In this document: one piece after another, positions 1 through 64,000 of the stretch | Numbering within the stretch: position 1 is the stretch's first letter | Layout of the letters: each line of letters begins with the position of its first letter | From: Candidatus Bathyarchaeota archaeon | GTDB taxonomy: Archaea > Thermoproteota > Bathyarchaeia > Bathyarchaeales > Bathycorpusculaceae | Direction of reading: 5' to 3' | Assembly (NCBI GenBank): GCA_963775925.1 | Contig: CAVZKK010000012.1 | Location: 36,390-100,389 of the forward strand | DNA: 64,000 nt | The notes under the pieces: model-generated | Database searches by the model: none | Told to the model about the DNA's origin: nothing | What the model saw: only the letters and a program-made list of their open reading frames with translations | Made by a program: the position numbers and the translations under genes

Positions 1-576
1 AAAGACAAGCAAGGAAACGAGTTGGCAATTAAGATTTACTTGACTCTTTCAGCAGAGTTCCGCAAGGGCATGCTTAAGTATATTGAAGGCGACCCGAGAT
101 TCAAGAGCGTAAGACGCGACACACGCTCGCTAATCTTTGCATGGGCTCAAAAAGAATTCAAAAACTTAGAACAAGCAACAGTCGCAAAAGTGAGAGTGCC
201 AAAACCCATAGCCGTGAAAAATAACGTGCTCATAATGGAGTTCATCGGTAAAAACGGCGTGAGTGCTCCATCGATGAAGGAACAGGTGCCAAAAAATCCT
301 GAAAAGATCTACGAAACCCTCCTGACCTATTTGAGGAGGCTTTACATTAAGGCTGAGCTTGTCCACGGAGACGTGAGCGAATACAATGTCATGATTTGGA
401 AGGGCCGCCCAATACTCTTCGATATATCACAGGCTGTTCCGCTTTCGCATCCTATGGCGGGTTTCCTTTTGCATAGAGATTTAATAAACGTGAATAGATT
501 TTTTAGCAAGTTAGGCGTTAATGTTCCACCAGTTGAAGAATGTTATAAGAAGGTTACAGGTCATGGCAAGGGCTAG
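1..576 (+). CDS. RIO-type serine/threonine protein kinase, C-terminal part (gene starts upstream of the window)
   Basis: The reading frame is open from base 1. The motif LVHGDVSEYNVMI...ILFDISQAV matches the RIO kinase catalytic loop and metal-binding loop. It sits directly upstream of a KH-domain gene, as is usual in archaea. Confidence 0.7.
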   Translation, partial: KDKQGNELAIKIYLTLSAEFRKGMLKYIEGDPRFKSVRRDTRSLIFAWAQKEFKNLEQATVAKVRVPKPIAVKNNVLIMEFIGKNGVSAPSMKEQVPKNPEKIYETLLTYLRRLYIKAELVHGDVSEYNVMIWKGRPILFDISQAVPLSHPMAGFLLHRDLINVNRFFSKLGVNVPPVEECYKKVTGHGKG

Positions 577-1144
577 CACATTTCTAAGAATCCCAAAAGA
601 GCGTGTAGGAGTTTTAATAGGGCCCGAAGGAAAAACCAAGAAGAGCATCGAAGAAAAGCTTTTGGTTGAGATCCAAATAGACAGCGAAACGGGTGGTGTT
701 ACAGTTATGCTGGCTGAAAAAGCCGAGGACCCATCTTTACTTTTTAGGGTAAAAGATGTCGTAACAGCCATTGGAAGAGGCTTTTCCCCAGAGCATGCTT
801 TCCGCTTAATCCGTGATGAAGAAGCTATGCTAGATGTTATTGATTTGCGTCTTATTTTTGGAAAGTCTGAATCCGATGTTAGACGCGTTAAAGGGCGAAT
901 AATTGGGATGAATGGTAAAACCCGCAGAATAATCGAGGAATTAACCGACACAAACATGTGCGTCTATGGACACACGGTCAGTATTATTGGAAACATTGAA
1001 CAAGCACAGGTAGCGAGAGAGGCCATCCAAATGTTGATTAACGGAAGCCTGCACAGCACCGTTTATCGTTTTCTCCACAGAAAACGAAGAGAACTCAAAA
1101 AGAAAATGCTGGAACTCTGGGAAAAACCTCCAGAAGAGAAATAG
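563..1144 (+). CDS. KH-domain RNA-binding protein with two KH domains (archaeal Dim2/Pno1-like)
   Basis: Two GxxG KH loops are present (IGPEGKTKK and IGMNGKTRR). The internal start MARAST at 563 is more plausible than the ORF-track start at 521. It is the neighbour of the RIO kinase. Confidence 0.6.
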   Translation: MARASTFLRIPKERVGVLIGPEGKTKKSIEEKLLVEIQIDSETGGVTVMLAEKAEDPSLLFRVKDVVTAIGRGFSPEHAFRLIRDEEAMLDVIDLRLIFGKSESDVRRVKGRIIGMNGKTRRIIEELTDTNMCVYGHTVSIIGNIEQAQVAREAIQMLINGSLHSTVYRFLHRKRRELKKKMLELWEKPPEEK

Positions 1145-1258
1145 AAAACATGCCTATATTCGAGGAAATAAATGGAAAGATAAAAAAGGGCAAGAGAAGC
1201 TCTCAAGTCAATTGACTATGTTGCAGAGAATGTTTCGGCACAAGAATTCCACGATTAT

Positions 1259-1618
1259 ATGACTGGCGAAATATTCTCCGAGGACACAACCACATTGCAA
1301 GATGTTCTGGGCAACGAGTTTCTGATGGTACATGAACTATCAGAGATGAGCGAGCTGAAAAAGATGGGAAGACACATAGACAAGCGAGTAATTGTAGATT
1401 CACCTAAAACTGTAATTTACGAAGCTCATTTCAAAGCCATGGAATTAGAGCTTGAATATGCCCTGTTTAAGAAGGATTATTTTTGGATTAAAGTTCGATT
1501 GAAACAGCATAAAGAATCCGTCTTAGAAGATGACCCGAACCTTCCTGAATCGCTAAGGCCCAGAGGCGAGGAAATATTCCATAAATTCAATAACTTGGTG
1601 AAAAATCGTAATATATGA
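1259..1618 (+). CDS. Hypothetical protein, possibly 5'-truncated by a frameshift at an A6 run near 1182-1187
   Basis: ORF of 119 aa. A short upstream ORF (MPIFEEINGKIKKGKR, from 1150) would join it in frame if one A were removed from the A6 run. Confidence 0.35.
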   Translation: MTGEIFSEDTTTLQDVLGNEFLMVHELSEMSELKKMGRHIDKRVIVDSPKTVIYEAHFKAMELELEYALFKKDYFWIKVRLKQHKESVLEDDPNLPESLRPRGEEIFHKFNNLVKNRNI

Positions 1619-1629
1619 CCAACATAGCT

Positions 1630-1647
1630 GTATACAAAAGCATCAAC
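1630..1647 (+). repeat. 18-mer GTATACAAAAGCATCAAC, copy 1 of 3
   Basis: Exact 18/18 match to 6813-6830 and to the reverse complement of 6541-6558. Confidence 0.6.
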
Positions 1648-1834
1648 GAAAATCCAATTTTTCGTTTCGTTCGCAGGATGCAATTGATAAGAATCGATTT
1701 TCAACAATTTTACTAAGCGGCGGGCTCTCCGCACTCAAGATCCCAATCATTTTGGGTTCAGCGGGGCCAAAGTCGTCATCGCCCACCATGCAAAATTGAT
1801 TTAGACTTAAATAAAAAGCTATAGCCATTCTAAA

Positions 1835-2801
1835 GTGTTGAAAAATATGCTGAATTATATTCGCATTGTTCCGTTGGCTGCTGAAAGTCTAGGTGTTAGG
1901 TCCATGTGCACTTATGTTGAAACTTCAGATTTGAAAATCCTTTTAGATGCTGGGGTTTCGCTTTGTCCAAGCCGTTTCCGTTTGCCTCCGCATCCAATTG
2001 AATTTAAAGCTATAGACGAGGCTCGTAGAAGAATTGCCGAAGCCGCCGAGAGAGCCGAAATTGGGACGTTGAGCCATTACCATTTTGACCACCATACGCC
2101 TTCTTATGAAGACTGGCTGTGCAATTGGACAGCAGCAAATCAAACTGCAAGACAAATCTACGAAGGAAAAAACGTTCTGATAAAAAATCCAAAGGAAAAC
2201 ATCAATTATAGCCAACGAAGAAGGGGATGGCTGTTCCAAAAAACAGGCGGAAAATATGCAGAAAAACTTGAAATTGCCGATGGCAAGACCTTCATTTTTG
2301 GAAAAGATACAAAAGTCAAGTTTTCAGAACCAGTCTTCCATGGGCCAGAAAATTCAGTCTTAGGATGGGTTCTAATGACGACTATTGAGTACAAAGGTGA
2401 AAAATTTATGTTTGCACCAGATGTGCAAGGTCCCGATGTCAAATAGAACACTTGAAATAATTAATGAGGAAAAGCCTCAACTGATAATGATGGGTGGACC
2501 ACCGTTGTATTTGTCTGGATTTAGGGTTGACGAGAATCAAATCAAAGCAGGATTAAATAATCTAGAAAAAGTTGTAAAGATTGTGCCAAATGTCATTTTG
2601 GAACATCACATATTAAGGGATGATAATTGGCGAGATAATATAAAAAATGTTTTTGATGTGGCTGATGAAGTTGGATGCAAAATTTTAACGGTTGCAGAAT
2701 TCTTGAGTAAAGAAAATGCTTTTCTGGCAAAATTGCCGAGAATGGGAAAACTGGCCTTTTTCTTTGCATGTTTGAAGTGGACTCCCAATAAGGTATTTTA
2801 G
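1835..2801 (+). CDS. Metallo-beta-lactamase-fold protein (UPF0282-like), split by a frameshift near 2436
   Basis: HYHFDHH metal-binding motif. The two track ORFs (1835-2446 and 2385-2801) join naturally as ...FAPDVQGP / MSNRTLEIINEEKPQLIMMGGPP. Confidence 0.5.
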
Positions 2802-2878
2802 GGCTTTCAAGCTTTTAACTTTGACTTTTAAAATGAAAAAGTAGTTCTAGGTTCTAAAAACACATGCGTTGTATGGAG

Positions 2879-2952
2879 GGCCGAGGCCGGGATTTGAACC
2901 CGGGCGCTAGGCTCCACAGGCCTATAGGCTACCAAGCTACCTCACCTCGGCC
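2879..2952 (-). tRNA. tRNA-His (anticodon GUG) with a genomically encoded extra 5' G-1; CCA not encoded
   Basis: I folded it by hand as a cloverleaf. Acceptor stem GCCGAGG/CCUCGGC with an extra 5' G opposite the discriminator C. D stem AGGU/GCCU. Anticodon stem UAGGC/GCCUA. Anticodon loop CUGUGGA. T stem CCGGG/CCCGG with loop UUCAAAU. Confidence 0.85.
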
Positions 2953-3122
2953 ACTTCTATTTTGTTCCAGCTACTCTTGAGAATATCTATCGTATTTATT
3001 TGCGTTTTCTAAGAATGCCCTACTTATTTTTCTCTCTTTCCCTCCTTGAAAAGTCAATTTTGCGGGGGTTAAGCCTTTAATAGAAAAGCTGCAATTCTAC
3101 AAGACAAAAAGGCTGAATCAAA

Positions 3123-4313
3123 TTGGGACAATCGAAGAAAAACAGTCAACTCGCCCTATTAGGAGCCGCACACTCATTCAACCATTCACTGTTTCTTATC
3201 GCGTCGCCTTTGCTATATATTATACTTCCAAGTTTGGGTGTTACAAACACCGAAATAGGCTTAGTGACGATGATTGCATCTTTCATATATGGCGCTGGAG
3301 CGCTACTGGGCGGGCCTTTAGGCGATAAAATCGGAGAAGCAAAAACAATCACCATATGCCTCGCCTTCTCAGGACTCTCCACACTTATCATGCTTGCTGC
3401 AGGATTGACAACAAGCATTTTCGTTTATGCTTTAGCGTTAGTTTCAATGGCTGTCTGGGCAAGCCTTTATCATCCAACAGCAAATTCTTTGATCTCAAAA
3501 TCTTTCAAGGGCAGAGTTTCTGAAGCCATGGGCTTGCACGGCGTAGGCGGAACATTAGGAATTGTATTAACCCCTACCGTAGCATGGTTTTCGGCGCAAC
3601 TTTCGGATGGCCTTGGGCTTTCGTTGCTTTCGGCTTATTATCCGTCCTACTTGCTTTTTTTTTGTTAAGAATTTTGGCAAGAGCAAGACGGAAACACCAG
3701 TGGCGGATCAATAATTGATGCTTTGAAGATCCGTGAACTCTGGATACTGTTGATTTTCAATGTAGCAATAGGGCTTTTCATGAAAGGCGTAGAGTTATAT
3801 TTTCCAACATATCTCCAAGACCAATAAGCTGATTGGTCTTGGCCTCACTAAGGAAGAGCGTGGCATGTGGGCTTCCATAGCTTACACTTTGTTTTAGCCG
3901 TCGGCGTACCTGCTCAATGGATTGGCGGAAAAACCGCTGACAAGTTTGGCTCCAAAAAAGTTTTAATAGCCACTTCGGTAGGCGTTTGCCTTGGCCTTCT
4001 TTCTATTCTACTTTTTCCAGTCGGCATTATTGGAATAGCCCTATTCATCCTTCTATATGGCTTATCTTTCTATGCACACCAACCCGCATTAAACTCCCTC
4101 ACCGGCTTCTGTTGCCCAGAAAACCAGCGAGGAGCAGTTTACGGCATATTCTTCTTCACATCCTTTGGCATAGGCTCCCTTTCGCAGTCCATAGCAGGAT
4201 ACGTAGCTGACAATTACGGCGGCTTAGACACAGCATTCTACATGTTAACAGGTTTCGCCTTAGCTGCTTTGCTTCTGGCTCTTAAGCTTCCAAAAAGAAG
4301 AGAAAGCAAGTGA
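3123..4313 (+). CDS. MFS-family transporter, interrupted (frameshift or stop) in the 3660-3870 region, which includes a T10 run
   Basis: Two ORFs (3123-3668 and 3867-4313) each encode about six transmembrane helices with MFS-like glycine-rich loops. Together they give about 400 aa, typical for MFS. Confidence 0.5.
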
Positions 4314-4717
4314 TCTTTTAACCGAACATCAACGAAGCTTATAAATACATAAATTCATTAGCCAATTTTTTGCTATCAGCGACAAAATCACAGCAGAAGA
4401 CATGGCGAGATAATGTTAAAGCAGAAATGGAAACTCGGAGAATATTAAAACCTCTCAAATGTAGCAAATGCAGCAAAGATTACATTATCTCTGGGCACGA
4501 AAAATGAGCGAATGTACCGATTTTACAAGCAAAATTTAAAAACTGTCATAAGGCATGTAGCGTAAAAGCATGAAAAGTTAAATCCAATCATAGCAGGTAA
4601 GATGTCATTGACAGATGAAATACGAACTTTCCATTTTCCACGCAACTGAAGACGAAGATAGTAGAGTGGATGAAAAATAACTTATCTAAATTGAGCTAGT
4701 CCTAGGTTGGAGCGCAT

Positions 4718-5440
4718 TTAGCCAAAAAAGTAGTTAATGATGCCGTGGAGGATCTTTACATGTACTTCTCTTTTCAATCGTAGCTTTGACGAACGAGATT
4801 TCCATGCTGGAAGCCCTTTAATTGGAAGGTCGCCTATTCTAATTATTCCAACTGCTTTCTTATTGTAATGATTTGCTAATGCATATAGCACCGAAAGCTC
4901 CATGTCAACCGATAGAACACCTTGTTTCTGTAAGTTTGTTAAGAGAAGCTTCGTCTCCGAAAGAAAGAACGGCACTGTTGCGTGAACTCCGCTATGGACT
5001 TTTACTCCGAGCTTTCCAACTGTCTTTCTAATTTCGCTTTTTAGTTCTCTCTCTAGCTGACGATCGGCATTTGCTGGGGCTTCAGGCGGCAAAAATATTT
5101 CTAGCACTTTGCCGAGTCTGATGCATGAAGGCGGTATATTAATGTCTGCACTTTTTACATGTTCGCCTATTCCACCGCCTGTTCCAACAAATATTATTTC
5201 TTCTACGGTTCTGCAATGGCATAGAATGTAGCTCGAATCTGCAAAATTCGATGCACCCATACCTCCCTCGGAAAACAGAACTTGCCTGTTACCCTTTGAA
5301 ACCAAGAAACTATTGCCAACCTTATCAAAAATCAATCCTTCTCTAGTAATGGCAACTTGAAAGCCCTCAAAAAAATCCTCAACCTTAAGAGGCGTTATCA
5401 CTATCCTCGCAGGTATAGATTCTGGTTTAAGACCAAACAC
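4718..5440 (-). CDS. Purine nucleoside / 5'-methylthioadenosine phosphorylase (PNP/UDP family)
   Basis: Characteristic PNP/UDP-family segments such as FVGTGGGIGE and DMELSVLYALA. Length 240 aa. Confidence 0.7.
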   Translation of the reverse strand: MFGLKPESIPARIVITPLKVEDFFEGFQVAITREGLIFDKVGNSFLVSKGNRQVLFSEGGMGASNFADSSYILCHCRTVEEIIFVGTGGGIGEHVKSADINIPPSCIRLGKVLEIFLPPEAPANADRQLERELKSEIRKTVGKLGVKVHSGVHATVPFFLSETKLLLTNLQKQGVLSVDMELSVLYALANHYNKKAVGIIRIGDLPIKGLPAWKSRSSKLRLKREVHVKILHGIINYFFG

Positions 5441-5493
5441 ATTTTGTGCAGCCCCACTTAAGCGTCTCGCTTCCTAACTCTCCATAAGCCATT

Positions 5494-5910
5494 CTAGTGT
5501 TCACCAATTACCTGGATGATGACTGTTCTTCTTCTTGGGTGCACGTCTGTTTCCACAAAGACCAGCGATTGCCATGTTCCAAACTCTACGCGGCCATCAA
5601 TCACTGGCATGGTTTTGTCTGGTGGCAGGAGCACAGACCTCAGATGGGCGTGGGCGTTAGAAGGATGTGTATATGCACCGTGTTTTGGGATTATTTCTTC
5701 AAGGAAAGCCTTAATGTCGTTTAACAGGCCGTATTCGCTTTCTGTTAAAATGAGGATACCTGTTGCATGAGGAGCGAATACATGGACTAAACCGTTTTTT
5801 ATGCCTGATTGAGAAACTGTTTCTTGAACTTTATCTGTTAGGTCTATGAAGTCTATTTCGCCTTTTGTGGAGAAGCTGTAGCTTGTGTTAAAAACTTTAA
5901 AGCCTGACAT
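5494..5910 (-). CDS. YjbQ/UPF0047-family protein (secondary thiamine-phosphate synthase-like)
   Basis: 138 aa with YjbQ signature segments LVHVFAPHATGILILTE and RVEFGTWQSLVFVE. Confidence 0.7.
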   Translation of the reverse strand: MSGFKVFNTSYSFSTKGEIDFIDLTDKVQETVSQSGIKNGLVHVFAPHATGILILTESEYGLLNDIKAFLEEIIPKHGAYTHPSNAHAHLRSVLLPPDKTMPVIDGRVEFGTWQSLVFVETDVHPRRRTVIIQVIGEH

Positions 5911-5916
5911 AGGCTT

Positions 5917-6465
5917 TCACTCCAACACTTTAGTCAATATAATTTCATCTATGTACTTGCCTTCTTTGAAATGTTTTTTCGGAATAGTGCCAGTCTGCAC
6001 AAACCCAACTTTCTCGTAAACATGAATCGCGGATTTGTTGGTTGCAAAAGCTGAAAGCGTCAAAACCTTCAAACCCATTTTTTGAGCTTGTTCAACCAAA
6101 GCATTCATAATCTCTGTTCCAATGCCCAAATCCCTGAAACCGTTTCTAATGGCTATACCTATTACGCCAACATGTTTCTCATAACCGCCTCGTATACTAA
6201 TTTCGGAAACTGCAACAACTTTTCCATCTACTTCGGCAACCAAGTAAAACATCTCATCCTTTTCTAAGCGGCTAAGCACCTTAGACAAGAAGTCAATTTC
6301 CTCCTCCCTCGAAACCCTCTCAGCTCTGAGAATGTCCGCACCTTCATCCACAAGCGAATTAATAATCTCCAGAAAATCGTCCAAGTCCTCCCACTTTGGC
6401 GTCCTCAAAACAACTTTACGCCCGTCCTTAGCAAAGAAGCTCCGAACAATTTTCTCAGACTTCAT
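5917..6465 (-). CDS. GNAT-family N-acetyltransferase
   Basis: 182 aa. Acetyl-CoA binding region (GIAIRNGFRDLGIGTEIM) and overall GNAT layout. Confidence 0.7.
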   Translation of the reverse strand: MKSEKIVRSFFAKDGRKVVLRTPKWEDLDDFLEIINSLVDEGADILRAERVSREEEIDFLSKVLSRLEKDEMFYLVAEVDGKVVAVSEISIRGGYEKHVGVIGIAIRNGFRDLGIGTEIMNALVEQAQKMGLKVLTLSAFATNKSAIHVYEKVGFVQTGTIPKKHFKEGKYIDEIILTKVLE

Positions 6466-6540
6466 AACTACTACTACGCCCTAAACACTTTAATACTTTT
6501 ACAACTTCCAGCCCTACACCAGCCTAAAACACGGAACTGC

Positions 6541-6558
6541 GTTGATGCTTTTGTATAC
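6541..6558 (-). repeat. 18-mer GTATACAAAAGCATCAAC, copy 2 of 3 (inverted)
   Basis: The plus strand reads gttgatgcttttgtatac. Confidence 0.6.
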
Positions 6559-6812
6559 GGCAACCTAAGGCGTGATTGCTGGAAAGCGATGGTGAAACAT
6601 ATTTTTGGCAAGTAATACCAATACCACCAGAATCACCAGAAAGTAAAAACTCAACTTAAACAAGTCAGAAATATTAACCATTTAGCCTACATAGACAGAA
6701 CAACTTCACACAGTCATAGAAAATAAGCCAGAAAAACAGCCATTCATAAACATCAATTTTCACGCCCAAACTTGGTGAGAACTCTTTCAAGGGCTAAAGC
6801 AAACGATAAACC

Positions 6813-6830
6813 GTATACAAAAGCATCAAC
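6813..6830 (+). repeat. 18-mer GTATACAAAAGCATCAAC, copy 3 of 3
   Basis: Shares a 20-mer (CCGTATACAAAAGCATCAAC) with the inverted copy at 6541-6560. Confidence 0.6.
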
Positions 6831-6970
6831 AAAAGCCACAAAAACCTATCCTTCCACTAAGGACATTGTCTGACAAAACAAAAACTCACACACAAGACAA
6901 ATCTATACAGAGCCTAAAATTTAGCAACTGAAACCCTTAACTAACCAAGCATTCGAAACAAAGTTCAACC

Positions 6971-6989
6971 TATATATAAGGGGGTCTAG
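6971..6989 (+). promoter_or_regulatory. TATATATAAGGGGGTCTAG motif (TATA-like plus G-run plus CTAG), copy 1 of 3
   Basis: The reverse complement recurs at 30635-30653 and, as a variant, at 30711-30733. All three lie in intergenic DNA. Confidence 0.4.
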
Positions 6990-7449
6990 TCACCGCAGAG
7001 CAACAAAGGCAAATCATCAAAAACATTTCCAGAGTTGCGATAACAAAAACTGAGAAAACGTTCAAAAGTTCGAAGGATTTTCGAAAGCAGAAGCCTTTAC
7101 CTTCGTATGGAGATTTTCGAGGGTTTTTATATGAGGCCCCAGTGAAGTCCATGCCTTGGGTTAATCGGCAAAACATAAAAGCCGAAACTGAGCTTTTTTC
7201 CTAATTTTAAGCTTGAATTAAGCCTTAAGATTTTGAGTTTTAGGGAGAGGGATGCTGGAAATTTTAAGTGGGGTTAAGTTCGAATGAAAACAAACTAAAA
7301 TAATGAAGAATACAATGAAAGAAGATATAAGAGAGGTTAGAATTGGAAAAAAGGCACATCGAAATTTTTTCAGAATGTAACGTATGTTATTGGTTTTTGC
7401 ATATTGTCAATTTTGAAATAACCTCTATAATAATTCACGGCTATGAGTT

Positions 7450-9738
7450 TTGAGTGAGGATATGCAGAAGGCACAATTCAAGGTGTCATGTTTGCCCTTC
7501 GACCCTTTTGGAAACGATGTCGAGATGCTTGAAAGAAATGTTAATGGTAGAAAGGTTAGGATAAAGTGGGATTGGGGAAATTTTAAAAGCACCGAACGCT
7601 TTCCGGTTGATGACAATCTCATAAACTGGGTTATCGGGCAGGAACAAGCCCTAAAAGAGTGCTTTTTATGCCTTGACGAGTGGGTGTACAAGCTAAATTG
7701 GCTTGAAAAAACAAAATGGTACGAGAATTGGAGCAGCCCAGATAAGCCCAAAACATCACCCAAAACGGCGATAAGCCCAGGACCATATCTTCTTCTTTTG
7801 GGAGACCCTGGAACAGGCAAATCATTAATCGGCAGAGCCCTAGCCGAAAAACTCACCCAAATTTACAAGGAGAACGGCTTAAAACTCTTCGATGCCTTAT
7901 GCTGGAGAAACACAGCGTTGCCAAGCCAACCTAAAATCTCAATTCATGGTGCCGGTGAAGGAAAAAAAATTCAGCAAAAGGAACAGTTTAAAGAACTTAA
8001 AAGAAAATTCATTACAAAGATAGGCCTCAAAGCCTTACAAGCCTTTCTTTTGCTAATCGGTCTATTTCTAATATCTTTAGGTTTTTACTTCATGTATCAG
8101 ACTTGGCAAACTTGGGAAGCAAACTCCATGTTTTTAGGAGAACCCCTCCAAGACTACTACAATCACAACTTCTTAGACTATCTTATCGGAAAATTCGTTA
8201 CTTTAGTACCCTTAACCTTCATTCCAGGAGGAAGCCTAATCTTCTTCGGCGTTTTCATCTGGTGGTTCTCTAAACTTGGCGGTTTAGGAAACCTAAAAGG
8301 CATCGGCGGCGCCCAGCAAACAGATGTACCAAAACTAGTAGTTGACAACAGTTCTGGACACACGCCTTTCGTAGACGCAACCGGACATGGAAGCGCTCAA
8401 CTTTTCGGTTCAATAGCTTGGGACCCATATCAGACCGGCGGCTTAGGCACTCCAGAACACCAAAGAGTTAGCGCCGGAGACGCTCACAGAGCATCATTGG
8501 GAATCTTATACATTGATGAAATAAAGAATCTTGACCCGGACGAGGCTGTGACGCTTTTAACAGTGCTTGAAGACGGACAATTGCCTATTACTTTGAGGGG
8601 CAAGATGGCACGGCGGAGACACAGCAGCCATGGCTGTCTCAACAGAGCCAGCGCCAGCCATAACATTCCTTGTAGGTGCTGGAAACTTTGACAGCATAGG
8701 CCAAATTCACCCAGCCTTGATGGACCGCATTTACGGTTATGGTAAAGTTGTTAGAATGAATAATGACATGCCTAACACTGTGGAAAACAGGCGTAAATAT
8801 GTGCAGTTCATAGCGTCAAGAAGTTAAACGTTTCAACCTTGTCCCCTTCAATAGAGAAGCATGCGAAGAAATAGTGGAAGAGGGCAGACGGAGAAGCGAC
8901 AAAAAAGATGCTTTAACAACGAAGTTTAGACCATTGATTTCGATTATTAAAACAGCCGCAACCCTCGCAATGAACGAAGGATGCAAAGTTGTTGAGAAGA
9001 GGCATGTTCGAGAAGCCATAGAAAATCACTGCAAAACAATCCAAAGACAAATCCTGGAGCATGAAATTAGCGAGAGGGGTAAACTCTTGGAAATAACGCC
9101 AAAAGGCGTTAAGCTTGGACAAATTTATGGTTTAGCTGTTGTCCGTGATCCCATACAGTGGAGAAATGACTGGAAACGTCTTATGCGTAAACGCCCACAT
9201 GTCCAAGAGAAGCGAACTTCCAAGAAACTACTCATTCAAAGGTTACTATAAAGTGACTGGTGTGGCCAAGGGTCAAAGCTTCATTTCAGACAGCATAGCC
9301 AAAGTTAGAAGCGTAATCCTACAAAAATATGGAGTAGACATATCACAGGACTATTTGACGCACATTGATTTCGCCCAATCTTATGGTGTCGACGGCTCCT
9401 CAGCAGGCGTATCGATGGCCATACTGTTATGCTCACTTATTGAGGGCAAACCGATAAAGCAGGATGTGGCTGTTACTGGAGAAATAAACCTAGGCGTTGG
9501 CGATTCTATTCAAATAACCGCTGTGGGCGGCGTCTATGAGAAGATTAAGGCTGCTGAGGCTTGGGGCTTCAAGAAAGTGGTTATTCCTCAAAAGAATTTT
9601 GAACATTCCATTGATGCTAGAGACTATAAAATAGAGGTTGTGCCAGCAGCCACTTTAGACGACTATTTGAAAGAATGCTTGGTTGAGAAGCCAACCCTTA
9701 AGGTTCCGATTCAAACTTATAAGCATAGAAAACTCTAA
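7450..9738 (+). CDS. lonB: Archaeal membrane-bound ATP-dependent Lon protease (LonB), split into four frame segments
   Basis: Walker A GDPGTGKS. Two transmembrane helices inserted in the AAA domain. Sensor region ILYIDEIKNL. C-terminal S16 protease domain with catalytic DGSSAG and a downstream Lys. The segments 7450-8691, 8630-8827, 8874-9251 and 9139-9738 are collinear with LonB. Confidence 0.8.
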
Positions 9739-9806
9739 AACTTTCTAGGTTTAAAGAAAATCGATCGAGTTTAATTCTAAAAGCCTCTGGACTAGGAGAA
9801 TCATTA

Positions 9807-10448
9807 ATGGTTAGGGAAGTTGACAAGGCTGAAATTCGCCGATGGCGTAAAAGAGGTTTTTACAGCGAAAGCGCCCTTGTAAAACTTCTGACTAAAAATG
9901 GATACAACGCAGTGCGTGTTCCAGTCAGCAACCCAAGCCTCAACCCCTTGCCCGACGTTATTGCAAGAAAAGATTTGCATGTTTACGCCTTTGAGGTTAA
10001 AAACGCTAGATATTACGCTTACTTTCCAAAACAGCAAATCGAAAAACTTTTCAGATTTCTACACGAATTTATTCCCATGGAAAAACAGTACAAACATGCT
10101 GTGCTTGGCGCACATTTGGGCAAGAGATGGGTTTTCAAAGAAATGAGCTGGAAGGATTGGGAAAAGAAAGTGGTCATGCCCAAACTCAGCAAGATGGGCA
10201 ACATTAGCAAATGGTATAAAAAGGAAGGCGATGTCGTCAAGAAGGGCGAGCCTTTATTGGAAGTGACATCTGAAAACGTGTCCTGTAACTTAAAGGCGCC
10301 AGTTTCTGGTGTTCTCAAAAAAATTCTGGTGGAAGAAAGTGGTGACACACTCGCAAACACAGTTTTAGCACTCATTAGCAAAGTCCCTGAGAAAATCAGA
10401 ATTTTAAAGCGGGACAGAGGAGATTTTGATTTGAAAAAGGGAAGCTAG
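9807..10448 (+). CDS. Hjc-like Holliday-junction resolvase domain fused to a C-terminal lipoyl/biotinyl-like hybrid-barrel domain
   Basis: N-terminal approximately 110 aa align with the Hjc catalytic residues (E in YSESALVKLL, D in PDVIARK, E and K in AFEVKN). C-terminal MPKLSKMGNISKWYKKEGDVVKKGEPLLEVTSENV...APVSGVLKKILVEESGD matches a lipoyl domain, but the conserved TDKA lysine is replaced (SENV). Confidence 0.5.
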   Translation: MVREVDKAEIRRWRKRGFYSESALVKLLTKNGYNAVRVPVSNPSLNPLPDVIARKDLHVYAFEVKNARYYAYFPKQQIEKLFRFLHEFIPMEKQYKHAVLGAHLGKRWVFKEMSWKDWEKKVVMPKLSKMGNISKWYKKEGDVVKKGEPLLEVTSENVSCNLKAPVSGVLKKILVEESGDTLANTVLALISKVPEKIRILKRDRGDFDLKKGS

Positions 10449-10453
10449 CAACT

Positions 10454-11143
10454 ATGAAAGCTGATAAAACAGTGGTCTTAGCCTCCGATTTATGCAAGAC
10501 CTATGAAATAGGTGACGCTAAAGTTGAAGTCTTAAAAGGCGTTAACCTTAAAGTTGGGAAAGGCGAGTTTACTGTTATAAGTGGTCCTTCTGGTTCTGGA
10601 AAAACAACACTTTTAAACATTATTGGCAGCATCGATAAGCCCACAAGTGGAAAGATTGTTGTTTTTGGAGATGATTTAGGCGTTAAAGATGAGGATTTTT
10701 TGGCAAGTTTCCGATGTAGCAAAGTTGGCTTCGTCTTCCAATCCTACAATCTTGTGTCTACGTTGACTGTGGCTGAAAATATCGCCTTTCCAATGGAATG
10801 GGCTCGAAAGCCAGAAAATTACATAAAAGAGCGGGTTGAGAAATTGTTGGAAATTGTTGGTGTACAGCATAGGGCAGAGCACTTTCCTTTTCAACTCAGC
10901 GGTGGAGAACAACAACGTGTAGCCTTCGCCCGCGCATTAGCGAATGATCCACCTTTTCTTCTTGTTGATGAACCGACTGGAAATTTAGACACAAAAACAA
11001 GCTTGAAAATCGTTCAGATACTTCAGAAACTAAAGGGTGACGGAAAAACCGTCATTGTTGCCACGCACGATGACCGGATAACCCAGTTAGCAGATCAAAA
11101 ATTGTATCTGGAAGATGGAAAGCTGGTAAGCCTAAATGAGTGA
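10454..11143 (+). CDS. ABC transporter ATP-binding protein (MacB/LolD/FtsE-like)
   Basis: Walker [11 protein letters not shown]-loop, signature [15 protein letters not shown], Walker [13 protein letters not shown]-loop ATHD. Confidence 0.85.
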
Positions 11144-13003
11144 GACCTCTTTCCCAATGAACGATTTGCTGCGTAGGAAACTTCAAACAAGCCTAATTGT
11201 TATTAGCCTAACATCATGTGTCGCTTCAACGCTTTTTCTGCTTCTTTTCAGCGAAAAAATAGGTTTCGGAATCTCGTTAATGGTTGAAAGCAAGCTCACA
11301 GCTGGTTTTTCAACAATTTTTTCCCGTTTCATAATATTCACTGGGCTTTTGATCTTTGTTGTTGGTGCAGTAATCATGTCTTTCATGGTTTTTGTAATGA
11401 TGTCTCAAAGGGTTAGAGATATTGGGTTAATGAAAGCAGCCGGATGCCCAAACGACTTGATTTTCGGCTATTTCATGACAGAACTTCTAGTAGTAACGGT
11501 TGTTGGCTGTTTTCTTGGTGTGGTTTTGGGGATATTGGCAGATTTTGCCTCAACCAGACTCGTTCAGCAGTATTGGTTTTCAAATCTCGCAAAAACCAGA
11601 TTAATTTCTGGCTTGTTCTTCTAGTTTTTGGACTGTTCTTTGCATTGGCATTGATTTTTGGAGCAAAACCAATTCTTGACACTACCAAGGTTAAGCCGGC
11701 AAAGGCACTTTCACCGTCATATCACTTCGGAGTAAGCAAAGAGTCTGGATTTAGGGTTACTTCAAAATCAGGTTTAACAATGAAAATAGCCTTAAGGAGC
11801 CTTTTCCGCCATAAATCAGCAACAATCAGAATTATCATATGCTTAGTAGCGGTTTTCTTATTAGCCACCGTGGGCATTGCAGGAGGAATAATCGCAGACC
11901 AAACCACGAAAAGCTGGATTGAAAAAGCCGTTGGAAGAGACATCGTTTTAATAGCGCATCAAGACATGTGCAACCAATACAAGCTATTGTTATCAAAATT
12001 CTACGAAACAAAAGCCACTCCACTCATCAACTATACTGATGAACGGTTTTTAATATCAGAAGAAATTCTTGACTGGCTAAGTTCAATGTCAAACATTAGC
12101 AGTATTGACCCGCGTTTAGTTTTGGAAATGCATGTGGGGGAAATCGAGGGCTATGAGATTGTCTCGGGAACAGCAGATACGTATATAACGGTTGGTGACA
12201 GCCGCGAAGGTAATTCGCTGGTTATCGGTGTTGAACCTGAAAAGGTGTTAAGTGAAAGTTTCTTAGACGGTGAATTTCTGAAAGAAAATCGATCACGGGA
12301 AGCCGTAATCGGAGACTCTTTAGCTCTGGGAATGTTTTCTGTGCCCTTAAGTCAAAAAATAAGCCTACGCGGTAAGGATTTCGATATAGTTGGTGTTTGT
12401 TTAGACCCGATTAACAACGGAAATGTCACATACGTGCCCATAAAAGACTTGCAAAACATCACTGGCGTGTCAAAACCCAACATTGTAATGGTTAAAACAA
12501 ATCCTTCAGCTAATCGCACAGCAGTTTTAAACTATATACGAGCGGAAGTTAAAGGTTTAAACTCGGAGTTTGAGGTTTTTGACCTTAATGAAGTATTGGA
12601 CAAGAATCTAAGCTTTCTCGGTTATATCTGGTCTACAATAATGTTTTTGCCTCTAATCTCCTTATTTGCAGCGTCTTTATGCCTAATAGCCTATGTTATG
12701 CTCACCATTACTGAGCAACGTCAAGAATTTGGTGTTTTAAGGGCTTTAGGAGCCAATCCTAAGACTATTGTTAAGATTGTTTCAGGACAGAGCCTTGTAG
12801 TTTTGCTTTCAAGTTGCGCCACTGGAATCGCGTTTGGAATAATCATAACTTTGCTAATTTTAATTCCAGAACCCCTTATCACAGGTTTTACTGTTGCCGA
12901 AATAAGTGGGTGGCTACTGACAGCTTTGGCTGCAACATTCATTTTCAGCCTATATCCTGCCATAAGATTTGCAAAGAAACCAATCCTAGAAGTTATGACT
13001 TAA
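11136..13003 (+). CDS. ABC transporter permease, FtsX/MacB-like with a large extracytoplasmic domain, frameshifted near 11450-11620
   Basis: Overlaps the ATPase stop. N-terminal transmembrane helix, approximately 250-aa extracytoplasmic domain, then a C-terminal four-helix FtsX-like bundle. Two ORF segments (11136-11624 and 11444-13003). Confidence 0.65.
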
Positions 13004-13043
13004 ACGGAAAATGGGTTCATGCCTTGATTACCCTTCTTCGAAT

Positions 13044-13988
13044 ATCAGTACACATGTGGCAAATATTGTAATATCCCGTCTGGGTCAGGCTTCACGCCCT
13101 TTGTCCTTGCCCAATTTATCAGTCCTTCCATGCCATTTTCAATTATTGCTTTTGCTTCAGGTATATTGAATGGGTCATAATTTTCTATGATGTCGATGAT
13201 GTCTGTTTCAGAAGGCGTTTCCTATGTAGAGATCCTTGCAGATAGCGATTCTCCCATCAGGCTCTACACATATTGTTTTAACCGAATCAAGCTCTTCCGT
13301 ATATGGTACGTCGCCACATTTTCCTTTCGGAGTCTTTGTTCTTGGCGGAAGGAAATCTTTTCAGCCATCTAGTGGCTCTTCCTTCTGGTTGAGCATTGTT
13401 TCCCTCACCATCTTCTACTGGTAGTTCTTTAAGTTGCTTCAAAATAGCTTTGGTCTTCCGATTGTACGGGTTATCGTGGTCTTTAGACACGACCCAGCAT
13501 GGATCCCACGATATGTGTGCTATTCCTGCTTTTAGAAGTGATTCCGCAGCCTTTTTAACGATTTCAAGTGGAATGAATTCTTGATGAAAGCAATCAACAG
13601 AAATGGTGGCTTCATTCACGCCAGATTTTACTAAGTTTTCGGCTATTTCTTGTATTTCTATGTGTTTTTCTCGACCAGAAACCGTTCGTAATGACGTCTC
13701 GAACAGGAATTCCTACATTTCTTTGCTTCTTTATGAATGGCAGTATACAATTTCAGGGTATAATAAAGGCTCGCCGCCGAAAGTCATAACCGATTTTGGA
13801 TTGTATTTTTTGCCAACCTTTCTCACAATTTCTACCGCTATGTCTTTATCAATGTGGCTTGGGAAGTTTTTCCTTTCCTCTTCTTCACCTAATTGGCAAT
13901 GTCTACATTTTGAGTTACATAGGTACGTTATGGCGAATTCTATTCGATTTACAGGTAAATATCTGTTCACGCTGTTTTCCCTTTGCAC
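13044..13988 (-). CDS. Radical-SAM protein with a Cys-rich SPASM/twitch-like C-terminus, split over at least three frames
   Basis: N-terminal CNSKCRHC (CxxxCxxC) and FGGEPLLYPE (13731-13988). Middle segment 13287-13619. The C-terminal segment, translated by hand, is GKCGDVPYTEELDSVKTICVEPDGRIAICKDLYIGNAF...ICHMC. Confidence 0.5.
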
Positions 13989-14026
13989 TATCCAATAATC
14001 TGAATCTGCACTAATAGTTTATCCAT

Positions 14027-14722
14027 TAATTGTTGGCTAAGGTTTTGTAAAATGTTTTAGCGAGTCTACGTAGGCTGGCAGTTGACTTAGAAAATCTTGC
14101 AATTGAAGCACAGCAACGATGGGCACATTATCGTAAAATTTGAATCTTCCTGTGACAAGCGATAAAACTGCTGGAACGAGCTTCACGTTATCCCAAGAAG
14201 CACATTCAATTTTGCCGAAAAAGGCTTGGCAGTGATTCAGCTAAAGCAAATGTTCTTTCCACTTGTTCCTCAACAATTTTCTTTAATGCAGAAGGGTGTA
14301 ATCCCCGATGCCAATGTTTGCAGTCTACGCATAGGGCTATGGGTTTTTTGCATCCAACAATGTCTATTTCCAATTTCCGACCTGCATGCTTGAATCTTAA
14401 ATTTTTCATGACACTGTAGCTGTTCCGTTCAAAGAGCAACTGCAGCCATGTTTTCAAACTCTTGCCATTGGAGAAAACTGCTTATGTTCTCGATGTCGGC
14501 CCCTAGATTAATGGCGTGAACAGCCAATTTAAGGCGTTGTAGGCTATTTGCTTCTACAACATTTTTCTGCACATTAATCAACCCGTCATTTTGCAGTTTT
14601 CTAAGCAATTTTTCAGCAATTTGCTGTGGAATTTTTGCATCTTTATTAACTAGTTTGTTTGAAACTGGTCCATCTCTAGTTAATTTTAGAATGGAGATAA
14701 TCAAGTTTCTTTCAATACTCAT
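14027..14722 (-). CDS. Winged-helix protein with a C-terminal restriction-endonuclease-like or Cys-rich domain, frameshifted near 14206 and 14440
   Basis: N-terminal wHTH-like ORF (14429-14722) and C-terminal ORF (14206-14457, RKLEIDIVGCKKPIALCVDCKHW). The reading frame continues below 14206 in another frame (...VLQLQDFLSQLPAYVDSLKHFTKP). Confidence 0.35.
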
Positions 14723-14846
14723 TCAAACAATTCTCCAAATTATACACAAGAGTGCCCAAAAATAGTGCTTTTTAGCGAGAGCTTAAAAGCTTTTCTATAG
14801 AAATAAATGAACGTAGCATGAAGCTTATGGTTACGGAGCGAGTTAA

Positions 14847-15531
14847 GTGGTTAAAATAAAGGCTGTATTATTCGATTTGTACGGCACGTTGGCTTACGTA
14901 GAGAATCCGGTAACCGAGACAGAAATTTCTGAACACCTCTTCAGCAAGGGCTATGAAGTCTCACCACAGCAACTTAAGGCAGCATGGGCATTCGTCTCAT
15001 TCATAGACTATCCAAAACATGGATACAAAAATTGGCGTTCCTATTTTTCGAAGATTTTCTGGAGGCTAAAAGTTAAAGTCAACGAAGAAACATTGAGTGC
15101 CATCGTTAAACTTCTTGAAAGCAAGCCATATCAACTATACCCAGACGCTGCCGGAGCGGTGATAAAAGCAAGGGCAAAACGGATTCAAAACAGCCATAGT
15201 CACAACAATCGCTTACTTTCAATTCAAAAAGGCAATTCAGCCAATTAAGAATTACTTCGACTTCATCATGACTGGTTATGAAGCAGGATGCGACAAGACA
15301 AACCCTAAAATGTATAGAAAAGTCCTAGAAATTCTGAATGCAAGGCCAAAAGAAGCCGTTATGATCGGAGACGACGTGCCAATAGATATAATCCTGCCCA
15401 AAAAACTGGGCATAAACGCCATACTTTTGAACAGGGAAGGAAAAAATGTAGAGTGTCCACAGGCGGATGCTGTTATTAACAATTTAGATAAGGCTGTGGA
15501 AACTATAATAAGAAAATTCGGCGAAAACTGA
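14847..15531 (+). CDS. HAD-superfamily hydrolase, frameshifted near 15250
   Basis: Motif I FDLYGTL at the N-terminus and motif IV MIGDDVPIDI in the downstream ORF. The two ORFs (14847-15248 and 15268-15531) are adjacent. Confidence 0.6.
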
Positions 15532-15552
15532 AGAATATGGAAATGACTTAAC

Positions 15553-16849
15553 ATGTCGGAAGAATACGTTTCCAAAACCTCCAAATCCAAAGCCTTGTAC
15601 GAGCGAGCTAAAAAAGTCCTCCCAGCCGGAGTGTCATACGGGATAAGATATTTTGAACCCTACCCATTTTACACTGCAAAAGCGAAGGGAAGCAAACTTT
15701 ACGATGTTGACGGAAACAAGTACATCGATTTTTGGTTAGGACATACTGCACTTATACTTGGACATAGCCCTCCAGCCGTGGTTGACGCTGTTAAAAAGCA
15801 ACTTGAAAATGGCACCCATTACGGAACATCCCATGAACTAGAGATTGAGTTAGCTGAGCAGGTTGTGAAAATGGTTTCAGGCGCAGAAATGGTGCGGTTC
15901 GCAAATTCTGGAACAGAGGCAAATATGTATGCAACGTGTTTAGCTCGTGCATGCACTGGCAGAAGCAAAGTTGCCAAGTTTCGAGGGAGGATGGCATGGA
16001 GGCTACGATGCACTTCACGTAGGAGTTCATTATCCCTTTAATATTCCGGAATCGGCTGGCTTAACAGCCGGAGCCCTTCAGGACACAATTCTTTTGCCTT
16101 TCAATGACCTTGAAGGAGTTGAAGAAAAACTGAAGAATGAGAAAGTGGCTTCCATTGTAATTGAGCCAGTCTTCGGCGCTGGCGGGGGCATCCCAGCAGA
16201 AAAGGAGTTTTTGAAGGGACTTAGGGAATTTTGTGATGAGAAAGAGATTCTGCTGATTTTCGATGAGGTAATCACTGGTTTTCGATTGGCTCCAGGCGGA
16301 GCCCAGCAATATTATGGTATAGCGCCAGACATAACTGTTTTTGGGAAAATTTTGGGAGGAGGCTTCCCCATAGGCGCCTTCTGCGGATGCAGAAAAATCA
16401 TGGAAAGATTAGACTCGCTTCTTCATAAACGCCCACATTACTCGTTTCACGGAGGAACCTTCGCTGCAAACCCAATAACGATGACGGCGGGCTTGACAAC
16501 GCTAAAAATCTTAGAAGATGGCCAATTGATAAGCAAACTGAACATGGTTGGAGACAAGATAAGAGAGCAATTGAGAGAGATTTTTGAAGGAAACGGTGTA
16601 GATGTGCAGGTTACGGGCACTAGTTCCATTTTTAACACTCATTTCACAAAAGAAAAGGTCAGGGACGCCAATGCCACCTTAAGGGCTGACAGAAAGAAAC
16701 TTGTCGATTACAATCTAAAATTGATTGAAAATGGAGTCTTCTTTTTGCCGACCCATAGTGGAGCATTAAGCACTGCACACTCTAAAGCCGATGTAGAAAA
16801 ATTATTTTTAGAAACGGAAAAATATGCGAAAAAATGCAAAGCGGCATGA
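15553..16849 (+). CDS. hemL: Glutamate-1-semialdehyde 2,1-aminomutase-like class-III aminotransferase, frameshifted near 15950-16040
   Basis: YGTSHELEIELAE, FANSGTEANMYA, DEVITGFRLAPGG and FGKILGGGFPIGAF are typical of GSA aminomutase/class-III aminotransferases. Two overlapping ORFs are collinear with HemL. Confidence 0.65.
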
Positions 16850-16988
16850 AATCATCCACATCGGTTATGGATAATATTTTTCTTTGTACCTAAGCATAAG
16901 TCCAGCATTTCTTAAACATATATAAAGGAGTCTCACGCAGAGTCCTTTCTATTTTCCTTTTTTGCGTTTGCTCATTTTTGGACATGCT

Positions 16989-17612
16989 CTAATGGCTTAA
17001 AAACTGGCGGGTTTTCTCTAGATAGATGTCTGTTTTTTCTCCAAGCATCTTCTTTAACAAGTCCATTCGGATGTTCATGTATTCTTCGCGTAATACGTCA
17101 AAGTGGAAGGAACTCCATTTCCTGCCTGCCACATATACTGTGTTTCGTATGGCCCCACCTTTTTTGAATCCGCAGAACTCGAGCACCCTATGAGCTCGTG
17201 TATTATATTCTACGCTCCACGCTTGGCAGCGCTCCATGTTTAAGTGAATGAAGGACATTTCAAGCAAAGCCACAGTTATCTTTTTTCCGAACCCTTTTTC
17301 CCATAGTTCCTTTTTGCCGATGTAAGTGCCAACATCCGCACCTAGCACGTTGCCCCATACCTCTGTGCGTATGGAAGCGAAGCCTATGGACTCATTGGAT
17401 TCCATATTTTCCACGATAAAGTAGAAATTCCTCTCCTTTTTCATCCACTCCTCATACCGTTCTTCCAGCTGCGTCATGCTAGCCACGTTCAGCGGGTTGC
17501 TTCTGCTATACATCATCAACTCGAAATCGTTCTCCCAAACATGAAGCAGTTTCAGGTCATCCTTCTCTAAAGGTCTAAATCTGAGGGCAGCAAACTCGAA
17601 CATCAGCATCAT
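16989..17612 (-). CDS. GNAT-family N-acetyltransferase (RimL-like)
   Basis: 207 aa, GNAT fold pattern. Confidence 0.6.
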   Translation of the reverse strand: MMLMFEFAALRFRPLEKDDLKLLHVWENDFELMMYSRSNPLNVASMTQLEERYEEWMKKERNFYFIVENMESNESIGFASIRTEVWGNVLGADVGTYIGKKELWEKGFGKKITVALLEMSFIHLNMERCQAWSVEYNTRAHRVLEFCGFKKGGAIRNTVYVAGRKWSSFHFDVLREEYMNIRMDLLKKMLGEKTDIYLEKTRQFLSH

Positions 17613-17708
17613 CCTTTCTTAAACTACTTCAGGCAGAGCATAATAGTTTTTTGGGTTTGCGGTATAACTTTTATTGTCAGTTCACTCTCTAAAATAAAGG
17701 GTATCTCT

Positions 17709-19016
17709 TTGGAAAAAATAGACATTCTGATTCATGGATGCACTATTTTGCCGATGAATGGTAAAGACTGCATAAAGGACGGAATGCTACTTATAAAGAA
17801 CGGGAAAATAGCTTTCATGGGCAAATCTGCACTCGCAAACAGCATAGAAGCTGATGTGAACATAAATGCAAAAGGTAAAGTTGCCCTGCCAGGCTTGATT
17901 AACTGTCACACACATGTTCCCATGACTCTGTTTAGAGGAGTAGCTGAAGATCAAGAGTTGAATACTTGGCTGAAGCAAACTATTTGGCCCTTAGAGGCTA
18001 AGCTTAGGCAGGAGGATGTTTATGTTGGAGCCCTCTTAGGATGCCTAGAAATGATCAAAAGTGGAACGACATGTTTTGCTGACATGTATTTTCATGAAGA
18101 CATGATTGCAAAAGCCACGGAGAAAAGCGGATTAAGGGGCGTTCTGGCACAAGGCATATTTGAAGCCGGAAACAAGATGCTAGGCGAAAAAATGCTTGCT
18201 GAAAGCGTAAATTTTGCCAAAACTTTCAATGGATACGCTAATGATAGGGTGAGAACAATGCTTGGCCCTCATGCGGCTTACAGTTGTAGCAAAAACTTGC
18301 TCACAAAGGTCAGTAAAAAGGCTTCGGAGTTAAATGTTGGTGTGCACATGCATTTAGCTGAATCAAAAGCCATATTTTGGGAATTTGAGAAGAAATATGG
18401 CTCCAGCGAGGTTGAATTTTTAGACAAAATGGGCTTTTTGAAAGGGCATGTTCTCGCCGCCCACTGCATAAAATTGTCAAACGAGGATATGCTTATCCTT
18501 TGTAAACGTGGCGTTAATGTGGTTTATGTTCCTGTGGCTAACATGAAACTTGGTTTAGGCGCAGCAAAAATAAAGGACTTAACCGATTTGGGTGTCAACG
18601 TGAGTTTGGGAACGGATGGGCCAGCTAGTAATAATTCCCTTGACATGTTTGAAACCATGAAGATTGCGGCTTTACTTCAAAAACTCACCTATCAGAATCC
18701 TAAAGTTATGCCAGCCTACGAGGTTTTAAAGATGGCGACAATAAATGGGGCAAAAGCCTCGGGATTAGAGAAAGAAATAGGTTCTCTTGAAGTAGGCAAG
18801 AAAGCCGACATAATATTAATTGATCTTTCAAAGCCTCACCTAAAACCCTTGCATAACATTTACGCAAGCATTGTTTATTCTGCACGCGGAAGCGATGTGG
18901 ACACGGTTATCGTTAATGGAAAAATTTTGATGGAGAATAGACAAGTGAAAACTTTAGATGAACAAGCTGTGATGGAAAAAGCTGAAAAAACTGCTTTGGA
19001 TTTGCTATCACGGTAA
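17709..19016 (+). CDS. Amidohydrolase of the MTA/SAH deaminase family (MtaD-like)
   Basis: ALPGLINCHTHVPMTLFRG metal-binding HxH motif, SLGTDGPASNN, and length of 435 aa, as in MtaD/SsnA/guanine deaminase-type enzymes. Confidence 0.7.
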   Translation: MEKIDILIHGCTILPMNGKDCIKDGMLLIKNGKIAFMGKSALANSIEADVNINAKGKVALPGLINCHTHVPMTLFRGVAEDQELNTWLKQTIWPLEAKLRQEDVYVGALLGCLEMIKSGTTCFADMYFHEDMIAKATEKSGLRGVLAQGIFEAGNKMLGEKMLAESVNFAKTFNGYANDRVRTMLGPHAAYSCSKNLLTKVSKKASELNVGVHMHLAESKAIFWEFEKKYGSSEVEFLDKMGFLKGHVLAAHCIKLSNEDMLILCKRGVNVVYVPVANMKLGLGAAKIKDLTDLGVNVSLGTDGPASNNSLDMFETMKIAALLQKLTYQNPKVMPAYEVLKMATINGAKASGLEKEIGSLEVGKKADIILIDLSKPHLKPLHNIYASIVYSARGSDVDTVIVNGKILMENRQVKTLDEQAVMEKAEKTALDLLSR

Positions 19017-19067
19017 ATCTTATTTAGCTGCTGGGTCATTGTATCTGCTTCAGCGTCTGGTATAAAA

Positions 19068-20030
19068 ATGGCGCCAATAATTCGAATTGAGAACCTTACT
19101 AAGAAATTCGGAAACTTTGTGGCAGTTGACAGTCTAAACTTGGAAGTTGAGGAAGGAGAAATTCTTGGACTTCTGGGACCCAACGGGGCAGGGAAAACAA
19201 CTGCCATTCTTATGCTTGCAACAGTCATTAGGCCTACTGAAGGTACGGCTTTGGTTGGCGATTATGACATAAGAAAGAATCCGGACAAAGTGCGCGGGCT
19301 TTTGGGCATAGTGTTTCAGGAGCCTAAGATGTTGTGGGTTGCCACGCCTTGGGATATAGTGAACTGGCACGCAAAGGTTTGTGGGTTGTCAACTCAAGAG
19401 CGGAAGCGAAGGGTTAAGGAAGTATTAGATGCTTTAGATATGTGGGAGTCTCGGCACAAGAACGTTCATGCGCTTTCTGGCGGCATGCGAAAACGGGTTG
19501 AAATGGCTAAAGTTCTGATTCAAAAACCCAAGATTGCAATCGTTGACGAGCCAACTGCCCAAATTGACATAGTAGGTAAACATAAAATATGGAACATGCT
19601 CCTTGAACTCCGCGACGAAGGAAGCACCATTATCCTTGCCACAAATGAGCTTTATGAGGCTGATCAGCTTTCAGACCGTGTTGGAATATTGCACAGGGGC
19701 AAACTGATCGTGTGTGATACTCCTAAGAAGCTAAAGGACAGCATTCTGGGCGGCGACATCGTTGATGTTCAACTTGAAAAAGACGCTTCAGAGCAGATCG
19801 TTAAAGAGCTTAAAAGTCTAAAAGAAGTTGTCGATGTCATGCAAGTTAAGCCGACTAACTTGCGCCTTTACTTGAACCGGGTTGAGGAGGTTGTTCCGCA
19901 AATAATGAACTTGTTCATGAAGAACGATGTCTCAATCACTTCCATACGCATGAGTGAACCAAGCCTTGACGATGTATTCGCGCATTACACAGGTTTAACC
20001 ATTGAAGAAGCACAGAAAAATGGAGAGTGA
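19068..20030 (+). CDS. ABC-2 type transporter ATP-binding protein (module copy 1)
   Basis: Walker A GPNGAGKTT, signature LSGGMRKRVEMAKVL, Walker B IAIVDEPT, plus an approximately 90-aa C-terminal domain. Roughly 70% identical by eye to 62301-63278. Confidence 0.85.
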   Translation: MAPIIRIENLTKKFGNFVAVDSLNLEVEEGEILGLLGPNGAGKTTAILMLATVIRPTEGTALVGDYDIRKNPDKVRGLLGIVFQEPKMLWVATPWDIVNWHAKVCGLSTQERKRRVKEVLDALDMWESRHKNVHALSGGMRKRVEMAKVLIQKPKIAIVDEPTAQIDIVGKHKIWNMLLELRDEGSTIILATNELYEADQLSDRVGILHRGKLIVCDTPKKLKDSILGGDIVDVQLEKDASEQIVKELKSLKEVVDVMQVKPTNLRLYLNRVEEVVPQIMNLFMKNDVSITSIRMSEPSLDDVFAHYTGLTIEEAQKNGE

Positions 20031-20055
20031 ACCGTAAACGAACAAGCTTCTCTTA

Positions 20056-20796
20056 GTGGTTGAAAGAGACATACGCCTATTCTTCCAATACAAGTTTCTA
20101 ATTATAATGCGAGCCATATGGTTCGTTTCACAAATAGCTTTGTTCGGACTCATCGCCTCGCGCATGATGAGCGTTCCAAACTACTTTCAATACTACGTGG
20201 CTGGACTTTCTGTGATGACGCTTTATTCAGCCGCCATATTCATCGGATTTGACATTTACGAAGAGGCAGAACATGGCGTTTTTGAGTACTTGCTTAGCTT
20301 ACCTGTTTCTAGAAGACAGCTGGTGATAGGACGATCAATCGGCGGAGGTCTCAGATCATTCATATACGTTGGACCGTTAATAGCCGTGTCATTGTATGTT
20401 ATCGGCTCCATCAATCCGATTAACTTCTTAGTTGCTCTGTTTGCACTTTTCCTATTCTCTTTCGGCGTCTCTGGCATGAGCATAACAATAGCTGTAATGA
20501 TAAAATCTAGCGACCGCTTCGACATATTAATGGGCGTCCTAGACGCCTTAATCGTCCGCTTAAGCACAGCAATGTATCCTCTGGCAATCGTGCAAGCAGC
20601 CAACCCCCTTTACGGCGGACTTGCAAGTTTAAATCCTTTAACTTTTGTTTCGGATTTGTTCCGTTGGGGCGCAGCAATAATAACGCTTGACAATCCACTG
20701 TTGCCGTTGCTTGGCGTGATTGCGTTCTTTTCACTCTTCACCTTTGTAGGTATAATAATCTACGAGAGACGCATAGAAGGAGGAGGATGGCAGTAA
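20056..20796 (+). CDS. ABC-2 family permease (module copy 1)
   Basis: Six transmembrane segments with an ABC-2 layout. Paralog of 61498-62286. Confidence 0.7.
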   Translation: MVERDIRLFFQYKFLIIMRAIWFVSQIALFGLIASRMMSVPNYFQYYVAGLSVMTLYSAAIFIGFDIYEEAEHGVFEYLLSLPVSRRQLVIGRSIGGGLRSFIYVGPLIAVSLYVIGSINPINFLVALFALFLFSFGVSGMSITIAVMIKSSDRFDILMGVLDALIVRLSTAMYPLAIVQAANPLYGGLASLNPLTFVSDLFRWGAAIITLDNPLLPLLGVIAFFSLFTFVGIIIYERRIEGGGWQ

Positions 20797-21579
20797 TTGA
20801 GAGGCATAATCCGCATGGTTGAACACGATTTTAGGAACTTCTTCCGATACAAATGGTGGCTTGTAGGCTTAATCAGCATGAACCTAGCGGATTTATTCAT
20901 CATGGCTATCGTTTACAATCAAATGTTAAGCAGTGCAGTGATGCAGGAAATCAAGAGCTACTTCAATTTTTTTGCACCCGGGCTAACTGTAACAGGCTTG
21001 TTCGCCTCAGCTTTCATGATTGGGCGCGAGATAAACATGGAACGCCGAAGAGAAATACATCAATACATGCTAAGTTTGCCTATGACTAGGCTTGAGCTGG
21101 GTATCGGTCGTGTGCTTTCCGGCGGACTACGGGGCATGGTTTACATGTCGCCCTTGTTGCTGACCTGTTTCGTGTTCCTAGGATTCCCCACAGTACCGCA
21201 GTTGCTTCTAATCTTGGTAGTTCTGTTTTTCTTAGCCATCGGCATTTCCGGCTTAAGCATCGCCATTGCCGTCTCCACATCAAGCCTTGAAAAATTTATC
21301 ACGGCAAGAGGCCTAGTTTACTATACACTGTTCTTCTGCAGCAGCGTCTTCTATCCACTCTCTCTGATCCAAGATTTGGGCCGTGATGGTAAATTTCCGA
21401 TGATATTAGTGAATTTGGCGGAGGTTAACCCTTTGACTAACGGTTCAGACATGATTCGCTCTTTTCTGCTTGGTACCCCGCCTTTTTCCCCAAACATGAT
21501 TCTCAGCGTTATAGTCTTTTCAACAATTTTCACACTTGTCGCGGCGTTCGCCTATATCGAAATAATAGAACGTACATAA
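20797..21579 (+). CDS. ABC-2 family permease, second subunit (module copy 1)
   Basis: Starts immediately after the previous stop. Six transmembrane segments. Paralog of 60719-61501. Confidence 0.7.
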   Translation: MRGIIRMVEHDFRNFFRYKWWLVGLISMNLADLFIMAIVYNQMLSSAVMQEIKSYFNFFAPGLTVTGLFASAFMIGREINMERRREIHQYMLSLPMTRLELGIGRVLSGGLRGMVYMSPLLLTCFVFLGFPTVPQLLLILVVLFFLAIGISGLSIAIAVSTSSLEKFITARGLVYYTLFFCSSVFYPLSLIQDLGRDGKFPMILVNLAEVNPLTNGSDMIRSFLLGTPPFSPNMILSVIVFSTIFTLVAAFAYIEIIERT

Positions 21580-21671
21580 TGCGCAAACACTGAAATTTTC
21601 CTGTATTTTCGAGGTTAAATTTATGAATATGAATAACGTATCTTCTTTTCTTCCGCCTCCACAAGTTTGAT

Positions 21672-23045
21672 TTGAAGGTTAAATCAATGAGTGAAGTGAA
21701 AGCCATCTTTGAACCGCGAAAGGTTGTCCTAATAGGTTCAAGCGTGATTCGGGAAAAAGTCGGAATGACTTCTCCTCAGCTTTTCAAAGACGTCAGTTAC
21801 AACATGGAGAAATTTTTCCGTGGAAAAACATATATCTTGGACTTAGATGGGAAAGCAGGCTATAACAAACTGGATAAACTGCCTGAAGTTCCAGAGCTTG
21901 CAGTGATAATACTTCCGCCAAAGCAGTCTATTATTCAAGCGGAAAAATGCGCGAAGATAGGCGTCAAAGCCCTTGTCATGATTACTGGCGGATACAAAAA
22001 CCAGCAGCGCCAGCAACTGCTTAAACTTAAAGAAGAGTATGGCATTAGAATTTTGGGACCTAACACGATTATGGGCGTAATAAACACTGTCAATGGGTTA
22101 AACACAACCTTTGAAAGAAATGTTATGCCCAAAAAGGGAAACATTGCAGTCATATCGCAAAGCGGTGGAGTCGGCGCATGCATACTTGATTGGGCATGCT
22201 TTTACAACATTGGCATAAGCAAATTTGCTTTCATGGGAGACAAAATAGACGTGGACGACGTTGACTTGCTGCAATATTTTCGAAAGGACAAAGACACGAA
22301 GGTTATATGCCTATACATGGAAGGAATAAAGAACGGGAGAAAATTCATAGAAGAAGCAAGAAAAATCGTTAAGAAAAACCCAGTTCTTGCCTTAAAAGGT
22401 GGAATAACACAAGAATCAGCCCAAAGAGCCAAGTCGCACACGGCTTCGATAGCTGGTTCAGACGAAATCTTTGATGCAGCCTTTAAGAAGGCTGGAATAA
22501 TAAGAGTTGAAAACATAGAAGAATTGATGGACGCAGCTGTAGCCCTTTCGAAGCAGCCTCCAATGTTAGGAGATAGGATTGCTATCATAAGCAATGTAGG
22601 TGGACCAGCAATACTGGCTGCAGATGCTGTTGCGGAAAACAGTCTAAAACTTGCAACTTTATCGAAGAAAACAAAAATGGAAATCGAAAGTCTGTATCCA
22701 GGCGTGGACGCAACTAACCCCATAGATATGATAGCTGACGCCAGAGCCGATCGATACAAGAAAGTGCTGGATTTGGTGCTTGCAGACAAAAATGTAGACG
22801 GTGTCTTGATAATAAACATGCTTAAGTCCTGCTTCTTCGAACCAAAAGACGCCAAGGTCATTCCAAAAATAGCGTCAAAATATCCAGACAAACCAGTTGT
22901 GGATGTGCCAGCCGGTGGAGAAGACTTTGCACTCGTGTCCCAGGTATTGGGCAGTACGAGGATTCCGTTGTATAATTTGCCTGAAAAAGCCGTTAAGGCT
23001 CTAAAAGCTTTGAGAATTTATGGTAAAATTGTTGAAAAGCATTAA
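21672..23045 (+). CDS. Acyl-CoA synthetase (ADP/NDP-forming) alpha-subunit-like protein, CoA-binding (module copy 1)
   Basis: CoA-binding Rossmann start (VVLIGSS), CoA-ligase domain, and a conserved phosphohistidine loop (KSHTASIAGSD). 457 aa, like stand-alone ACD alpha subunits. No ATP-grasp beta domain is encoded nearby. Confidence 0.6.
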   Translation: MKVKSMSEVKAIFEPRKVVLIGSSVIREKVGMTSPQLFKDVSYNMEKFFRGKTYILDLDGKAGYNKLDKLPEVPELAVIILPPKQSIIQAEKCAKIGVKALVMITGGYKNQQRQQLLKLKEEYGIRILGPNTIMGVINTVNGLNTTFERNVMPKKGNIAVISQSGGVGACILDWACFYNIGISKFAFMGDKIDVDDVDLLQYFRKDKDTKVICLYMEGIKNGRKFIEEARKIVKKNPVLALKGGITQESAQRAKSHTASIAGSDEIFDAAFKKAGIIRVENIEELMDAAVALSKQPPMLGDRIAIISNVGGPAILAADAVAENSLKLATLSKKTKMEIESLYPGVDATNPIDMIADARADRYKKVLDLVLADKNVDGVLIINMLKSCFFEPKDAKVIPKIASKYPDKPVVDVPAGGEDFALVSQVLGSTRIPLYNLPEKAVKALKALRIYGKIVEKH

Positions 23046-23104
23046 CTATATTTCGTAGATGCATAGATTCTATTTGTGGTTGTCGCCTTCCTTTAGGTGA
23101 AACA

Positions 23105-24807
23105 TTGGTTCAACATTCAAAACGCTTAAACGAGGAACTATTTGGGCAAATCCTTGACTTTTGTAGACATGTCGCTGGCTCTTGCCAAATTACGGCAGCA
23201 TGCATATGCAGTCATTACGCTTTAGGATTGTCCAATACGAAAACGGCAGTGGAAGTTTTGCTTGTAATTCGTGGTTTTCAGCCGAGGCTTATGAATTATT
23301 TGAAGGTTTTCGATGAAAGAAACATAATTGTTCTTGCTGTTGATGAAGGGGTTTTTGAAATGGATGTTGATAGAGGATTTTTGGGCGAAGCCTTGGCTGG
23401 CGGATTAATTTTTCCATACACACCTTTACTGAACGAAGTTTACTTGCATGTTCAAGAGGTTAAATTGAAAAAACGCCTAATCCTCGAACTTTTAGAAAAC
23501 CTTGTTTTAGATTTCCCAGAACTTTCCTACGAGATTCACATAAAACCTGAATATTTCATGTACGAAACCATGCTCGTTAGAGCCCGACTTTTTCCGCCAA
23601 TGATATACAATTTGCTGAGTTTTATGCGAGAAAAAAGCAAAAAAGAAAACATAGAAAAAGTTCTTCGCGGATATTCACAGGCGCTGAAAGATTTAGAAAA
23701 AGAAAAATCAATTAATTTCACAAATGGTTACGTGACAATCTCAGGACATTTTTTGGACAAAACCAGAAGCCGAAAAACCCGCTTCATAAACCTCTTTAAA
23801 CCCGCACAGAAGACCTTATTTACATCTTTACTTAGTATCTTTCCGCAAATTGTGGGCTTTCTTTCCCAAAACAAAGAAATACTCCCTAAATTACGTAGAG
23901 TGACTGAGGAAAACTCAATTGTCCATCAAATTGAAGACCCTCAAAAGTACTTGTATATTCCTACCGCCAGCGGGCTTGTTCCATTAGCGAACAAGATGGA
24001 TATTAAAGCCTTTGCGAGGGATGTTCTTTCTGCAGATAAGGACGCGGAAATTGGGATTGAGGAAATTGGCGGCGTTTTAAACGATGCCTACTTAGTTAAG
24101 ATCCCAGTAAATGGTCAAGAGCGAAAAATTGTTGTTAAAAGGTTTAGGGACTGGTCGAGTTTCAAATGGTTTCCGCTTACGTTATGGACTGTTGGAACCA
24201 GAACCTTTGCTGTTTTGGCGCGTTCAAGACTTGAAAGGGAATGCGCCATAAACCAACTGTTATATTCAAATGGTTTTGCTGTTCCAAAACTTCTATATGT
24301 AAATCATGCTGAACGTTTAATTTTCATGGAATATGTGGAAGGCGAAAACCTTGAAAAAGCAATAAGAAGAATCATGGTTTCGAAAAACGCTGACGAAATG
24401 AAGAAGGACTTAAGCATCATAAATAACGTAGGTGAAAAATTCGCTAAGGTGCATGCTCTCGGCATCGCTTTGGGCGACACAAAGCCAGAAAACATTGTGA
24501 TTGGTAAAAACGGTGAAGTTTGCTTGCTGGATTTTGAGCAAGCTTCGCGGAATGGTGACAAGGTTTGGGATATTGCAGAGTTTTTGTATTATGCTGGACA
24601 TTACATTTCACCGTTTGTTGGTGTCGGTCAGCCGAGCTTATTGCAAAGGCTTTTATTGAGGGTTATCTGAAGGCTGGAGGAAACGTTGAAATTGTTAAAG
24701 AGGCTGGAAATCCGAAGTACACAAAAGTTTTCAGCGTATTCACATTTCCACACATAATTTTTGTTATTTCCAACATCTGCAGGAAAGCTGATAAATTGAA
24801 GGAATAG
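23105..24807 (+). CDS. Two-domain protein: N-terminal nucleotidyltransferase-like domain (degenerate in this copy) plus C-terminal atypical protein-kinase-like domain; frameshift near 24620 (module copy 1)
   Basis: Kinase-fold landmarks: VVKRF lysine, catalytic GDTKPENIV, metal-binding DFEQA. The C-terminal 60 aa continue in the 24565-24807 ORF, by analogy with the contiguous copy-2 sequence. The N-terminal region aligns with copy 2's GS...DEKTDVNVLLVID nucleotidyltransferase motif but has lost the aspartates. Confidence 0.5.
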
Positions 24808-24809
24808 AC

Positions 24810-26145
24810 ATGGTTAAGCATAAAACAACTCTGACCTTCTACGGTGGAGTAAACGAAATCGGCGGAAACAAAATCCTACTTCAAGACAGAGACGTCAAAG
24901 TTTTCTTCGATTTCGGCATGTCCTTCGCTTTGAAGAAGCAGTATTATTCTCCGCCTTTTCTTTCGCCAAAAAGCGAAAAAAGTTTACAAGAGCTTGGGAT
25001 TCTGCCAAAAATTGAAGGCATCTACATTGATGAAAAATCTCCAGAAATCGACGCTGTTTTTATTTCGCATGCACACATGGACCATTCTGCCTACATATCT
25101 TTCATAAACCGTGAAATCCCCGTATACTGCGGCGAAACAACAAAAATTATTTTGCAAGCATCAAGTGAAATGCGTAGAGCCGATTTAGAGTTCAACGTTG
25201 AAAATATAACTTTTAAGCCTTTCAGAACAGGCGATAGCATCACTATAGATCATCTGAAAATTGAGCCAATTCACGTTGACCATTCTATTCCAGGCGCCTA
25301 CGGCTTCATTATCCACACCACTAATGGTGCTGTTGTCTATACTGGAGATTTTAGGGCTCACGGGGCGAAACCTGAAATGACATCTGATTTTGTTGAGAAA
25401 GCCAAAGAAGCCGAGCCTGTGGCTGTTGTTACTGAAGCTACGAACATGACTGGCGCATCTGTTTCTTCGGAAGGTGAAGTTGAAAACAAATTAAATAGTA
25501 TTGTTGGGCAAGCAGATGGCATTGTGCTGGCTGATTTTGCTTACACGGATGTTGACAGACTTAATTCATTCTATCGAATAGCCAAGAAGAATGGGCGATG
25601 CCTTGCTGTTTCACTTAAGCAAGCCTATTTGATGAACGCACTGCGGAAGGATAAGGGCTTGAGCATTCCAGAGCTTAAACGATGAGAATATCTTGATTTT
25701 TCGAAAGTCGAAGAAGAAGTATGACAATTGGGAAAGCCAAATCATGGAAGAATACCCGAATAAGATTGTTAATGTATTCGAAGTTTCGAAGCAACAGTGC
25801 AAAGCCATCCTAGCCATGTCCTTTTATGATTTGGAGGAACTTGTGGAAATCCAGCCAAAGGCAGGTAGCTGCCACATTTTGTCTGCTTCTGAACCCTTCA
25901 ACGAGGAAATGGAAATAGACTTTGAAAGGCTTGTTAACTGGCTTAAGCATTACGGCTTACCACAATATCATGCCCATGTATCGGGGCACATAATGCCGCT
26001 CCAACTGAAAGCTATTATTAAAGAGATTAGCGCAAAAAAGATTTTTCCCATTCACACAGAAAATGCAGACTTATTCACCAAGTTCATGCGAGACCTAAAA
26101 AGCCAAACAGTGCAAACAGAAAAGTGCAAGGAGTACAAAATTTAG
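24810..26145 (+). CDS. RNase J-like beta-CASP metallo-beta-lactamase, frameshifted near 25685
   Basis: HAHMDHS (HxHxDH). Beta-CASP-like DHSIPGAYGF...YTGDFRAHG. C-terminal H-containing motif (HVSGH). The two ORFs total about 440 aa, as in archaeal RNase J. Confidence 0.55.
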
Positions 26146-26152
26146 CAATACT

Positions 26153-26746
26153 TTATTCTCTCCACATTTCAGCCACTTTTTTTCCAATCAGGCCATAGAA
26201 GAAGCAACTAACAACGAATTTTGCTGCTATGACAATTGAATTTCCCACGAATATCCAAACGGGAACCATAAGCACTAGATCAACCACAAGAAGAATGATG
26301 AACAGGATAAGTCCATGAAAAAAGATGTTCGTGGCTGAATCTTTCATAGAAAATCCCCAAACAAATCTGGACACAATGCTATTTGCCACTCCAACTATAA
26401 TGAAGAGAAGAAGTATGCCGATAATTAGTCCTATAAGACTGCCGATTAAAATTAAAAATACTCCAGTTAATGCCCAAACAATTTCAAGCGCAAAGAACAG
26501 CCCGCTGAAGGCAATGCCGTGAACGAAAAATTTCACCGTCTTTTTCCATAATGGGGTCGTGAGAGAAGCCATCTTAGATTTTTTAACGTCAAAGTTGCAT
26601 TTTTGGCATGTCCAAAAACCTTTTCCTTCACCGTTTTCATAATATTCCATGGGTTGTCCACATTTCGGACAGTTTTGGTGCTCAAGAACGTCGGACTTAC
26701 TCCAACTTTCTTGTAAATCCCTTATTGTACTCTCCCTATCGCTCAT
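26153..26746 (-). CDS. Membrane protein with an N-terminal zinc ribbon
   Basis: CPKCGQ...CQKCNF followed by four predicted transmembrane helices. Confidence 0.45.
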   Translation of the reverse strand: MSDRESTIRDLQESWSKSDVLEHQNCPKCGQPMEYYENGEGKGFWTCQKCNFDVKKSKMASLTTPLWKKTVKFFVHGIAFSGLFFALEIVWALTGVFLILIGSLIGLIIGILLLFIIVGVANSIVSRFVWGFSMKDSATNIFFHGLILFIILLVVDLVLMVPVWIFVGNSIVIAAKFVVSCFFYGLIGKKVAEMWRE

Positions 26747-27013
26747 TGCAATTCTTCAATTTTATCTTATCGTGTAACAGCTTAAATAATTTTGTTTTCG
26801 ACATTTTATAACCTCGCAGAATTAAACCAAAATTATGCAAGAGACACACACTGAGTTACGTATAATTACTGGAATACATGTTAAAATTGCTTCATAGCAA
26901 CAATCTGGAGCGCTTCTCTTTTCATGAGTAATTTGTGCTTGCTACATAGCCAACAGAGTCAAAAGCATGCGTTAATTATATCTGATTGAAATAACTTACT
27001 CTCTAGTCACTAT

Positions 27014-27921
27014 GATCTCTATAATTGGCGCGGGAAAGTTGGAAGTGCTGCAGCATTCAACATTTTAAGGTATAGAATCAGCGATGTTGTCCTAATAGAC
27101 ATTGCCGAAAATTTGGCCAAAGGCGAAGCACTTGACATGATGCAGACTGCGCCTGCAATAGAGTTTGACGGAAAAATCAAAGGAACCAGCGATTTCAGCG
27201 AAATGGAAGGCTCAGAAATCGTAATCGTAACTGCGGGCGAAGCGAGAAAACCTGGAATGACAAGAATTGACCTTGCGAACAAAAATGCAAAGATAGTTAA
27301 ATCCATAGTGAAGGAAGTTGTGAGGTACGCTCCTGAATGCAAGCTTATGCTTGTGACAAATCCAGTTGACATCATTACATACATAGCCTATAAGGAATCA
27401 GGCTTCGAGAGAAACCGTGTTTTTGGAATGGGCAACATCCGAGATGCTCTACGTTTCAGATCTCACATTGCACTGGAACTGAATGTTTCGAGAGAAGATG
27501 TCCGTGCCTTAGTTATAGGCGAACACGGTGATTCCATGGTTCCTCTGTTGAATATGCTTCTGTGTCGGGAATACCCATAACATGTTTGCTTAGAAAAAAA
27601 CAAATTGAGAAAATAGTTAACTTAACAATAACTTCCGGTTCTGACGTCATTAAACTGAAGGGATCAACAACTTATGCGCCAGCAGCAGTCATCGGAATTA
27701 TGGCAGATGCCATTCTCAGAGGCAGAAACAGAGTAATGGGTGTTTCGACTTATCTACAGGGTGAATACGGATTTTCAGACGTTTCAATTGGTGTGCCAGT
27801 AATCCTCGGAAGGAATGGTGTTGAAAAGATTTTGGAGCTCGAATTGATGCCTGAAACCAAAAAACGCCTTGAAAAGTCTGTCTTAACTATAAAAGAGGCT
27901 ATAAAGAAACTAAGTGAATAG
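27014..27921 (+). CDS. mdh: Malate/L-lactate dehydrogenase (LDH/MDH family), with at least two frameshifts
   Basis: The Rossmann GAGxVGS motif is recovered if one A is added to the gggaaagttgg run near 27040. Substrate/catalytic segments include DIVIVTAGEARKPGMTRIDL and IGEHGDSMVPL. The C-terminal part lies in the 27562-27921 ORF. Confidence 0.75.
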
Positions 27922-28044
27922 CGTGTGCACTGTTTTCGTTGAGTATTAACGTTTGATATTTAGGGTGAATTATTAGGTTTTGTCGTGTGTGGGGATTCAT
28001 AACGTATAAGTTAAAGTATCAACTCTTGATATTTACGATATAAA

Positions 28045-28284
28045 ATGAAAGCCGACACAAAGCTTGACCGCCGAATGCGAGTTCTCTTCCACACCTTAGG
28101 CTTAAGCTGCCTAGGCGGCGCCATATTTCTCCAAATCCTAGTTTTCACGGACATACTCCAACATGGATACTTCATAGCTGCGGAAAACAACCCAGCAATT
28201 TTAATATTTGAAATAGTTTTAACGTTTTTCGCCCTTATTTACTTCATATACATATATCAACGCTTCATCCGCTCAATAAAATAG
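28045..28284 (+). CDS. Small two-helix transmembrane protein (paralog of 40211-40450)
   Basis: 79 aa, about 45% identical to the 40211 ORF, with the same hydrophobic layout (LGLSCLGGAIFLQILVF...). Confidence 0.45.
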   Translation: MKADTKLDRRMRVLFHTLGLSCLGGAIFLQILVFTDILQHGYFIAAENNPAILIFEIVLTFFALIYFIYIYQRFIRSIK

Positions 28285-28412
28285 CCGATGTTAAGCATCA
28301 AAATTTAAAAAACCTTTTTGAAAACCGCTAAGCAGCAAAGGAAGTAATAGAAAGTATTAAATAAGGTTCGATTAAACTCAGTCAATGGTTTTCAAAATTT
28401 GAAGGTGGAATA

Positions 28413-29139
28413 ATGAAAAACATAAGAAAACTAGCCTTAATCTTAATCATCTTTACCCTCACATTCGCGCCGCTCTATGGAGCCAAAGGGCAACAACTGA
28501 CGGAAAACATGCAAACATTCTTCGACCATGAAATTCTAGGAATTCAATAACCGTCAACGCTACAGCAGAAACCCATCCAAACGAAAACATAACTATCAAA
28601 CTATTCATAATTCCACTGGGGAAGAAGTTTGCATAAAATATTTCAATTTAAGCGTTTTCGGCTTCATAAACGGTACATACAAAACCATGATTTACAACAT
28701 AACTGTTAACAACTTTCCATTTAACGATACTTTTACAGTTCCTGAACAAGTTTGGGGTGTATCCTATGGGGAAATCACGTTAACATACGATGTAAAATAC
28801 GTCATGGACCAAGGCCCTACAATAACAATACCATATGAAAACTTTATTGGTTTTCCAATGACCCGTGTTAAAAACGTTTACTTGGAAACAGTCGAAGAGC
28901 AGCTTAGAAACTTGAACAGCATTTTTGAGCAGCTTAATCAGACTTTTTGGCAGATGTTTCAAATGAACCTTACGGAAGAAAGCTTGGCTAACTTGAACGA
29001 GACTTATTGGGGTCTTAAAGGAAGCTCAAATGAACTTGGTAACACAAGAATGGCAGTGGGCATCTTAGCGGTAACAACAGTTTTCTTCGTAGCCACAACG
29101 CTTTACCTTGTTATGCGAAAACCCAGAGAAAGTTGGTAG
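28413..29139 (+). CDS. Secreted, probably N-glycosylated, C-terminally membrane-anchored protein, frameshifted in the 28530-28690 region
   Basis: A signal peptide (MKNIRKLALILIIFTLTFAPLYGA) opens a 46-aa ORF. The frame continues without a Met into the 28687 ORF, which is rich in NxT sequons and ends with a transmembrane anchor (AVGILAVTTVFFVATTLYLVMRKPRESW). Confidence 0.35.
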
Positions 29140-29153
29140 CGTTTCTTTCCCCT

Positions 29154-30023
29154 TTATTTTTTGTGCAAGTTTTGGGCTGCAATAGACGTTAAGCCTCTTT
29201 CGGTTAGGGCTTTTGCTGTTCTATTTACAGCATCATGTTTGTCCAAGTAATTGTTCAGGAGTTTTGGCATCAGTCCTTTCTCTATTATTTCTTTTTTAGG
29301 CATGAAATAGTCTAAGATGTCAGAAGGGTGTTCTCGTTTTCTGTCAACTTCTGGGATTCCGCCTTCATGTTTGGCGCTTATATTTTTGACATGATCTGCT
29401 ATTTCTAGGAGTTCGTTAAGGCGGTCATAGGGTTGCCTCACAATACTTTTTTGTGTTTCCACAATGTGGTGTTCGATGCGGACTATATCCTCAAAGTTGA
29501 AGGCCTTCCTAATGTAGGCCGACAGCTCAATTGTTTGATTGTCGACAGAGTTTGAAAGGTTAAACCCGATAAGCGGAGTTGTGCCATCCTCTCGGCTGAA
29601 GAGTTTCGCCGTCATCAAAGTCCAAAATATTGAATATGGATTATCGGTACCCAAAAACACTGAAATCTTGAACTCTATGTCAATTCCAAGTTTGTGCAGT
29701 AAATATCCTAGCAAGACGGTTCCCGAGTTTGTGTTTAAAACTTGCGGAAGACCATATTCAGTATAATAGTGCAGAAACTCGTCAACCCATTTCAAAGCGT
29801 ATTCATTTGGCACTCCTACGCCTCCAAAATAGCCCGTTATGGTTTCGGGTCCTCCCAAATGAACGTTGATGGGTTTGCCGTCCGGTCCCGACATTGTTCC
29901 TTTAGTGTCTAATGTTTCCACATAAGAAGCGCCTATGATCTGCATTGCGGCTGCAAATGCTAGAATGTCATCATCCTCAACCTGTTCTTCCATGCTGCGG
30001 ACGCGTATGTAGCGGGCTGGCAT
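29154..30023 (-). CDS. Conserved hypothetical protein, family unassigned (paralog of 52461-53378)
   Basis: 289 aa, about 75% identical to the 52461 ORF. Shared blocks include HLGGPETITGYFGGVGVPNEY and HEGGIP. I can see only a weak, unverifiable resemblance to the TIM-barrel subunit of B12-dependent aminomutases. Confidence 0.5.
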   Translation of the reverse strand: MPARYIRVRSMEEQVEDDDILAFAAAMQIIGASYVETLDTKGTMSGPDGKPINVHLGGPETITGYFGGVGVPNEYALKWVDEFLHYYTEYGLPQVLNTNSGTVLLGYLLHKLGIDIEFKISVFLGTDNPYSIFWTLMTAKLFSREDGTTPLIGFNLSNSVDNQTIELSAYIRKAFNFEDIVRIEHHIVETQKSIVRQPYDRLNELLEIADHVKNISAKHEGGIPEVDRKREHPSDILDYFMPKKEIIEKGLMPKLLNNYLDKHDAVNRTAKALTERGLTSIAAQNLHKK

Positions 30024-30224
30024 TAGGTCTTGTTGGGCAATTGCTCTTTTTGCCTCTTCTATGAGCCATGGGAAAAAGTTAAAGGCGCTAATTTCAAGCG
30101 TTACTGAAAAGGATTCGATTAAATTTCATGGAATCAGCTTTTTTTCCTAAAATTTTCCTTCGATAGTCTGGTATGCTGATGAAGGCTTCCTTGTCGCGTT
30201 GTTTAATGAGCCACTCAAGGTCTT

Positions 30225-30443
30225 TCACGAAAGGTGATTTCTTTTTCTAAGGCGTTTCATCAAGTTTTCAAGTTTATGGTTTTCCCTAGCCTTGCGATTG
30301 ATCTCTTCAACACTGCCATATTTCTCAACAATTCTGAGCAAGCCATTTATGAGGGAATTATCCTTTTTCAACAGGAAATCATTAATCTTTTTCAAATTGT
30401 CTTCGCTAATCTTCAATTTTTCTTTGATATCCTTCATGAACAA
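30225..30443 (-). CDS. Small helical protein (intact copy; the disrupted paralog lies at 53560-53760)
   Basis: 72 aa, K/E-rich. Upstream partner of the 29154 gene. The homologous DNA next to the second paralog carries frame disruptions. Confidence 0.4.
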   Translation of the reverse strand: MFMKDIKEKLKISEDNLKKINDFLLKKDNSLINGLLRIVEKYGSVEEINRKARENHKLENLMKRLRKRNHLS

Positions 30444-30634
30444 TCCATCCTAGTATTTGTGTGTATTCGGGTTTTTGGCAATTTAAGTATTTTCAATTTA
30501 TTCCTTATACATTTGAAGCCAAATTCGTGAATGATATCTATATTGATTTCATGAAAGAAAGGCGAAAACAAAATTCATAACTCTAGCGAATTGCACAAAC
30601 TATAGAGTTTCGAGAGAACAAACTCTCTAAAGCG

Positions 30635-30653
30635 TCTAGACCCCCCTTATATA
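30635..30653 (+). promoter_or_regulatory. TCTAGACCCCCCTTATATA motif, copy 2 of 3
   Basis: Reverse complement of the 6971 motif. About 200 nt upstream of the minus-strand start at 30443. Confidence 0.4.
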
Positions 30654-30710
30654 CAGGTTCAATTTTTGGTTGAGATTATGATGTCGTAGGCGAAGAGTAG
30701 TCTCTGGGTG

Positions 30711-30733
30711 GTCTAGCCCCTCCCTTATATATA
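30711..30733 (+). promoter_or_regulatory. GTCTAGCCCCTCCCTTATATATA motif, copy 3 of 3 (variant)
   Basis: About 70 bp from the 30635 copy, in the same orientation. Confidence 0.35.
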
Positions 30734-30950
30734 GCTAGCGTTCTTGTTCAATCAGTTCATATACAACTATTCCGCAACTGTGCTTCGTGTTATCTATTTT
30801 GGGTTGCATATTTACTTGTGAATTTGGTCCTGCACACCTCAGTCTATGAAATCCATGAACTTCTGATGAATACCATTACGCTTCTATTATGCTGAAACTG
30901 TTACAGCACACGCGAAATTGAGACTGTTTTCAAAACGATGTTTTTGCTCC

Positions 30951-31286
30951 TCAACTTGTTTTGCTGTCTTTTTGTGCTTCCTCTAGTTGTTTGGGTTTTC
31001 CAAATCGTGTGAACTTCTCTAGAACTGCTTTGACTGTATCCATTACTCTAACCGCATCTTGTGGGTATATTCTCGGATCCCTAGACGTGTTTACAAGCTT
31101 CATCAACTCAAAAACGCTGAAAGTTATATCCTCAACTACTCTAGGTATATCTCTAGCGCCTGAAGTTCTCCTAAATTCTTTCAGAAGATCAACTACTGAT
31201 GGACTCAGATCACTTACTGTTATTATGTTTTTTTCTTCCTCAGTGCTCTGTGGTTCCTGTTGTTTGGTCTGCTCTTTGCCACTCAT
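30951..31286 (-). CDS. Hypothetical acidic protein, co-directional and immediately downstream of the flotillin gene
   Basis: 111 aa ORF. Its start lies 7 nt after the stop of the upstream flotillin gene. Confidence 0.35.
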   Translation of the reverse strand: MSGKEQTKQQEPQSTEEEKNIITVSDLSPSVVDLLKEFRRTSGARDIPRVVEDITFSVFELMKLVNTSRDPRIYPQDAVRVMDTVKAVLEKFTRFGKPKQLEEAQKDSKTS

Positions 31287-31292
31287 GTTTTA

Positions 31293-32708
31293 TCACTTTC
31301 CTTTCTTGTCTTGTGTTGTTGGTTTTTCTTTCTCTATCTGCTTTTGTGCTTCTTTGACTGCTGTTACCCCCAATTTTTCAGCTATCGCTAGTTTGACTGC
31401 TGTTTCAAGAGGTAGCTTGTCTAAAAGAGATTTGACATCTATTCCCCGTTCAGCCATTTCGTAAAGCATTTGTCCTATGTCTGCACCAACTTTCGCACTT
31501 ACTGGGATTCCTAGTATATTGCTTTCTCCGCTTGTCACTATGCTTATCTTAGCAACTTTCAGACCTTCTGCCAATGCCGCAAATTGAGCTTTCTTAATGT
31601 CTACATCAGCCCTAATGGTCTCTAATGACAACCCTGCATCAGTGTATTCTTTCAATGCAAATGCTTTTTCCTTTGTTCCATCAGCTTCAGCAATAAGCTT
31701 TGCCTTGCTGACTTCAGCTTCAGCAAACCCTGTCTTCCTAGTGGCTTCAGCATCTCCATCCGCTTTTGTCTTTACAGCTTCAGAATCTCCTTTAGCTTGT
31801 TCGATTTTAGCTTGTGCTCCTACCTGCGCTGTTCCTACGTTCAGAACTCTCTGTGCCTCAACTTTCTGTCTGTTCGCTTCCATCTCTGCTTCAGCGATTT
31901 TCTGAGCTGCTTCCTGTTGTGACTGCCCTACTTTTTGGTCTTTCTGAATCTGACGTATCCTGTACAATTCTTCATTTTCTGCCTTTGCCATCTCCGTTTC
32001 TTTATTAGCTAGTGACTCCACTATACTAGCACCTTTTTGGTTATCAGCCACTTGCTTTCTTGTTTCAGCATTTATTAGTGTAGCTTGCCTCTGTTCAAGG
32101 TCTTTAATGACAGTGTAGTTTTCGATGTCCTTGAAGTGTATAACCTCTAGATCAACTAGCTGGACTCCCCAGTCCTTCAGAGGGTCATTAACTCTCTTTT
32201 TGACTTCCTGAGAGAACGCATCTCTGTGCCTCATGATTTCATATACTTCCATACTCATGGAAGCGTTCCTTGTTATTGCTTCTATTAGTTTTCCAACTTC
32301 TGCTTCCATTCTTGGAAAACCTGTTTTTCCTTCTTCTGCCTCAATTCTACCAAGTTTTTCAGCGGCTAGAAGTGGATCTACAACACTCAAGAAACATATG
32401 ACATCGCCTGAAAACTTTGCCATGAGTTGGTCACGCAATGGTATGCTATCAATTTCGATTCTTATGTTCTCTAATGGTATGATAAGTCTCCGCTGCAAAA
32501 TAGGAATATGCCAATAAGCACTTTGAAACTTTTGGCCTTCTAGCACTCTAGAGCAGAATACTTTTTTGCCTTTGCCTCTAGACACAACAACATGTGCTTC
32601 ATGCGGTGGAACAACAGCGTAACTCCACTTAACAAAAAGAACAGCAAAGATAACCAGTAGAACAACAATGATTATTCCCCAAAGCAGTGTCATACTCTCT
32701 TCAAACAT
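31293..32708 (-). CDS. SPFH/band-7 flotillin-like protein
   Basis: N-terminal transmembrane helix, SPFH domain, then a long Ala/Glu-rich coiled-coil with flotillin-type repeats (AEAEMEANRQKVEAQR...). Confidence 0.8.
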   Translation of the reverse strand: MFEESMTLLWGIIIVVLLVIFAVLFVKWSYAVVPPHEAHVVVSRGKGKKVFCSRVLEGQKFQSAYWHIPILQRRLIIPLENIRIEIDSIPLRDQLMAKFSGDVICFLSVVDPLLAAEKLGRIEAEEGKTGFPRMEAEVGKLIEAITRNASMSMEVYEIMRHRDAFSQEVKKRVNDPLKDWGVQLVDLEVIHFKDIENYTVIKDLEQRQATLINAETRKQVADNQKGASIVESLANKETEMAKAENEELYRIRQIQKDQKVGQSQQEAAQKIAEAEMEANRQKVEAQRVLNVGTAQVGAQAKIEQAKGDSEAVKTKADGDAEATRKTGFAEAEVSKAKLIAEADGTKEKAFALKEYTDAGLSLETIRADVDIKKAQFAALAEGLKVAKISIVTSGESNILGIPVSAKVGADIGQMLYEMAERGIDVKSLLDKLPLETAVKLAIAEKLGVTAVKEAQKQIEKEKPTTQDKKGK

Positions 32709-33024
32709 TTTTTCTCACTCCCCGTTCTTACTAGCTTATTTTGAATATAATCAAAAGCACCTATAAATAAGCTATCTTAGACGCACTCACTAAGAAACCG
32801 CTCACTGCAGGGGCTGACAGAAAAGCCTAAATTTTTTCATAGGTTTTTCAATTTCTATCACTAGAGCGAAACCTAACAGAACCCTTGGCGACGTCTGTCT
32901 TAAAATCAGAAAGCCAAAACCAAACTATCCCTTAGAAGTTGATGATAAAAAAACAAAAATTTTCTCAATTTATCAAGAAAGAGTAGACAATAAAACTCAG
33001 ACTAATATGCACGTTTATCTAGTT

Positions 33025-33546
33025 TTAGAAAGTTTCATAGTGAACGATTTCTTCGAGAGACCTTCTCGATGGAGCCTCTGGCCTTTCAGCAGCATGCCCT
33101 ACTGGAATAATGGCGACAGGTCGCATATTCATTGGCGCATTTAATGCCTTTTTAACTAACTCTTCTCGAAAGGCTCCAACCCAACATGTGCCCAAACCAA
33201 GTGCATGGGCTGCTAACAAAATGTTTTGTGTAGCTACCGCAGTGTCTTGAATGCAATATAAGGTGGTGCCTCGGCTGTCATATCCTTGACTTGACCGAAC
33301 TTCATCAGCGCATACTACGATTACGATCGGTGCTTCTTCGATGAATGTTTGATTCAGCGCCGCCTCAGCCAACTTTCTTTTTACTTCTGCGCCTCTTACA
33401 ATAACGAATCTCCAAGGCTGAATGTTTCCAGCAGAAGGTGCCCATCTCGCGGCGTCTATCAGTTTCTTAACTTCTTCTTCTGACACGTCTTCTCTAGTAT
33501 AGGCTCTGATGCTTCTTCTTTGCTTAATTGCCTCGAATAGGTCCAA
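33025..33546 (-). CDS. Nitroreductase-family (NADH oxidase-like) flavoprotein
   Basis: RRSIRAY...WAPSAGNIQPW start and overall 173-aa nitroreductase layout. Confidence 0.7.
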   Translation of the reverse strand: MDLFEAIKQRRSIRAYTREDVSEEEVKKLIDAARWAPSAGNIQPWRFVIVRGAEVKRKLAEAALNQTFIEEAPIVIVVCADEVRSSQGYDSRGTTLYCIQDTAVATQNILLAAHALGLGTCWVGAFREELVKKALNAPMNMRPVAIIPVGHAAERPEAPSRRSLEEIVHYETF

Positions 33547-33567
33547 GTTTTTCCTTCCAGCCTTTTC

Positions 33568-34206
33568 TTATGCTATTCGTATAGCAGTTTCTACGATTAT
33601 TCCATGTTCACTTATGTGGAATGGGATTAATCTCTGTGCGTAGATGGCTTTAGTCATCTTTTTGATTCGTATTCTTCTATCCACTGCTCCTCCGATCTCT
33701 TGTGCGAGGAATTCCATTGTGCCGTCTGTTAGATGCTGTATAGTTGCCTCATTTTGACTGTCTTGCATCCCGTGTGTGAGGAGTAAAAGATGGATTCCAC
33801 CGTACTTCTGTGCACCTTTCAACAATAGTTCAATCACATCAAGAATTGACTTGATTTTCTGAGTTAAGAGAAGATATGACAACGAATCCACTATTGTCCA
33901 GCAATTTTGCTCAATTCTCAAAGGTATCTCCATGAAGTCATTGGCGAAAATCCAGCGGTCACTTTTCTCTAACGGCGGAACCTCCCAGCCAAAGGTTTTG
34001 AAGTCATCTCTTAAGACATCAGGTGAGCGATTTGTTGTGAAGTAAGCAACTTTTCCTTCCTTAAGTGCATGGTAATACATGATTTGCTGGGCAAGAAGGT
34101 CATGCCCAGAGCCTGGTTCTCCATCGAATAAGATGACACTCTTATCTGGAAAACCGCCTTCCAGTACATCATCGAGTCCTTCTATCCAAGTTTTGACACG
34201 CTTCAT
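33568..34206 (-). CDS. KaiC-like RecA-superfamily ATPase
   Basis: GLDDVLEGGFPDKSVILFDGEPGSGHDLLAQQ (Walker A in a KaiC/RadA-like context). Single-domain, 212 aa. Confidence 0.55.
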   Translation of the reverse strand: MKRVKTWIEGLDDVLEGGFPDKSVILFDGEPGSGHDLLAQQIMYYHALKEGKVAYFTTNRSPDVLRDDFKTFGWEVPPLEKSDRWIFANDFMEIPLRIEQNCWTIVDSLSYLLLTQKIKSILDVIELLLKGAQKYGGIHLLLLTHGMQDSQNEATIQHLTDGTMEFLAQEIGGAVDRRIRIKKMTKAIYAQRLIPFHISEHGIIVETAIRIA

Positions 34207-34275
34207 AAAACTACCCCTTATAGGAATGCTCTTAGTGTTACTTTGATATAAAATTCATTCTATACCTCTGGTTTG

Positions 34276-34410
34276 TTAAGGCTTAGAGAATTCATAGTGG
34301 CATTTCGGACACATAATCAAGTCACAGTTTTTCCTGAAAGAACATGTTTGACACACTTTTATCGTCTCTTTTAAGTCAAATTTGTAACCGCATAGAGGAC
34401 ATTGAAGCAT
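34276..34410 (-). CDS. Small zinc-ribbon protein (44 aa), downstream of FeoB; not in the ORF track because it is under 60 aa
   Basis: Hand translation gives MLQCPLCGYKFDLKETIKVCQTCSFRKNCDLIMCPKCHYEFSKP, which has three CxxC pairs and a fourth Cys pair (CPLC, CQTC, C-x5-C, CPKC). Confidence 0.35.
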   Translation of the reverse strand: MLQCPLCGYKFDLKETIKVCQTCSFRKNCDLIMCPKCHYEFSKP

Positions 34411-34437
34411 CTCTTTCTGACTTACCATTTCTTCTTT

Positions 34438-36466
34438 TCACCTCAGTATCCCTAGATATAGGATTATGCGATAGGCGATGCCACCTACTAGAATGGCTAG
34501 AACAATTGTGAATAGCATTAGGAGAATAGCGTTTTTCCATCCTAATTCTCTTCCAAGAACTGCAACCGTTGCTACACACGGAATGTAAATTGTGACTACC
34601 AAAGCAAAGATGAATATTTGGAGAGGAGTCATGAAGACTAGTAGATTCTGAGCCCCAGAACCATATTGTGCTATTGCCAACGCAACAAGCAGTTCAAGAG
34701 TCAACTCTTTGCGAAGAACCCCCAATGTTAGACAGATTCCAGCAACCGCTGGCAACCCCAGCCAACTCTCAATGAAAGGACCTGTAGGTTTTGCAATAGC
34801 CCACAAGAACTGTGTCTCATAAAGCGCTCCTAAAACTAGGCTTCCCAACGTTACAATTGGAAACGCCACAAAGGCAAAGTCTCTAAATCTATACCACGTT
34901 TTCTTCAAAATCACTTGAAGGTGAAGGAACTCTGAAAGGAAACATCTCCATAACTAAACCAGAAGATTCGCCGGGAAGAAGCCTATGCAATCCTATGCCA
35001 ACAATGGCTATAAGTCCTAATTCGATGAGAAAAATGAGAACTGCATAGGGCCAGCCAACAAAAAATGCTACAGCACCAAGAATCACTGCTGTTCTCGCGC
35101 TACATGGAACCAGAACGATTAGAGTCGACGCTAAGATTCGCTCTCTCTTGGTTGTCAAAACTCTTGTACCCATTATCGCTGGCACGTTACAGCCGGCGCC
35201 AGTTAAAATTGGAATTATGGCTCTTCCATGCAATCCGAATTTATGCATAATGTTATCAGCCAAGAAGGCAATGCTGTTCAGGTATCCGCTATCTTCTATC
35301 ACTGATAAAACAAGATAGAAAGTTATTATGTAAGGCACACCGACGCTAAGCCACGCCAAAATTCCCTTGTCGACAGCCCACAGAACAACATTAGAAATAA
35401 TCCCAGGTCCGAAAACAAAATGAACAAAACCTACCATAGATGGGGAAACAAGAGAACTCCAGAAACTGTTAACAAGTTCACTTAAAAAACCGCCTACATA
35501 AAAAATGAATGCAAATATTCCCAATATCGCGAGAATCATAAGAGGGATGCCAGTTGTGGGTGCCACTGTAAAATGCTTCAGTTTCTCTGAAAAGAGGACG
35601 GGTTGAGCGATCTTGCTTTGTACTGCATCTGTAATTGTTCCTGCGAGACCGTGTCTTTCACGTGCTATTCTAATTCCTATAGGTTCGCCATGTTGTTTTT
35701 CAATTTGCCTACTCAACCTAGCTGCCAACTGAAGAATTTCATTTCTGCTTGTTTGTTGCCCAGCCAGTAAGTCGATGAATTCTTTGTCACCGTCAAGAAG
35801 TTGAATAGCCAAAGCTCTTGCCGACAAATTATACGGAATTTCAATTGAACTCTTTTGAATCGCTTCCTCAAGTGATTGAATCGCTTCTTCAATATCTTGA
35901 CCATACATGATTCTTGGTTTTTCTATCTTCCTTTCTCCTTTTGCAAAATCGGTAATGGCATGGATTAATTCGTCAATGCCTTCTCCACGGACTGCAACTG
36001 TTGGAATTACTAGCGCCCCTAAAAGTTTTGAAAGTTTTTCATGGTCTATTTTTAGTCCAATTTTTGCAGCATAATCGATGAGGTTTAAGGCTATTATGAC
36101 TGGAAGGTCTAGTTCTAGAAATTGCAATGCCAGATACAGGTTTCTTTGTAAATTGGAAGCGTCCACCACAACGACCACAACATTCGGATGCCCCTCTAAA
36201 ACCCCATTTCTTGCAACCCACTGGTCGTCTGAAACCGCACTTAAGGCGTATGTGCCTGGCAAATCGATTATGCCAATTTTTAAGCCATCATGCGTTGTGA
36301 TGCCAAAGTTCAGTTCCACTGTCTTGCCAGGATAATTTGCTGTAACTACACTGAGCCCTGTCAACTGATTGAAAATGCAGCTTTTTCCAACGTTTGGATT
36401 GCCAGCCAATGCTATTGTTAAATCAGTTTTTTCCTTGAACTCCTTCATGACTCGATGGCAGGACAA
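34438..36466 (-). CDS. feoB: Ferrous iron transporter FeoB, frameshifted near 34889-34914
   Basis: N-terminal G-domain (GNPNVGKS, DLPG), GDI-like domain, and a polytopic membrane domain continuing into the 34438-34914 ORF. Total about 680 aa. Confidence 0.8.
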
Positions 36467-36555
36467 TCAACCCTCAATCCTCTTTATCTCGTGCGAGGAG
36501 TTGCAGTTGACGTTTATGCCGACACTGCACAGGATCTGTGCCAACATTTTCTTGT

Positions 36556-37245
36556 TCAACTCCTCTTTACCCAAATCACAGAGGCAACGTTTCTTCCCAA
36601 AGCGTAGCTGGCGCCCATTGCCTTTACAATGATAGGACCATTGAAAGGCGCTTTTTCCTCAATTTTCACTGATGCGCCAGGCATTAAACCTAACGTTGCC
36701 AAATATTGCAATAGATCGTGTTTTTCTTCCGTTATTTTACTGATGACTCCGCCTTCACCTGGATTCAGGCTTATTAGAAGTTCTGATTTTGCTTCGTTCA
36801 TCTTTCCTAGTTCTGATGGTATTGGATTTCCATGAGGGCACGTTTGCGGGTTTCCCAAGGCTTTTTCGAGTGGTTTGACAATGGTTTCTGAGAGGTTATG
36901 CTCCAATTTGCATGCTTCATCGTGAACATTGCTCCAATCTAAATGGAGAACATCGGTTAGCAGTCTTTCAGCCAGACGATGTCTCCTTATTATCTTGAGG
37001 GCTAATTTTCGACCCTTTTCGGTTAGTTTTACACCTTTATACGGCTCATGCGTTACCAATCTGTGTTTTTCGAGGTGCTCAATTGTGTTTGTTATTGAGC
37101 CCGGCATTACCTTCAATTGACTGGCTAGCTGCATAGTTTTTGCTGAGCCGTCTCTTTGTTCAAGTCTGTAGATTGCTTCGAGATATTCTTCGGATTCTTC
37201 TGAAATAGAGTTTTTCTCCTTTTTTGTCATAGCGAGGTGCCTCAC
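36556..37245 (-). CDS. DtxR/MntR-family metal-dependent repressor with a C-terminal FeoA-like (SH3-like) domain
   Basis: N-terminal HTH (TMQLASQLKVMPGSITNTIEHLEKHRLV), metal-binding/dimerisation region, and C-terminal GASVKIEEKAPFNGPIIVKAMGASYALGRNVASVIWV. Divergently adjacent to feoB. Confidence 0.7.
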   Translation of the reverse strand: MRHLAMTKKEKNSISEESEEYLEAIYRLEQRDGSAKTMQLASQLKVMPGSITNTIEHLEKHRLVTHEPYKGVKLTEKGRKLALKIIRRHRLAERLLTDVLHLDWSNVHDEACKLEHNLSETIVKPLEKALGNPQTCPHGNPIPSELGKMNEAKSELLISLNPGEGGVISKITEEKHDLLQYLATLGLMPGASVKIEEKAPFNGPIIVKAMGASYALGRNVASVIWVKRS

Positions 37246-37415
37246 TTTTGATTACGAGCCATCGTAGTTTTACTATAACGACGTTATAGATAAACCTTCC
37301 CCCATATACTTTTCGTCCTTAGTGCAAAATGATTGTAAATGCTGATTTCGCTTCATGACCACTAATTATCAACTGTTAAATATCGACCATAGGAAGCTAC
37401 AAGTAGGATGCACTT

Positions 37416-37790
37416 ATGAAGTGCCCAAAATGCCGAGCTGAAATCATTTCCAATACGCTGGAGACTTGCCCCTATTGTGGTACTCCACTCGCTATTCCTT
37501 TTGCTGTTTCTTCTGAGAAGAACAAGAAAGCAGAGCGTGCTGTAAACCATGAGACTAGTGAAATAGCGAAAAAAATTAAAGAGGCTATTGAAGCGCAAAA
37601 AGCCATCTATAAACCTGAAAAAGCCAACCATAAACGTGAAAAGGCGAACGCTGTTAAGAAGTCAGAGAAGATGGAGAAAGTTGTTGAGAGGAAAAAATAT
37701 TCAACCTCTGACATAGTTATTCTCTTTGTTTCGCTTATCCTAACCTTTATTGTCTTAGCTCTGGCCTTATCTCTTCTACTCAGAAGGTAG
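37416..37790 (+). CDS. Zinc-ribbon protein with a K/E-rich linker and a C-terminal transmembrane anchor
   Basis: CPKC...CPYC at the N-terminus, a charged low-complexity middle, and a hydrophobic C-terminus. Confidence 0.4.
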   Translation: MKCPKCRAEIISNTLETCPYCGTPLAIPFAVSSEKNKKAERAVNHETSEIAKKIKEAIEAQKAIYKPEKANHKREKANAVKKSEKMEKVVERKKYSTSDIVILFVSLILTFIVLALALSLLLRR

Positions 37791-37938
37791 AAATCTAATT
37801 TTCCAAGTGTTCCTGACTTTCGTATGTAGATATCCGTTTAAGTAGAATATTGCCTTAGAAAAACGCGTATTTTCTCTTATTAATTTTTCAGCGCTATAAG
37901 CTTAAAGGCTTCAATTCCAAATCTTTTGAAGGGGAAAC

Positions 37939-39950
37939 ATGTTGAAAGAGACAATGACAAGCTTTGACATTGCAGCTGTATTTCGAGAAATAACTCCGAT
38001 AATCAAAGACACATTTATCGACAATATCTACCAAATCAACGCTGTTACATTGGTGTTTAATCTGCGCAAACCAAGCCAGACACCCATCAACCTGCTCATC
38101 GAGGCAGGAAGAAGATTCCACTTAACATCTTACATTGTCAGTAAACCATCAAAGCCTCCCGCTTTCTGCATGGCTATAAGAAAATACCTCAGAAACGGCA
38201 AAATTATTGAAGTTAGACAACATGAATTTGAGCGCATCATAATATTAGAAGTAAAGACAAGAGAAGGCAATTTCCAGCTAATATGTGAACTCTTCGGCGA
38301 AGGAAACATTATCCTAGTAAATCAGCAAAACCAAATCTTACACGCCTTAACTTATAAGAGAATGCGTGACCGAAACATTCTTCGAAACGAAATTTTTCAG
38401 CATCCTCCACCAAGTGGCAGAAATCCCCTCAAACTAAGTCTCGAAGAGTTTGATAAAGTCAGAACTATCGGAAAATTAGAAATCGTTAAGGGGCTTACAC
38501 AGTTTTTAGGTATTGGAGGACTTTACGCTGAAGAAATTCTTCTCAGAGCTGGCATTGACAAGAACACTCTATGCCAGTCGTTGACTACTCGGCAAGTGGA
38601 CGAAATTTTTAATCAACTAAATAACATTCTGTCTCTTACTACAACTGGAAAAACTGAACATTGCATCACAGTTGATGAAAAAGGCGAATTAGTCGATGTG
38701 ACTCCAATTCAACTAAGGAAATATGAGGGCTACAAGCAAAAGAAATTTGAGATTTCAGCGAAGCCTTAGACGAATATTATGCGGAAGCGGCTTTGAAGGA
38801 AAAAGAAGTTAGCGGTTCCAAGTCATTCGAGAAGGAACTGGCAAAACTTGAAAGAGTTCTTCAGAATCAACAGGGAACCATAGAGGATTTGAAGAAAAAG
38901 ATTGAATTAAACAAGAAGATTGGAGACCTAATTTACTCACACTTTGGAGAATTGCATGTTCTTCTTCAAGGAATTGTCGATGCGAAGAAAAGTGGGAAAT
39001 CGTGGGAACAAATAGTGTCTGATGTCGAAATCGGCAAGCAGTCTGGGCGCTCTCCTGCAACATTTTTCCATTCTCTGCAGCAAAAAGGTCTAATCCTAAA
39101 CGTTTCACTAGATGACCAAATACCTGCTTTAAACCTTCGACGTTCAATACAGGACAATGCAGCAAATTATTATGCAGAGGCTAAGAAGGCTGAAAAGAAA
39201 CTAGAAGGCGCTAACAAAGCCTTGCAGGAAACCCAAAACAAAGTTGAGGAATTGAAGCAGCATTGGGCAATCCAGATGAAGGAAACTCAGAAGCCTTTAC
39301 TTCGTAAAGCAAGAGAAAAGGCATGGTACGAAAAATTCCGCTGGTTTAACTCCTCAGAAGGTTTTCTCGTAATCGGCGGAAGAGACGCAGTAACAAACGA
39401 AATTCTTGTCAAAAAATACATGGAGCCTCACGATATTATTTTCCACGCTGGCATTGTAGGTGCGCCCTTCGTCCTAATTAAGACTGAAGGAAAAATTCCC
39501 ACCGAACAGACTTTGATGGAGTCAGCTCAGTTTGCTGCTTCCTATTCGCGAGCTTGGAAAGAAGTATCAGTGACAGTTGATGTTTATTGGGTCAAGCCAG
39601 AACAAGTAAGCAAAAGTCCGCCTTCTGGGCAATACGTTCAGAAAGGAGCATTTACAATCAAAGGAACCAAAAACTACTTTCGGAATATTCCTTTGCAAAT
39701 CGCGATAGGAATCAAAACTGAAGAAGAATACTTAAAAATTATCGGAGGCTCAGTTGAAGCAGTCGTAAAGCAAGCGAATGCTTATGTTAAGGTAGTTCCG
39801 GGTAAGTTGACCAGTAGCAAACTTGCGAAGCAGATAAGATTTTTGTTGGCTAAGAAGGCTCCTGAATCCTTGCGAAAAGGGATTTTAGAGATTCCTCTTG
39901 AAGAAATACAGAAGTTTATTCCACTTGGTGAGGGAGAAACTAAGGCATAG
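37939..39950 (+). CDS. NFACT-family protein (Rqc2/NEMF/FbpA homolog, ribosome-quality-control factor), frameshifted near 38755
   Basis: The NFACT-N domain start (SFDIAAVFREI...FHLTSY...PPAFCMAIRKYL) is collinear with the NFACT-R/C region in the second ORF. Combined length is about 660 aa. Confidence 0.65.
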
Positions 39951-40210
39951 TTATTTGCAAGTCTTCTTGTCTTCTCGTTTTCGTTTTTCATCTATTGCTT
40001 CTCTAATCCATTCTGATGGGTTGGCAACTTCGTTAAGGTATCTTGTCTTATCGATGCGCAAGCGTACTCCGTAATGGACTTTTTTATCGCTCATGTCCCA
40101 TCAGTTGTCATGTTAAGATCGGACTCAGAAATATCTTATGAATTTAATGTCATAATTTTTGATTCATAAATCATAATTTAATTAAACTCGAGTCTTATCT
40201 TTGATCTGCG

Positions 40211-40450
40211 ATGAACAGGACTAAAGTATATTGGCGCATGCACCAATTGTTTCATGGTTTTGGGTTGAGTTGTCTCGCTGGCGCTGTTTTTCTTCAGATG
40301 CTAGTTTTTGTGGATATAATTCAGAAGGGCTATTTTATGGCAGTGGAGAACAATAAATTGATAATGTCTTTGGAAGTTTTTCTAGCAGCATTTGCATGCA
40401 TTTATTTCATTCATTTGTGCCAGAAACTGATACGGTCACTTTTGCGCTAA
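40211..40450 (+). CDS. Small two-helix transmembrane protein (paralog of 28045-28284)
   Basis: 79 aa, same length and hydrophobic layout as the 28045 ORF. Confidence 0.45.
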   Translation: MNRTKVYWRMHQLFHGFGLSCLAGAVFLQMLVFVDIIQKGYFMAVENNKLIMSLEVFLAAFACIYFIHLCQKLIRSLLR

Positions 40451-40519
40451 AACGCTAAGACGTCAAGACGCTAACGTTCAAGAACATTTATATTTTCTAG
40501 TAGAAGACTTTAGCGCGGG

Positions 40520-40963
40520 ATGATTATGACTGGTATTCTTTTAGTTAGAGATTTTATGTCTACGAATGTCAAAACAGTAAGAACTGACGCGACCGTTAAA
40601 GAAGCTGTTAGTAAGATGAACAAGTTTAGGATTAGCTCAATTATTGTCATGCAAGGAAAGAGACCTGTCGGCATAATAACGGAACGAGATATTTTAGAAA
40701 GAATAGTTGAGCCTTGCATGGAGCCCACAGCGATTACGGCGAAGGAGATAATGTCTACTCCAGTCATATTTACAAGTCCAGATGTTGACATTGAAGATGC
40801 AGCGAGACTCATGACTGCTAAGAAAATCAAGAAACTAGCCGTAATAGAAAACGGTAAACTTGTTGGAATAGTGTCTTCCATGGATTTGATGAGTGCAAGC
40901 CCAAAACTTCTTAACCTGCTTGAAGAGCTCAGGCGAGCCAAACAACTGAAGAATGAAAACTAG
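40520..40963 (+). CDS. CBS-domain pair protein
   Basis: Two CBS motifs (MSTNVKTV...ISSIIVM and IMSTPVIFTSP...KKLAVIENGKLVGIVS). Confidence 0.7.
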   Translation: MIMTGILLVRDFMSTNVKTVRTDATVKEAVSKMNKFRISSIIVMQGKRPVGIITERDILERIVEPCMEPTAITAKEIMSTPVIFTSPDVDIEDAARLMTAKKIKKLAVIENGKLVGIVSSMDLMSASPKLLNLLEELRRAKQLKNEN

Positions 40964-41056
40964 TGTCGACTAAAAGAATTACCCTTTCAATGAAGAGAGA
41001 AGAACAAAATTATTTTTTATCTAGACGCTGAGAGGAGAGAAGAAAAACGGTTAAAA

Positions 41057-42197
41057 CTATTTTGTTATTTCTCTGCCTATTATAACTCTCATTATTTCGT
41101 TTGTTCCCCCAGCAGAAATTGTTTCAAGAGCATCTCTAAGAAAACGCATTATATGAAATTCTGGCAACGTCCCATATGCCCCATGAATCTGGATAGCCTT
41201 CAAGGCAGTTCTTCTGGCAACCTCACTTGAATACGCCTTCGCCATCGCGATTTCTTTCTGAATCTCCTTACCACTCTTTCCATTGTCAAGCAGCCAAGCG
41301 GTGTGGTAGGCTAACCATTTTGCAGCCTCAATCTCCATTGTCATATCTGCCAACATGAACTGCACTGCCTGAAGCTGAGTAATAGGTTTTCCATATAACG
41401 TTCTTTCTTTGGCAAACTTTAACGCTACCTCATAAGCCGCCTCTGCAACACCTAACGCAACGCCTGTACATCCAGTTCTGCCAATTTCCGAAATTGTCGC
41501 TAATGAAGCCTTAAGCCCATCTCCCTCTCTACCAACCAAGTTTGCTTTAGGTATTCTACAATTGTGGAATATGAGTTCTGACACTTCCATGGCTCGTAGT
41601 CCAGCATGTTTTTCTCTCATCCACTTCAAAGCCTTCCGTGCCCTTCTCTACAATAAATGTGCTTAATCCGTTTGGTCCTTCACCTGTTCTCGCAATAAAC
41701 ACGCAAATATCTGCTACGCTGCTGTTTGTGATGAAGCATTTGCTTCCATTAATGATGTATTCATCGCCTTTCGCTTTAGCCTTAGTCATAATCGAAAGTG
41801 GGTCAGAGCCGCCTGAAGCCTCTGTAACTGCCATGCACATTATTTTCTCTCCTCGCACAATAGGCGGAATATACTTCTTCTTCTGTTCTTCTGTTCCAAA
41901 ATTGAGTATCGCCCACAAGCCCAAAGGCGTGGCTTGAAGAAAAAGCCCAAAAGAAGCGCATGCGCGGGAGATTTCTTCTATGCTTATCATTCTTGCTAAA
42001 TGGCCCATCGGGGAACCGCCATATTCGGTGGGTATGACAATTCCTATGAGGCCTAAATCAGCAATCTTCTTTGCAATTTCTCGTGGAAATTCGGCTTTTT
42101 CATCTAGTTCCAGTGCCTTTGGCAGCAGTTCTTTTTCTGCAAACGTTCGCAATGTATTTTTTAATAGTTCTTGTTCTGGCGTGAGGCTGAAATCCAT
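41057..42197 (-). CDS. Acyl-CoA dehydrogenase, frameshifted near 41556-41629
   Basis: N-terminal alpha domain (MDFSLTPEQELLKNTLRTFAEKEL), middle beta domain, and C-terminal domain with the catalytic-region signature in the 41057-41629 ORF (QIHGAYGTLPEFHIMRFLRDA). Confidence 0.7.
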
Positions 42198-42246
42198 AAT
42201 GAACCCTCTGTCAATGATGCATAAGAAGCCTAAATATAATTTTAGG

Positions 42247-43367
42247 CTAATGTGAAAAGGCAGATTTCGGTTTCCTCTTCATAATGAGAATTAGTATGGC
42301 GATTCCGATAGTTAGAAGGATTATAATCTGTTCCAATGTGAAGCCTAGAATTTCAAATCCCCCTCCTCCCACTGTGTAGGAGAATTTGTCTGTTTCCTTC
42401 GTGTTTCCTTCGCTGTCAATTGTGGAGATGTAAAATTCTACTTTTGTGCCCGTTGGCTGTTTCGGTATGACTGCCTCATATATCGTGCCTTCAGGCGTCA
42501 TCGATAGTGTATTGTATAGTCCTCCTTGTATAGAATAGTTTAGTGAAACTTGGCTAATAGAGGCTGTTGTATTAATCACAGACGCTGTTACAGTGACAAT
42601 ATTTTCTGCCTGCGGATTCTGTGGAGTATAGTTAACGTCGAATATTATTAAACCCAAAGGGTAAGCAGTCCAGAGACCGTCTTTGAAGTCGGGAGGAGTC
42701 CAACCTAAAGGATTATGCTCACCCGTGGCTTCAACCCAAATCCAACCTCTTCCCCTCCCATCACCAGGTATGTCCCAGTAATAGTTGGCATTTGGATATT
42801 CTGGAAGCCAAATCAAGAGCGCGAGCATGATTAGGCACATCACGAGGCGCAAGCACTATAGGCTGCATCAAATCCTGCGCCTATATAAATTGTTGCACCT
42901 AAGAAAGCCATGTCTTCACAGTCGCCTATAGCAACAATGTTTGTGATTGTGTTAAACATGTGTGCCATTTCGTCGGCGTTCCATGCCCACTCGTTTTGAG
43001 TTGTGCCGCCCATTATGACATTGTCAGCGTCGTATCCATATTCTGTCCATCTTTGAACATATTTGAGAATTGCTACAGCCATTTGCGTCTTACTCGCATA
43101 GTTGGTTTTGAACCATTCTCCTATGCTATATGCTAATTCTTTGTTGGTTCCAAGTGTTTCGTATGCTATGTTTGGCATGTATCCGTTGTCATCTCCATAG
43201 TAATTTCTGTCAAAGCTCCAACTATCATAATAATCTCCATCTGCTCGCCTTGTGAATTTTGGAGGGTAACTTCCGCCGCTGGGTAGTCCGCTAACTTCTT
43301 TTAATGAGAAAACAACTAAAAGAAATACTATTACTATGATTAGGTTTCTTTTAGATAGACCATTCAT
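42247..43367 (-). CDS. Secreted transglutaminase-like (Cys-protease-fold) protein with a C-terminal transmembrane anchor, frameshifted near 42845
   Basis: Signal peptide. Transglutaminase-core-like GDCEDMAF...H...D region. A second ORF carries an Ig-like or beta-rich extracellular segment and a terminal transmembrane helix. Confidence 0.45.
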
Positions 43368-43383
43368 AGTTTTTCTCTTCTAA

Positions 43384-43866
43384 CTATAAAGGTATCACCA
43401 AACTTCCGTAGATGATAAGTCCTAAGAACACTTCATACCCAAATAAGAAGACGCCAACAGCAACTGGAGATTTGTTGACATCGTCCAAGTCTATTCCAAA
43501 AGGTGTCAACCTTGCAAACACGAAGTAGAAAAGCCATCCGAAAAGAAGGCTTGCACCAAAACTCAATAAGACGATTATGAGCCGTTCGATGTTAAAGTAG
43601 GCACCGAGTATTACCGATTGCCCTAAGAAAAAGGGGTTAACCATCGAACCGTAAACGACAAGTCCTGCAAAAATGAAGAATCCACTTACAAAAAGACTTG
43701 TTGCTAGGGGGTCTCCTTTGATAGTTTTGAATTCAGTTATCTTGGTCGTTATGTAATCTAAACTTCTTATTCCCAGGTATCCAATGAATAGACAAATGAG
43801 ACTTGAAACAAAAGCTCGGACGAACCAAAGCAACGAAGCGGTTAAAAATTCTGAGCCTATCACCAT
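43384..43866 (-). CDS. Integral membrane protein (about five transmembrane helices)
   Basis: Hydrophobicity pattern only. Confidence 0.35.
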   Translation of the reverse strand: MVIGSEFLTASLLWFVRAFVSSLICLFIGYLGIRSLDYITTKITEFKTIKGDPLATSLFVSGFFIFAGLVVYGSMVNPFFLGQSVILGAYFNIERLIIVLLSFGASLLFGWLFYFVFARLTPFGIDLDDVNKSPVAVGVFLFGYEVFLGLIIYGSLVIPL

Positions 43867-43984
43867 TTTTCATCACAAAAAGAAAGTATGTGCAATTCAA
43901 GAAAATATAAGCCTTAAGCAGCAACAGAAATTATTAATACTTTAAACCAAAAACCTTGATAGACAACCATTTGGAGAATTAATC

Positions 43985-45431
43985 ATGTCACTTGAAAAAA
44001 TCGCGTCAAGGTATGAAGAGTTAAAAATAAAATTAACCGAGCAACAGTACAATCAAGAGGCAGGACTCACATATGACAGAGAATTAATGAAAACGCTTTC
44101 AAAACAACTTATCGAAGTCAGCCTTGAATTTCTCAAACAGTTCAAGAAACCACGAAGCATGTACCTATCCTCCATAGAAACAATTGCAGATGCTGAAAGA
44201 GTGGAAATCGACCTTGACCTTCACGACCAAAGAATGAAAAAAATTTCAACAGAAAAATATACGATTGCAGGAAAAAAGGTAAATTGGGGAAGCTGGCGCC
44301 AATTCAACTCTCAAACAGATGACCCTAAAAAACGGAAAGAAATCTTCGACGAATTTGTTTCTAAGGCTCCAGTTGTTGCGCAAATCGTCAACAAGAGAAT
44401 GGACATCGCAAAGGATGTGTACAAACGATATGGATTTACACCTTTAGATCAGTATTTAGAGTTTGAAGGCATTGCTTATGATGATTTGCGCAATTTGCTA
44501 ATGAAATTAGGCGATGGCGCAAGAGATTCCTTCCTAACTGCAGCAGAACATTTTGCACCCGAAATTTTAGGCAAGAAGAAAGTAGAATATTATGATGATT
44601 TCTACACTTGGAGAGGTCGCATATACAGACCGCTAAACAGGTATTTTGAGAAAATGAACCCACTGAAGGAGATTGAGAAACTCCTCACAAGACTTGGCTT
44701 TGCCATCGACAAAATCAAAGTAGATGCAGAAGATAGAGAAAATAAAAGCCCAAGCGCATCTTGTTGGGGCGTTCAAGTTCCAAACGATATCAGAATATTA
44801 TTCCGCAGAGAATCATCTTTCTCAGATTTCGGCAGTGTCTTCCATGAATTTGGTCATGGCATCCACGATGTGAGCGCCAATCCAAAGGATTCAGTATGGA
44901 AAAGATACCTAATCGCAAAAGGAGTAGCAGAAACGTTCAGCACTCTAATCGAAAGTGTACTGGAGACAGAATTGTTTCTTAAAGATGATTTGAAAATTGA
45001 AAAAACCACTGTAAACGACGTTCTTGATCGCAAACGTTTCATGAATTTGGCTTTTCTAACATTCTATGCAGCAAATAGTATTATGAAACTGGAATTTTGG
45101 AAGAAAAACTACACTATAGAAGAAGCCGCTAAGAGATGGCAAGAATTAACCAAAAGATTCTTCATAGAAACTCCAGGCAATTACTGGCTGCTTCATCATA
45201 TTATGCCAAACTATGATTTGTATTCGCCAAGCTTACGTTATTGCATCTGTACGGGTATCTGCAATCAGAGAAAGGCTTTCTGAAGATTATGGAGAGAAAT
45301 GGTGGAGAAACCCCAAAGCAGGCGCGTTCATAAAGCAGTTAGCGCAAACTAGAGGCGAATTCAACGTTAAAGCATGGAAACTTATCCCCGAAACCTACCT
45401 AGAAGAACAAAAGGAACTCAGTTTTCTCTAA
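43985..45431 (+). CDS. HExxH zinc metallopeptidase (M3/oligoendopeptidase-like), frameshifted near 45230
   Basis: HEFGHGIHD zinc-binding motif in an approximately 480-aa helical protein. The C-terminal part continues in the 45213-45431 ORF. Confidence 0.45.
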
Positions 45432-45465
45432 CTTTCTAGTATGACATTGAAAAGGCGTCTTTGAC

Positions 45466-46359
45466 TTGTCCAATCCTGCCGAGAGAAATAGAAGAATAGC
45501 CCTCATAGAAGGTATGTTTGCGGGAGTTTCATTTGGAACAGCAGCCATTTTCATTCGGTTACTTGGCGATTTGAATGTCTATTCCATAGCGTTTTGGCGT
45601 CTAATAATAGCCATCTGTGCTTTGGGCGCTGTTATACTTATTTCGAAAAAATCTTTTGACTTCCACAAAATCAGAGAGAATAGTCGCCAGTTCATAATTT
45701 TGGGCTTCTTATTAGGGCTTCATTTTATTCTTTTTGTGTCAGCAGTTGGGGACACTACAATCTTGAATGCCACTGTACTGGTGAATACGACTCCAATTTT
45801 TTCTATGTTGATTTCTTCCTTTTTGTTTAAGGGAAAGCCTTCCTACGTGGCAGTAACTGGAATTTTAGTGTCTTTTATCGGAGTAGGCATCATTGCATAT
45901 GCAGACACTTCTCCTTCTGCTTTGTCAGTTCATCTGAAAGGTGACTTGGAAGCGGTGTTTGCTGCGGTTGTTGAAGGTTTCTATCTGAATTATGGTAGGG
46001 AAGTGAGAGGAAAGGTGCCTTTGACATCTCTAATGATTGCAATATACTCTATGTCTGCATTGACAGTAGCTGTGGCATCAGTTGTAACATTGAATTCGTT
46101 GACCTTTACAATTAATCAGCCATCAATTATCCTATACCTAATTGGGTTAGGAATTGTGCCAACGGCTTTCGCTCACACTTTCTATTTTTCATCACTTTCA
46201 CATCTCAAGTCATATGAAACTGCAACTATGGCTCTCCTTGAACCAATCGGCGCAACATTGTTGGGCATAGCTGTTTTCAGCGAAATTCCAAACCCATTCT
46301 TCATTGTAGGAGCGTTTCTAGTTTTATGTGGCATCTTCTCTGTGGCTACAGGACGGTAG
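45466..46359 (+). CDS. EamA/DMT-family transporter
   Basis: Ten transmembrane helices in two EamA-like repeats. Confidence 0.65.
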   Translation: MSNPAERNRRIALIEGMFAGVSFGTAAIFIRLLGDLNVYSIAFWRLIIAICALGAVILISKKSFDFHKIRENSRQFIILGFLLGLHFILFVSAVGDTTILNATVLVNTTPIFSMLISSFLFKGKPSYVAVTGILVSFIGVGIIAYADTSPSALSVHLKGDLEAVFAAVVEGFYLNYGREVRGKVPLTSLMIAIYSMSALTVAVASVVTLNSLTFTINQPSIILYLIGLGIVPTAFAHTFYFSSLSHLKSYETATMALLEPIGATLLGIAVFSEIPNPFFIVGAFLVLCGIFSVATGR

Positions 46360-46409
46360 AAAACTTATTCTGAGACATTTGCTAAACCCGTTTATTAGGA
46401 GAGTTCTTA

Positions 46410-46613
46410 GTGAAAAGCAAGCAGAAAGCAGTGAAGTTTTGTCCTAAATGTGGGTCTACGAACATTTTTTGGGCACATGGCTTGCCGCAACTGTGGTCTT
46501 TATGGGAATGCAGAGAATGCGGTTATAGAGGAGCATTTATAATTGAAGACAGTAAGCTGGCGGAGAAGATAAAAGAAGACTATTTGAGAAAAGCCAAGAA
46601 GACTGAAAAATAG
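46410..46613 (+). CDS. Small zinc-ribbon protein
   Basis: CPKCGS...CRECG, 67 aa. Confidence 0.4.
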   Translation: MKSKQKAVKFCPKCGSTNIFWAHGLPQLWSLWECRECGYRGAFIIEDSKLAEKIKEDYLRKAKKTEK

Positions 46614-46715
46614 TCTTGCTCTCTCTACTCCTGTGGAAAAATATTTTTTCTTCATCATCTTCATCATCACTACACGATGCAAAGATATTTACTGTTAATT
46701 GAACACTACTGATGT

Positions 46716-46937
46716 TTGAGGTGTGCCAAATTGGTGGAATGGGAGTACAAAGTCTTTCCGGTAAAGACACATGTTCACTCAGATCGTTTTGCAATAGATA
46801 GAAAGCCGGTAATAGAAAGCGTCCAAAATGAGTTAAACGTTTTAGGGAAAGATGGGTGGGAATTAGTTAGTGTCCAAAATATTCGTCTAGAAGATGGCAG
46901 ACTGTTTACAGTTGCCTACCTTAAACGGCAAAAATGA
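46716..46937 (+). CDS. Small hypothetical protein
   Basis: 73-aa ORF. Confidence 0.3.
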   Translation: MRCAKLVEWEYKVFPVKTHVHSDRFAIDRKPVIESVQNELNVLGKDGWELVSVQNIRLEDGRLFTVAYLKRQK

Positions 46938-46957
46938 TAAGAAATTAGACTTTAATA

Positions 46958-47460
46958 TTGGCAGTGATTAATCATATTTTGGCGAGTTTAATGTCTCAAG
47001 CCTCTGCATCTGACTTGGCCCTAATCGAATCGGAGTTGAAAGGTAAGACCCTCCTCGTCTACTGGTATTTCTTAAAGTCTCCTACCTCAACGGTGGGGGT
47101 TCGTGAAATTCAGCGTTCTTTAGGCTTTTCTAGCCCAAGCGTTGCCGCCCACCATCTAGAAAAACTCCTAACTCTCGGGTTAATTGAGAAAACGAAGACA
47201 GGCGAATACTTTCTGGTGCAACAGGTCAAAGTTGGCATGCTAAGATTTTTTACTAAGATGGGGCGTTTTTTAGTCCCACGTTATCTTTTCTACTCTGTAT
47301 GGTTAACAACAATGCTTGATATTTTACATAATCTTCTATGGACATACTGTCGACGTTCACAATCTCGTTGCCATCATTTTCGGCGTCTCATCAAGCATAA
47401 TCCTATGGTACGAAACCTTTAGACTATGGAAGGAGAAACCGTTCTAAAATGCGAACAACT
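46958..47460 (+). CDS. Winged-helix regulator with C-terminal transmembrane helices; frameshift near 47330
   Basis: wHTH-like N-terminus. Hydrophobic helices follow, and another continues in the alternate frame (VAIIFGVSSSIILWYETFRLW). Confidence 0.35.
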
Positions 47461-47890
47461 GTTCTAAAACGTAGATTTAAAAGGCTGTCATTATATTTTT
47501 TATAAAATGGAGAAAGCAAGTATGAAGAAAACATTTCTCTATGCATTTGTAGCAGTTGTGTTAGGAGTGGGAATAATGCTTTTTCCATCATGGACATATT
47601 TTAGGAGCCGTAATGAAGAAGGACCATGTTGGCAGTCACAGACTCCTCGATCTGCTTCAAACCCATGACGCATCAGAAAACTGGCGACCACAGATGACAA
47701 AAACAGCAGGCGTCCCAGCATTCAACGACTCTAAGGCGCAGACTGGGTCAACCAGCAGATGCATCTCTGCAAATACTCGCAGTAGGTTTCATTGCGGCAA
47801 TGGTCGCTTACCTTATTGTCAGAAGAAGAGTGCCTCGACCAACGTATCGCCAATGTATAGAATTCCACAATGGTAGCCGCCAATGTATTC

Positions 47891-48676
47891 TCAGAGCAAG
47901 GCTTTCCGTGCAGAAGTAATGTAGCCAGTGTGTCCAGTCATTAGAGTCTGCGGTCTTGTCTTTCCTCTTTCAGTTTGCATTGCCCGCATTATGCATTCAA
48001 CTGTTTCCATGTCTATGAAATGGTTTTCTTTCAAGGCTTCAACTGTTTTCACGACTTGATCAATTGTTGGGCTGAAAGAGACGAGAAGCCCGCTTCCTTT
48101 CAAAGCCTTGTAAGCGTGTGGGATGACAAGCCATGGAGTAGCCAAATCCAAGACAACAGCATCTACCTCTGTTTCGTCTATGCCTTCTGTTACGTCCTTA
48201 TTCTTAATTGTCACATAATCTGACAAGTTGGCTCTTTTCAAATTCTTCTCTGCAATTTCAATGAATTCTGCTCTAACCTCATAACTGTAAACATGCCCAT
48301 CTGAGCGAATGTGATAGGCAAGGGCGGTTGTCAATGCTCCAGCACCAGTTCCGGCTTCGACAACATGGCTGCCTGGACCAACATTACTAAACATAAGAAT
48401 AAGCGAAATGTCTTTAGGATACATTATCTGAGTTTTTCTCTGAATCTTATAGATATAGTCCTGTAAAGTAGGTTTCAAGACAGCAAATTCAACATTCAAA
48501 CTGCTACTAATGCTGATTCCATATTCTTTCCCAATTAAGTCATCGAATGAGATGAAGCCACGATGAGTATGAAACGTTTTACCCTTCTCAACCTTAACAA
48601 GATAGGTTCTTTTTCTGTCCAAATAGAGGAGAATGTCATCGCCTTCACGAATGTTTTCTGTCAAGGCTAAACACAC
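47891..48676 (-). CDS. trmI: tRNA (adenine-N1)-methyltransferase TrmI (Gcd14 family)
   Basis: N-terminal beta-domain (GDDILLYLDRKRTYLVKV) plus a class-I SAM methyltransferase motif (VVEAGTGAGALT). Confidence 0.75.
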   Translation of the reverse strand: MCLALTENIREGDDILLYLDRKRTYLVKVEKGKTFHTHRGFISFDDLIGKEYGISISSSLNVEFAVLKPTLQDYIYKIQRKTQIMYPKDISLILMFSNVGPGSHVVEAGTGAGALTTALAYHIRSDGHVYSYEVRAEFIEIAEKNLKRANLSDYVTIKNKDVTEGIDETEVDAVVLDLATPWLVIPHAYKALKGSGLLVSFSPTIDQVVKTVEALKENHFIDMETVECIMRAMQTERGKTRPQTLMTGHTGYITSARKALL

Positions 48677-48734
48677 ATCAAGCGCCCATTAAAGCACTGA
48701 ATAGAATAATAACTTTACTAAATTCTTGTCAATT

Positions 48735-50252
48735 CTAAGGTTCGTATCTGAATGGGTGTCTTGCTGAAGCTTTGCGTTCCAATATCTCTTCCTGTGAGGG
48801 CCTTGCTTCCATTGCTCTTCTTATGGCGAATCTCATAGCCTTGTAATTGTTTATGTTTACTCGTTTCGGGTTTGACGCTGTCGGATGCACAAAAACGTTT
48901 GCTATCATCACTAGTTCATCCAAAGCGTCTTTGGGCAGTAAGCCATCATTTATGCTATCAACCACCGCCTTGCCAACTCCACTCATCGCATACACATAAA
49001 CAAGTTCAGCCTGCTGCTCACTCCTAACCGTAACAGTGGGCGTAAGCAATGTCTTAGGCTTAACCTCCTTGCCCTCAAACTTGACTAAAACTGGCTCATG
49101 ACCAGCCCTCGGACTAGCTAAGGTGTCTTCTATAACTTTGCCAACTGGTCCATCATTTAACCCTAATAGAAGGTCAATGTGGGCTACGTCTGCTGTTCCA
49201 GGCGAGGCAAAGGCTTCACCGACCTTCAATGAAAAATCACTTATTCTGCTTGGCGTTTGAGGGATAGCGCCAGAAAACTCGCTTTTGACAACAACTTTCG
49301 GTTTGAACTCCATTTGCAGAGGCTTTTTCTTCAGTTTCCCTAACATTTCCAAATGTAAGCGCATCAGGTCTTCATCTTCATAGCGGAAGACGCCACCAGT
49401 TATAAGTGGTCTTCTCGTTGTTCCCATTTCCAAGCCCATCATATTAAGCCCAGCTTTGACCGCTAATCCACCACCTTGCCTTGTAACGATTCTTACCAGT
49501 GTCTGGATTTTTCTCTGCAGGTCCTGTGCTTCTTCGAAATTGCCTTTCTTGACAAGGTTGTAGATTTGTAGCCAAATGTCTGGTATCAGATTTGCAGATG
49601 CCAAAATCAGTCCATCTGCACCTGCAGCAAGTGCAGCCATAGCGATTTCGTCGTGACCGCAAATGATTGAAATTTTGCCGTAAACTTTTTCGAATAGGGC
49701 CATCATGTAGGGCATGTTGCCGCTGCTGTCCTTTATCCCGACTACATTGTCAATTTCTGCTAGGGCTTCTACAACCCACCATGGAACTTCAAGGCTAGTT
49801 ACCTGAGGAATATTATACAGAATAATTGGCAAGTCAACAGCCTCAGCAACTTTCATGTAATGTTCAAAAATCTCCTTGTCCGTGGGTTTGAGATAGAAGG
49901 GCGAAACAACAAGGGCAGCGTCTGCGCCAACATCGTTTGCATGCTTAGTGAATTCTATAGCGGTTTTAGTTCCAGCGTCGCCAGTTCCAGCAATTACAGG
50001 CACTTTACCATTAACTTGGTCTACAGTGATTTCTACAATTCTTTTTCTTTCTTCCATTGTCATACTGCTGAATTCGCCTGTAGTGCCACACGGGACAACA
50101 CCTGTCACATGATTTTCAACCACAAAATCGATTAGACGCCTCAAAGCTTTTTCGTCTATTTCATATTTCTTCGTAAATGGCGTCACAAGCGCTGGTATGA
50201 CTCCTCTTGGCCAAAATTTCTTTTTCTCTTTCATGCTTCTTTTTTCCTCCAT
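48735..50252 (-). CDS. Fusion protein: DapA-like class-I aldolase (dihydrodipicolinate synthase/NAL family) N-terminal domain plus a C-terminal formaldehyde-activating enzyme (Fae) domain
   Basis: DapA-family blocks (ALVTPF, VPCGTTGEF, VIAGTG) and the Schiff-base lysine region. The C-terminal 170 aa match Fae (VAHIDLLLG, ...RKASARHPF). Confidence 0.65.
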   Translation of the reverse strand: MEEKRSMKEKKKFWPRGVIPALVTPFTKKYEIDEKALRRLIDFVVENHVTGVVPCGTTGEFSSMTMEERKRIVEITVDQVNGKVPVIAGTGDAGTKTAIEFTKHANDVGADAALVVSPFYLKPTDKEIFEHYMKVAEAVDLPIILYNIPQVTSLEVPWWVVEALAEIDNVVGIKDSSGNMPYMMALFEKVYGKISIICGHDEIAMAALAAGADGLILASANLIPDIWLQIYNLVKKGNFEEAQDLQRKIQTLVRIVTRQGGGLAVKAGLNMMGLEMGTTRRPLITGGVFRYEDEDLMRLHLEMLGKLKKKPLQMEFKPKVVVKSEFSGAIPQTPSRISDFSLKVGEAFASPGTADVAHIDLLLGLNDGPVGKVIEDTLASPRAGHEPVLVKFEGKEVKPKTLLTPTVTVRSEQQAELVYVYAMSGVGKAVVDSINDGLLPKDALDELVMIANVFVHPTASNPKRVNINNYKAMRFAIRRAMEARPSQEEILERKASARHPFRYEP

Positions 50253-51696
50253 AGTCCAAATGCTTTCAAAAGAGCCAACTTGATTCCATCATAAGAATTC
50301 ATGTATAATAGGCGTCTATTGACAACCGCTGAATGAACAAAAACTTTGACAATGACCGCGGATGTTTCTACGGATTCTTCGGGAATTATTTCTTCTTCCA
50401 CAGCGTCTGCTATGGCTTTTCCAACAGCAGACTGCACCGGTCCATAAATGATGCTTGCTTGCCTCATACTCTCAATTTTCGCATATGGCACAATAAGCGT
50501 GATAGGTTTGACAGCAAGGTTTGGCTCAACGATTGCGGTTAAAGCCTCGTATCCAGGTTCAGGATTTGCTACAGCCTTTGCCCAACCATAGCCTACTGGA
50601 CTACTCTTTAGACCGCTTAACAAGGATATGTGAACTTTTTCTACTCCTTCACCCGTTGACGCTTCTGTAGTTGCCAACTTGAAGTGCTTTATGTCTTGAG
50701 AGGTGATGCCTAAATCTTTGAACCTTTCTTCTAAGGCTTCTGAGGGTTCAAAGACCGCTTTGGCTTTCATGGGTTCTATTTTTCCTAGTTTTTCAAGTTC
50801 CATTCGCATTTCTTCTTTGACCTCCATGGTTAAGATGCCGCCGCTTACTAGTGGTCTCCGAGTCTTGCCCATGTCTAATCCCATCATCTTTAATGCAGCC
50901 TTAACTGGCACTGCACCACCATGCCTAACAAAAATTCTTGCCAGCTTCTGTGCGTTCATTTGTAGTTCTTTGGCTGTTTGCAGGTCGCCTTTTTTTACTG
51001 CTTCATAGAGTTTTATCCAAATGCCTGGAATAACGTTTGCAGAGGCTAATATTGCCCCTTTGGCTCCAGCTGCTAACGCTGGCAAGACAACTTCATCATG
51101 GCCGCAGACAATGTTAATCTTGTCGCCAACTGTTTGCAAGAGTTCAAGCATGTAGGGGAGATGCCCACTGCTGTCCTTTAAGCCGACAACATTGCCTATT
51201 TGAGCCAAATCTTCCACTACTTCTCTGCTTAGAAAACTTCCAGTACACTGTGGAATATTATATAAGACAATGGGAATTGTTGTGGCTTGCGAAAGTTCGT
51301 AAAAATGTTGAAAGTCGCCTTTATCTGCGGGACGCAAATAATATGGCGATACAACTAAGAGCTGCGTCTGCGCCTGCTTTCTCTGCATGTTTCGTCAATT
51401 CTATTGCTTCAAGAGTGAGAGCTTGCGCCTGTTCCAGCAATAACTGGAACTCTCCCCTTGACCTCATCAATGACTGTTTCAACAGTTTTCTTGCGCTCTT
51501 CTTTTGACATGTAAACAAATTCGCCTGTCGTTCCACAGGGCACAACTCCAGTAACACCTTCGCCTATGACAAAATTCACTAATCGCCTTAACGCTTTCTC
51601 ATCAATGTCCGCGTCATTCTTAAATGGCGTGACTAACGCTGGATAAATTCCTTCTAAATTGAACTTCTTCATCATTGACACCATCCATGTGGGCAA
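50231..51696 (-). CDS. Second DapA-like aldolase / Fae-like fusion protein (tandem paralog), split over three frames
   Basis: N-terminus in 51409-51696 (YPALVTPF...VPCGTTGEF...VIAGTG), a middle piece in 51321-51557 (AIELTKHAEKAGADAAL), and the rest in 50231-51388, ending with a diverged Fae-like domain (VHISLLSG...). Confidence 0.5.
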
Positions 51697-51863
51697 GAAT
51701 CGATTCTAAACCATCTAGTGGCTAATATGCTTTGCACGAAAGCAATAAAAGAGATTAATTGATGCTCGTGAGGGGATATTGGTGCACATGTATCCTAGTG
51801 GCAACGTTTCCCGCAACCCTCTTTTTTCATTCATGGTGAAATGGGACAGAAGTGGTTCCTCGA

Positions 51864-52340
51864 TTATCGGGGAAACAAAGAACGAGGATTTGTCGTCAAC
51901 CTCTCATTCAATTCCCACAGTACTATTTTGTTTCCCTCATATTTCATCAAACTGAGAGCCTCTTCACATTCAAGCCATCTGTATTCAGTATGCTCAGACG
52001 AAAGTATAATTTGTCTATCGTCCGCAAGAACGCCAAAGCAATACTGAGGTATAACACAAGTGCTCTCGCCCCAAAGACAACTGTTCCTGAACTCTGCAAC
52101 AGGTATAGGTAACACTGTTATCAACTGAACAAACAGTGAATCCTCTGGCAAACCAATTTCTTCGCGAGTCTCCCTCTTGGCTGCTTCAAGAGGTGTCTCA
52201 TCATTCTCCCCACCACCCGCTACACCTTGCCAGTATCCAGCATCAGATCTCTTCAGAAGCATATATTCATATTTGCCAACGCCAATCTTGCGATAAGGAT
52301 ACACGAGCACTTGGAAAGATGCTCTTGCCATTCCGATCAT
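51864..52340 (-). CDS. NUDIX hydrolase
   Basis: Nudix box GGGENDETPLEAAKRETREEIGL. Confidence 0.75.
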   Translation of the reverse strand: MIGMARASFQVLVYPYRKIGVGKYEYMLLKRSDAGYWQGVAGGGENDETPLEAAKRETREEIGLPEDSLFVQLITVLPIPVAEFRNSCLWGESTCVIPQYCFGVLADDRQIILSSEHTEYRWLECEEALSLMKYEGNKIVLWELNERLTTNPRSLFPR

Positions 52341-52460
52341 TCCTCACTACGACTATTGCATGCATATATGGGGAAGTCGGGCTTTTCAAGTTTATTTCGA
52401 CTTGCGTCCTCGATTATGTTGCTGGTGCGGAGGTGGGGTTGCATTCCAATACTGGTTTAG

Positions 52461-53378
52461 TTATTTTTTGTGCAGGTTCCATGCGGCGATGAATGTTAAG
52501 CCTCGTTCTGTGAGGGCTTTGGCTGTTCTGTTCACTGCATCGTGTTTGTCCAGATAATTTGTTAGAAGGTCTGGCATGAGTCCTTTTTCAACTATTTCTT
52601 TCTTTGGAATAAAATAGTCTAGAATGGCTGATGGATGTTTTCGCTTTTCTTCAACTTTTGGGATTCCGCCTTCATGTTTGGCACTGATGTTTTTGACGTG
52701 GCATGCGATTTCTAAGAGTTCATCTAGGCGATCATAGGGCTGTCTGACAATGCTTTTGTAGGTTTCTGTAATGTGATGTTCAATGCGGACAATGTCTTCA
52801 AAGCCAAAATTCTTCCTTACATAGGTTGCGAGTTCGATTGTTTTGTTGTTTGTGGAGTTTGATAGGTTAAAGCCGATTAGCGGTGTGGTTCCATCGTCTC
52901 GACTGAAGAGTTTAGCGGTCATAAGAGTCCATAGACATGAGTAGGGATTATCATTGCCCAAGAAAACTGAGATTTTGAATTCTATGTCGATTCCTAGTTT
53001 GTATAGCCAGTATCCAAGCATAACCGTGCCAGTGTTAATATTCAATACTTGTTGAACGCCATATTCAGTGTAGTAGTGAAGATATTCGTCAACCCATTTC
53101 AAAGTGTACTCGTTTGGTACTCCTACGCCCCCAAAATAGCCTGTGATTGTTTCGGGGCCTCCTAAATGAACGTTGATTGGCTGACCATCTGGCCCTGGCA
53201 TTGTTCCTTTTGTGTCTAATGTCTGCACGAAAGAAGCGCCGATAATTTGCATTGCTGCCACAGATGCGAGAAGGTCGTCGTCTTGAACTTGTTCCTTCAT
53301 AGAGCGGACACGAATGTAGCGACCGGGCATAAGGTCCTTGCTCTCCAATAGATTTTCTTTGCTTCTTCTATAAGCCAT
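52461..53378 (-). CDS. Conserved hypothetical protein, family unassigned (paralog of 29154-30023)
   Basis: 305 aa, about 75% identical to the 29154 ORF. A possible N-terminal extension in another frame lies upstream (53380-53540). Confidence 0.5.
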   Translation of the reverse strand: MAYRRSKENLLESKDLMPGRYIRVRSMKEQVQDDDLLASVAAMQIIGASFVQTLDTKGTMPGPDGQPINVHLGGPETITGYFGGVGVPNEYTLKWVDEYLHYYTEYGVQQVLNINTGTVMLGYWLYKLGIDIEFKISVFLGNDNPYSCLWTLMTAKLFSRDDGTTPLIGFNLSNSTNNKTIELATYVRKNFGFEDIVRIEHHITETYKSIVRQPYDRLDELLEIACHVKNISAKHEGGIPKVEEKRKHPSAILDYFIPKKEIVEKGLMPDLLTNYLDKHDAVNRTAKALTERGLTFIAAWNLHKK

Positions 53379-53559
53379 GGGAAAAAGTTAAACGCACTTA
53401 TTTCAAGCGTCACCGCAAAAGAGTCGTCAAATTTCATGGAGTCACTTTTTTTACCTAAAATTTTTCTGCGATACTCTGGGATGCTAATGAATGCGCCTTT
53501 ATCTCGCTGTTTAGTCAGCCATTCAAGTCCTTTATGTAAGGAGATTTTTGTCGTTCAAG

Positions 53560-53760
53560 TCTAGTCATGATATTTCCGAGATTGCGGGCTTCCTTAGCCT
53601 TGCGATTAATCTCGTCAACGCCACCGTGTTTTTCAACGATTTTTAATAGCCATTTACAAGAGGGTTATCTTCGTTTAGAATAAGATCGTTTATTTCTTTC
53701 AGATTTTTCTCTCTGATTTTTAATCTTTCTCTTAGATCGGTCAAGGGTACCCCTCCAGAA
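53560..53760 (-). pseudogene. Disrupted copy of the small helical protein gene (paralog of 30225-30443)
   Basis: DNA homologous to the 30225 gene. Hand translation gives LTDLRERLKIREKNLKEINDLILNEDNPLVNGY, then a stop, then the rest in another frame. Confidence 0.3.
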
Positions 53761-53818
53761 ATTTGTTATGGAGCTTAAATGTATCGGCATTTAAGCATTT
53801 TCGCACGAAGCAATGTGG

Positions 53819-55550
53819 TTATTTTGTTTTTCCTGTTTTCTTGCAGAGGTTAGAGATAGCGAAGATTATGTGGGGCTGGGTGAAGATGCTGAAAACTTTT
53901 GTGTATTTTGGTGACCCAGCGTTCTTTATGTTTTCTTTTTTTCCTCCGGTTTCTAGGTATCCTTCAATAAACTCTTTAGCGACGCGCTCTAGAGCGTTTG
54001 CTGTAGAAAGCGGAGGAACATAATGCCCCGAATAATAGAGGAATTCGGCTATGTCCCAGTTTTGGTCACCGTCTCTGGTTGCCTGCTCCAAATCTACAAA
54101 GCATAGTTTTCCATTTGTTGTTACTATGACGTTTTCGGGCTTGCAGTCTCCTAAAAGAGACGCCTAATTTATGAATTTCAGCGATTTTCCCACCAACCTC
54201 CCGTATCAAACCTACTCTTGCTAATGTTTCCCTCTTGCCAGAAAGCATTTCCTTGACAATTTCGCCAAAGTTTTCTCCTTCAATAAACTCTTTGAAAATT
54301 AGCCGTTCTTGAGGGCTGACATACAACGTTTTTGGAACACAAATTCCCTTACTATGTAAAAACTGGTTAATTGCATATTCTCTTTCCAGTCTTGTTCTTC
54401 CAAGAACTGCGAAGGATTTAGTTCCCAGCGACCACAAGGTTAGAGGGAACCATTTGATGCTTGCCCAATCCCTGAACCTTTTAACTACAATCTTTTGTGC
54501 CTCATGACTTCTTTCAAGTGTGAGAAGGTATACGTCGTTTAAGACGCCTCCAATCGGTTTCAATTCCATATTAAGAATTTCTCCGCTGGGAACAGTTTTT
54601 CTTACAAAGTCTTCGATGGTAGTCTTATCTGAGAACGAAACTGGTCCAAGCGGTGTCGGCACAAAAACATGTTTTCTAGGGTCTTCAAGTTGAGAAACTA
54701 AATTCTCAACGTCTGCATCCTTGTGGGTCTGTAGCAAGATTTCTTGGTCATTCATGTAGGGTCTCATCATTTTCGGCAGAACACTCAAAATATTTAGCAA
54801 AGCTGCCCTTTGAACGGCTTTAATGAAAGTTGGAATTCGGATTCTTCGTTTTCTAACGGTGTCTATGAAGTTCCGTGTAATTTTCACATAACCGTTAGAT
54901 GAAGATTATTTTGTTTTCTTCTGCCAATTCGGTAAGTGCCGCTTGATATCCTTTCATCATGCAATCGACATTTTTCTTTTCACGTCCTCTCTCATCATGT
55001 TTAGATACGTGTAGGCTACTGGCGGAAACAGTCGAGCTCTTTGCATCATAGCCTCATACATGAAGTATTCTTTTTCGATGAGTAGTTCTTGAGAGAGTTC
55101 TGGAAACGTAAAGACAATATTTTCTAAAAGTTCCCAAATTATTCTTTTTTTCGCCTCCACTTCTTTCTTCTGCCAGTAACTTTCATTTAGCAGAGGCTGG
55201 TATGGGATGATGAGTTTATTTACGACAAATTCTCCAAGCCACCCTTGCCTAACATCTCTTTCAAACGAACCTTTATCAACCGCTAAAATGAATGCTCTAA
55301 CTTCGTTTAGAGACTTCAAATAACCCTTCAATATAGAACGATAATTATCAATCACCAATAGGACGTTTACATCGGTTTTCTCGTCAGCGTATCCACATAC
55401 ATGCGGACCATAGAAGCATGCAGCTACTATTTCGCGGGAGCCAGCAATACGCTTACAGACGCTTAATATGTTCTCGTTTAGATTTTCATTCTTAAACTGC
55501 ATTTTCATAGTATTTTCCATATTCTTAGCCGCATGGAATTTCTGTGACAA
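53819..55550 (-). CDS. Nucleotidyltransferase / atypical-kinase fusion protein (module copy 2), split over three frames
   Basis: Intact nucleotidyltransferase motif GS...GYADEKTDVNVLLVID. Kinase-like blocks VVKRF and, by hand translation across the frameshift, LGDCKPENVIV...DLEQA. C-terminal 90 aa in 53819-54091. Confidence 0.5.
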
Positions 55551-55779
55551 CTATTTCCTTTTTCTTTTCTTCTCTTTTAGGTTTAATGCGTCTAACGATT
55601 TTTTCCGTTTTTCCCTCCTCTCCGGGACAGTTGTGTTCTTCTGGAAGACAATGGTCTTGGCAATACCATTCTTCACATCTGGTGCATTGATAGGGCAGTG
55701 GAGTTGGTTGTAGACAGTAATTGCAGTGAGATGAAGCATAGCCTACGGTTGCTACATCCAATCTTAGATGTTGGAGCAA
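55525..55779 (-). CDS. AN1-type zinc-finger protein
   Basis: CNYC-x9-C-x2-C-x4-C-x2-H-x5-H-x-C fits the AN1 zinc-finger spacing exactly, followed by a Lys/Glu-rich tail. Confidence 0.5.
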   Translation of the reverse strand: MLQHLRLDVATVGYASSHCNYCLQPTPLPYQCTRCEEWYCQDHCLPEEHNCPGEEGKTEKIVRRIKPKREEKKKEIVVTEIPCG

Positions 55780-56000
55780 TATTTGACAAGATTTTCTTCA
55801 CTATTTCATGGCATTTTTCTCGAGGCATATAATCTGGCAGAACTATTGAGATTTCATTTCCTCGCTGAACTACCGTAAATCGTTGTCCACCAATTTTTCC
55901 ATCTCCAATTCCTTTGGTTCGTTCACGTAACCCCAATAGACGAATAATTTCTCCCCAAGCAATTTGAGAAAGCACTGTTCTAAAAATTAAGTTAGACATT

Positions 56001-57352
56001 TTATCTGTCACATCTAGCCATCTTATAGTATGCTCGCAACGCCTTTAACGCCTTTGCTGCCTTGTCAGGCAAATTATAGACAGGTATCTCAGTGTCCTGC
56101 AAAACCTTATAGACCATATTGAAGTCTTCTCCTCCAGCTGGAACATCAACCACAGGCTTGCCCAAACTCTTTTTTGCGGTTTCAGCAATCGCTTTAGCAT
56201 CTTCTGGTTCAAAGAAGCATGATTTCAGCATGTTTATGACCATAACTCCGTCCACGTTTGGGTCTGCTAAGACTAAGGCTAAAACGGTTGAGTATCTTTC
56301 ACTTCTTGCGTCTGCAATCAAGTCTATAGGGTTGATAACTTCTACTCCAGGATAATGCCTTTCAACTTCTTTTCTTGTTTTTTCTGAAAGCGTTGCTAAT
56401 TTTAAGCCGTTTCTTGCAATTGCGTCTGCAGCGAGGATGGCTGGTCCACCTACATTGCTTACAATCGCTATGTTGTCTCCACGCAGGGGCGGCTGTTTCA
56501 CTAGGGCAATGGCGGAGTTGAGCAGTTCTTCGGCATCTTCAACTCTGATGATTCCAGCTTTTTTCAGTGCTGCGTCAAACACGATGTCTGAGCCTGCTAT
56601 TGATGCCGTATGCGATAAGTGCTCTTCTGAGCCGCTTCCTTGGTTACTCCGCCTTTCAATGCCAGAATTGGTTTTTTCTTAACAACTTCTTGGGCTGTTT
56701 CTATGAATTCTCGTCCTCTTTCGATTCCTTCCATGTAGAGGCATATTGCTTTTGTTTCTGGGTCTTCGTTAAAGTATTGTAGTAAGTCTACGTCGTCGAT
56801 GTCGATTTTGTCTCCCATAAAAACGAATTTGCTTACGCCTATGCTGTAGCAATATGCCCAGTCTAGTAGGCATGCGCCGACTCCTCCGCTTTGAGAGATA
56901 ACTGAAATGTTACCTTTCGTGGGCATTAGGTCTTTTTCGAAGGTTGTGTTTAACCCGTTGGATGTGTTTATGACTCCCATGATCGTGTTTGGTCCAAGTA
57001 TGCGTATGCCATACTCTTTCCTAATGCTCGCTAGTTGTTGTCTTTGCTCATTCTTGAATCCGCCAGTTACCATGACTAATGCTTTGACTCCGATTTTAGC
57101 GCATTTTTCTGCCTCTTGCACTGCCAATTTTGGTGGAAGCATGATTACGCCTAAATCTGGCACTTTCAACAAAGTCTTGCGTTCTTCTTTTTCAATGTCG
57201 ATAAGGATAGTTTGTCCCTGAAAGAATTTCTTCATGTTGTAAACAACGTTTTCAAAAAGTTCAGGAGATGTCATTCCGACTTTTTCTCGAATTTTGCCAG
57301 ACCCAATAAGTAAGACGATTTTTGGTTCGAAGAGTGAATTCACTTCATTCAT
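56001..57352 (-). CDS. Acyl-CoA synthetase (ADP-forming) alpha-subunit-like protein (module copy 2), frameshifted near 56590
   Basis: Collinear paralog of 21672-23045, split into two ORFs (56597-57352 and 56001-56582). The phosphohistidine-loop region is conserved. Confidence 0.55.
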
Positions 57353-57683
57353 GACTTTGCCTCTTTCCTAGAAATCCTAGTTTGAAAGTGAGGGTTCAAA
57401 TATTCTCTTGAATAGGCTTAAACATTTCCTTTTTTTGTTTGCATGTTTGAGATATCGCGCGCAACTTTTGCCCTTCTCTCTTCTGATGAAAACTGGAAAA
57501 ATTTTTTGTTTTTTCATCAATTGCTGAGGGAATCTTTTGTTTTCTGATTTTGAAATAGGCGTTGGTTTGGGTTCTGTTGGGTTTGATAACTATGATAGGA
57601 GTTGATAAATGTTTTCAAGCATTTTGCCCTTTTCAAAAAAGGGTTAAGCTTAATATTTTCTGCTAGCTTCTCTTCTCAGCGTA

Positions 57684-58472
57684 GTGGTTGCTATGGGCTC
57701 AAGTTCTGGGTCTGCGGTAAAATTGAGTAATGTCGTCAAACGTTATAGCGACATTACTGCACTAGATAATGTTAATTTGGATGTAAGATATGGCGAAATT
57801 TTTGGGCTTCTCGGACCAAATGGCTCAGGCAAGTCAACTACGTTGAAGATTATTTTAGGTTTGGTTAAGGCTGATTCTGGCTTTACCAACGTTTTAGGCA
57901 TAGATGCAGAAGAGAATCCTGTGGCTGTGAAGCAGCAGGTAGGGTATGTTCCAGAGTCGCCACATCTTTATGAGTTTTTGACAGGAATTGAGTATCTTGA
58001 CTTTATCGGCGACATCTATGGAATGCAACCAACAGAAAAGAAGGAACGAATAGCCGAATACTTGCAGGCGCTTGATTTGGAAGGAAGAGAAGGCGACATG
58101 ATAGCTGGCTATTCCGCTGGAATGAAACAGAAAATAGCCATAATATCTGCTCTTATACATAAGCCGAAACTGCTACTTCTAGACGAGCCGTTGACTGGTT
58201 TGGACCCGAGGTCAGCCAGAATCATAAAAGACCTACTTCATGAATTAGCCTCAAAAGGGGTAACAGTCATTATGTCGACTCATATCTTAGAAATTGCTCA
58301 AGCCATGTGTCACCGCATAGCCATTATGCTCAATGGGAGAATCCTTGCATTAGGCAACATGGAAGAGCTGAGGCAAAAAGCAAAACTGCCCGGCTCAGAT
58401 TTGGAAGACATCTTCCTAAAACTTACAGGAACAGAAGACATTAAAGATGTAGTTGAGGCACTCCTCAAATGA
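57684..58472 (+). CDS. ABC transporter ATP-binding protein
   Basis: Walker A GPNGSGKST, signature YSAGMKQKIAIISAL, Walker B LLLDEPLTGLD. Confidence 0.85.
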   Translation: MVAMGSSSGSAVKLSNVVKRYSDITALDNVNLDVRYGEIFGLLGPNGSGKSTTLKIILGLVKADSGFTNVLGIDAEENPVAVKQQVGYVPESPHLYEFLTGIEYLDFIGDIYGMQPTEKKERIAEYLQALDLEGREGDMIAGYSAGMKQKIAIISALIHKPKLLLLDEPLTGLDPRSARIIKDLLHELASKGVTVIMSTHILEIAQAMCHRIAIMLNGRILALGNMEELRQKAKLPGSDLEDIFLKLTGTEDIKDVVEALLK

Positions 58473-60146
58473 AGTGGAAAAATGTTGCTAGGCTCATAAG
58501 CGTTGACATCAAGTCAGGAAGACTGATGAGGAGTAGAGAGTTTAGAAAATATCGGGAAAACAAGTTTCTTACATATCTGCTTTATATTGGGGCCGTTTTA
58601 GTAGGAATTGCAGTTGCAGTAATTGTTTTGAGCGTATATGCGGCTATAGCAGATGCGTCGATGAGACAAGTAATTCATGATGGAATCATGGCACTGTTCC
58701 TTTCTTTTCCGTCTTTGATTTTCATTTACAGCCTTGTTTTAACTTTGATGGGGCAACTTCAACGAATGGGGATAAAAGTCTCTATTCAACCGCCTTATTG
58801 GTTGCCTATTACGTGGAGTGAGCATACTCTTGCATCGATTATCGCTATCCTTCTCGGCATTCCGCTTGCTTCAATACTTTTAATTGGTTCAATAGTTGCG
58901 GTGCTTTCCATCTTTCTGGGGCAAGTGCAGTTGGCGATTTTCACTATCTTAGCGTCTTTTGCTAGTGCGTTTATGGCTAGCACTACTACAGAGATTTTCA
59001 GAGTTTTGCAACTCAGACTAGTTGGAGCAGTGTACAAATCCTCTGGCAAAGTCTGCAGTCTGGGTTAGATTCATAGGGTCAATGCTTTTCATCGTAATTT
59101 TCTATTTAATCTGGTTTTCAATTGCTTCTGGAATGAATTCAATTGCCTTCATAGGGGCAATTAGCAGTTGGCAAAGGCTGGTTTGGTTTATTCCCTATGT
59201 TTGGCTAGGGATGGCTTTATACTCCCTCTCTTATGGATTACTTTTTGATACACTCATTTTCTCAATCGCATCTATATTCTTCATTCTACTCCTATTTTAC
59301 ATAGCGGTTAAACTGAACACAAGATATGGGCTATATGAGCCTCCTGCAATTACTATCTCTCGAGGAGTTTATTCACCAAAAACTGGCTTCTTAGCAAAGT
59401 TGGGTTTCTCTTCCCTAGAAGCAGCAATCATCAGGAAAGATTTCAAGGCTTTCACGAGACGCAAAGAATTAATGTATATTTTCATAATGCCCATTGTATT
59501 AGTAATTGTGCCGTTAATGCAGTCTTTCAATGCAGCGACAACTCCTTCTTCAGCGTTTTCTCAACTGTTCCTTTCTGCATGGGTCCTCTTGATTCCTGGT
59601 CCCGCTATGGCTGCGATCATGGGAGATATGATTCTTGGCGAAGAAGGTGGAGCAGTGTGGCATTTCTTTTCATCGCCACTCTCTGCGGGTAATCTTCTCA
59701 AATGCAAGTATGCGGTTGTGGCGTCATTCTCATTCCTAGTAGCAGCTATTTGTAGCGTGATTGGCATAGTGATATTTCAGCCATCAGTGAAAGTCATCGC
59801 GGTTTCCCTAATCGAGTCCATCTTCTTGATTATTGCCTTAGCTATGATTTCTATCGAATCTGGAATAAGAGGAGCAGACTTCGTTGAGATTCCAAGACCG
59901 AGAATGATAAAAACTTGGACAGCAATTACCAGTTTCATTTTATGCTCAATAGTTGGTTTAGTGATACTGGCACCTCTCTTGCCACATGTTGCTACAAAAA
60001 TTGGTTTGCCCATATCTTTAGTGCCCCCTTTTGACCTCTACATTTCGCTTATAGCAAGCGGGCTCATAGCCTCTGTAATAACCTACATATTTTATAGGTT
60101 AGCATTGAAAAGAGCAAAGGATTTTCTAACCAACACTGAAACCTAA
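58469..60146 (+). CDS. Polytopic membrane protein(s), the putative permease for the preceding ATPase; possibly one gene split by a frameshift near 59030
   Basis: Two overlapping ORFs (58469-59068 and 59022-60146), both strongly hydrophobic. Start overlaps the ATPase stop. Confidence 0.45.
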
Positions 60147-60308
60147 AGCGGTTAGAACGAAGAATATTGAACCATTGGTTAAAGCAGGTTGATCTGTACC
60201 AAAAAACATGAATAGTGTTCTCACAAGAATGGCCAATCTTTCAAAATATATTGGAAACCTATATTATGATTACCTTCAAAGGCATGGGTAATAAAGAAAA
60301 AAGGAGAA

Positions 60309-60653
60309 TTATGGGGGTGGAGGCGGTGGTGGGGGTGTCGCCCCACTGGGTTTCCATCTGAGAGCCAAAATACCTCCGATGAGAGTAATGATATTCAGTC
60401 CGGCAATTATTGACAATACCACAATAATGATGCCCCAAGTGTGTGCAGAAGATGGCTTATTGTACATCATGACTGCTCCAAGTATCATTATTAATCCGAG
60501 TATTATGAAGTAAGCGCCAATCATTACATTCGTGTTAGGATCCATGCCAGAGATTAGCACCGCCAGTCTTGCAGCAAGTGCAACGCCAAGAAGAATCTCA
60601 AGGATTCCTCCGATCAAGGTTACAATGAATGCAGTGGTAGGTTTTTCTGCCAA
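60309..60653 (-). CDS. Small membrane protein with a C-terminal polyproline tail
   Basis: 114 aa, three transmembrane helices, ends ...GATPPPPPPPP (poly-G run in the DNA on the plus strand). Confidence 0.4.
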   Translation of the reverse strand: MAEKPTTAFIVTLIGGILEILLGVALAARLAVLISGMDPNTNVMIGAYFIILGLIMILGAVMMYNKPSSAHTWGIIIVVLSIIAGLNIITLIGGILALRWKPSGATPPPPPPPP

Positions 60654-60718
60654 TCAATTCACCTTGAGCTGTTTGTTACTTCTTTCAGTTTATAAGTTTT
60701 TTTTGGATAAGTCGCAGT

Positions 60719-61501
60719 CTAGTGCCTTTGTAGAATCTTCATGTATGCAAAGATCGCGAGAGATGCAAACATTGCAGAGAAGATGGCTACGTTCAATAGC
60801 ATAAGTGGCGAAAAGACATAGCCATCGGATGCGGGAAGTAAAAAGGAACGAATCATGTCGGAACCGTTAGTTAATGGGTTAACTTCCGCAAAAATGACTA
60901 AGAACCCAAGTCCTTTTGTTTCGAGTATTTGAATGACCGATATCGGGTAGAATACCGTGCTACAGAAGAACAACATGTAATACACAACGCTCCTAGCAGT
61001 TACAAACTTCTCAAAACTCGTGGTTGATACCGCAATTGAAATGCTGATTCCAGAAATCCCAATGGCTAACAATAATAGCGTCAACAATATAAGCAAAAGT
61101 TCAGGCAGAGTTGGAAAATGAAGCACGATGAAGTTAGTTATCAATAATGGTGTCATGTAAAGCATCCCTCTCAATCCGCCTGCAAGCACTCGTCCAATAG
61201 CCAACTCAGCCCGAGTCATAGGCAAACTAAGTAGATAATGATGAATCTCTCGGCGAACTTCCATGTTGATTTCTCTACCAATCATGAACGCCGAAGCAAA
61301 AAGCCCAACGACAGCGAGACCTGGAGCGAAGAACTGAAAATAGTCAAAACCAGGGATATTTTTCGTCATCTGAGTAAAAACGATGGCACTAATGAATAAG
61401 TCAGCCAAATTCATGGCAAGAAGCCCAATAATGAACCATCTGTAACGGAAGAAATTCTTGAAATCGTACTCGATGACATGCAAAATGGCTTTCACTTTCA
61501 C
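60719..61501 (-). CDS. ABC-2 family permease (module copy 2, paralog of 20797-21579)
   Basis: Six transmembrane helices, collinear with its paralog (shared HDFRNFFRYKWWL/HVIEYDFKNFFRYRWFI, GREINME). Confidence 0.7.
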   Translation of the reverse strand: MKVKAILHVIEYDFKNFFRYRWFIIGLLAMNLADLFISAIVFTQMTKNIPGFDYFQFFAPGLAVVGLFASAFMIGREINMEVRREIHHYLLSLPMTRAELAIGRVLAGGLRGMLYMTPLLITNFIVLHFPTLPELLLILLTLLLLAIGISGISISIAVSTTSFEKFVTARSVVYYMLFFCSTVFYPISVIQILETKGLGFLVIFAEVNPLTNGSDMIRSFLLPASDGYVFSPLMLLNVAIFSAMFASLAIFAYMKILQRH

Positions 61502-62286
61502 TGCCAGCTACCTCCTTCAAGCCGCCTCTCGTAGAAAACCACGCCTACAAACGTGAAGGAAAGGAAGAATATGAAAAGTCCAAGAACACCGACAAACGGA
61601 CTGAATTGGATAGAGCCTCCAACTCCAGTAGCCCAGCGGAACATGTCAGAAGCGTAAGTGAGCGGATTAAAGTTAGCGATTGCAGCGTATGAGGGCATGG
61701 CTTGCTGCAAATAAAGCATCGGGTACATCGTCGTGCTTAATCGCACAATCAACGCGTCTAATACGCCGATGAATATGTCGTACTTGTCGCCTGACTTCAT
61801 GGTCACTGCTATTGTGATGCTCATACCAGAAACCCCGAAAGCAAACAAGAAAAGAGAAGCAATCGCAACGAGTAAATAAAGTGGATTTGAAACACCCAAG
61901 ATAAGCAAAACAATCACTAGCAAGGGTCCAACATAGATGAAACTGCGTAGGCCTCCTCCTATTGACCGCCCTAACACAAGTTCTCTTCGGCTTATGGGAA
62001 GCGTGAGCAAATACTCAAATACGCCGTGTTCAGCTTCCTCAAAAATGTCGTATCCAATAAACATAGATGTTGAATACAATGTTATTATTGTTACGCCAGC
62101 CACATAGTAGTTAAAGTAGCTTATGTCCAACACTTCAGCGGCTGATTGAACCATTTGGTTAACAACAAGTCCAAAAAGGGCTACTTGTGCCACGAACCAT
62201 ACTCCACGCATAATAAAAAGAAACTTGTATTGCATGAACATGCGCAAGTCACGTTCAATCACAAGCCAGAGTTTTTTTAAGCCCAC
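61498..62286 (-). CDS. ABC-2 family permease (module copy 2, paralog of 20056-20796)
   Basis: Six transmembrane helices. Shared blocks EEAEHGVFEYLL, GRSIGGGLRSFIYVGPL, YERR.EGG.WQ. Confidence 0.7.
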   Translation of the reverse strand: MGLKKLWLVIERDLRMFMQYKFLFIMRGVWFVAQVALFGLVVNQMVQSAAEVLDISYFNYYVAGVTIITLYSTSMFIGYDIFEEAEHGVFEYLLTLPISRRELVLGRSIGGGLRSFIYVGPLLVIVLLILGVSNPLYLLVAIASLFLFAFGVSGMSITIAVTMKSGDKYDIFIGVLDALIVRLSTTMYPMLYLQQAMPSYAAIANFNPLTYASDMFRWATGVGGSIQFSPFVGVLGLFIFFLSFTFVGVVFYERRLEGGSWQ

Positions 62287-62300
62287 GGCAATAGCCTCAT

Positions 62301-63278
62301 TTACTGCACGTACTGTGCCTCTTCAAGAGTCAAGCCTGTAAAGTGAGAAAACACGATGTCTAAGGAGGGCTCAGCCATGTGAATAGAGGATATCCTTAGA
62401 TTATGGTCATAGAACAGTTTTGTTATTTTGGGTGTCACAGCCTCCATTTGGTTTAAGTACAACATCAGTTGGGTGGAACCTACTTTTTTGACTGAGACAA
62501 CTTCCTTGAAGGCTTGCAGTTCATCAAAAACCTTGTCTGGCACTTCCTTTTCCAAATGAACTTCCATGATGTCGCCGCCTGGTACGCTGTCCTTCAGTTT
62601 CTTAGGCGTATCGCACACGAGCAGTTTGCCCTTATGCATTATGGCAACTCTATCCGAAAGGACGTCAGCTTCATTGAGTTCATTTGTCGCCAAAATTATT
62701 GTAGAACCTTCCTTTCTCAAGTCGCGAAGCATATTCCAGATTCTGTGTTTTCCGACCACATCGATTTGGGCGGTAGGTTCGTCAACGATGGCTATCTTTG
62801 GTCTCTGAATCAAAACTTTTGCAATCTCCACACGTTTTTTCATTCCACCAGACAGAGCATGAACACTCTTGTGGCGGTCATCCCACATACTCACTTCTTC
62901 TAACGCCCATTTGACTCTCCTCTTACGCTCTTGAGTGGAAAGTCCACAGACCTTTGCATGCCAGTTGAGAACATTCCATGCAGTGCTCACCCAGAGAAGC
63001 TTGGGTTCTTGGAAGCAGACACCAATCATTTCACGGGCTTTGTCGGGTTGTTTCCTGATGTCGAATCCTACTACTGTGGCTGTTCCTTCAGTTGGTCGTA
63101 TTACCGTTGTGAGCATTAGTATAGTTGTTGTTTTGCCTGCACCATTGGGTCCAAGCAAGCCAAAGATTTCGCCTTCTTCTATTTCAAGGTTCAAATTGTC
63201 TACGGCTGTAAGTTTTCCAAATTTCTTCGTCAAGTTTGTAGTTTGGATGATTGGCACATGCTCGCCTTCATAACTCAA
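62301..63278 (-). CDS. ABC-2 type transporter ATP-binding protein (module copy 2, paralog of 19068-20030)
   Basis: Walker A GPNGAGKTT, signature LSGGMKKRVEIAKVL, Walker B IAIVDEPTAQ, and the same C-terminal domain. Confidence 0.85.
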   Translation of the reverse strand: MSYEGEHVPIIQTTNLTKKFGKLTAVDNLNLEIEEGEIFGLLGPNGAGKTTTILMLTTVIRPTEGTATVVGFDIRKQPDKAREMIGVCFQEPKLLWVSTAWNVLNWHAKVCGLSTQERKRRVKWALEEVSMWDDRHKSVHALSGGMKKRVEIAKVLIQRPKIAIVDEPTAQIDVVGKHRIWNMLRDLRKEGSTIILATNELNEADVLSDRVAIMHKGKLLVCDTPKKLKDSVPGGDIMEVHLEKEVPDKVFDELQAFKEVVSVKKVGSTQLMLYLNQMEAVTPKITKLFYDHNLRISSIHMAEPSLDIVFSHFTGLTLEEAQYVQ

Positions 63279-63623
63279 ATTTTGGAAAGATAAGGAAAAG
63301 ACGATTGTGGATAAAAGGCTATCGCAGAACGCTATGCATTTTTATGGAATATCCTTTTGGCCTTTAAGTGTTTTTAAGCGGACGGTTGCTTGGAGTAATG
63401 CGAGTCTAGATAAATCTAGGTATACACTCTCTCTGTGTTGAGAAAATTTTTTTGTGTTTTTCTAGGATTTAAACTGTTGGTTTTTTGGGTTTTGTTTTTG
63501 TTTCTGTCGTTGTTTTGGGTTCTGTTTTGTGGGGTTTTTAACATACTTATTGGTGTGTTATAATGTGCTTATTGGTGGTTTCTTAGGCTTTCAAGAAAAG
63601 ACTTGTCTGCTAAGAAGACTTGA

Positions 63624-63824
63624 TCAGACAATAGCTGGAGGTTTGCCTTTTCTAGTCTGCCATTTCACTATTGCAAGACCAAACATAGTAATTAGTAGAG
63701 CTCCGAAGAGTATAGAAACCCAATTAGAGCCTATTGCCTTAAGATTTGTCAGTATTTCGCTCCGATACATTGCAAACCATATGATGCATAAGAGACCGCT
63801 CATTATCATGAGGGGGATTTTCAA
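63624..63824 (-). CDS. Small two-helix membrane protein
   Basis: 66-aa hydrophobic ORF. Weak call. Confidence 0.25.
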   Translation of the reverse strand: MKIPLMIMSGLLCIIWFAMYRSEILTNLKAIGSNWVSILFGALLITMFGLAIVKWQTRKGKPPAIV

Positions 63825-64000
63825 AAAGTAAGTTTCTTCAAAGATCCAAGTTGTGTTTTTCCGAAAGGTGCTTCTTGATCGCTTCTGTCAAGTTCTCCAG
63901 CCAAAAAAAGTATCCCTATAGAAAAGTATCCCACAATTTGTGGAACACATTTTGCAAGATTATCTGAGAAGAGCCTAAGATTTGAGAAATCTGGAGCCAG

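Follow-up and report, generated by a model that had tools for sequence, protein, structure and literature searches.

The 64,000-nt window (the whole stretch of Bathyarchaeota DNA analyzed here) contains two diverged copies of a five-gene cluster. We tentatively favor reading them as lineage-specific versions, A and B, of one Bathyarchaeia locus, that is, as xenologs brought together by lateral transfer and not by internal duplication.

Two collinear clusters in opposite orientation

The genes at 19068-24807 on the plus strand (copy A) were collinear with those at 63278-53819 on the minus strand (copy B) and encode paralogous proteins. An earlier note had proposed this arrangement, and all five gene pairs matched at these coordinates. 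By BLASTP of copy A against copy B, the identity was 70.1% for the ATPases (E 1e-171), 59.4% and 63.7% for the first and second permeases, and 68.7% for the acyl-CoA synthetase (ACD) alpha-like proteins once a frameshift was repaired. With frameshifts repaired, the nucleotidyltransferase (NTase)/kinase pair reached 48.0% over 560 aa (N-domain 44%, kinase domain 52%). The earlier estimates by eye, about 70% for the ATPases and about 50% for the kinase-like proteins, agree with these values. The similarity of the five pairs covered the full length and was not limited to generic ABC motifs. Alignment of the window with itself gave three inverted matches of 2458, 1343 and 673 nt, with identities of 65.6%, 70.3% and 64.8%; this is diverged (65-70%) and not identical DNA. 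The "six-gene module" of the earlier note is reduced to five genes, as 24565-24807 and 53819-54091 are out-of-frame kinase C-termini. A sixth duplicated family, p427 (29154-30440 and 52461-53744, 76% nucleotide identity), is in direct and not inverted orientation.

The features of copy A and its surrounding segment are as follows.

15553-32775, no strand: A-lineage-like segment; its left end may reach position 1
15553-16849: aminotransferase, left of the part collinear with contig L001; matches A-lineage loci
16989-17612: GNAT; matches A-lineage loci, 89% identical to the same-position gene of A-lineage L006
17709-19016, plus: amidohydrolase of the MTA/SAH/5'-deoxyadenosine deaminase family (Pfam Amidohydro_1, E 6.5e-79); first gene of the A-type locus
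19068-20030, plus: ABC-2 (DrrA-like) ATPase (Pfam ABC_tran and DrrA1-3_C)
20056-20796 and 20797-21579, plus: two different ABC-2 permeases (Pfam ABC2_membrane)
21672-23045, plus: ACD (NDP-forming acyl-CoA synthetase) alpha-subunit-like protein (Pfam CoA_binding_2, Succ_CoA_lig and Ligase_CoA_2)
23105-24807, plus: fusion of a Tam41-like NTase/winged-helix N-domain with a Bud32-like kinase, one 568-aa gene; a 1-nt deletion near 24624 makes it read as 23105-24670 plus 24565-24807
24810-26145, plus: beta-CASP metallo-beta-lactamase (MBL; RNase J-like); relatives have 444 aa, and one extra nucleotide near 25671 interrupts the frame here
29154-30440, minus: p427, a conserved 427-aa protein and hallmark of A-type loci; two compensating frameshifts

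The deaminase scored 539 bits against NCBIfam PRK06038 and 410 bits against PRK07228 and was 91% identical to that of L001. The MBL scored 104 bits against TIGR00649, under the cut-off of 400. The p427 protein had no match in Pfam, NCBIfam or PDB.

The features of copy B and its surroundings are as follows.

32844-32986, no strand: intergenic element of about 140 nt, adjoining the A-like/B-like boundary
47891-51684, minus: TrmI (47891-48676) and two tandem Fae/Hps genes; the canonical right flank, here joined to copy B
52461-53744, minus: p427', the second p427 copy; three frameshifts
53819-55550, minus: NTase/kinase fusion; three 1-nt indels near 54957, 54906 and 54150
55525-56011, minus: AN1 zinc-finger protein (Pfam zf-AN1); relatives have 157 aa, and a single frameshift divides it here into 55673-56011 and 55525-55779
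56001-57352, minus: ACD-alpha-like protein; split by a 1-nt indel near 56600, inside the His-loop motif
57473-57609: further copy of the 140-nt element, between the ACD and second ABC genes
57684-58472, plus: second ABC ATPase, divergent from the copy B ACD gene
58469-60146, plus: 12-TM protein (556 aa in L003) paired with the second ABC ATPase; one frameshift
60309-60653, minus: small DUF308 membrane protein (Pfam DUF308) with a poly-proline tail, in the direction of copy B
61498-62286 and 60719-61501, minus: two ABC-2 permeases
62301-63278, minus: ABC-2 (DrrA-like) ATPase, 89% identical to L003/L086
63442-63526: weaker copy of the 140-nt element, upstream of the copy B ATPase gene

Two members of the conserved locus, the deaminase and the MBL, are present in the window with copy A only; neither has a counterpart beside copy B. 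The window holds one set of Fae and TrmI genes and lacks genes for PadR, polyprenyl synthase and MFS.

One-nucleotide indels were deposited throughout the window, at roughly one frameshift per 2 kb. In copy B, they interrupt the ACD, AN1 and 12-TM genes once each and the kinase gene three times, and these six frameshifts could mark a decaying pseudogene cluster, a dead duplicate. We consider this very improbable. The kinase and MBL genes of copy A are broken by the same kind of indel, housekeeping genes across the window are also hit (Ldh, FeoB, ACAD, NFACT, aminotransferase and M3), and many of the indels are homopolymer contractions. Furthermore, amino-acid conservation continues unchanged through each frameshift, and 97%-identical orthologues are intact, as with P0121 for the copy B kinase. 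The frameshifted reading of that kinase is matched exactly by a deposited fragment, P0362.

A locus with two deep versions in Bathyarchaeia

We compared about 165 related Bathyarchaeia loci, 82 A-type and 84 B-type. The conserved order was PadR, PadR, nucleoside deaminase, ABC-2 ATPase, two permeases, ACD-alpha-like protein, 568-aa NTase/kinase and beta-CASP hydrolase, then Fae and TrmI; MFS and polyprenyl synthase genes precede the PadR pair. In different genomes, one chromosomal slot with the same flanks holds either version A or version B. Kinases of clade A had identities of 64% or more with copy A and of 43-50% with copy B; for those of clade B the values were 57% or more with copy B and 44-48% with copy A. 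If TrmI is assumed to be a single-copy gene, the shared TrmI-adjacent slot suggests one locus per genome in most genomes.

The earlier statement that gene order was kept in both copies is extended by the neighborhood search to more than 160 loci. The functional coupling of the five proteins deduced from it stands in part: the conserved order speaks for it, but ACD was absent from 14 of the 54 A-type loci that keep the transporter, and the transporter was absent from others. Gene order is widely conserved, yet the cluster is modular. Its tightest pair is the kinase and the beta-CASP MBL, the MBL gene directly following the kinase gene in 57/73 A-type and 45/59 B-type loci; in copy A, 3 nt separate the kinase stop codon from the MBL start. 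The deaminase gene preceded the ABC gene in 35 loci of type A and 16 of type B, and p427 lay downstream of the kinase in 42 of the 82 A-type loci. In the window, p427' follows the copy B kinase, a position held by the MBL gene in other B-type loci.

The second ABC/12-TM pair and the AN1 gene had been described as insertions acquired by copy B. They are instead old B-lineage features, common to B-type loci down to 57-63% kinase identity: the second ABC ATPase and 12-TM protein occurred in 13-16 and the AN1 protein in 22 of the 84 B-type loci, and none of these in the 82 A-type loci. Homologues of the DUF308 protein lay between ACD and kinase in L131, L134 and L135, and the B-locus copy of the 140-nt element was conserved in L086, L088 and L092.

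Origin of the two copies

In the kinase tree, copy A lay deep within a clade of other genomes, with L001 (93%) and L006 (79%), and copy B deep within a second clade, with L005 (97%), L086 (85%) and L087. Each copy is closer to loci of other genomes than to its partner; hence neither arose from the other in this lineage. The neighbor-joining tree of TrmI split cleanly by locus type and placed the window TrmI beside L086 (94% identical) in the B group; the TrmI of L006 was of the A lineage. An inverted duplication within the genome, as claimed in the earlier note, is not supported, in view of the nesting in separate clades, the shared TrmI-adjacent slot of both clades and the parallel split of TrmI. 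The TrmI identity to the window was 68-77% for B-type and 65-75% for A-type genomes, compared with about 60% and 46% for the kinases. As the TrmI gap is slight and the kinase gap large, the A/B split may be older or faster than the species split. TrmI, being linked to the locus, could have moved along with it. Taxon labels fit the two lineages: one A-type protein was assigned to Bathycorpusculaceae and one B-type protein to Bathyarchaeaceae.

The window was syntenic with L003/L086 over 42.2-63.3 kb, and positions 17708-32775 were collinear with L001 at 89-94% nucleotide identity, with sharp ends. The outer flanks of L001 (PadR, polyprenyl synthase, MFS and M3) had no match in the window, and no integrase, tRNA or flanking repeats marking the A-like segment were found. 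Tetranucleotide profiles set about 1-32 kb apart from 32-64 kb, with one boundary near 28-34 kb; all 16 between-half correlations (0.887-0.924) were below all 12 within-half correlations (0.927-0.962). We place the backbone in the B lineage, on the basis of TrmI, Fae and the 21 kb syntenic with L086; its canonical slot holds version B. The segment with version A, at least 17 kb long, shares about 90% identity with an A-lineage contig and differs in oligonucleotide signature, so the most likely source of version A is lateral transfer from a Bathyarchaeon of the A lineage. The p427' gene nests within the p427 diversity of the A lineage and also occurs in two independent assemblies, L005 and L092, which shows earlier A-to-B gene flow at the locus. 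The lack of deaminase, MBL and PadR at version B may reflect loss driven by redundancy.

Two other origins have to be weighed against lateral transfer. We regard as unlikely, but deserving real weight, an assembly chimera in which an A-lineage fragment (about 1-32.8 kb) was joined head-to-head to a co-occurring B-lineage fragment (about 32.8-64 kb), so that the copies are orthologous loci of two organisms. Gene similarity is indeed A-like in the left half and B-like in the right half, the compositional boundary is single, and the assembly is error-prone, as the frameshift rate shows. The search found no independent contig across the junction near 32.8 kb, and in the closest relatives, L001 (A-type) and L086 (B-type), the 10 kb around the kinase gene show only a single version each. 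However, a head-to-head join of two genomes is an atypical assembly artefact. No cause of a mis-join was seen at the junction: the homologous parts of the two sides are just 65-70% identical, and apart from the 140-nt element no shared repeat was seen at the boundary. In addition, version B of this sublineage lacks the deaminase and MBL, both of which the A segment supplies, and the A-derived p427' in L005 and L092 demonstrates that A-lineage DNA entered this B sublineage.

An ancient duplication in the common ancestor of Bathyarchaeales, with reciprocal losses in most lineages and both copies kept here, appears improbable to us. In its favor are the same gene order in both copies, the deep A/B divergence (48% for the kinase, 43% for the MBL), which exceeds what the neighboring TrmI implies for the species split, and reports of gene-family expansion through duplication, as well as of lateral transfer, in Bathyarchaeia (PMC11697101). 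Against it, the two versions share in different genomes the slot, the upstream MFS, polyprenyl synthase, PadR pair and deaminase, and the downstream Fae and TrmI, so the duplication would need to span more than 20 kb including the flanks and be followed by exact reciprocal losses. The window, with its one Fae-TrmI set, has no second set of these flanks. Moreover, copy A groups with L001/L006 and the window TrmI with the B lineage, which contradicts vertical descent of both and makes a transfer necessary anyway.

Predicted functions and comparison with known systems

The gaps of 0-100 nt between locus genes suggest that each version forms one or two operons. With low confidence, we propose a DrrAB-like heterodimeric ABC-2 exporter coupled to three cytoplasmic proteins. 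The ACD alpha protein, standing apart from a beta subunit, is predicted to be a CoA-binding phosphohistidine protein. The fusion would combine a catalytically competent Ser/Thr-type kinase, its residues K, E, GDxKPEN and DxEQA being invariant in 242 sequences, with a Tam41-like NTase/winged-helix sensor or enzyme domain, and the beta-CASP hydrolase may be translationally coupled to it. As a best guess, of low probability, the locus may be a PadR-controlled module in which the fusion protein acts on a partner or an export-linked small molecule, by modifying or regulating it.

The pair resembles xenologous (pseudoparalogous) clusters gained through lateral transfer between related lineages: two diverged copies share one contig, each nests among orthologues of a different lineage, and the putative incoming segment stands out by its oligonucleotide signature. 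It differs in that no mobile-element hallmarks were found and that co-residence is suggested by this single contig.

The kinase is small, with a truncated C-lobe, like Bud32/PRPK (the KEOPS kinase) and the RIO-type atypical kinases, and JGI annotation assigns its family to Bud32. However, it scored 58 bits against an NCBIfam Bud32 cut-off of 125, and about 290 aa are added at its N-terminus, with no equivalent in Bud32. Its catalytic loop, GDxKPEN, is not of the Bud32/RIO type; this loop with Lys is typical of Ser/Thr eukaryotic-type kinases. Its neighbors are the ACD-alpha-like and beta-CASP MBL genes and not Kae1. The CDP-diacylglycerol synthase Tam41 (Mmp37) lacks the full three-acid NTase triad (PMC11646218), as does the NTase domain of the locus. 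In contrast to Tam41, this domain is fused to a kinase, is a predicted NTase and has no identified membrane-binding C-terminal region; it gave no Pfam match even at E 10 and, at about 10% identity, no sequence-level relationship to Tam41.

The ACD-alpha-like protein has all three domains of the alpha subunit of ADP-forming acetyl-CoA synthetase and its His-loop (SHTAS, within KSHTASIAGS in copy A). It aligned end-to-end with TIGR02717 at 398.6 bits, under the equivalog cut-off of 567, and the called neighbors at the locus all belong to families other than the ACD beta (ATP-grasp) subunit. The exporter differs from DrrAB in having two distinct permease genes (about 32% identical to one another in copy A) in place of a DrrB homodimer and in scoring under the subfamily cut-offs (293 against 312 bits for the copy A ATPase with TIGR01188 drrA, and 76 against 223). 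PadR regulators accompany several drug-efflux pumps, and PadR-family regulators lie upstream in related loci. The ATPase carries the DrrA C-terminal domain, the permeases are of the ABC2_membrane family, and the best matches in NCBIfam were to drrA and drrB.

Gene content and sequence quality of the two copies

We compared the two copies using ORF lists and BLASTP. The same proteins were found in the same order in both, as an earlier note had proposed, and the by-eye identities given there (about 70% for the ATPases and about 50% for the kinases) proved accurate.

Features of the two copies
19068-24807, plus strand: copy A
63278-53819, minus strand: copy B
24565-24807: 80-aa ORF, out-of-frame C-terminus of the copy A kinase
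53819-54091: 90-aa ORF, out-of-frame C-terminus of the copy B kinase

Amino acid identity between copies A and B (BLASTP)
DrrA-like ABC ATPase: 70.1%
ABC-2 permease 1: 59.4%
ABC-2 permease 2: 63.7%
ACD-alpha-like protein (ACD, NDP-forming acyl-CoA synthetase): 68.7%
Nucleotidyltransferase (NTase)/kinase fusion: 48.0% (N-domain 44%, kinase domain 52%)

Self-alignment of the DNA gave 65-70% identity in inverted orientation. Given these protein and DNA identities, the similarity represents full-length homology of diverged sequences; neither a resemblance limited to ABC motifs nor identical DNA was observed. Two collinear homologous copies thus lie in inverted orientation within one sequence, which is the arrangement of an intragenomic duplication. 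The module had been counted as six genes but consists of five, since the 80-aa and 90-aa ORFs are kinase C-termini read out of frame. Relatives encode the kinase fusion as a single protein of about 568 aa, from which copy A differs by a 1-nt deletion near 24624.

About half of the genes across the window are broken by single-base indels; these affect the two copies of the module as well as housekeeping genes (examples at 24624, 25671, 27038, 27547, 30118, 30249, 54150, 54906, 54957, 56600 and 59050), and many of them are homopolymer contractions. Copy B carries 1-nt indels in the genes for the ACD protein (one), the kinase (three), the AN1 protein (one) and the 12-TM protein (one). Comparable lesions occur in the beta-CASP metallo-beta-lactamase (MBL) gene of copy A and in the genes for Ldh, the 427-aa family p427, FeoB, ACAD, NFACT, an aminotransferase and M3. 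An intact orthologue of the copy B kinase (P0121) is 97% identical to it. The frameshifted reading of this kinase agrees exactly with a deposited fragment, P0362 (NCBI/ENA, on a contig of 109,076 bp), indicating that the genome was deposited with its indels, although exact look-ups of window proteins gave no entry. The indels look like uncorrected sequencing error, resembling that of unpolished long reads, rather than decay of copy B. Pseudogenisation confined to copy B was rejected because housekeeping genes carry indels too, and with the copy A MBL gene also affected, the idea that copy B is a dead, decayed duplicate is very improbable. Stop-codon recoding and programmed frameshifting were also discarded, as the in-frame stops are flanked by compensating +/-1 indels and the orthologues are uninterrupted.

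The DrrA-like ATPase and two distinct ABC2_membrane permeases are encoded together and constitute an ABC-2 exporter. The ACD-alpha-like protein has all three alpha domains (1, 2 and 5) and the His-loop motif, with a score below the equivalog cut-off; no gene for a beta ATP-grasp ACD subunit was seen within the locus. The MBL, which starts 3 nt after the kinase stop codon, matched Pfam Lactamase_B_2 and, weakly, RMMBL. It did not reach the curated RNase J score (TIGR00649, 104 bits against a cut-off of 400), though the alignment spans residues 11-417.

A conserved locus of Bathyarchaeia

Related loci were fetched and annotated by tblastn: 80 A-type loci from species genomes (the best 80 matches, all A-type), 80 B-type loci from metagenomes, and further look-ups. 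The same neighbourhood, which the earlier note had suggested looking for in other archaeal genomes, was found with strongly conserved order. A-type and B-type loci share the layout MFS(-), polyprenyl synthase(-), PadR(-), PadR(+), deaminase, ABC ATPase, permease, permease, ACD-alpha-like protein, kinase fusion, beta-CASP MBL, followed by Fae and TrmI.

Gene adjacency in the related loci
MBL directly after kinase: A-type 57/73; B-type 45/59
ACD directly before kinase: A-type 51/70; B-type 23/58
Both permeases upstream: A-type 49/54; B-type 18/34

The pump was kept and the ACD gene absent in 14 of 54 A-type loci. Despite its strongly conserved order, the cluster is modular, with kinase and MBL as the tightest pair. 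The p427 gene occurs on the opposite strand in 42/82 A-type loci. A second ABC ATPase with the 12-TM protein was present in 13-16 of the 84 B-type loci, and the AN1 protein in 22 of the 84. Because neither was ever found in an A-type locus, these genes, previously taken for insertions acquired by copy B, are old features of the B lineage. Literature searches returned nothing specific on this cluster or fusion.

The pump genes have had a replacement history of their own inside the locus, as a third ABC-2 transporter subtype is present in about 18 A-type loci (among them L006, L015, L017, L027, L034, L038, L039, L044, L051, L054, L059, L063, L070, L076, L083 and L085). This subtype is roughly equidistant (about 70/60/56%) from the A and B transporters of the window. 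A rearranged locus was observed in both lineages (B-type L129, L140, L151 and L165; A-type L034): its deaminase-PadR-PadR-polyprenyl synthase-MFS block, otherwise upstream of the pump, is inverted and placed downstream of the MBL. Further features were recorded in and around the two copies.

Additional features of the window
29154-30440, minus strand: p427, A side
52461-53744, minus strand: p427, B side, in place of the MBL gene
48735-50252 and 50231-51684, minus strand: tandem Fae/Hps (DHDPS + Fae) paralogues
28045-28281: 79-aa protein of the A segment
40220-40441: second copy of the 79-aa protein, in the B-like half
26153-26746, minus strand: 197-aa ORF with a weak DpnI-like match
30951-32708, minus strand: flotillin (Band_7) gene with its downstream neighbour of about 107 aa
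32844-32986, 57473-57609 and 63442-63526: AT-rich intergenic element of about 140 nt

The two p427 copies are in direct orientation and 81% identical in amino acids. Across A-lineage loci p427 is 76-90% conserved, more than the kinase, and it had no match in Pfam, NCBIfam or PDB. The Fae/Hps paralogues are 65% identical in nucleotides over about 0.8 kb; the tandem is common to the B-type loci L003 and L005, and remoter B-type and A-type loci mostly have one copy. The A-segment 79-aa protein is 97% identical to that of the A-type locus L001 and 59% identical to its second copy. At the position of the 197-aa ORF, L001 has a MEDS-domain gene in an otherwise collinear A segment. The flotillin pair is a mobile two-gene cassette, found at 91-92% identity in wholly different, unrelated neighbourhoods of other contigs (L167-L170). 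The copies of the intergenic element share about 71% identity. One is located upstream of the flotillin gene (adjoining the A-like/B-like boundary), one between the copy B ACD gene and the second ABC gene, and one upstream of the copy B ABC ATPase gene. The B-locus copy is conserved in the B-type loci L086, L088 and L092, and the element may be a shared promoter or operator. An Rfam scan of the window found tRNA-His only.

Origin of the pair

In a neighbor-joining kinase tree, calculated without support values, copy A was nested with L001 (93%) and L006 (79%), the latter an A-type locus whose flanks are canonical for A and whose TrmI falls in the A group. Copy B was nested with L005 (97%) and L086 (85%) in a separate deep clade. 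Clade A kinases share 64% identity or more with copy A and 43-50% with copy B; those of clade B share 57% or more with copy B and 44-48% with copy A. The per-gene identities repeated this pattern. The copies are thus not each other's closest relatives, and the proposed internal inverted duplication does not hold. We used TrmI, itself linked to the locus, as a backbone marker; its neighbor-joining tree, again without support values, separated genomes with A-type loci from those with B-type loci and put the window beside L086 among the latter. The A-clade position of copy A therefore conflicts with the B-lineage TrmI of the window, as expected of a xenolog. Given that both versions fill one slot adjoining TrmI, they behave as positional orthologues.

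Positions 17708-32775 aligned to L001 at 89-94% nucleotide identity with sharp ends; the outer flanks of L001 are absent from the window, and the genes immediately left of the block also match A-lineage loci. The stretch from 42.2 to 63.3 kb is collinear with the B-lineage loci L003 and L086. Tetranucleotide profiles split the window near 28-34 kb, with correlations of 0.89-0.92 between halves versus 0.93-0.96 within them, every between-half value being below every within-half value. This is the distinct segment composition of a xenolog; GC content is the same in both. No flanking repeats, att sites, integrase or tRNA were found at the segment ends. Taken together, the trees, the L001 and L086 alignments and the tetranucleotide split indicate that neither copy arose from the other within this genome.

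We tentatively favor, at slightly below an even chance, the reading that copies A and B are xenologous versions of one conserved Bathyarchaeia locus, of which one, most likely A, would have been brought in from the other lineage. The contig may instead have been joined from two lineages during assembly, and neither look-ups nor a flotillin-gene search found an independent contig across the A-like/B-like boundary. We regard such a chimera as unlikely, if a serious contender, because the A-lineage-derived p427 adjoins the B kinase in the window as well as in L005 and L092, which are independent assemblies, and because copy B lacks the deaminase and MBL genes, which the A segment provides. Both observations fit a real co-residence of the two versions. 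An ancient duplication with reciprocal loss would also leave two collinear copies in one sequence; we consider it improbable. The earlier interpretation is thus supported in part: its old, homologous, collinear copies with conserved order stand, and its internal inverted duplication and acquired insertions do not. A diverged second copy of a cluster is an ordinary genome feature, and the main value of this case is caution: paralogous-looking clusters in MAGs can be xenologs or assembly joins instead of old duplications.

Predicted function and the kinase fusion family

The small distances between genes, with only 3 nt from the kinase stop codon to the MBL start, suggest one or two operons. The locus could form a PadR-controlled unit in which an exporter of hydrophobic substrates is linked to a Ser/Thr-type kinase whose Tam41-like domain would act as a sensor or an enzyme; the beta-CASP hydrolase and the CoA-binding phosphohistidine protein are putative further partners. 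Two specific readings, each unlikely, may be considered. The Tam41 fold, the polyprenyl synthase neighbour and the ABC-2 pump would point to activation and export of a lipid or envelope precursor, and the APH-like, ANT-like, MBL, DrrAB and PadR themes to a xenobiotic modification-and-efflux island. A more elaborate proposal is improbable: an undescribed class-wide pathway in which a Tam41-like cytidylyltransferase/kinase fusion and a beta-less ACD-alpha phosphohistidine protein would activate a lipid or envelope precursor for export by a heterodimeric ABC-2 pump, its two ancient and exchangeable allelic versions passing from lineage to lineage by lateral transfer. Bathyarchaeia are an abundant, almost uncultivated archaeal class. 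The residual interest lies in a strongly conserved, uncharacterised locus around a narrow NTase/kinase family, which offers a defined target for biochemical work on them. Since its two deep versions track lineages, the locus is also a candidate synteny marker for Bathyarchaeia taxonomy.

At the fold level, Pfam, NCBIfam and fold searches bore out the label of nucleotidyltransferase/kinase fusion. Among 242 sequences, the beta-3 Lys, alpha-C Glu, catalytic Asp and Asn, and metal-binding Asp are all invariant, and the catalytic loop reads GDxKPEN. These are the residues of an active member of the protein-kinase-like superfamily, which suggests a competent, Ser/Thr-type kinase domain. The N-domain has the NTase alpha/beta fold, of Pol-beta-like type. 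Of the hG[GS] motif and the three acidic metal ligands (DxD/E ... D) of such NTases, the Gly and the third Asp are conserved. The acid triad is incomplete in both clades, differently: at the DxD position, clade B has D-V-N/H and clade A has x-V-E. Given that Tam41 itself works with a single acidic residue (PMC11646218), the incomplete triad says nothing either way on N-domain activity. Three N-domains gave no Pfam match up to an E value of 10, and so none to the Tam41/Mmp37 model. Clustered at 50%, the N-domain family, which has no Pfam model, comprises 227 representatives among 1.84 billion proteins. Almost all are 530-600 aa long, and nearly all have the Tam41-like NTase plus kinase architecture. 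Kinase homologues that carry a name are from Bathyarchaeia.

The kinase fusion family is currently mislabelled as Bud32 or UbiB. In NCBIfam it scored 58.5 bits against the Bud32 (KEOPS) cut-off of 125, and no Kae1 gene occurs in the related loci whose gene calls were examined. The Bathyarchaeia kinase fusion therefore differs from Bud32 of KEOPS in the curated score and, in those loci, in having no neighbouring Kae1 gene.

Follow-up and report, generated by a model that had tools for sequence, protein, structure and literature searches.

Do an ACD alpha subunit homologue, an adjoining nucleotidyltransferase-kinase fusion, and an upstream ABC-2 exporter encoded side by side in a Bathyarchaeia genome work together as one system? 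The first-pass annotation of the window (the whole stretch of DNA that was analyzed, 64 kb) had read them as a single system for activation, modification, and export. The evidence assembled here ties the fusion protein more closely to a downstream RNase J-like gene than to a CoA-activation-and-export system. We tentatively favor, at somewhat under an even chance, the reading that the flagged block consists of three neighboring modules and not one system, with the kinase fusion and the RNase J-like nuclease forming an operon that has an RNA-related role.

Two copies of the gene block

The copy-1 locus lies on the plus strand and begins with an amidohydrolase gene (17709..19016; Pfam Amidohydro_1, 6.5e-79), which opens the syntenic block and holds the equivalent place in other Bathyarchaeia loci in our neighborhood comparison. 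It is followed by a DrrAB-like ABC-2 exporter (19068..21579, plus strand) made up of an ATPase (19068-20030) and two permeases (20056-20796 and 20797-21579), with Pfam matches to ABC_tran, DrrA1-3_C, and ABC2_membrane. The DrrA C-terminal domain of the ATPase and the ABC2_membrane permeases are those of a DrrAB-type ABC-2 exporter; NCBIfam drrA and drrB were the best models, and both fell short of their cut-offs (293 bits against 312 for drrA in copy 1). A 92-bp gap containing a TATA-like stretch separates the second permease from the ACD alpha gene (21672..23045, plus strand; 457 aa), beyond which a conserved intergenic element (23040..23104, plus strand) precedes the kinase fusion. The gene for an RNase J-like beta-CASP metallo-beta-lactamase nuclease (24810..26145, plus strand) starts 2 nt past the kinase stop codon. 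It is split by a frameshift near 25685 in the window, and its intact orthologue at locus L001 matches RNase J structures (1e-13) and EF2904 (1.5e-27). An Rfam scan of the 64-kb window found a single tRNA, at 2885-2946, and nothing in the flagged region.

The block of ABC ATPase, two permeases, ACD alpha, and kinase occurs twice in the window, and the second copy of the pair reported by the first-pass annotation is indeed present, on the minus strand. The paralogous exporter (60719..63278, minus strand) has an ATPase 70% identical and permeases 60% and 64% identical to those of copy 1. Between these ABC-2 genes and the second ACD alpha gene lie an ABC ATPase and a 12-TM membrane protein in divergent orientation (57684..60146, plus strand), an arrangement that recurs at loci L165 and L166. 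The second ACD alpha (56001..57358, minus strand) is 67-71% identical to copy 1 and carries one frameshift near 56615. It is followed by a frameshifted gene for a small zf-AN1 protein of about 160 aa (55527..56011, minus strand; Pfam zf-AN1, 3.4e-8), whose orthologue at L165 is intact at 157 aa, and by kinase copy 2 (53819..55520, minus strand), which is 48% identical to copy 1 and 567 aa long when reconstructed across three frameshifts. The range 54957-55550 previously given for copy 2 covers the first of the resulting fragments only. Because the orthologue P0271 is intact and 97% identical, the breaks in copy 2 are specific to this assembly.

The gaps in the copy-2 series of ACD alpha, zf-AN1, and kinase genes are approximately 1 and 5-18 nt, which gives the series an operon-like look, and the spacing at L165 is similar. 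No RNase J gene accompanies the copy-2 kinase. The earlier description of the ACD alpha gene as directly beside the kinase therefore holds for copy 1 but not for copy 2, where the zf-AN1 gene lies between them. The placement of the pair downstream of an ABC-2 exporter likewise stands for copy 1; in copy 2 the nearest ABC genes are divergent and of a non-ABC-2 type, although the paralogous ABC-2 exporter is found farther upstream.

An ACD alpha subunit without an adjacent beta subunit

The copy-1 ACD alpha is an ordinary-looking alpha subunit of an NDP-forming acyl-CoA synthetase. It aligned over its full length with 2csu (6e-78) and 4xyl (1.7e-67), the alpha subunits from Pyrococcus and Candidatus Korarchaeum, with which it has in common the three-domain layout (Pfam CoA_binding_2, the CoA-binding Rossmann domain, 5.8e-8; Succ_CoA_lig, 2.8e-51; Ligase_CoA_2, 3.3e-6) and the phosphohistidine loop. 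The loop, SHTASIAGS in copy 1, aligns with the SHTGSLAGS and SHTGSIAGS of these two structures and reads SHTASIAGSD in copy 2 after frameshift correction, in agreement with the claim that both copies retain it. Against the TIGR02717 equivalog model the copy-1 protein scored 398.6 bits, below the cut-off of 567.15, and this shortfall indicates that it belongs to a divergent subfamily.

A Pfam scan of the window ORFs, covering part of those in the 64 kb, revealed no ATP-grasp beta subunit, and there was none beside either alpha gene. An alpha gene without a neighboring beta gene, as in our window, is the usual state for archaeal ACDs; Pyrococcus furiosus, for example, keeps its alpha genes apart from its beta genes and has two beta subunits that serve five alpha subunits (PMC3942289). 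A beta partner for the window protein would be expected elsewhere in the genome, as in Thermococcales. What sets the window gene apart from the Pyrococcus and Korarchaeum genes is its recurrent place beside the kinase fusion, which is specific to Bathyarchaeia.

A kinase fusion of an undescribed family

The open reading frames at 23105-24670 (521 aa) and 24565-24807 belong to a single gene, which a 1-nt deletion near 24626 throws out of frame. With the frame restored, the protein has 567 aa, and its homologues, over 120 of them with 64-94% identity, have lengths of about 568 aa. Database homologues of 520-534 aa do not share the window frameshift; they are N-terminally truncated and intact across the position corresponding to 24626. 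Residues 1-225 (23105..23779, plus strand) form a module with a nucleotidyltransferase fold and a winged helix, and residues 226-567 (23780..24807, plus strand) comprise linker helices and a Bud32-like kinase domain. A PDB sequence search with the fusion protein matched kinases only marginally (E of 0.004 at best), so the domains had to be placed by fold searches.

For the kinase domain, the nearest fold was Bud32 in both structural and sequence comparison. The small Bud32-type fold is present with its catalytic Lys, Asp, and Asn and its metal-binding Asp: copy 1 has the lysine of VVKRF, GDTKPEN, and DFE, and copy 2 has GDCKPEN and DLE. In an alignment of 101 diverse family members the Lys, Asp, Asn, Asp, and Glu positions are invariant, which upholds the kinase motifs listed in the first-pass annotation. 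That annotation had also raised the prospect of a known kinase family, and here the outcome was divided, since Bud32 is the closest relative yet the protein scores well under the Bud32 models (61.2 bits against 125 for TIGR03724 and 61 against 188 for NF011463, in a set of models whose cut-offs span 125-199 bits). Pfam RIO1 reached 19.7 bits, below its gathering score of 22. Pfam also gave APH and Kdo matches, and type-2 members of the family reach the Kdo/WaaP threshold. RIO1 proper is encoded separately in the window at 22-576 (186.6 bits).

Bud32/PRPK is the atypical kinase/ATPase of the KEOPS tRNA t6A complex and a tRNA-activated ATPase. Canonical Bud32 is a single-domain protein of about 200-230 aa, usually fused or adjacent to Kae1; MJ1130 is one such Kae1-Bud32 fusion. 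Database entries name our family 'AarF/UbiB family' or, at JGI, 'tRNA A-37 threonylcarbamoyl transferase component Bud32', and the latter name together with the nearest fold could indicate that the fusion is the KEOPS Bud32 subunit of this organism. We regard this as extremely improbable given the scores above, the 567-aa length with an extra Tam41-like N-terminal module of roughly 300 aa, and the occurrence of two paralogues in one genome. The fusion differs from Bud32 further in its strongly conserved C-terminal tail and in its restriction to some archaea, and no Kae1-type gene was present among the called neighbors of the 14 loci inspected. RIO2 (a winged helix plus a RIO kinase) and Ark1 (an archaeal tRNA 2'-OH kinase) are structurally farther from the fusion than Bud32 is and lack the nucleotidyltransferase module.

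The fold search confirmed the nucleotidyltransferase alpha/beta fold of the N-terminal module, which resembles Tam41 and ANT(4') and shares with Tam41 the order of nucleotidyltransferase and winged helix; weak Pfam Polbeta/NTP_transf_2 matches in distant members are in line with this assignment. Identity with Tam41 (Mmp37), a CTP:phosphatidate cytidylyltransferase, is only 8-10%, Pfam Mmp37 was matched in none of the Pfam scans of the fusion or its family members, and the kinase domain occupies the place of the C-terminal membrane-binding part of Tam41. The catalytic GS/DxD motif is lost in the window copies. Compared with the family consensus YGSRVxGYARxxSDYDvl, copy 2 (YGPHVCGYADEKTDVNVL) has Ser changed to Pro and the second Asp to Asn (GP...TDVN), so the motif is not intact there as had been proposed, and copy 1 (CSHYALGLSNTKTAVEVL) is degenerate (SH...TAVE). 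The third Asp (D87) is kept in the window and invariant in 101 sequences, but neither window copy has the full signature hG[GS]...[DE]h[DE]h with the third carboxylate. Approximately 25 of the 101 members have GS and DxD intact, and the two Bathyarchaeia groups contribute only one type-2 sequence to these.

Because the nucleotidyltransferase motif has decayed in Bathyarchaeia and the kinase residues are invariant, the fusion is most likely an ATP-dependent kinase or ATPase, and the N-terminal module may serve as a binding or regulatory scaffold. The module is rare, with 201 matching clusters in 1.84 billion proteins, and all 72 full-size matches to it are 500-629 aa long. Our literature search, which looked for an RNase J-kinase neighborhood, an archaeal Tam41-like fusion, or a nucleotidyltransferase domain on a Bud32 paralogue, turned up no account of the family. 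The kinase fusion family is thus an undescribed archaeal one, and the view of the fusion as an uncharacterized joining of nucleotidyltransferase and atypical kinase was borne out by fold, motifs, and literature.

Conservation of the neighborhood and its interpretation

The neighborhood was tallied for the best 80 of 470 genome matches, all of them from Bathyarchaeia (80 species). The gene immediately before the kinase was ACD alpha in 46 of 68 loci, and 19 of 68 type-1 loci (28%) had an intact kinase but no ACD alpha. ABC-2 genes pointing the same way as the kinase lay no more than 4.5 kb from it in 48 of 58 loci. In 60 of 73 loci the RNase J-like nuclease adjoined the kinase downstream, at a median distance of 3 bp. 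The nuclease, which the first-pass annotation had left out of its reading, is the kinase's tightest neighbor. Several type-2 loci with an intact kinase also lack ACD alpha. In type-2-like single-copy loci RNase J again comes after the kinase, and ACD alpha may be next to the kinase, displaced from it, or absent. Where ACD alpha and the kinase are both present, they are sometimes separated by one to three small genes unrelated to them. Small genes found in the place of ACD alpha were compared with the HExxH partner of a distant group and proved not to be homologous to it; most start with a hydrophobic, membrane-like sequence. Recurrent neighbors also include a TrmI-like tRNA methyltransferase gene a few genes downstream of the kinase, as well as PadR regulators and a DrrAB-like pump upstream in several genomes.

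The intergenic element before kinase copy 1 contains a TATA-like box, cATTAACTATATTT, at 23040-23053, overlapping the ACD alpha stop codon, together with AGATTCTATTT and a Shine-Dalgarno sequence (GGTGAA, 23096-23101). The TATA-like box and Shine-Dalgarno precede the type-1 kinase at 45 of 50 loci where ACD alpha is present and at 22 of 27 where it is absent. These motifs suggest that the element is a promoter of the kinase gene.

Outside this set, neither ACD alpha, ABC-2, nor RNase J genes occurred within 10 kb of any of 80 distant family loci, and three further distant contexts likewise lacked the linkage of ACD alpha, kinase fusion, and ABC-2. One distant group neighbors the genes for S27ae, S24e, Rpo7, aIF2-gamma, S6e, and aIF5B, and one has a glycosyltransferase and an epimerase beside it; one distant member also carries a Bathyarchaeia label in the cluster look-up. 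The conserved linkage anticipated by the first-pass annotation thus recurs in Bathyarchaeia genomes but is partial there, and it does not follow the kinase fusion beyond this one class.

How do these patterns bear on the proposed single system, in which ACD alpha would activate a carboxylate or peptide by CoA or acyl-phosphate chemistry, the fusion would modify the product, and the ABC-2 transporter would export it? Most Bathyarchaeia loci, and both blocks of the window, keep the gene order ABC-2, ACD alpha, kinase, the kinase fold also lies near small-molecule kinases, and the Tam41 and ANT(4') likeness and the Kdo/WaaP matches of type-2 members would suit such chemistry. Many loci with an intact kinase nevertheless miss the ACD alpha or ABC-2 genes, a promoter-like element precedes the kinase, a TATA-like stretch lies in the gap behind permease 2, the nuclease is the closer neighbor, and the linkage is absent from all distant loci. 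The nucleotidyltransferase site is moreover degenerate in precisely those lineages that carry the linkage, and we noticed neither biosynthetic genes nor a precursor peptide in the block. We consider the system unlikely, and the case for a new CoA-dependent activation and export pathway is not supported at present. A bifunctional xenobiotic- or lipid-modifying enzyme of the ANT/APH or Tam41/WaaP kind, forming a resistance or envelope-modification island with the neighboring efflux pump, could account for the APH and Kdo matches, the PadR regulators and pump, and the glycosyltransferase and epimerase of one distant group. We find such an island doubtful in view of the Bud32 top match, the decayed nucleotidyltransferase site of the window copies, a short Bud32-type C-lobe that lacks the APH substrate subdomain (as judged from aligned lengths and general knowledge), and the high conservation of the fusion throughout the class among housekeeping genes, unlike accessory resistance genes.

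A direct partnership of ACD alpha and the fusion without the exporter would explain their frequent adjacency, the operon-like spacing in copy 2 and L165, the histidine loops kept in both window copies, and the lack of a beta gene among the ORFs scanned. The kinase would then either regulate ACD alpha by phosphorylating it or replace the ATP-grasp beta subunit as the nucleotide-binding partner of the phosphohistidine. This is rather unlikely, as more than a quarter of type-1 loci and every distant group have the kinase but no ACD alpha, small genes sometimes intervene, and unlinked beta genes are the ACD norm (PMC3942289). In a bolder form, the kinase fusion and the alpha-only ACD would make up a new two-protein enzyme of Bathyarchaeia. 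The kinase-fold domain, taking over from the ATP-grasp beta subunit, would accept the phosphoryl group from the phosphohistidine or pass it on to it, or else would gate ACD alpha by phosphorylation, with the degenerate Tam41-like module as a docking scaffold. Such an enzyme, which we judge very unlikely, is compatible with the tight copy-2 spacing and with the fact that both duplicated blocks keep the pair.

In the three-module reading that we prefer, the gene block would have been inherited within the class Bathyarchaeia and would combine the amidohydrolase with the DrrAB-like exporter, an ordinary ACD alpha, and the fusion of a Tam41-like nucleotidyltransferase/winged helix with a Bud32-like atypical kinase. 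The conserved motifs and spacing suggest that a kinase of the copy-1 type would be transcribed from its own promoter along with the abutting nuclease. From this predicted co-transcription, and by analogy with Bud32, the RIO kinases, and Ark1, a role of kinase and nuclease in the processing or turnover of RNA (tRNA or rRNA) appears most likely. Ark1 provides a precedent for a kinase-fold enzyme that acts on tRNA (PMC10622864). Some observations run against the three-module reading: neither the RNase J linkage nor the ACD alpha linkage extends beyond Bathyarchaeia, copy 2 combines operon-like ACD alpha-zf-AN1-kinase spacing with the lack of an RNase J gene, and the adjacency of ACD alpha in 68% of loci and its retention in both duplicated blocks exceed a random expectation. 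A more specific proposal, that the fusion is an RNA 5'-end or 2'-OH kinase preparing substrates for a co-transcribed nuclease, is rather unlikely, although somewhat more likely than the two-protein enzyme of ACD alpha and kinase.

If the three-module reading is true, Bathyarchaeia, which are among the most abundant archaea of sediments, and some related archaea would own an unstudied Bud32-like kinase/ATPase that bears a Tam41-like nucleotidyltransferase module and whose gene shares an operon with that of an RNase J-like nuclease. Archaeal RNA processing, for which, to our knowledge, few regulators are known, would gain a further candidate component. Database names such as 'Bud32' and 'AarF/UbiB family', which probably mislead metabolic and tRNA-modification reconstructions, would be corrected. 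The family is also useful for studying the origin of pseudo-enzyme domains, since its natural variation spans intact to decayed nucleotidyltransferase sites while the kinase stays constant.

Domain composition of the kinase fusion

The fusion protein is a Tam41-like nucleotidyltransferase and winged-helix module joined to a Bud32-like kinase, and the window encodes it as copy 1 (23105-24807, forward strand) and copy 2 (53819-55520, reverse strand). Pfam gave only weak, overlapping kinase-clan matches (Pkinase, APH, Kdo, ABC1, RIO1). Bud32 was the top-ranked NCBIfam model, yet its score was far under the cut-off (61 versus 125 bits). The kinase lysine, the catalytic Asp-x-Lys-Pro-x-Asn loop, and the Asp-x-Glu metal site were invariant in 101 sequences (the Asn was substituted in three). 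The protein is not the organism's RIO kinase, because a genuine RIO1, clipped by the window edge, is encoded at 22-576. RIO1 is followed by a Krr1/Pno1-type KH-domain gene (together 22-1144, forward strand), the usual ribosome-biogenesis pair.

A search of 1.84 billion representative proteins with the N-terminal 320 residues retrieved only 201 clusters, in which all 72 full-size matches were 500-629 aa long, and no generic nucleotidyltransferases. An alignment of diverse members accounts for this outcome. It showed the classic minimal signature (YGSRVxGYARxxSDYDvl) and an invariant third Asp in distant members, which bears out the nucleotidyltransferase proposed in the first-pass annotation. 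The DxD position reads xVEV in the type-1 orthologous group, including copy 1, where decay had been noted from the start. The same motif had been called intact in copy 2; in fact the type-2 group that includes this copy reads SDxN or SDxH.

Reading frames and the ACD alpha protein

The copy 1 fusion gene is broken by a 1-base deletion near 24626, and its repaired product is 567 aa. Full-length homologues read straight through this position (P0002, for example, is 574 aa and 89% identical); homologues of 520-534 aa do not share the break, their truncation being N-terminal. Frameshifts disrupt at least a dozen genes across the window, and several of the breaks fall at homopolymer runs. The affected genes include those for an RNase J-like protein, malate dehydrogenase, acyl-CoA dehydrogenase, an aminotransferase, FeoB, and a 12-TM protein, as well as the copy 2 ACD alpha, zf-AN1, and kinase genes (example sites: 15947-16041, 24626, 25685-25693, 27562-27580, 41556-41629, 54155, 54905-54990, 56615, and 59022-59068). 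The same genes are intact in close relatives. Because an intact orthologue of the copy 2 fusion exists (P0271, 97% identical), the breaks are most likely assembly indel errors rather than gene decay. In one relative (L002:9745-10469), the RNase J-like gene 3' of the kinase is represented by short called genes (61 and 206 aa), suggestive of either local decay or an assembly error.

The copy 1 ACD alpha homologue (21672-23045, forward strand) has all three expected Pfam domains, aligns end to end with ACD alpha structures (2csu, 6e-78; 4xyl, 1.7e-67), and keeps its phosphohistidine loop. Its score of 398.6 bits, under the NCBIfam equivalog cut-off of 567 bits, does not assign it a substrate. The protein had been described as stand-alone, and no beta gene was indeed seen among the scanned window ORFs or adjacent to it. 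However, ACD alpha and beta genes are unlinked in Pyrococcus furiosus, where two beta subunits are common to five alpha subunits (PMC3942289), and the lack of a neighboring beta gene is nothing unusual.

Gene neighborhoods within and beyond the Bathyarchaeia

The window, with a G+C content of about 41%, comes from a Bathyarchaeia-like archaeon; every one of the nearest homologues to the flagged proteins carries a Bathyarchaeota or Bathyarchaeia label. The forward-strand copy 1 block begins with an amidohydrolase (17709-19016), a DrrA-like ABC ATPase (19068-20030), and two ABC-2 permeases (20056-21579). ACD alpha and the kinase fusion follow, and an RNase J-like beta-CASP nuclease gene (24810-26145) starts 2 nt past the fusion stop codon.

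We mapped the window proteins onto 80 species-representative loci of the type-1 orthologue (the best 80 of 470 genome matches). ACD alpha was directly upstream of the kinase in 46 of 68 loci and absent in 19, co-directional ABC-2 genes lay within 4.5 kb in 48 of 58, and the RNase J-like gene was directly downstream in 60 of 73 (median gap 3 bp). Comparison of related loci points to an ancestral order, represented by L173, that runs amidohydrolase, ABC, permeases, ACD alpha, kinase, RNase J, 311-aa protein, DHDPS/Fae, and TrmI. The kinase-RNase J pair is kept in L084, L167, and L174, where ACD alpha is missing, and in L166, where three small genes push ACD alpha away. A TrmI/GCD14-like tRNA methyltransferase gene (47891-48676, reverse strand; also in L002, L165-L167, L170, L173, and L174) recurs a few genes 3' of the fusion in Bathyarchaeia and lies immediately nearby in one distant group.

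The gap between ACD alpha and the kinase (23040-23104; equivalent position in L003-L082) holds a strikingly conserved element: cATTAACTATATtT, some 55-60 nt ahead of the TTG start, followed by AGATTCTATTT and by GGTG(A/G)A at -9. Where ACD alpha lies upstream, 45 of 50 loci have the element; where it does not, 22 of 27 do. We take it to be a predicted TATA box with a ribosome-binding site, both serving the kinase gene itself, in which case the kinase and RNase J-like genes would form a two-gene operon independent of ACD alpha. Since its conservation exceeds the needs of a bare promoter, the element may also hold a regulatory 5' leader.

Within 40 kb the window carries the whole ABC-permease-permease-ACD alpha-kinase block twice (19068-24807, forward; 53819-63278, reverse). 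The two kinases fall into separate orthologous groups, that of copy 2 being as well conserved as that of copy 1. Identity between the copies is lowest for the kinase, at 48%; the ABC ATPases share 70%, the permeases 60% and 64%, and the ACD alpha proteins 67-71%. Two insertions mark the copy 2 block: a pair of divergent ABC genes and a gene for a zf-AN1 protein. Its ACD alpha, zf-AN1, and kinase genes follow one another at spacings of about 1 and 5 nt, an operon-like arrangement. The RNase J-like gene is kept in copy 1 alone, with none after copy 2, and the DHDPS/Fae and TrmI neighbors in copy 2 alone. The small zf-AN1 protein (55527-56011, reverse) also occurs with near-zero spacing at L165:7509-7982, and in L170 a zf-AN1 and Peptidase_M50 protein is encoded about 5 kb away from a distant member of the family. 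Two tandem genes at 48735-51696 (reverse) encode fusions of DHDPS (DapA-like) and formaldehyde-activating enzyme (Fae) domains; the same pair occurs in L165 and a single copy in L173.

Among 80 metagenomic loci with members 24-37% identical to the window kinase, none had ACD alpha, ABC-2, amidohydrolase, or RNase J genes within 10 kb, and contexts varied by group. In one large group an Lrp/AsnC gene precedes the gene for a 227-232-aa HExxH protein, which overlaps the start codon of the fusion that comes next; all three lie among S27ae, S24e, DUF359, Rpo7, PIN, aIF2-gamma, S6e, and aIF5B. The HExxH protein (L154:9318-10001, L171:6322-7020, and about 30 other distant loci) has no Pfam match and may be a clade-specific partner of the fusion. 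Other contexts include membrane and PAP2-like neighbors, an HD-domain gene with a Bmp-type ABC importer, or glycosyltransferases with a HAD hydrolase and a GCD14-like methyltransferase.

Interpretation of the flagged region

The most economical reading is of three neighboring modules. On this view the fusion would be an ATP-dependent kinase or ATPase whose decayed nucleotidyltransferase module serves as a scaffold, and the RNase J-like nuclease would be its partner in RNA metabolism; Bud32, RIO kinases, and Ark1 (PMC10622864) supply the analogy. We favor this tentatively. The RNase J link is likewise restricted to one class, and in copy 2 the tight coupling is with ACD alpha and zf-AN1 rather than RNase J. 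That coupling favors a direct partnership of ACD alpha with the kinase, which we nonetheless consider rather unlikely. Small-molecule kinases are close structural runners-up, which also counts against a role in RNA metabolism. We think an ANT/APH-like or lipid-modifying enzyme quite improbable.

What the first-pass annotation observed is sound in its essentials. It had joined ACD alpha, the kinase fusion, and the ABC-2 transporter into one export system. Their linkage does recur in Bathyarchaeia, but it goes no further than this one class, many loci break it, and the predicted promoter probably divides it; the data support such a system only weakly, and we regard it as unlikely. That the protein is a genuine Bud32 is very improbable, since it failed the membership tests for that family. 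The linkage block is syntenic across one class and is not yet evidence of a new pathway. Our literature searches found no description of the fusion protein family, which is real and conserved in archaea, combines its domains in a new way, and has been mis-annotated.

Follow-up and report, generated by a model that had tools for sequence, protein, structure and literature searches.

An aldolase-Fae fusion gene pair of Candidatus Bathyarchaeota archaeon, widespread in anaerobic archaea and bacteria and annotated as DapA

Introduction

The locus described here raises the question of what is made by two adjacent genes, each of which joins an aldolase of the dihydrodipicolinate synthase/N-acetylneuraminate lyase (DHDPS/NAL) family to a formaldehyde-activating enzyme (Fae) domain. 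The genes, designated A and B, lie in a stretch of 64,000 nucleotides (the window) of Candidatus Bathyarchaeota archaeon (GCA_963775925.1, contig CAVZKK010000012.1, positions 36,390 to 100,389). Canonical Fae is a homopentamer which converts formaldehyde and tetrahydromethanopterin (H4MPT) to methylene-H4MPT.

Genes of this architecture are annotated as DapA in the databases, and a search of the literature on Fae in combination with DapA or DHDPS, with fusions, or with Asgard archaea or Bathyarchaeia turned up no paper on it. The annotation is of consequence: Bathyarchaeia, Asgard archaea and Anaerolineae rank with the most abundant microbes of sediments, and their C1 metabolism has been reconstructed mainly by annotation. 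The fusion is a widespread enzyme pair of anaerobic archaea and bacteria, mislabelled as the DapA of the lysine pathway; the computed parts of this statement (the fusion, the A/B pair and the distinction from DapA) are jointly held with high confidence. The 'DapA' genes in these groups are this fusion, as are, probably, many of the 'fae' matches. In that case, metabolic reconstructions have to be corrected where they call the lysine pathway or formaldehyde detoxification.

Gene organization

The features of the locus are listed in Table 1. Homologous loci in other genomes are designated by L numbers.

Table 1. Coordinates of the fusion genes, their domains and neighboring genes in the window
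Feature	Position	Strand	Basis or remark
Gene A, DHDPS-like aldolase and full-length Fae fusion	48735..50252	minus	intact ORF, 505 aa
Gene A aldolase domain, residues 16-284	49401..50207	minus	alignment to solved DapA structures, residue tables
Gene A Fae domain, residues 344-501	48750..49223	minus	Fae 1y5y match, conservation tables
Gene B, paralogous aldolase with degenerate, C-terminally short Fae	50231..51675	minus	two 1-nt insertions interrupt the gene
Gene B Fae-like domain	50258..50665	minus	Pfam Fae profile 3-138 of 159, residue tables
Two single-C insertions, at about 51417 and 51359	51359..51417	minus	DNA alignment with L083 and L081
NUDIX hydrolase gene, between c1 and gene B	51864..52340	minus	Pfam NUDIX, 3e-13
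c1, conserved protein of about 427 aa	52464..53745	minus	upstream of B; TIM-barrel model, 6 single-base indels here
Second, paralogous c1 copy	29154..30437	minus	away from any fusion gene; compensated frameshift pair

In gene A, Pfam assigned the DHDPS domain with an E-value of 8e-82 and the Fae domain with 1e-41 (142.9 bits, profile positions 1-158 of 159; the PF08714 cutoff is 27 bits). The NCBIfam fae model TIGR03126 scored 155.1 bits, above its cutoff of 118.05, and the Fae domain matched Methylobacterium extorquens Fae (1y5y) over its full length (E 3e-23). The domain carries the motifs GE, AHIDL, FVHP, NN.KA and RHPF; the segments VAHIDLLLG and RKASARHPF, which the preliminary description of this DNA had called near-canonical, are both present. 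A missed stop codon as the source of the fusion is ruled out: the gene A ORF is continuous, and the same two-domain architecture is found in more than 120 database proteins 485-515 aa long. The AF2 model of gene A (pLDDT 91.8, pTM 0.90) has a beta hairpin as linker, and on the strength of that linker and the pTM the aldolase and Fae domains are predicted to be rigidly fused.

The last 22 nt of gene B overlap the start of gene A. That both genes encode the fusion was confirmed with the Pfam DHDPS and Fae profiles, but two frameshifts keep gene B from being a single ORF in the window. It is read as a 95-aa piece (51409-51696; DHDPS profile 2-81) and a 385-aa piece (50231-51388; DHDPS profile 100-273 and Fae profile), with about 20 codons between them in the third frame. 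The DHDPS E-values for the two pieces are 1.8e-43 and 4.7e-26, and the Fae match scores 130.7 bits over profile positions 3-138 only. Translation likely starts at the ATG at 51675 rather than at the TTG at 51696. After repair, gene B is 48% identical to gene A over 472 residues.

Both interruptions are extra C bases relative to L083, which is 96% identical, and to L081. It is improbable that gene B is a real pseudogene which leaves gene A alone functional: the two frameshifts are truly in the given sequence and neither falls in a homopolymer run, but gene B is otherwise free of stop codons, is about 98% identical to L083 in amino-acid sequence across the 265 residues that were compared, and sits among genes with the same defect. 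Fourteen single-base indels relative to L083 occur within 6.7 kb in five of six genes (B 2, c1 6, the Kdo/kinase-domain gene 3, a Succ_CoA_lig-like gene 2, a zf-AN1 gene 1), all intact in that relative, and further split genes are found elsewhere in the window. Because the relatives carry intact gene B orthologs (L081/L082, 483 aa, and L083) and the neighboring genes show indels of the same kind, the two frameshifts most likely represent assembly or sequence errors. Programmed frameshifting is ruled out, since both extra bases are absent from near-identical relatives.

Aldolase domain

The catalytic residues of gene A are GTTGEF, T58, Y120, Y146 and the Schiff-base lysine K174. GTTGEF, T58, Y146 and K174 are kept in the A, B and single-gene forms, as is Y120 except for an F in many of the bacterial B types; the GxTGE motif of PF00701 and the strand-6 lysine, here GTTGEF and K174, occur in every fused sequence tabulated. 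Both aldolase sites of the locus look intact, with the Schiff-base lysine conserved in each.

The identity of the aldolase turns on the position of DapA Arg138, the arginine which in the E. coli enzyme binds the carboxylate of aspartate semialdehyde. In the alignment to solved DapA structures gene A has V151 at this position (YNIPQVT against YNVPSRT) and gene B has C. None of 46 fused domains has R (C in 29, V in 14, T in 2, M in 1), whereas R is present in 48 of the 54 stand-alone DHDPS homologs among the matches listed. The control set came from the ordinary DapA loci which the contig scan of GTDB representatives (see below) also returned in number.

It is highly improbable that the protein is a genuine DapA of lysine biosynthesis incidentally fused to Fae, as annotated. 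Gene A does score 244.8 bits with the NCBIfam dapA equivalog model (TIGR00674), above the cutoff of 206.15, as does a B-type protein from L011 with 228.6 bits; the closest solved structures to its aldolase are all DapA (e.g., M. jannaschii 2yxg, 2.5e-59), and the catalytic lysine, tyrosine and threonine residues are present. Against this, no DapB domain was found in the Pfam-annotated loci L081-L084 and L086-L088, and two DapA subunits plus a Fae domain would have no rationale. Since none of the 46 fused domains has the aspartate semialdehyde-binding arginine, the residue data argue that the fused aldolase is not DapA.

Fae domains

The Fae domain of gene B is more diverged than that of gene A, as the preliminary description held. 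It reads VHISL for AHIDL, keeps the GP.Q motif and lacks the last approximately 20 residues with the RHPF segment, a truncation common to all B-type genes elsewhere. Of the 33 columns that are conserved among 40 canonical Fae proteins, the single-gene form retains a fraction of 0.88, paired A one of 0.62 and B one of 0.54. Paired A keeps E346, A357, H358, N469 and P485 and loses PN393-394, G420, Q423 and A427; the pattern in B is the reverse, and the single-gene form keeps both residue sets. In the FGPAQ motif, for instance, paired A has lost the G and Q, which B and the single-gene form retain.

H358 and D360 of the AH(I/V)DL motif, equivalent to the catalytic His22 and Asp24 of M. extorquens Fae, are invariant in A-type and single-gene proteins, in which nearly all canonical residues are kept under strong purifying selection. 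In B-type proteins this site is degenerate (H replaced by Q or S, or D by S). The canonical lysine of the FNKVT motif (36 of 40 canonical proteins) is Thr in every fused protein, and the reaction of the fused Fae domain may for this reason not be exactly the canonical one.

Because complementary residue sets are lost in A and B and both are kept in the single-gene form, we infer that the two proteins assemble into a heteromer whose functional Fae sites would be built across A/B interfaces. Going by the Fae crystal structure, the complementary residues may fall on either side of a subunit interface. The A/B pair is a clear example of duplicates that have degenerated in complementary ways.

Distribution

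The architecture had been thought unusual, which it is not: the more than 120 fused homologs come from Bathyarchaeia, Baldrarchaeia, Promethearchaeota, Thermoplasmata/Methanomassiliicoccales and Chloroflexota, and the contig scan found at least 27 fused loci among GTDB species representatives. B lies upstream and A downstream in at least 12 of the scan loci (Chloroflexota/Anaerolineae, Spirochaetota, Sandaracinaceae, Thorarchaeota) and also in L081/L082, L084, L086, L087 and L088. The pair in this order is kept in Bathyarchaeia, Thorarchaeota, Methanomassiliicoccales, Baldrarchaeia, Chloroflexota, Spirochaetota and Sandaracinaceae. A single fused gene occurs in other Bathyarchaeia and in Promethearchaeota. 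In most loci the two genes overlap or are at most 13 nt apart, with exceptions such as L088 and L011.

A neighbor-joining tree separates the B, paired-A and single-gene proteins into three clades, and the topologies of A and B mirror each other. B-then-A is an old, co-inherited and translationally coupled pair. The tandem that had been described is paralogous but does not stem from a recent duplication.

Neighboring genes

Among the matches listed, c1 adjoins the fusion in 12 of 27 loci from three phyla, and it does so also in L081-L084; at other loci c6 takes its place. The bacterial and archaeal c1 proteins are about 60% identical and thousands of copies are present in public data. The model for c1/c6 is a generic TIM barrel only, and the match between c1 and c6 is weak (hhalign E 6e-4, probability 28%). 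Being without family assignment, c1 is an obvious target for functional discovery. In Bathyarchaeia, c1 and the fusion have TrmI and the Kdo/kinase-domain gene as housekeeping neighbors.

The NUDIX gene was considered as a conserved partner and dropped. Homologs of the window protein were detected among the other fusion loci only in L083, the NUDIX genes downstream of gene A in L084 and in L012 are unrelated to it, and most fusion loci have no NUDIX gene. Beyond c1 and c6, no pathway is shared by the fusion neighborhoods, which contain lineage-specific genes only: GlcD-like oxidase (following gene A in L008), OYE, GNAT, flavin reductase, TIM, tRNA deacylase and M28 peptidase.

Proposed function

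The most economical reading of the domain combination is an aldol cleavage or condensation coupled to formaldehyde/H4MPT chemistry, as had been suggested earlier, and the loss of the DapA-specific arginine fits it. B and A would together make one enzyme. Each of its two subunits would be a pyruvate-type aldolase of class I (Schiff-base lysine) from the DHDPS/NAL family, joined rigidly to a Fae-fold domain. Formaldehyde would be the aldehyde partner of the aldolase, the simplest reaction being 4-hydroxy-2-oxobutanoate ⇌ pyruvate + formaldehyde, and the Fae domain would trap or supply formaldehyde as methylene-tetrahydromethanopterin, or on folate in lineages without H4MPT. The neighboring c1 or c6 protein may act upstream or downstream in the same pathway. 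We put the probability of this explanation as a whole (a two-subunit non-DapA aldolase-Fae enzyme with heteromeric Fae sites, a formaldehyde/pyruvate reaction and c1/c6 in the pathway) at roughly 0.4. Its narrowest form, a dedicated formaldehyde/pyruvate aldolase on a pterin C1 carrier, working as an obligate A/B heteromer with Fae half-sites and together with the c1/c6 TIM-barrel family, is possible but doubtful.

The pointers to formaldehyde as a substrate are only two, the domain combination and the missing arginine. Coupling to H4MPT is weakened because several of the host lineages (Anaerolineae, Spirochaetota, Sandaracinaceae, Methanomassiliicoccales) are, to our knowledge, not known to use H4MPT, and the proposed pathway because the neighborhoods show none that is consistent besides c1/c6. 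Bathyarchaeia possess the Wood-Ljungdahl pathway in its H4MPT form, with 'fae' widespread among them (PMC10321748). The reaction itself is made less secure by the fact that 4-hydroxy-2-oxobutanoate is a non-native metabolite in E. coli for which only promiscuous aldolases are known (PMC8879981). If the narrowest form of the explanation is true, Bathyarchaeia, Asgard archaea, Thermoplasmata and Chloroflexota would have an unrecognized route linking C1 units with C3/C4 metabolism.

The same chemistry could run in the opposite physiological direction, possibly with another donor. In such a biosynthetic hydroxymethyl transfer, C1 from methylene-H4MPT would be placed, by reverse Fae or by direct iminium attack, onto a 2-oxo acid, for example pyruvate to give 4-hydroxy-2-oxobutanoate (homoserine), or 2-oxoisovalerate to give ketopantoate as a PanB analogue. 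The strong conservation of c1 and the fusion, very common in Bathyarchaeia amid TrmI and Kdo/kinase-domain genes, together with this housekeeping context, resembles core biosynthesis more than accessory catabolism, and a small hydrophobic residue at the Arg138 position would suit a bulkier donor. However, no pantothenate, threonine or methionine genes were linked in any locus examined, the pyruvate-binding residues are unchanged, and no characterized enzyme of the DHDPS family is known to use a donor other than pyruvate. We regard such a transfer as unlikely.

A role in pterin metabolism, in which the Fae fold is a pterin-binding module and c1, NUDIX, B and A make or salvage a pterin-type cofactor, is quite improbable. 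It would accommodate the replaced Fae lysine and the NUDIX genes that accompany the cluster, one in the window and in L083 and unrelated ones in L084 and L012, the best NCBIfam match of the window protein being dihydroneopterin triphosphate diphosphatase. That NudB-like score is 57.5 bits, far under the cutoff of 103, however; MutT1 is the top-scoring model for the Chloroflexota NUDIX proteins, most loci lack the gene, and the aldolase retains a complete pyruvate Schiff-base site, which no known step of pterin synthesis requires. No more probable is a sugar-acid (2-keto-3-deoxy acid) aldolase with glycolaldehyde or glyceraldehyde, and not formaldehyde, as its aldehyde product, and with Fae as a structural or regulatory addition. 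The DHDPS-family KDG aldolase and YagE/YjhH have this chemistry, some Chloroflexota loci contain FGGY kinase, class II aldolase, 2-hydroxyacid dehydrogenase, aldehyde:ferredoxin oxidoreductase and transaldolase/FSA genes, and the oxidase of L008 lies downstream of gene A; but the sugar-gene context is confined to a few related genomes, and the selection on the near-canonical A-type and single-gene Fae domains is hard to square with a purely structural domain.

Comparison with known systems

Fae-Hps, a bifunctional enzyme found in methanogens (NF009833; M. barkeri, M. hungatei Mhun1628), is thought to capture by its Fae part the formaldehyde released by Hps (PMC5241800). By analogy, the enzyme proposed here would also join Fae to a carbon-carbon lyase which releases or consumes formaldehyde, and would allow its immediate capture as methylene-H4MPT. 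The partner is an N-terminal class-I DHDPS-type aldolase and not hexulose-6-phosphate synthase: NF009833 matches gene A in the Fae part only (profile 2-161 of 392, 116.9 bits against a cutoff of 274), and Pfam found no Hps (OMP-decarboxylase fold) domain in genes A and B. The A/B paralog pair, the complementary Fae decay and the Thr for lysine replacement are further differences from Fae-Hps.

With DapA (TIGR00674; 2yxg, 1dhp) the fusion shares the fold, the closest sequence relatives, a score above the HMM cutoff and the equivalents of E. coli K161, Tyr133, Thr44 and Tyr107; it differs in lacking the Arg138 equivalent and dapB linkage and in having a C-terminal Fae domain. N-acetylneuraminate lyase, archaeal KDG aldolase and YagE/YjhH are likewise pyruvate Schiff-base aldolases of the DHDPS/NAL family, have a residue other than arginine at the Arg138 position and cleave 2-keto-3-deoxy acids to pyruvate and an aldehyde. 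Their NCBIfam models give weaker, sub-threshold matches to the fusion, none of them is fused to Fae, and the aldehyde proposed here would be the one-carbon member. PanB, the ketopantoate hydroxymethyltransferase, connects a methylene-pterin and a 2-oxo acid by hydroxymethyl transfer, which is the overall stoichiometry proposed for the fusion, but is a single-domain, metal-dependent TIM barrel unrelated in sequence to either domain.

The proposed reaction, pyruvate + formaldehyde ⇌ 4-hydroxy-2-oxobutanoate, is that of the promiscuous E. coli RhmA, used as 4-hydroxy-2-oxobutanoate aldolase in a synthetic homoserine cycle; no natural dedicated enzyme for it is described in the same paper (PMC8879981). 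RhmA is, unlike the fusion, a class II metal aldolase with no link to a pterin carrier. Should the reaction proposed for the fusion be right, this would be the first dedicated enzyme in nature for pyruvate-formaldehyde aldol chemistry, and would have formaldehyde channelling built in; synthetic methylotrophy now borrows the reaction from promiscuous enzymes.

Domain architecture

By Pfam, gene A comprises a DHDPS domain (residues 16-284, E 8e-82) and a Fae domain (residues 344-501, E 1e-41, whole profile covered). It scores 244.8 bits against the NCBIfam model dapA TIGR00674 (cutoff 206.15) and 155.1 bits against fae TIGR03126 (cutoff 118.05), and because both cutoffs are exceeded, public records name such fusions '4-hydroxy-tetrahydrodipicolinate synthase' or 'formaldehyde-activating enzyme'. 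The nearest solved structures for the N-terminal domain are DapA (M. jannaschii 2yxg, 2.5e-59), and the C-terminal domain matches M. extorquens Fae over its full length (1y5y, 3.4e-23). All three kinds of match bear out the aldolase-Fae fusion of the preliminary description. A second PDB match of the Fae domain, 8ub7 chain B ('Avd'), is accounted for by the M. extorquens Fae sequence that forms the C-terminal half of this apparently engineered fusion, and has no bearing on function. The AlphaFold2 model of gene A is confident overall (pLDDT 91.8, pTM 0.90). Its linker forms a beta hairpin between the domains, so a compact two-domain protein, a rigid aldolase-Fae fusion, is predicted rather than two loosely tethered genes.

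Coordinates of the fusion gene, its neighbors and the indel-affected regions
Feature	Source	Coordinates	Strand	Remark
Gene A	window	48735-50252	minus	single 505-aa ORF
NUDIX hydrolase gene	window	51864-52340		inside cluster; also in L083
c1	window	52464-53745	as fusion genes	six indels
Second c1	window	29154-30437		split gene, adjacent ORFs
c1 loci	L001-L005, L012, L014, L015, L017, L024, L027, L081-L085
c6	L007	6916-7866
c6	L011	6997-7947
c6	L016	5635-6582
c6	L026	9029-9976
c6	L086	4588-5529
c6	L087	4628-5566
c6	L088	3888-4838
Indel region versus L083	window	50878-57615		single-base indels, often in nearby pairs
Split gene (example)	window	15796-16849		adjacent ORFs
Split gene (example)	window	24810-26145		adjacent ORFs
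Split gene (example)	window	37939-39950		adjacent ORFs
Split gene (example)	window	41057-42197		adjacent ORFs

Gene B and assembly quality

Gene B lies directly upstream of gene A and overlaps its start by 22 nt. The tandem pair of fusion genes described earlier is real; what had been missed is that gene B is not one ORF in the window. Three frames are traversed within about 75 nt (...VIAGTGAS / LTLEAIELTKHAEKAGADAA / LVVSPYYLRP...), and alignment with two relatives places two extra C at about 51417 and 51359. Gene B is intact in the close relatives L081 and L082 (483 aa); in L083, whose contig ends within the gene, the N-terminal 265 aa read through without a break. The window and L083 align over 6.7 kb at 96% nucleotide identity, and relative to L083 the window has 14 single-base indels inside five of six genes, including c1 (the ~427-aa neighbor protein), the Kdo/kinase-domain gene and the Succ_CoA_lig-like gene. 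Since the relatives carry an intact gene B and similar indels split other genes of the window, the breaks are very probably (about 0.85) assembly errors rather than the result of pseudogenisation or recoding. Gene calls from the window need care because of these many indels. Repaired gene B is 48% identical to gene A over 472 residues.

Aldolase and Fae residues

As anticipated for a Schiff-base aldolase, lysine K174 is conserved in both aldolase domains, together with the catalytic-triad tyrosines and threonine and the GTTGEF motif, and the pyruvate Schiff-base sites of the pair appear intact from the alignment. The catalytic tyrosine is followed by YNIPQ[VC]T in the fused proteins versus YN[VI]P[SG]RT in DapA. 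In DapA, the carboxylate of aspartate semialdehyde is bound by Arg138 (E. coli numbering), a residue needed for normal catalysis; the other DHDPS-family members, whose substrates are 2-keto-3-deoxy acids that they cleave, carry a non-basic residue instead. The position holds C, V, T or M in 46/46 fused domains (all loci fetched); the arginine is kept in 48/54 stand-alone DHDPS homologs among the matches listed in the same scan. No dapB was found in any Pfam-annotated fusion locus. Judged by these residues, the fused aldolases are most probably not DapA.

A-type Fae domains, and those of lineages with one fused gene, keep GE, AH(I/V)DL, PTV, FVHP, NN.KA and the C-terminal RHPF.Y. The Fae active-site residues of the pair are only partly conserved: AH(I/V)DL stands in A, and in B-type proteins its histidine is replaced by Q or S, or, in the window and L081, its aspartate by S. 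B-type proteins also lack the last ~20 residues of the domain, in agreement with the earlier remark that the second Fae domain is more diverged. Compared with 40 canonical Fae and Fae-Hps sequences at the 33 columns conserved at >= 75%, single-gene Fae retains 0.88 of the residues, paired A 0.62 and B 0.54. Residues E346, A357, H358, N469 and P485 persist in paired A and are lost from B; the reverse holds for the PN in the PNL..KP loop and for G420, Q423 and A427 in the FGPAQ region. In the Fae pentamer H4MPT is bound between adjacent subunits, near Phe84 and Phe119. At the level of aligned residues the losses of A and B are complementary and describe putative half-sites, the pattern expected if a homo-oligomer with interface sites becomes a hetero-oligomer. 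The lysine of FNKVT, present in 36/40 canonical Fae sequences, is instead threonine in all fused types.

Distribution and ancestry

Both domains are present in 119 of the 120 best database matches to gene A, the exception, an entry of 341 aa, having just the aldolase domain; the architecture regarded earlier as unusual is already in databases and is mislabelled there. These matches come from Bathyarchaeia, Baldrarchaeia, Promethearchaeota, Thermoplasmata/Methanomassiliicoccales and Chloroflexota. Searching 1.84 billion representatives with the Fae half gave only 543 clusters (50% identity) at E ≤ 0.001; 14 clusters reach 1e-30, those of 467-500 aa being of the fused type. A literature search found no paper on an aldolase-Fae fusion.

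At least 27 fused loci were found among GTDB species representatives. A B-type gene (short Fae domain) followed by an A-type gene, as in the window, occurs in Chloroflexota/Anaerolineae, Spirochaetota, Sandaracinaceae and Thorarchaeota, in L081/L082, the Methanomassiliicoccales genome CP070739.1, Baldrarchaeia and further Chloroflexota loci, the two genes usually overlapping or separated by a few bases. A single fused gene is present in the other Bathyarchaeia and in most Promethearchaeota. B, paired A and single-gene sequences form three clades in a neighbor-joining tree. The lineage order inside the B clade is that inside the paired-A clade, which points to a single ancient duplication, after which the two genes were inherited together and also transferred together between archaea and bacteria.

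Proposed reaction

The aldolase would use formaldehyde as aldehyde partner. Its simplest reaction would be 4-hydroxy-2-oxobutanoate ⇌ pyruvate + formaldehyde, the case with a one-carbon aldehyde in the 2-keto-3-deoxy-acid series cleaved by the DHDPS-type family. The Fae site would turn formaldehyde into methylene-H4MPT or supply formaldehyde from it. Coupling of an aldol reaction to formaldehyde/H4MPT chemistry is plausible, as is a place for aldolase-Fae with known fusions of Fae to a formaldehyde-handling lyase. Fae-Hps, for which a comparable formaldehyde-capture logic has been proposed (PMC5241800), shares the coupling of Fae to such a lyase. The Wood-Ljungdahl pathway of Bathyarchaeia uses H4MPT, and 'fae' is reported to be widespread in the group (PMC10321748); the reported matches may include the aldolase-Fae fusion. 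So far, 4-hydroxy-2-oxobutanoate aldolase is known only as a side activity of promiscuous enzymes, of which a synthetic pathway makes use (PMC8879981).

Gene neighborhood

The sole recurrent neighbor of the fusion genes is c1. In Bathyarchaeia with a single fused gene, c1 is oriented divergently from it; in Promethearchaeota, the Anaerolineae loci L012 and L084, L081-L083 and the window, c1 lies upstream in the same orientation. It has no match in Pfam, NCBIfam or PDB sequences; an archaeal or bacterial query alike gives at least 8000 database matches, all named hypothetical. About 60% identical among Chloroflexota, Asgard and Bathyarchaeia, c1 is predicted to have a helical N-domain and a TIM-like barrel, with invariant residues including H193 (NVHLGG), K179 (DTKGT), K257 (FKISV), an EHH motif and AKHEG. 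In other lineages (Methanomassiliicoccales, Baldrarchaeia, Anaerolineae, Sandaracinaceae and one Promethearchaeota genome) c6, a protein of ~315 aa with no Pfam match, replaces c1 upstream of B-A or single-type fusion genes, mostly immediately upstream. Fusion genes thus show linkage to c1 or c6 in these lineages. Copies of c6 are 66-94% identical among Anaerolineae, Baldrarchaeia, Promethearchaeota and Methanomassiliicoccales and about 49% identical to the Sandaracinaceae copy. By hhalign, c6 is weakly similar to the c1 barrel (E 6e-4), to which it may be distantly related.

The Chloroflexota contig JBMOMT010000059.1 (L085) carries c1 without a fusion gene nearby, beside a glycerate-kinase-like MOFRL protein, a sugar-binding protein, a large GlcD/CCG-type oxidase and regulators, surroundings that hint at hydroxy-acid metabolism.

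The best NCBIfam match of the window NUDIX protein is dihydroneopterin triphosphate diphosphatase (NudB-like; 57.5 bits, below the cutoff of 103); NUDIX genes following gene A in the Chloroflexota loci L084 and L012 are unrelated to it. The window holds two paralogous gene blocks, 18987-30470 and 52464-63254, each with an ABC transporter ATPase, two permeases, a Succ_CoA_lig-like protein, a Kdo/kinase-domain protein and c1. One is laid out as in the Bathyarchaeia loci L004 and L027, the other as in L081-L083, and fusion genes follow the block at 52464-63254 only.
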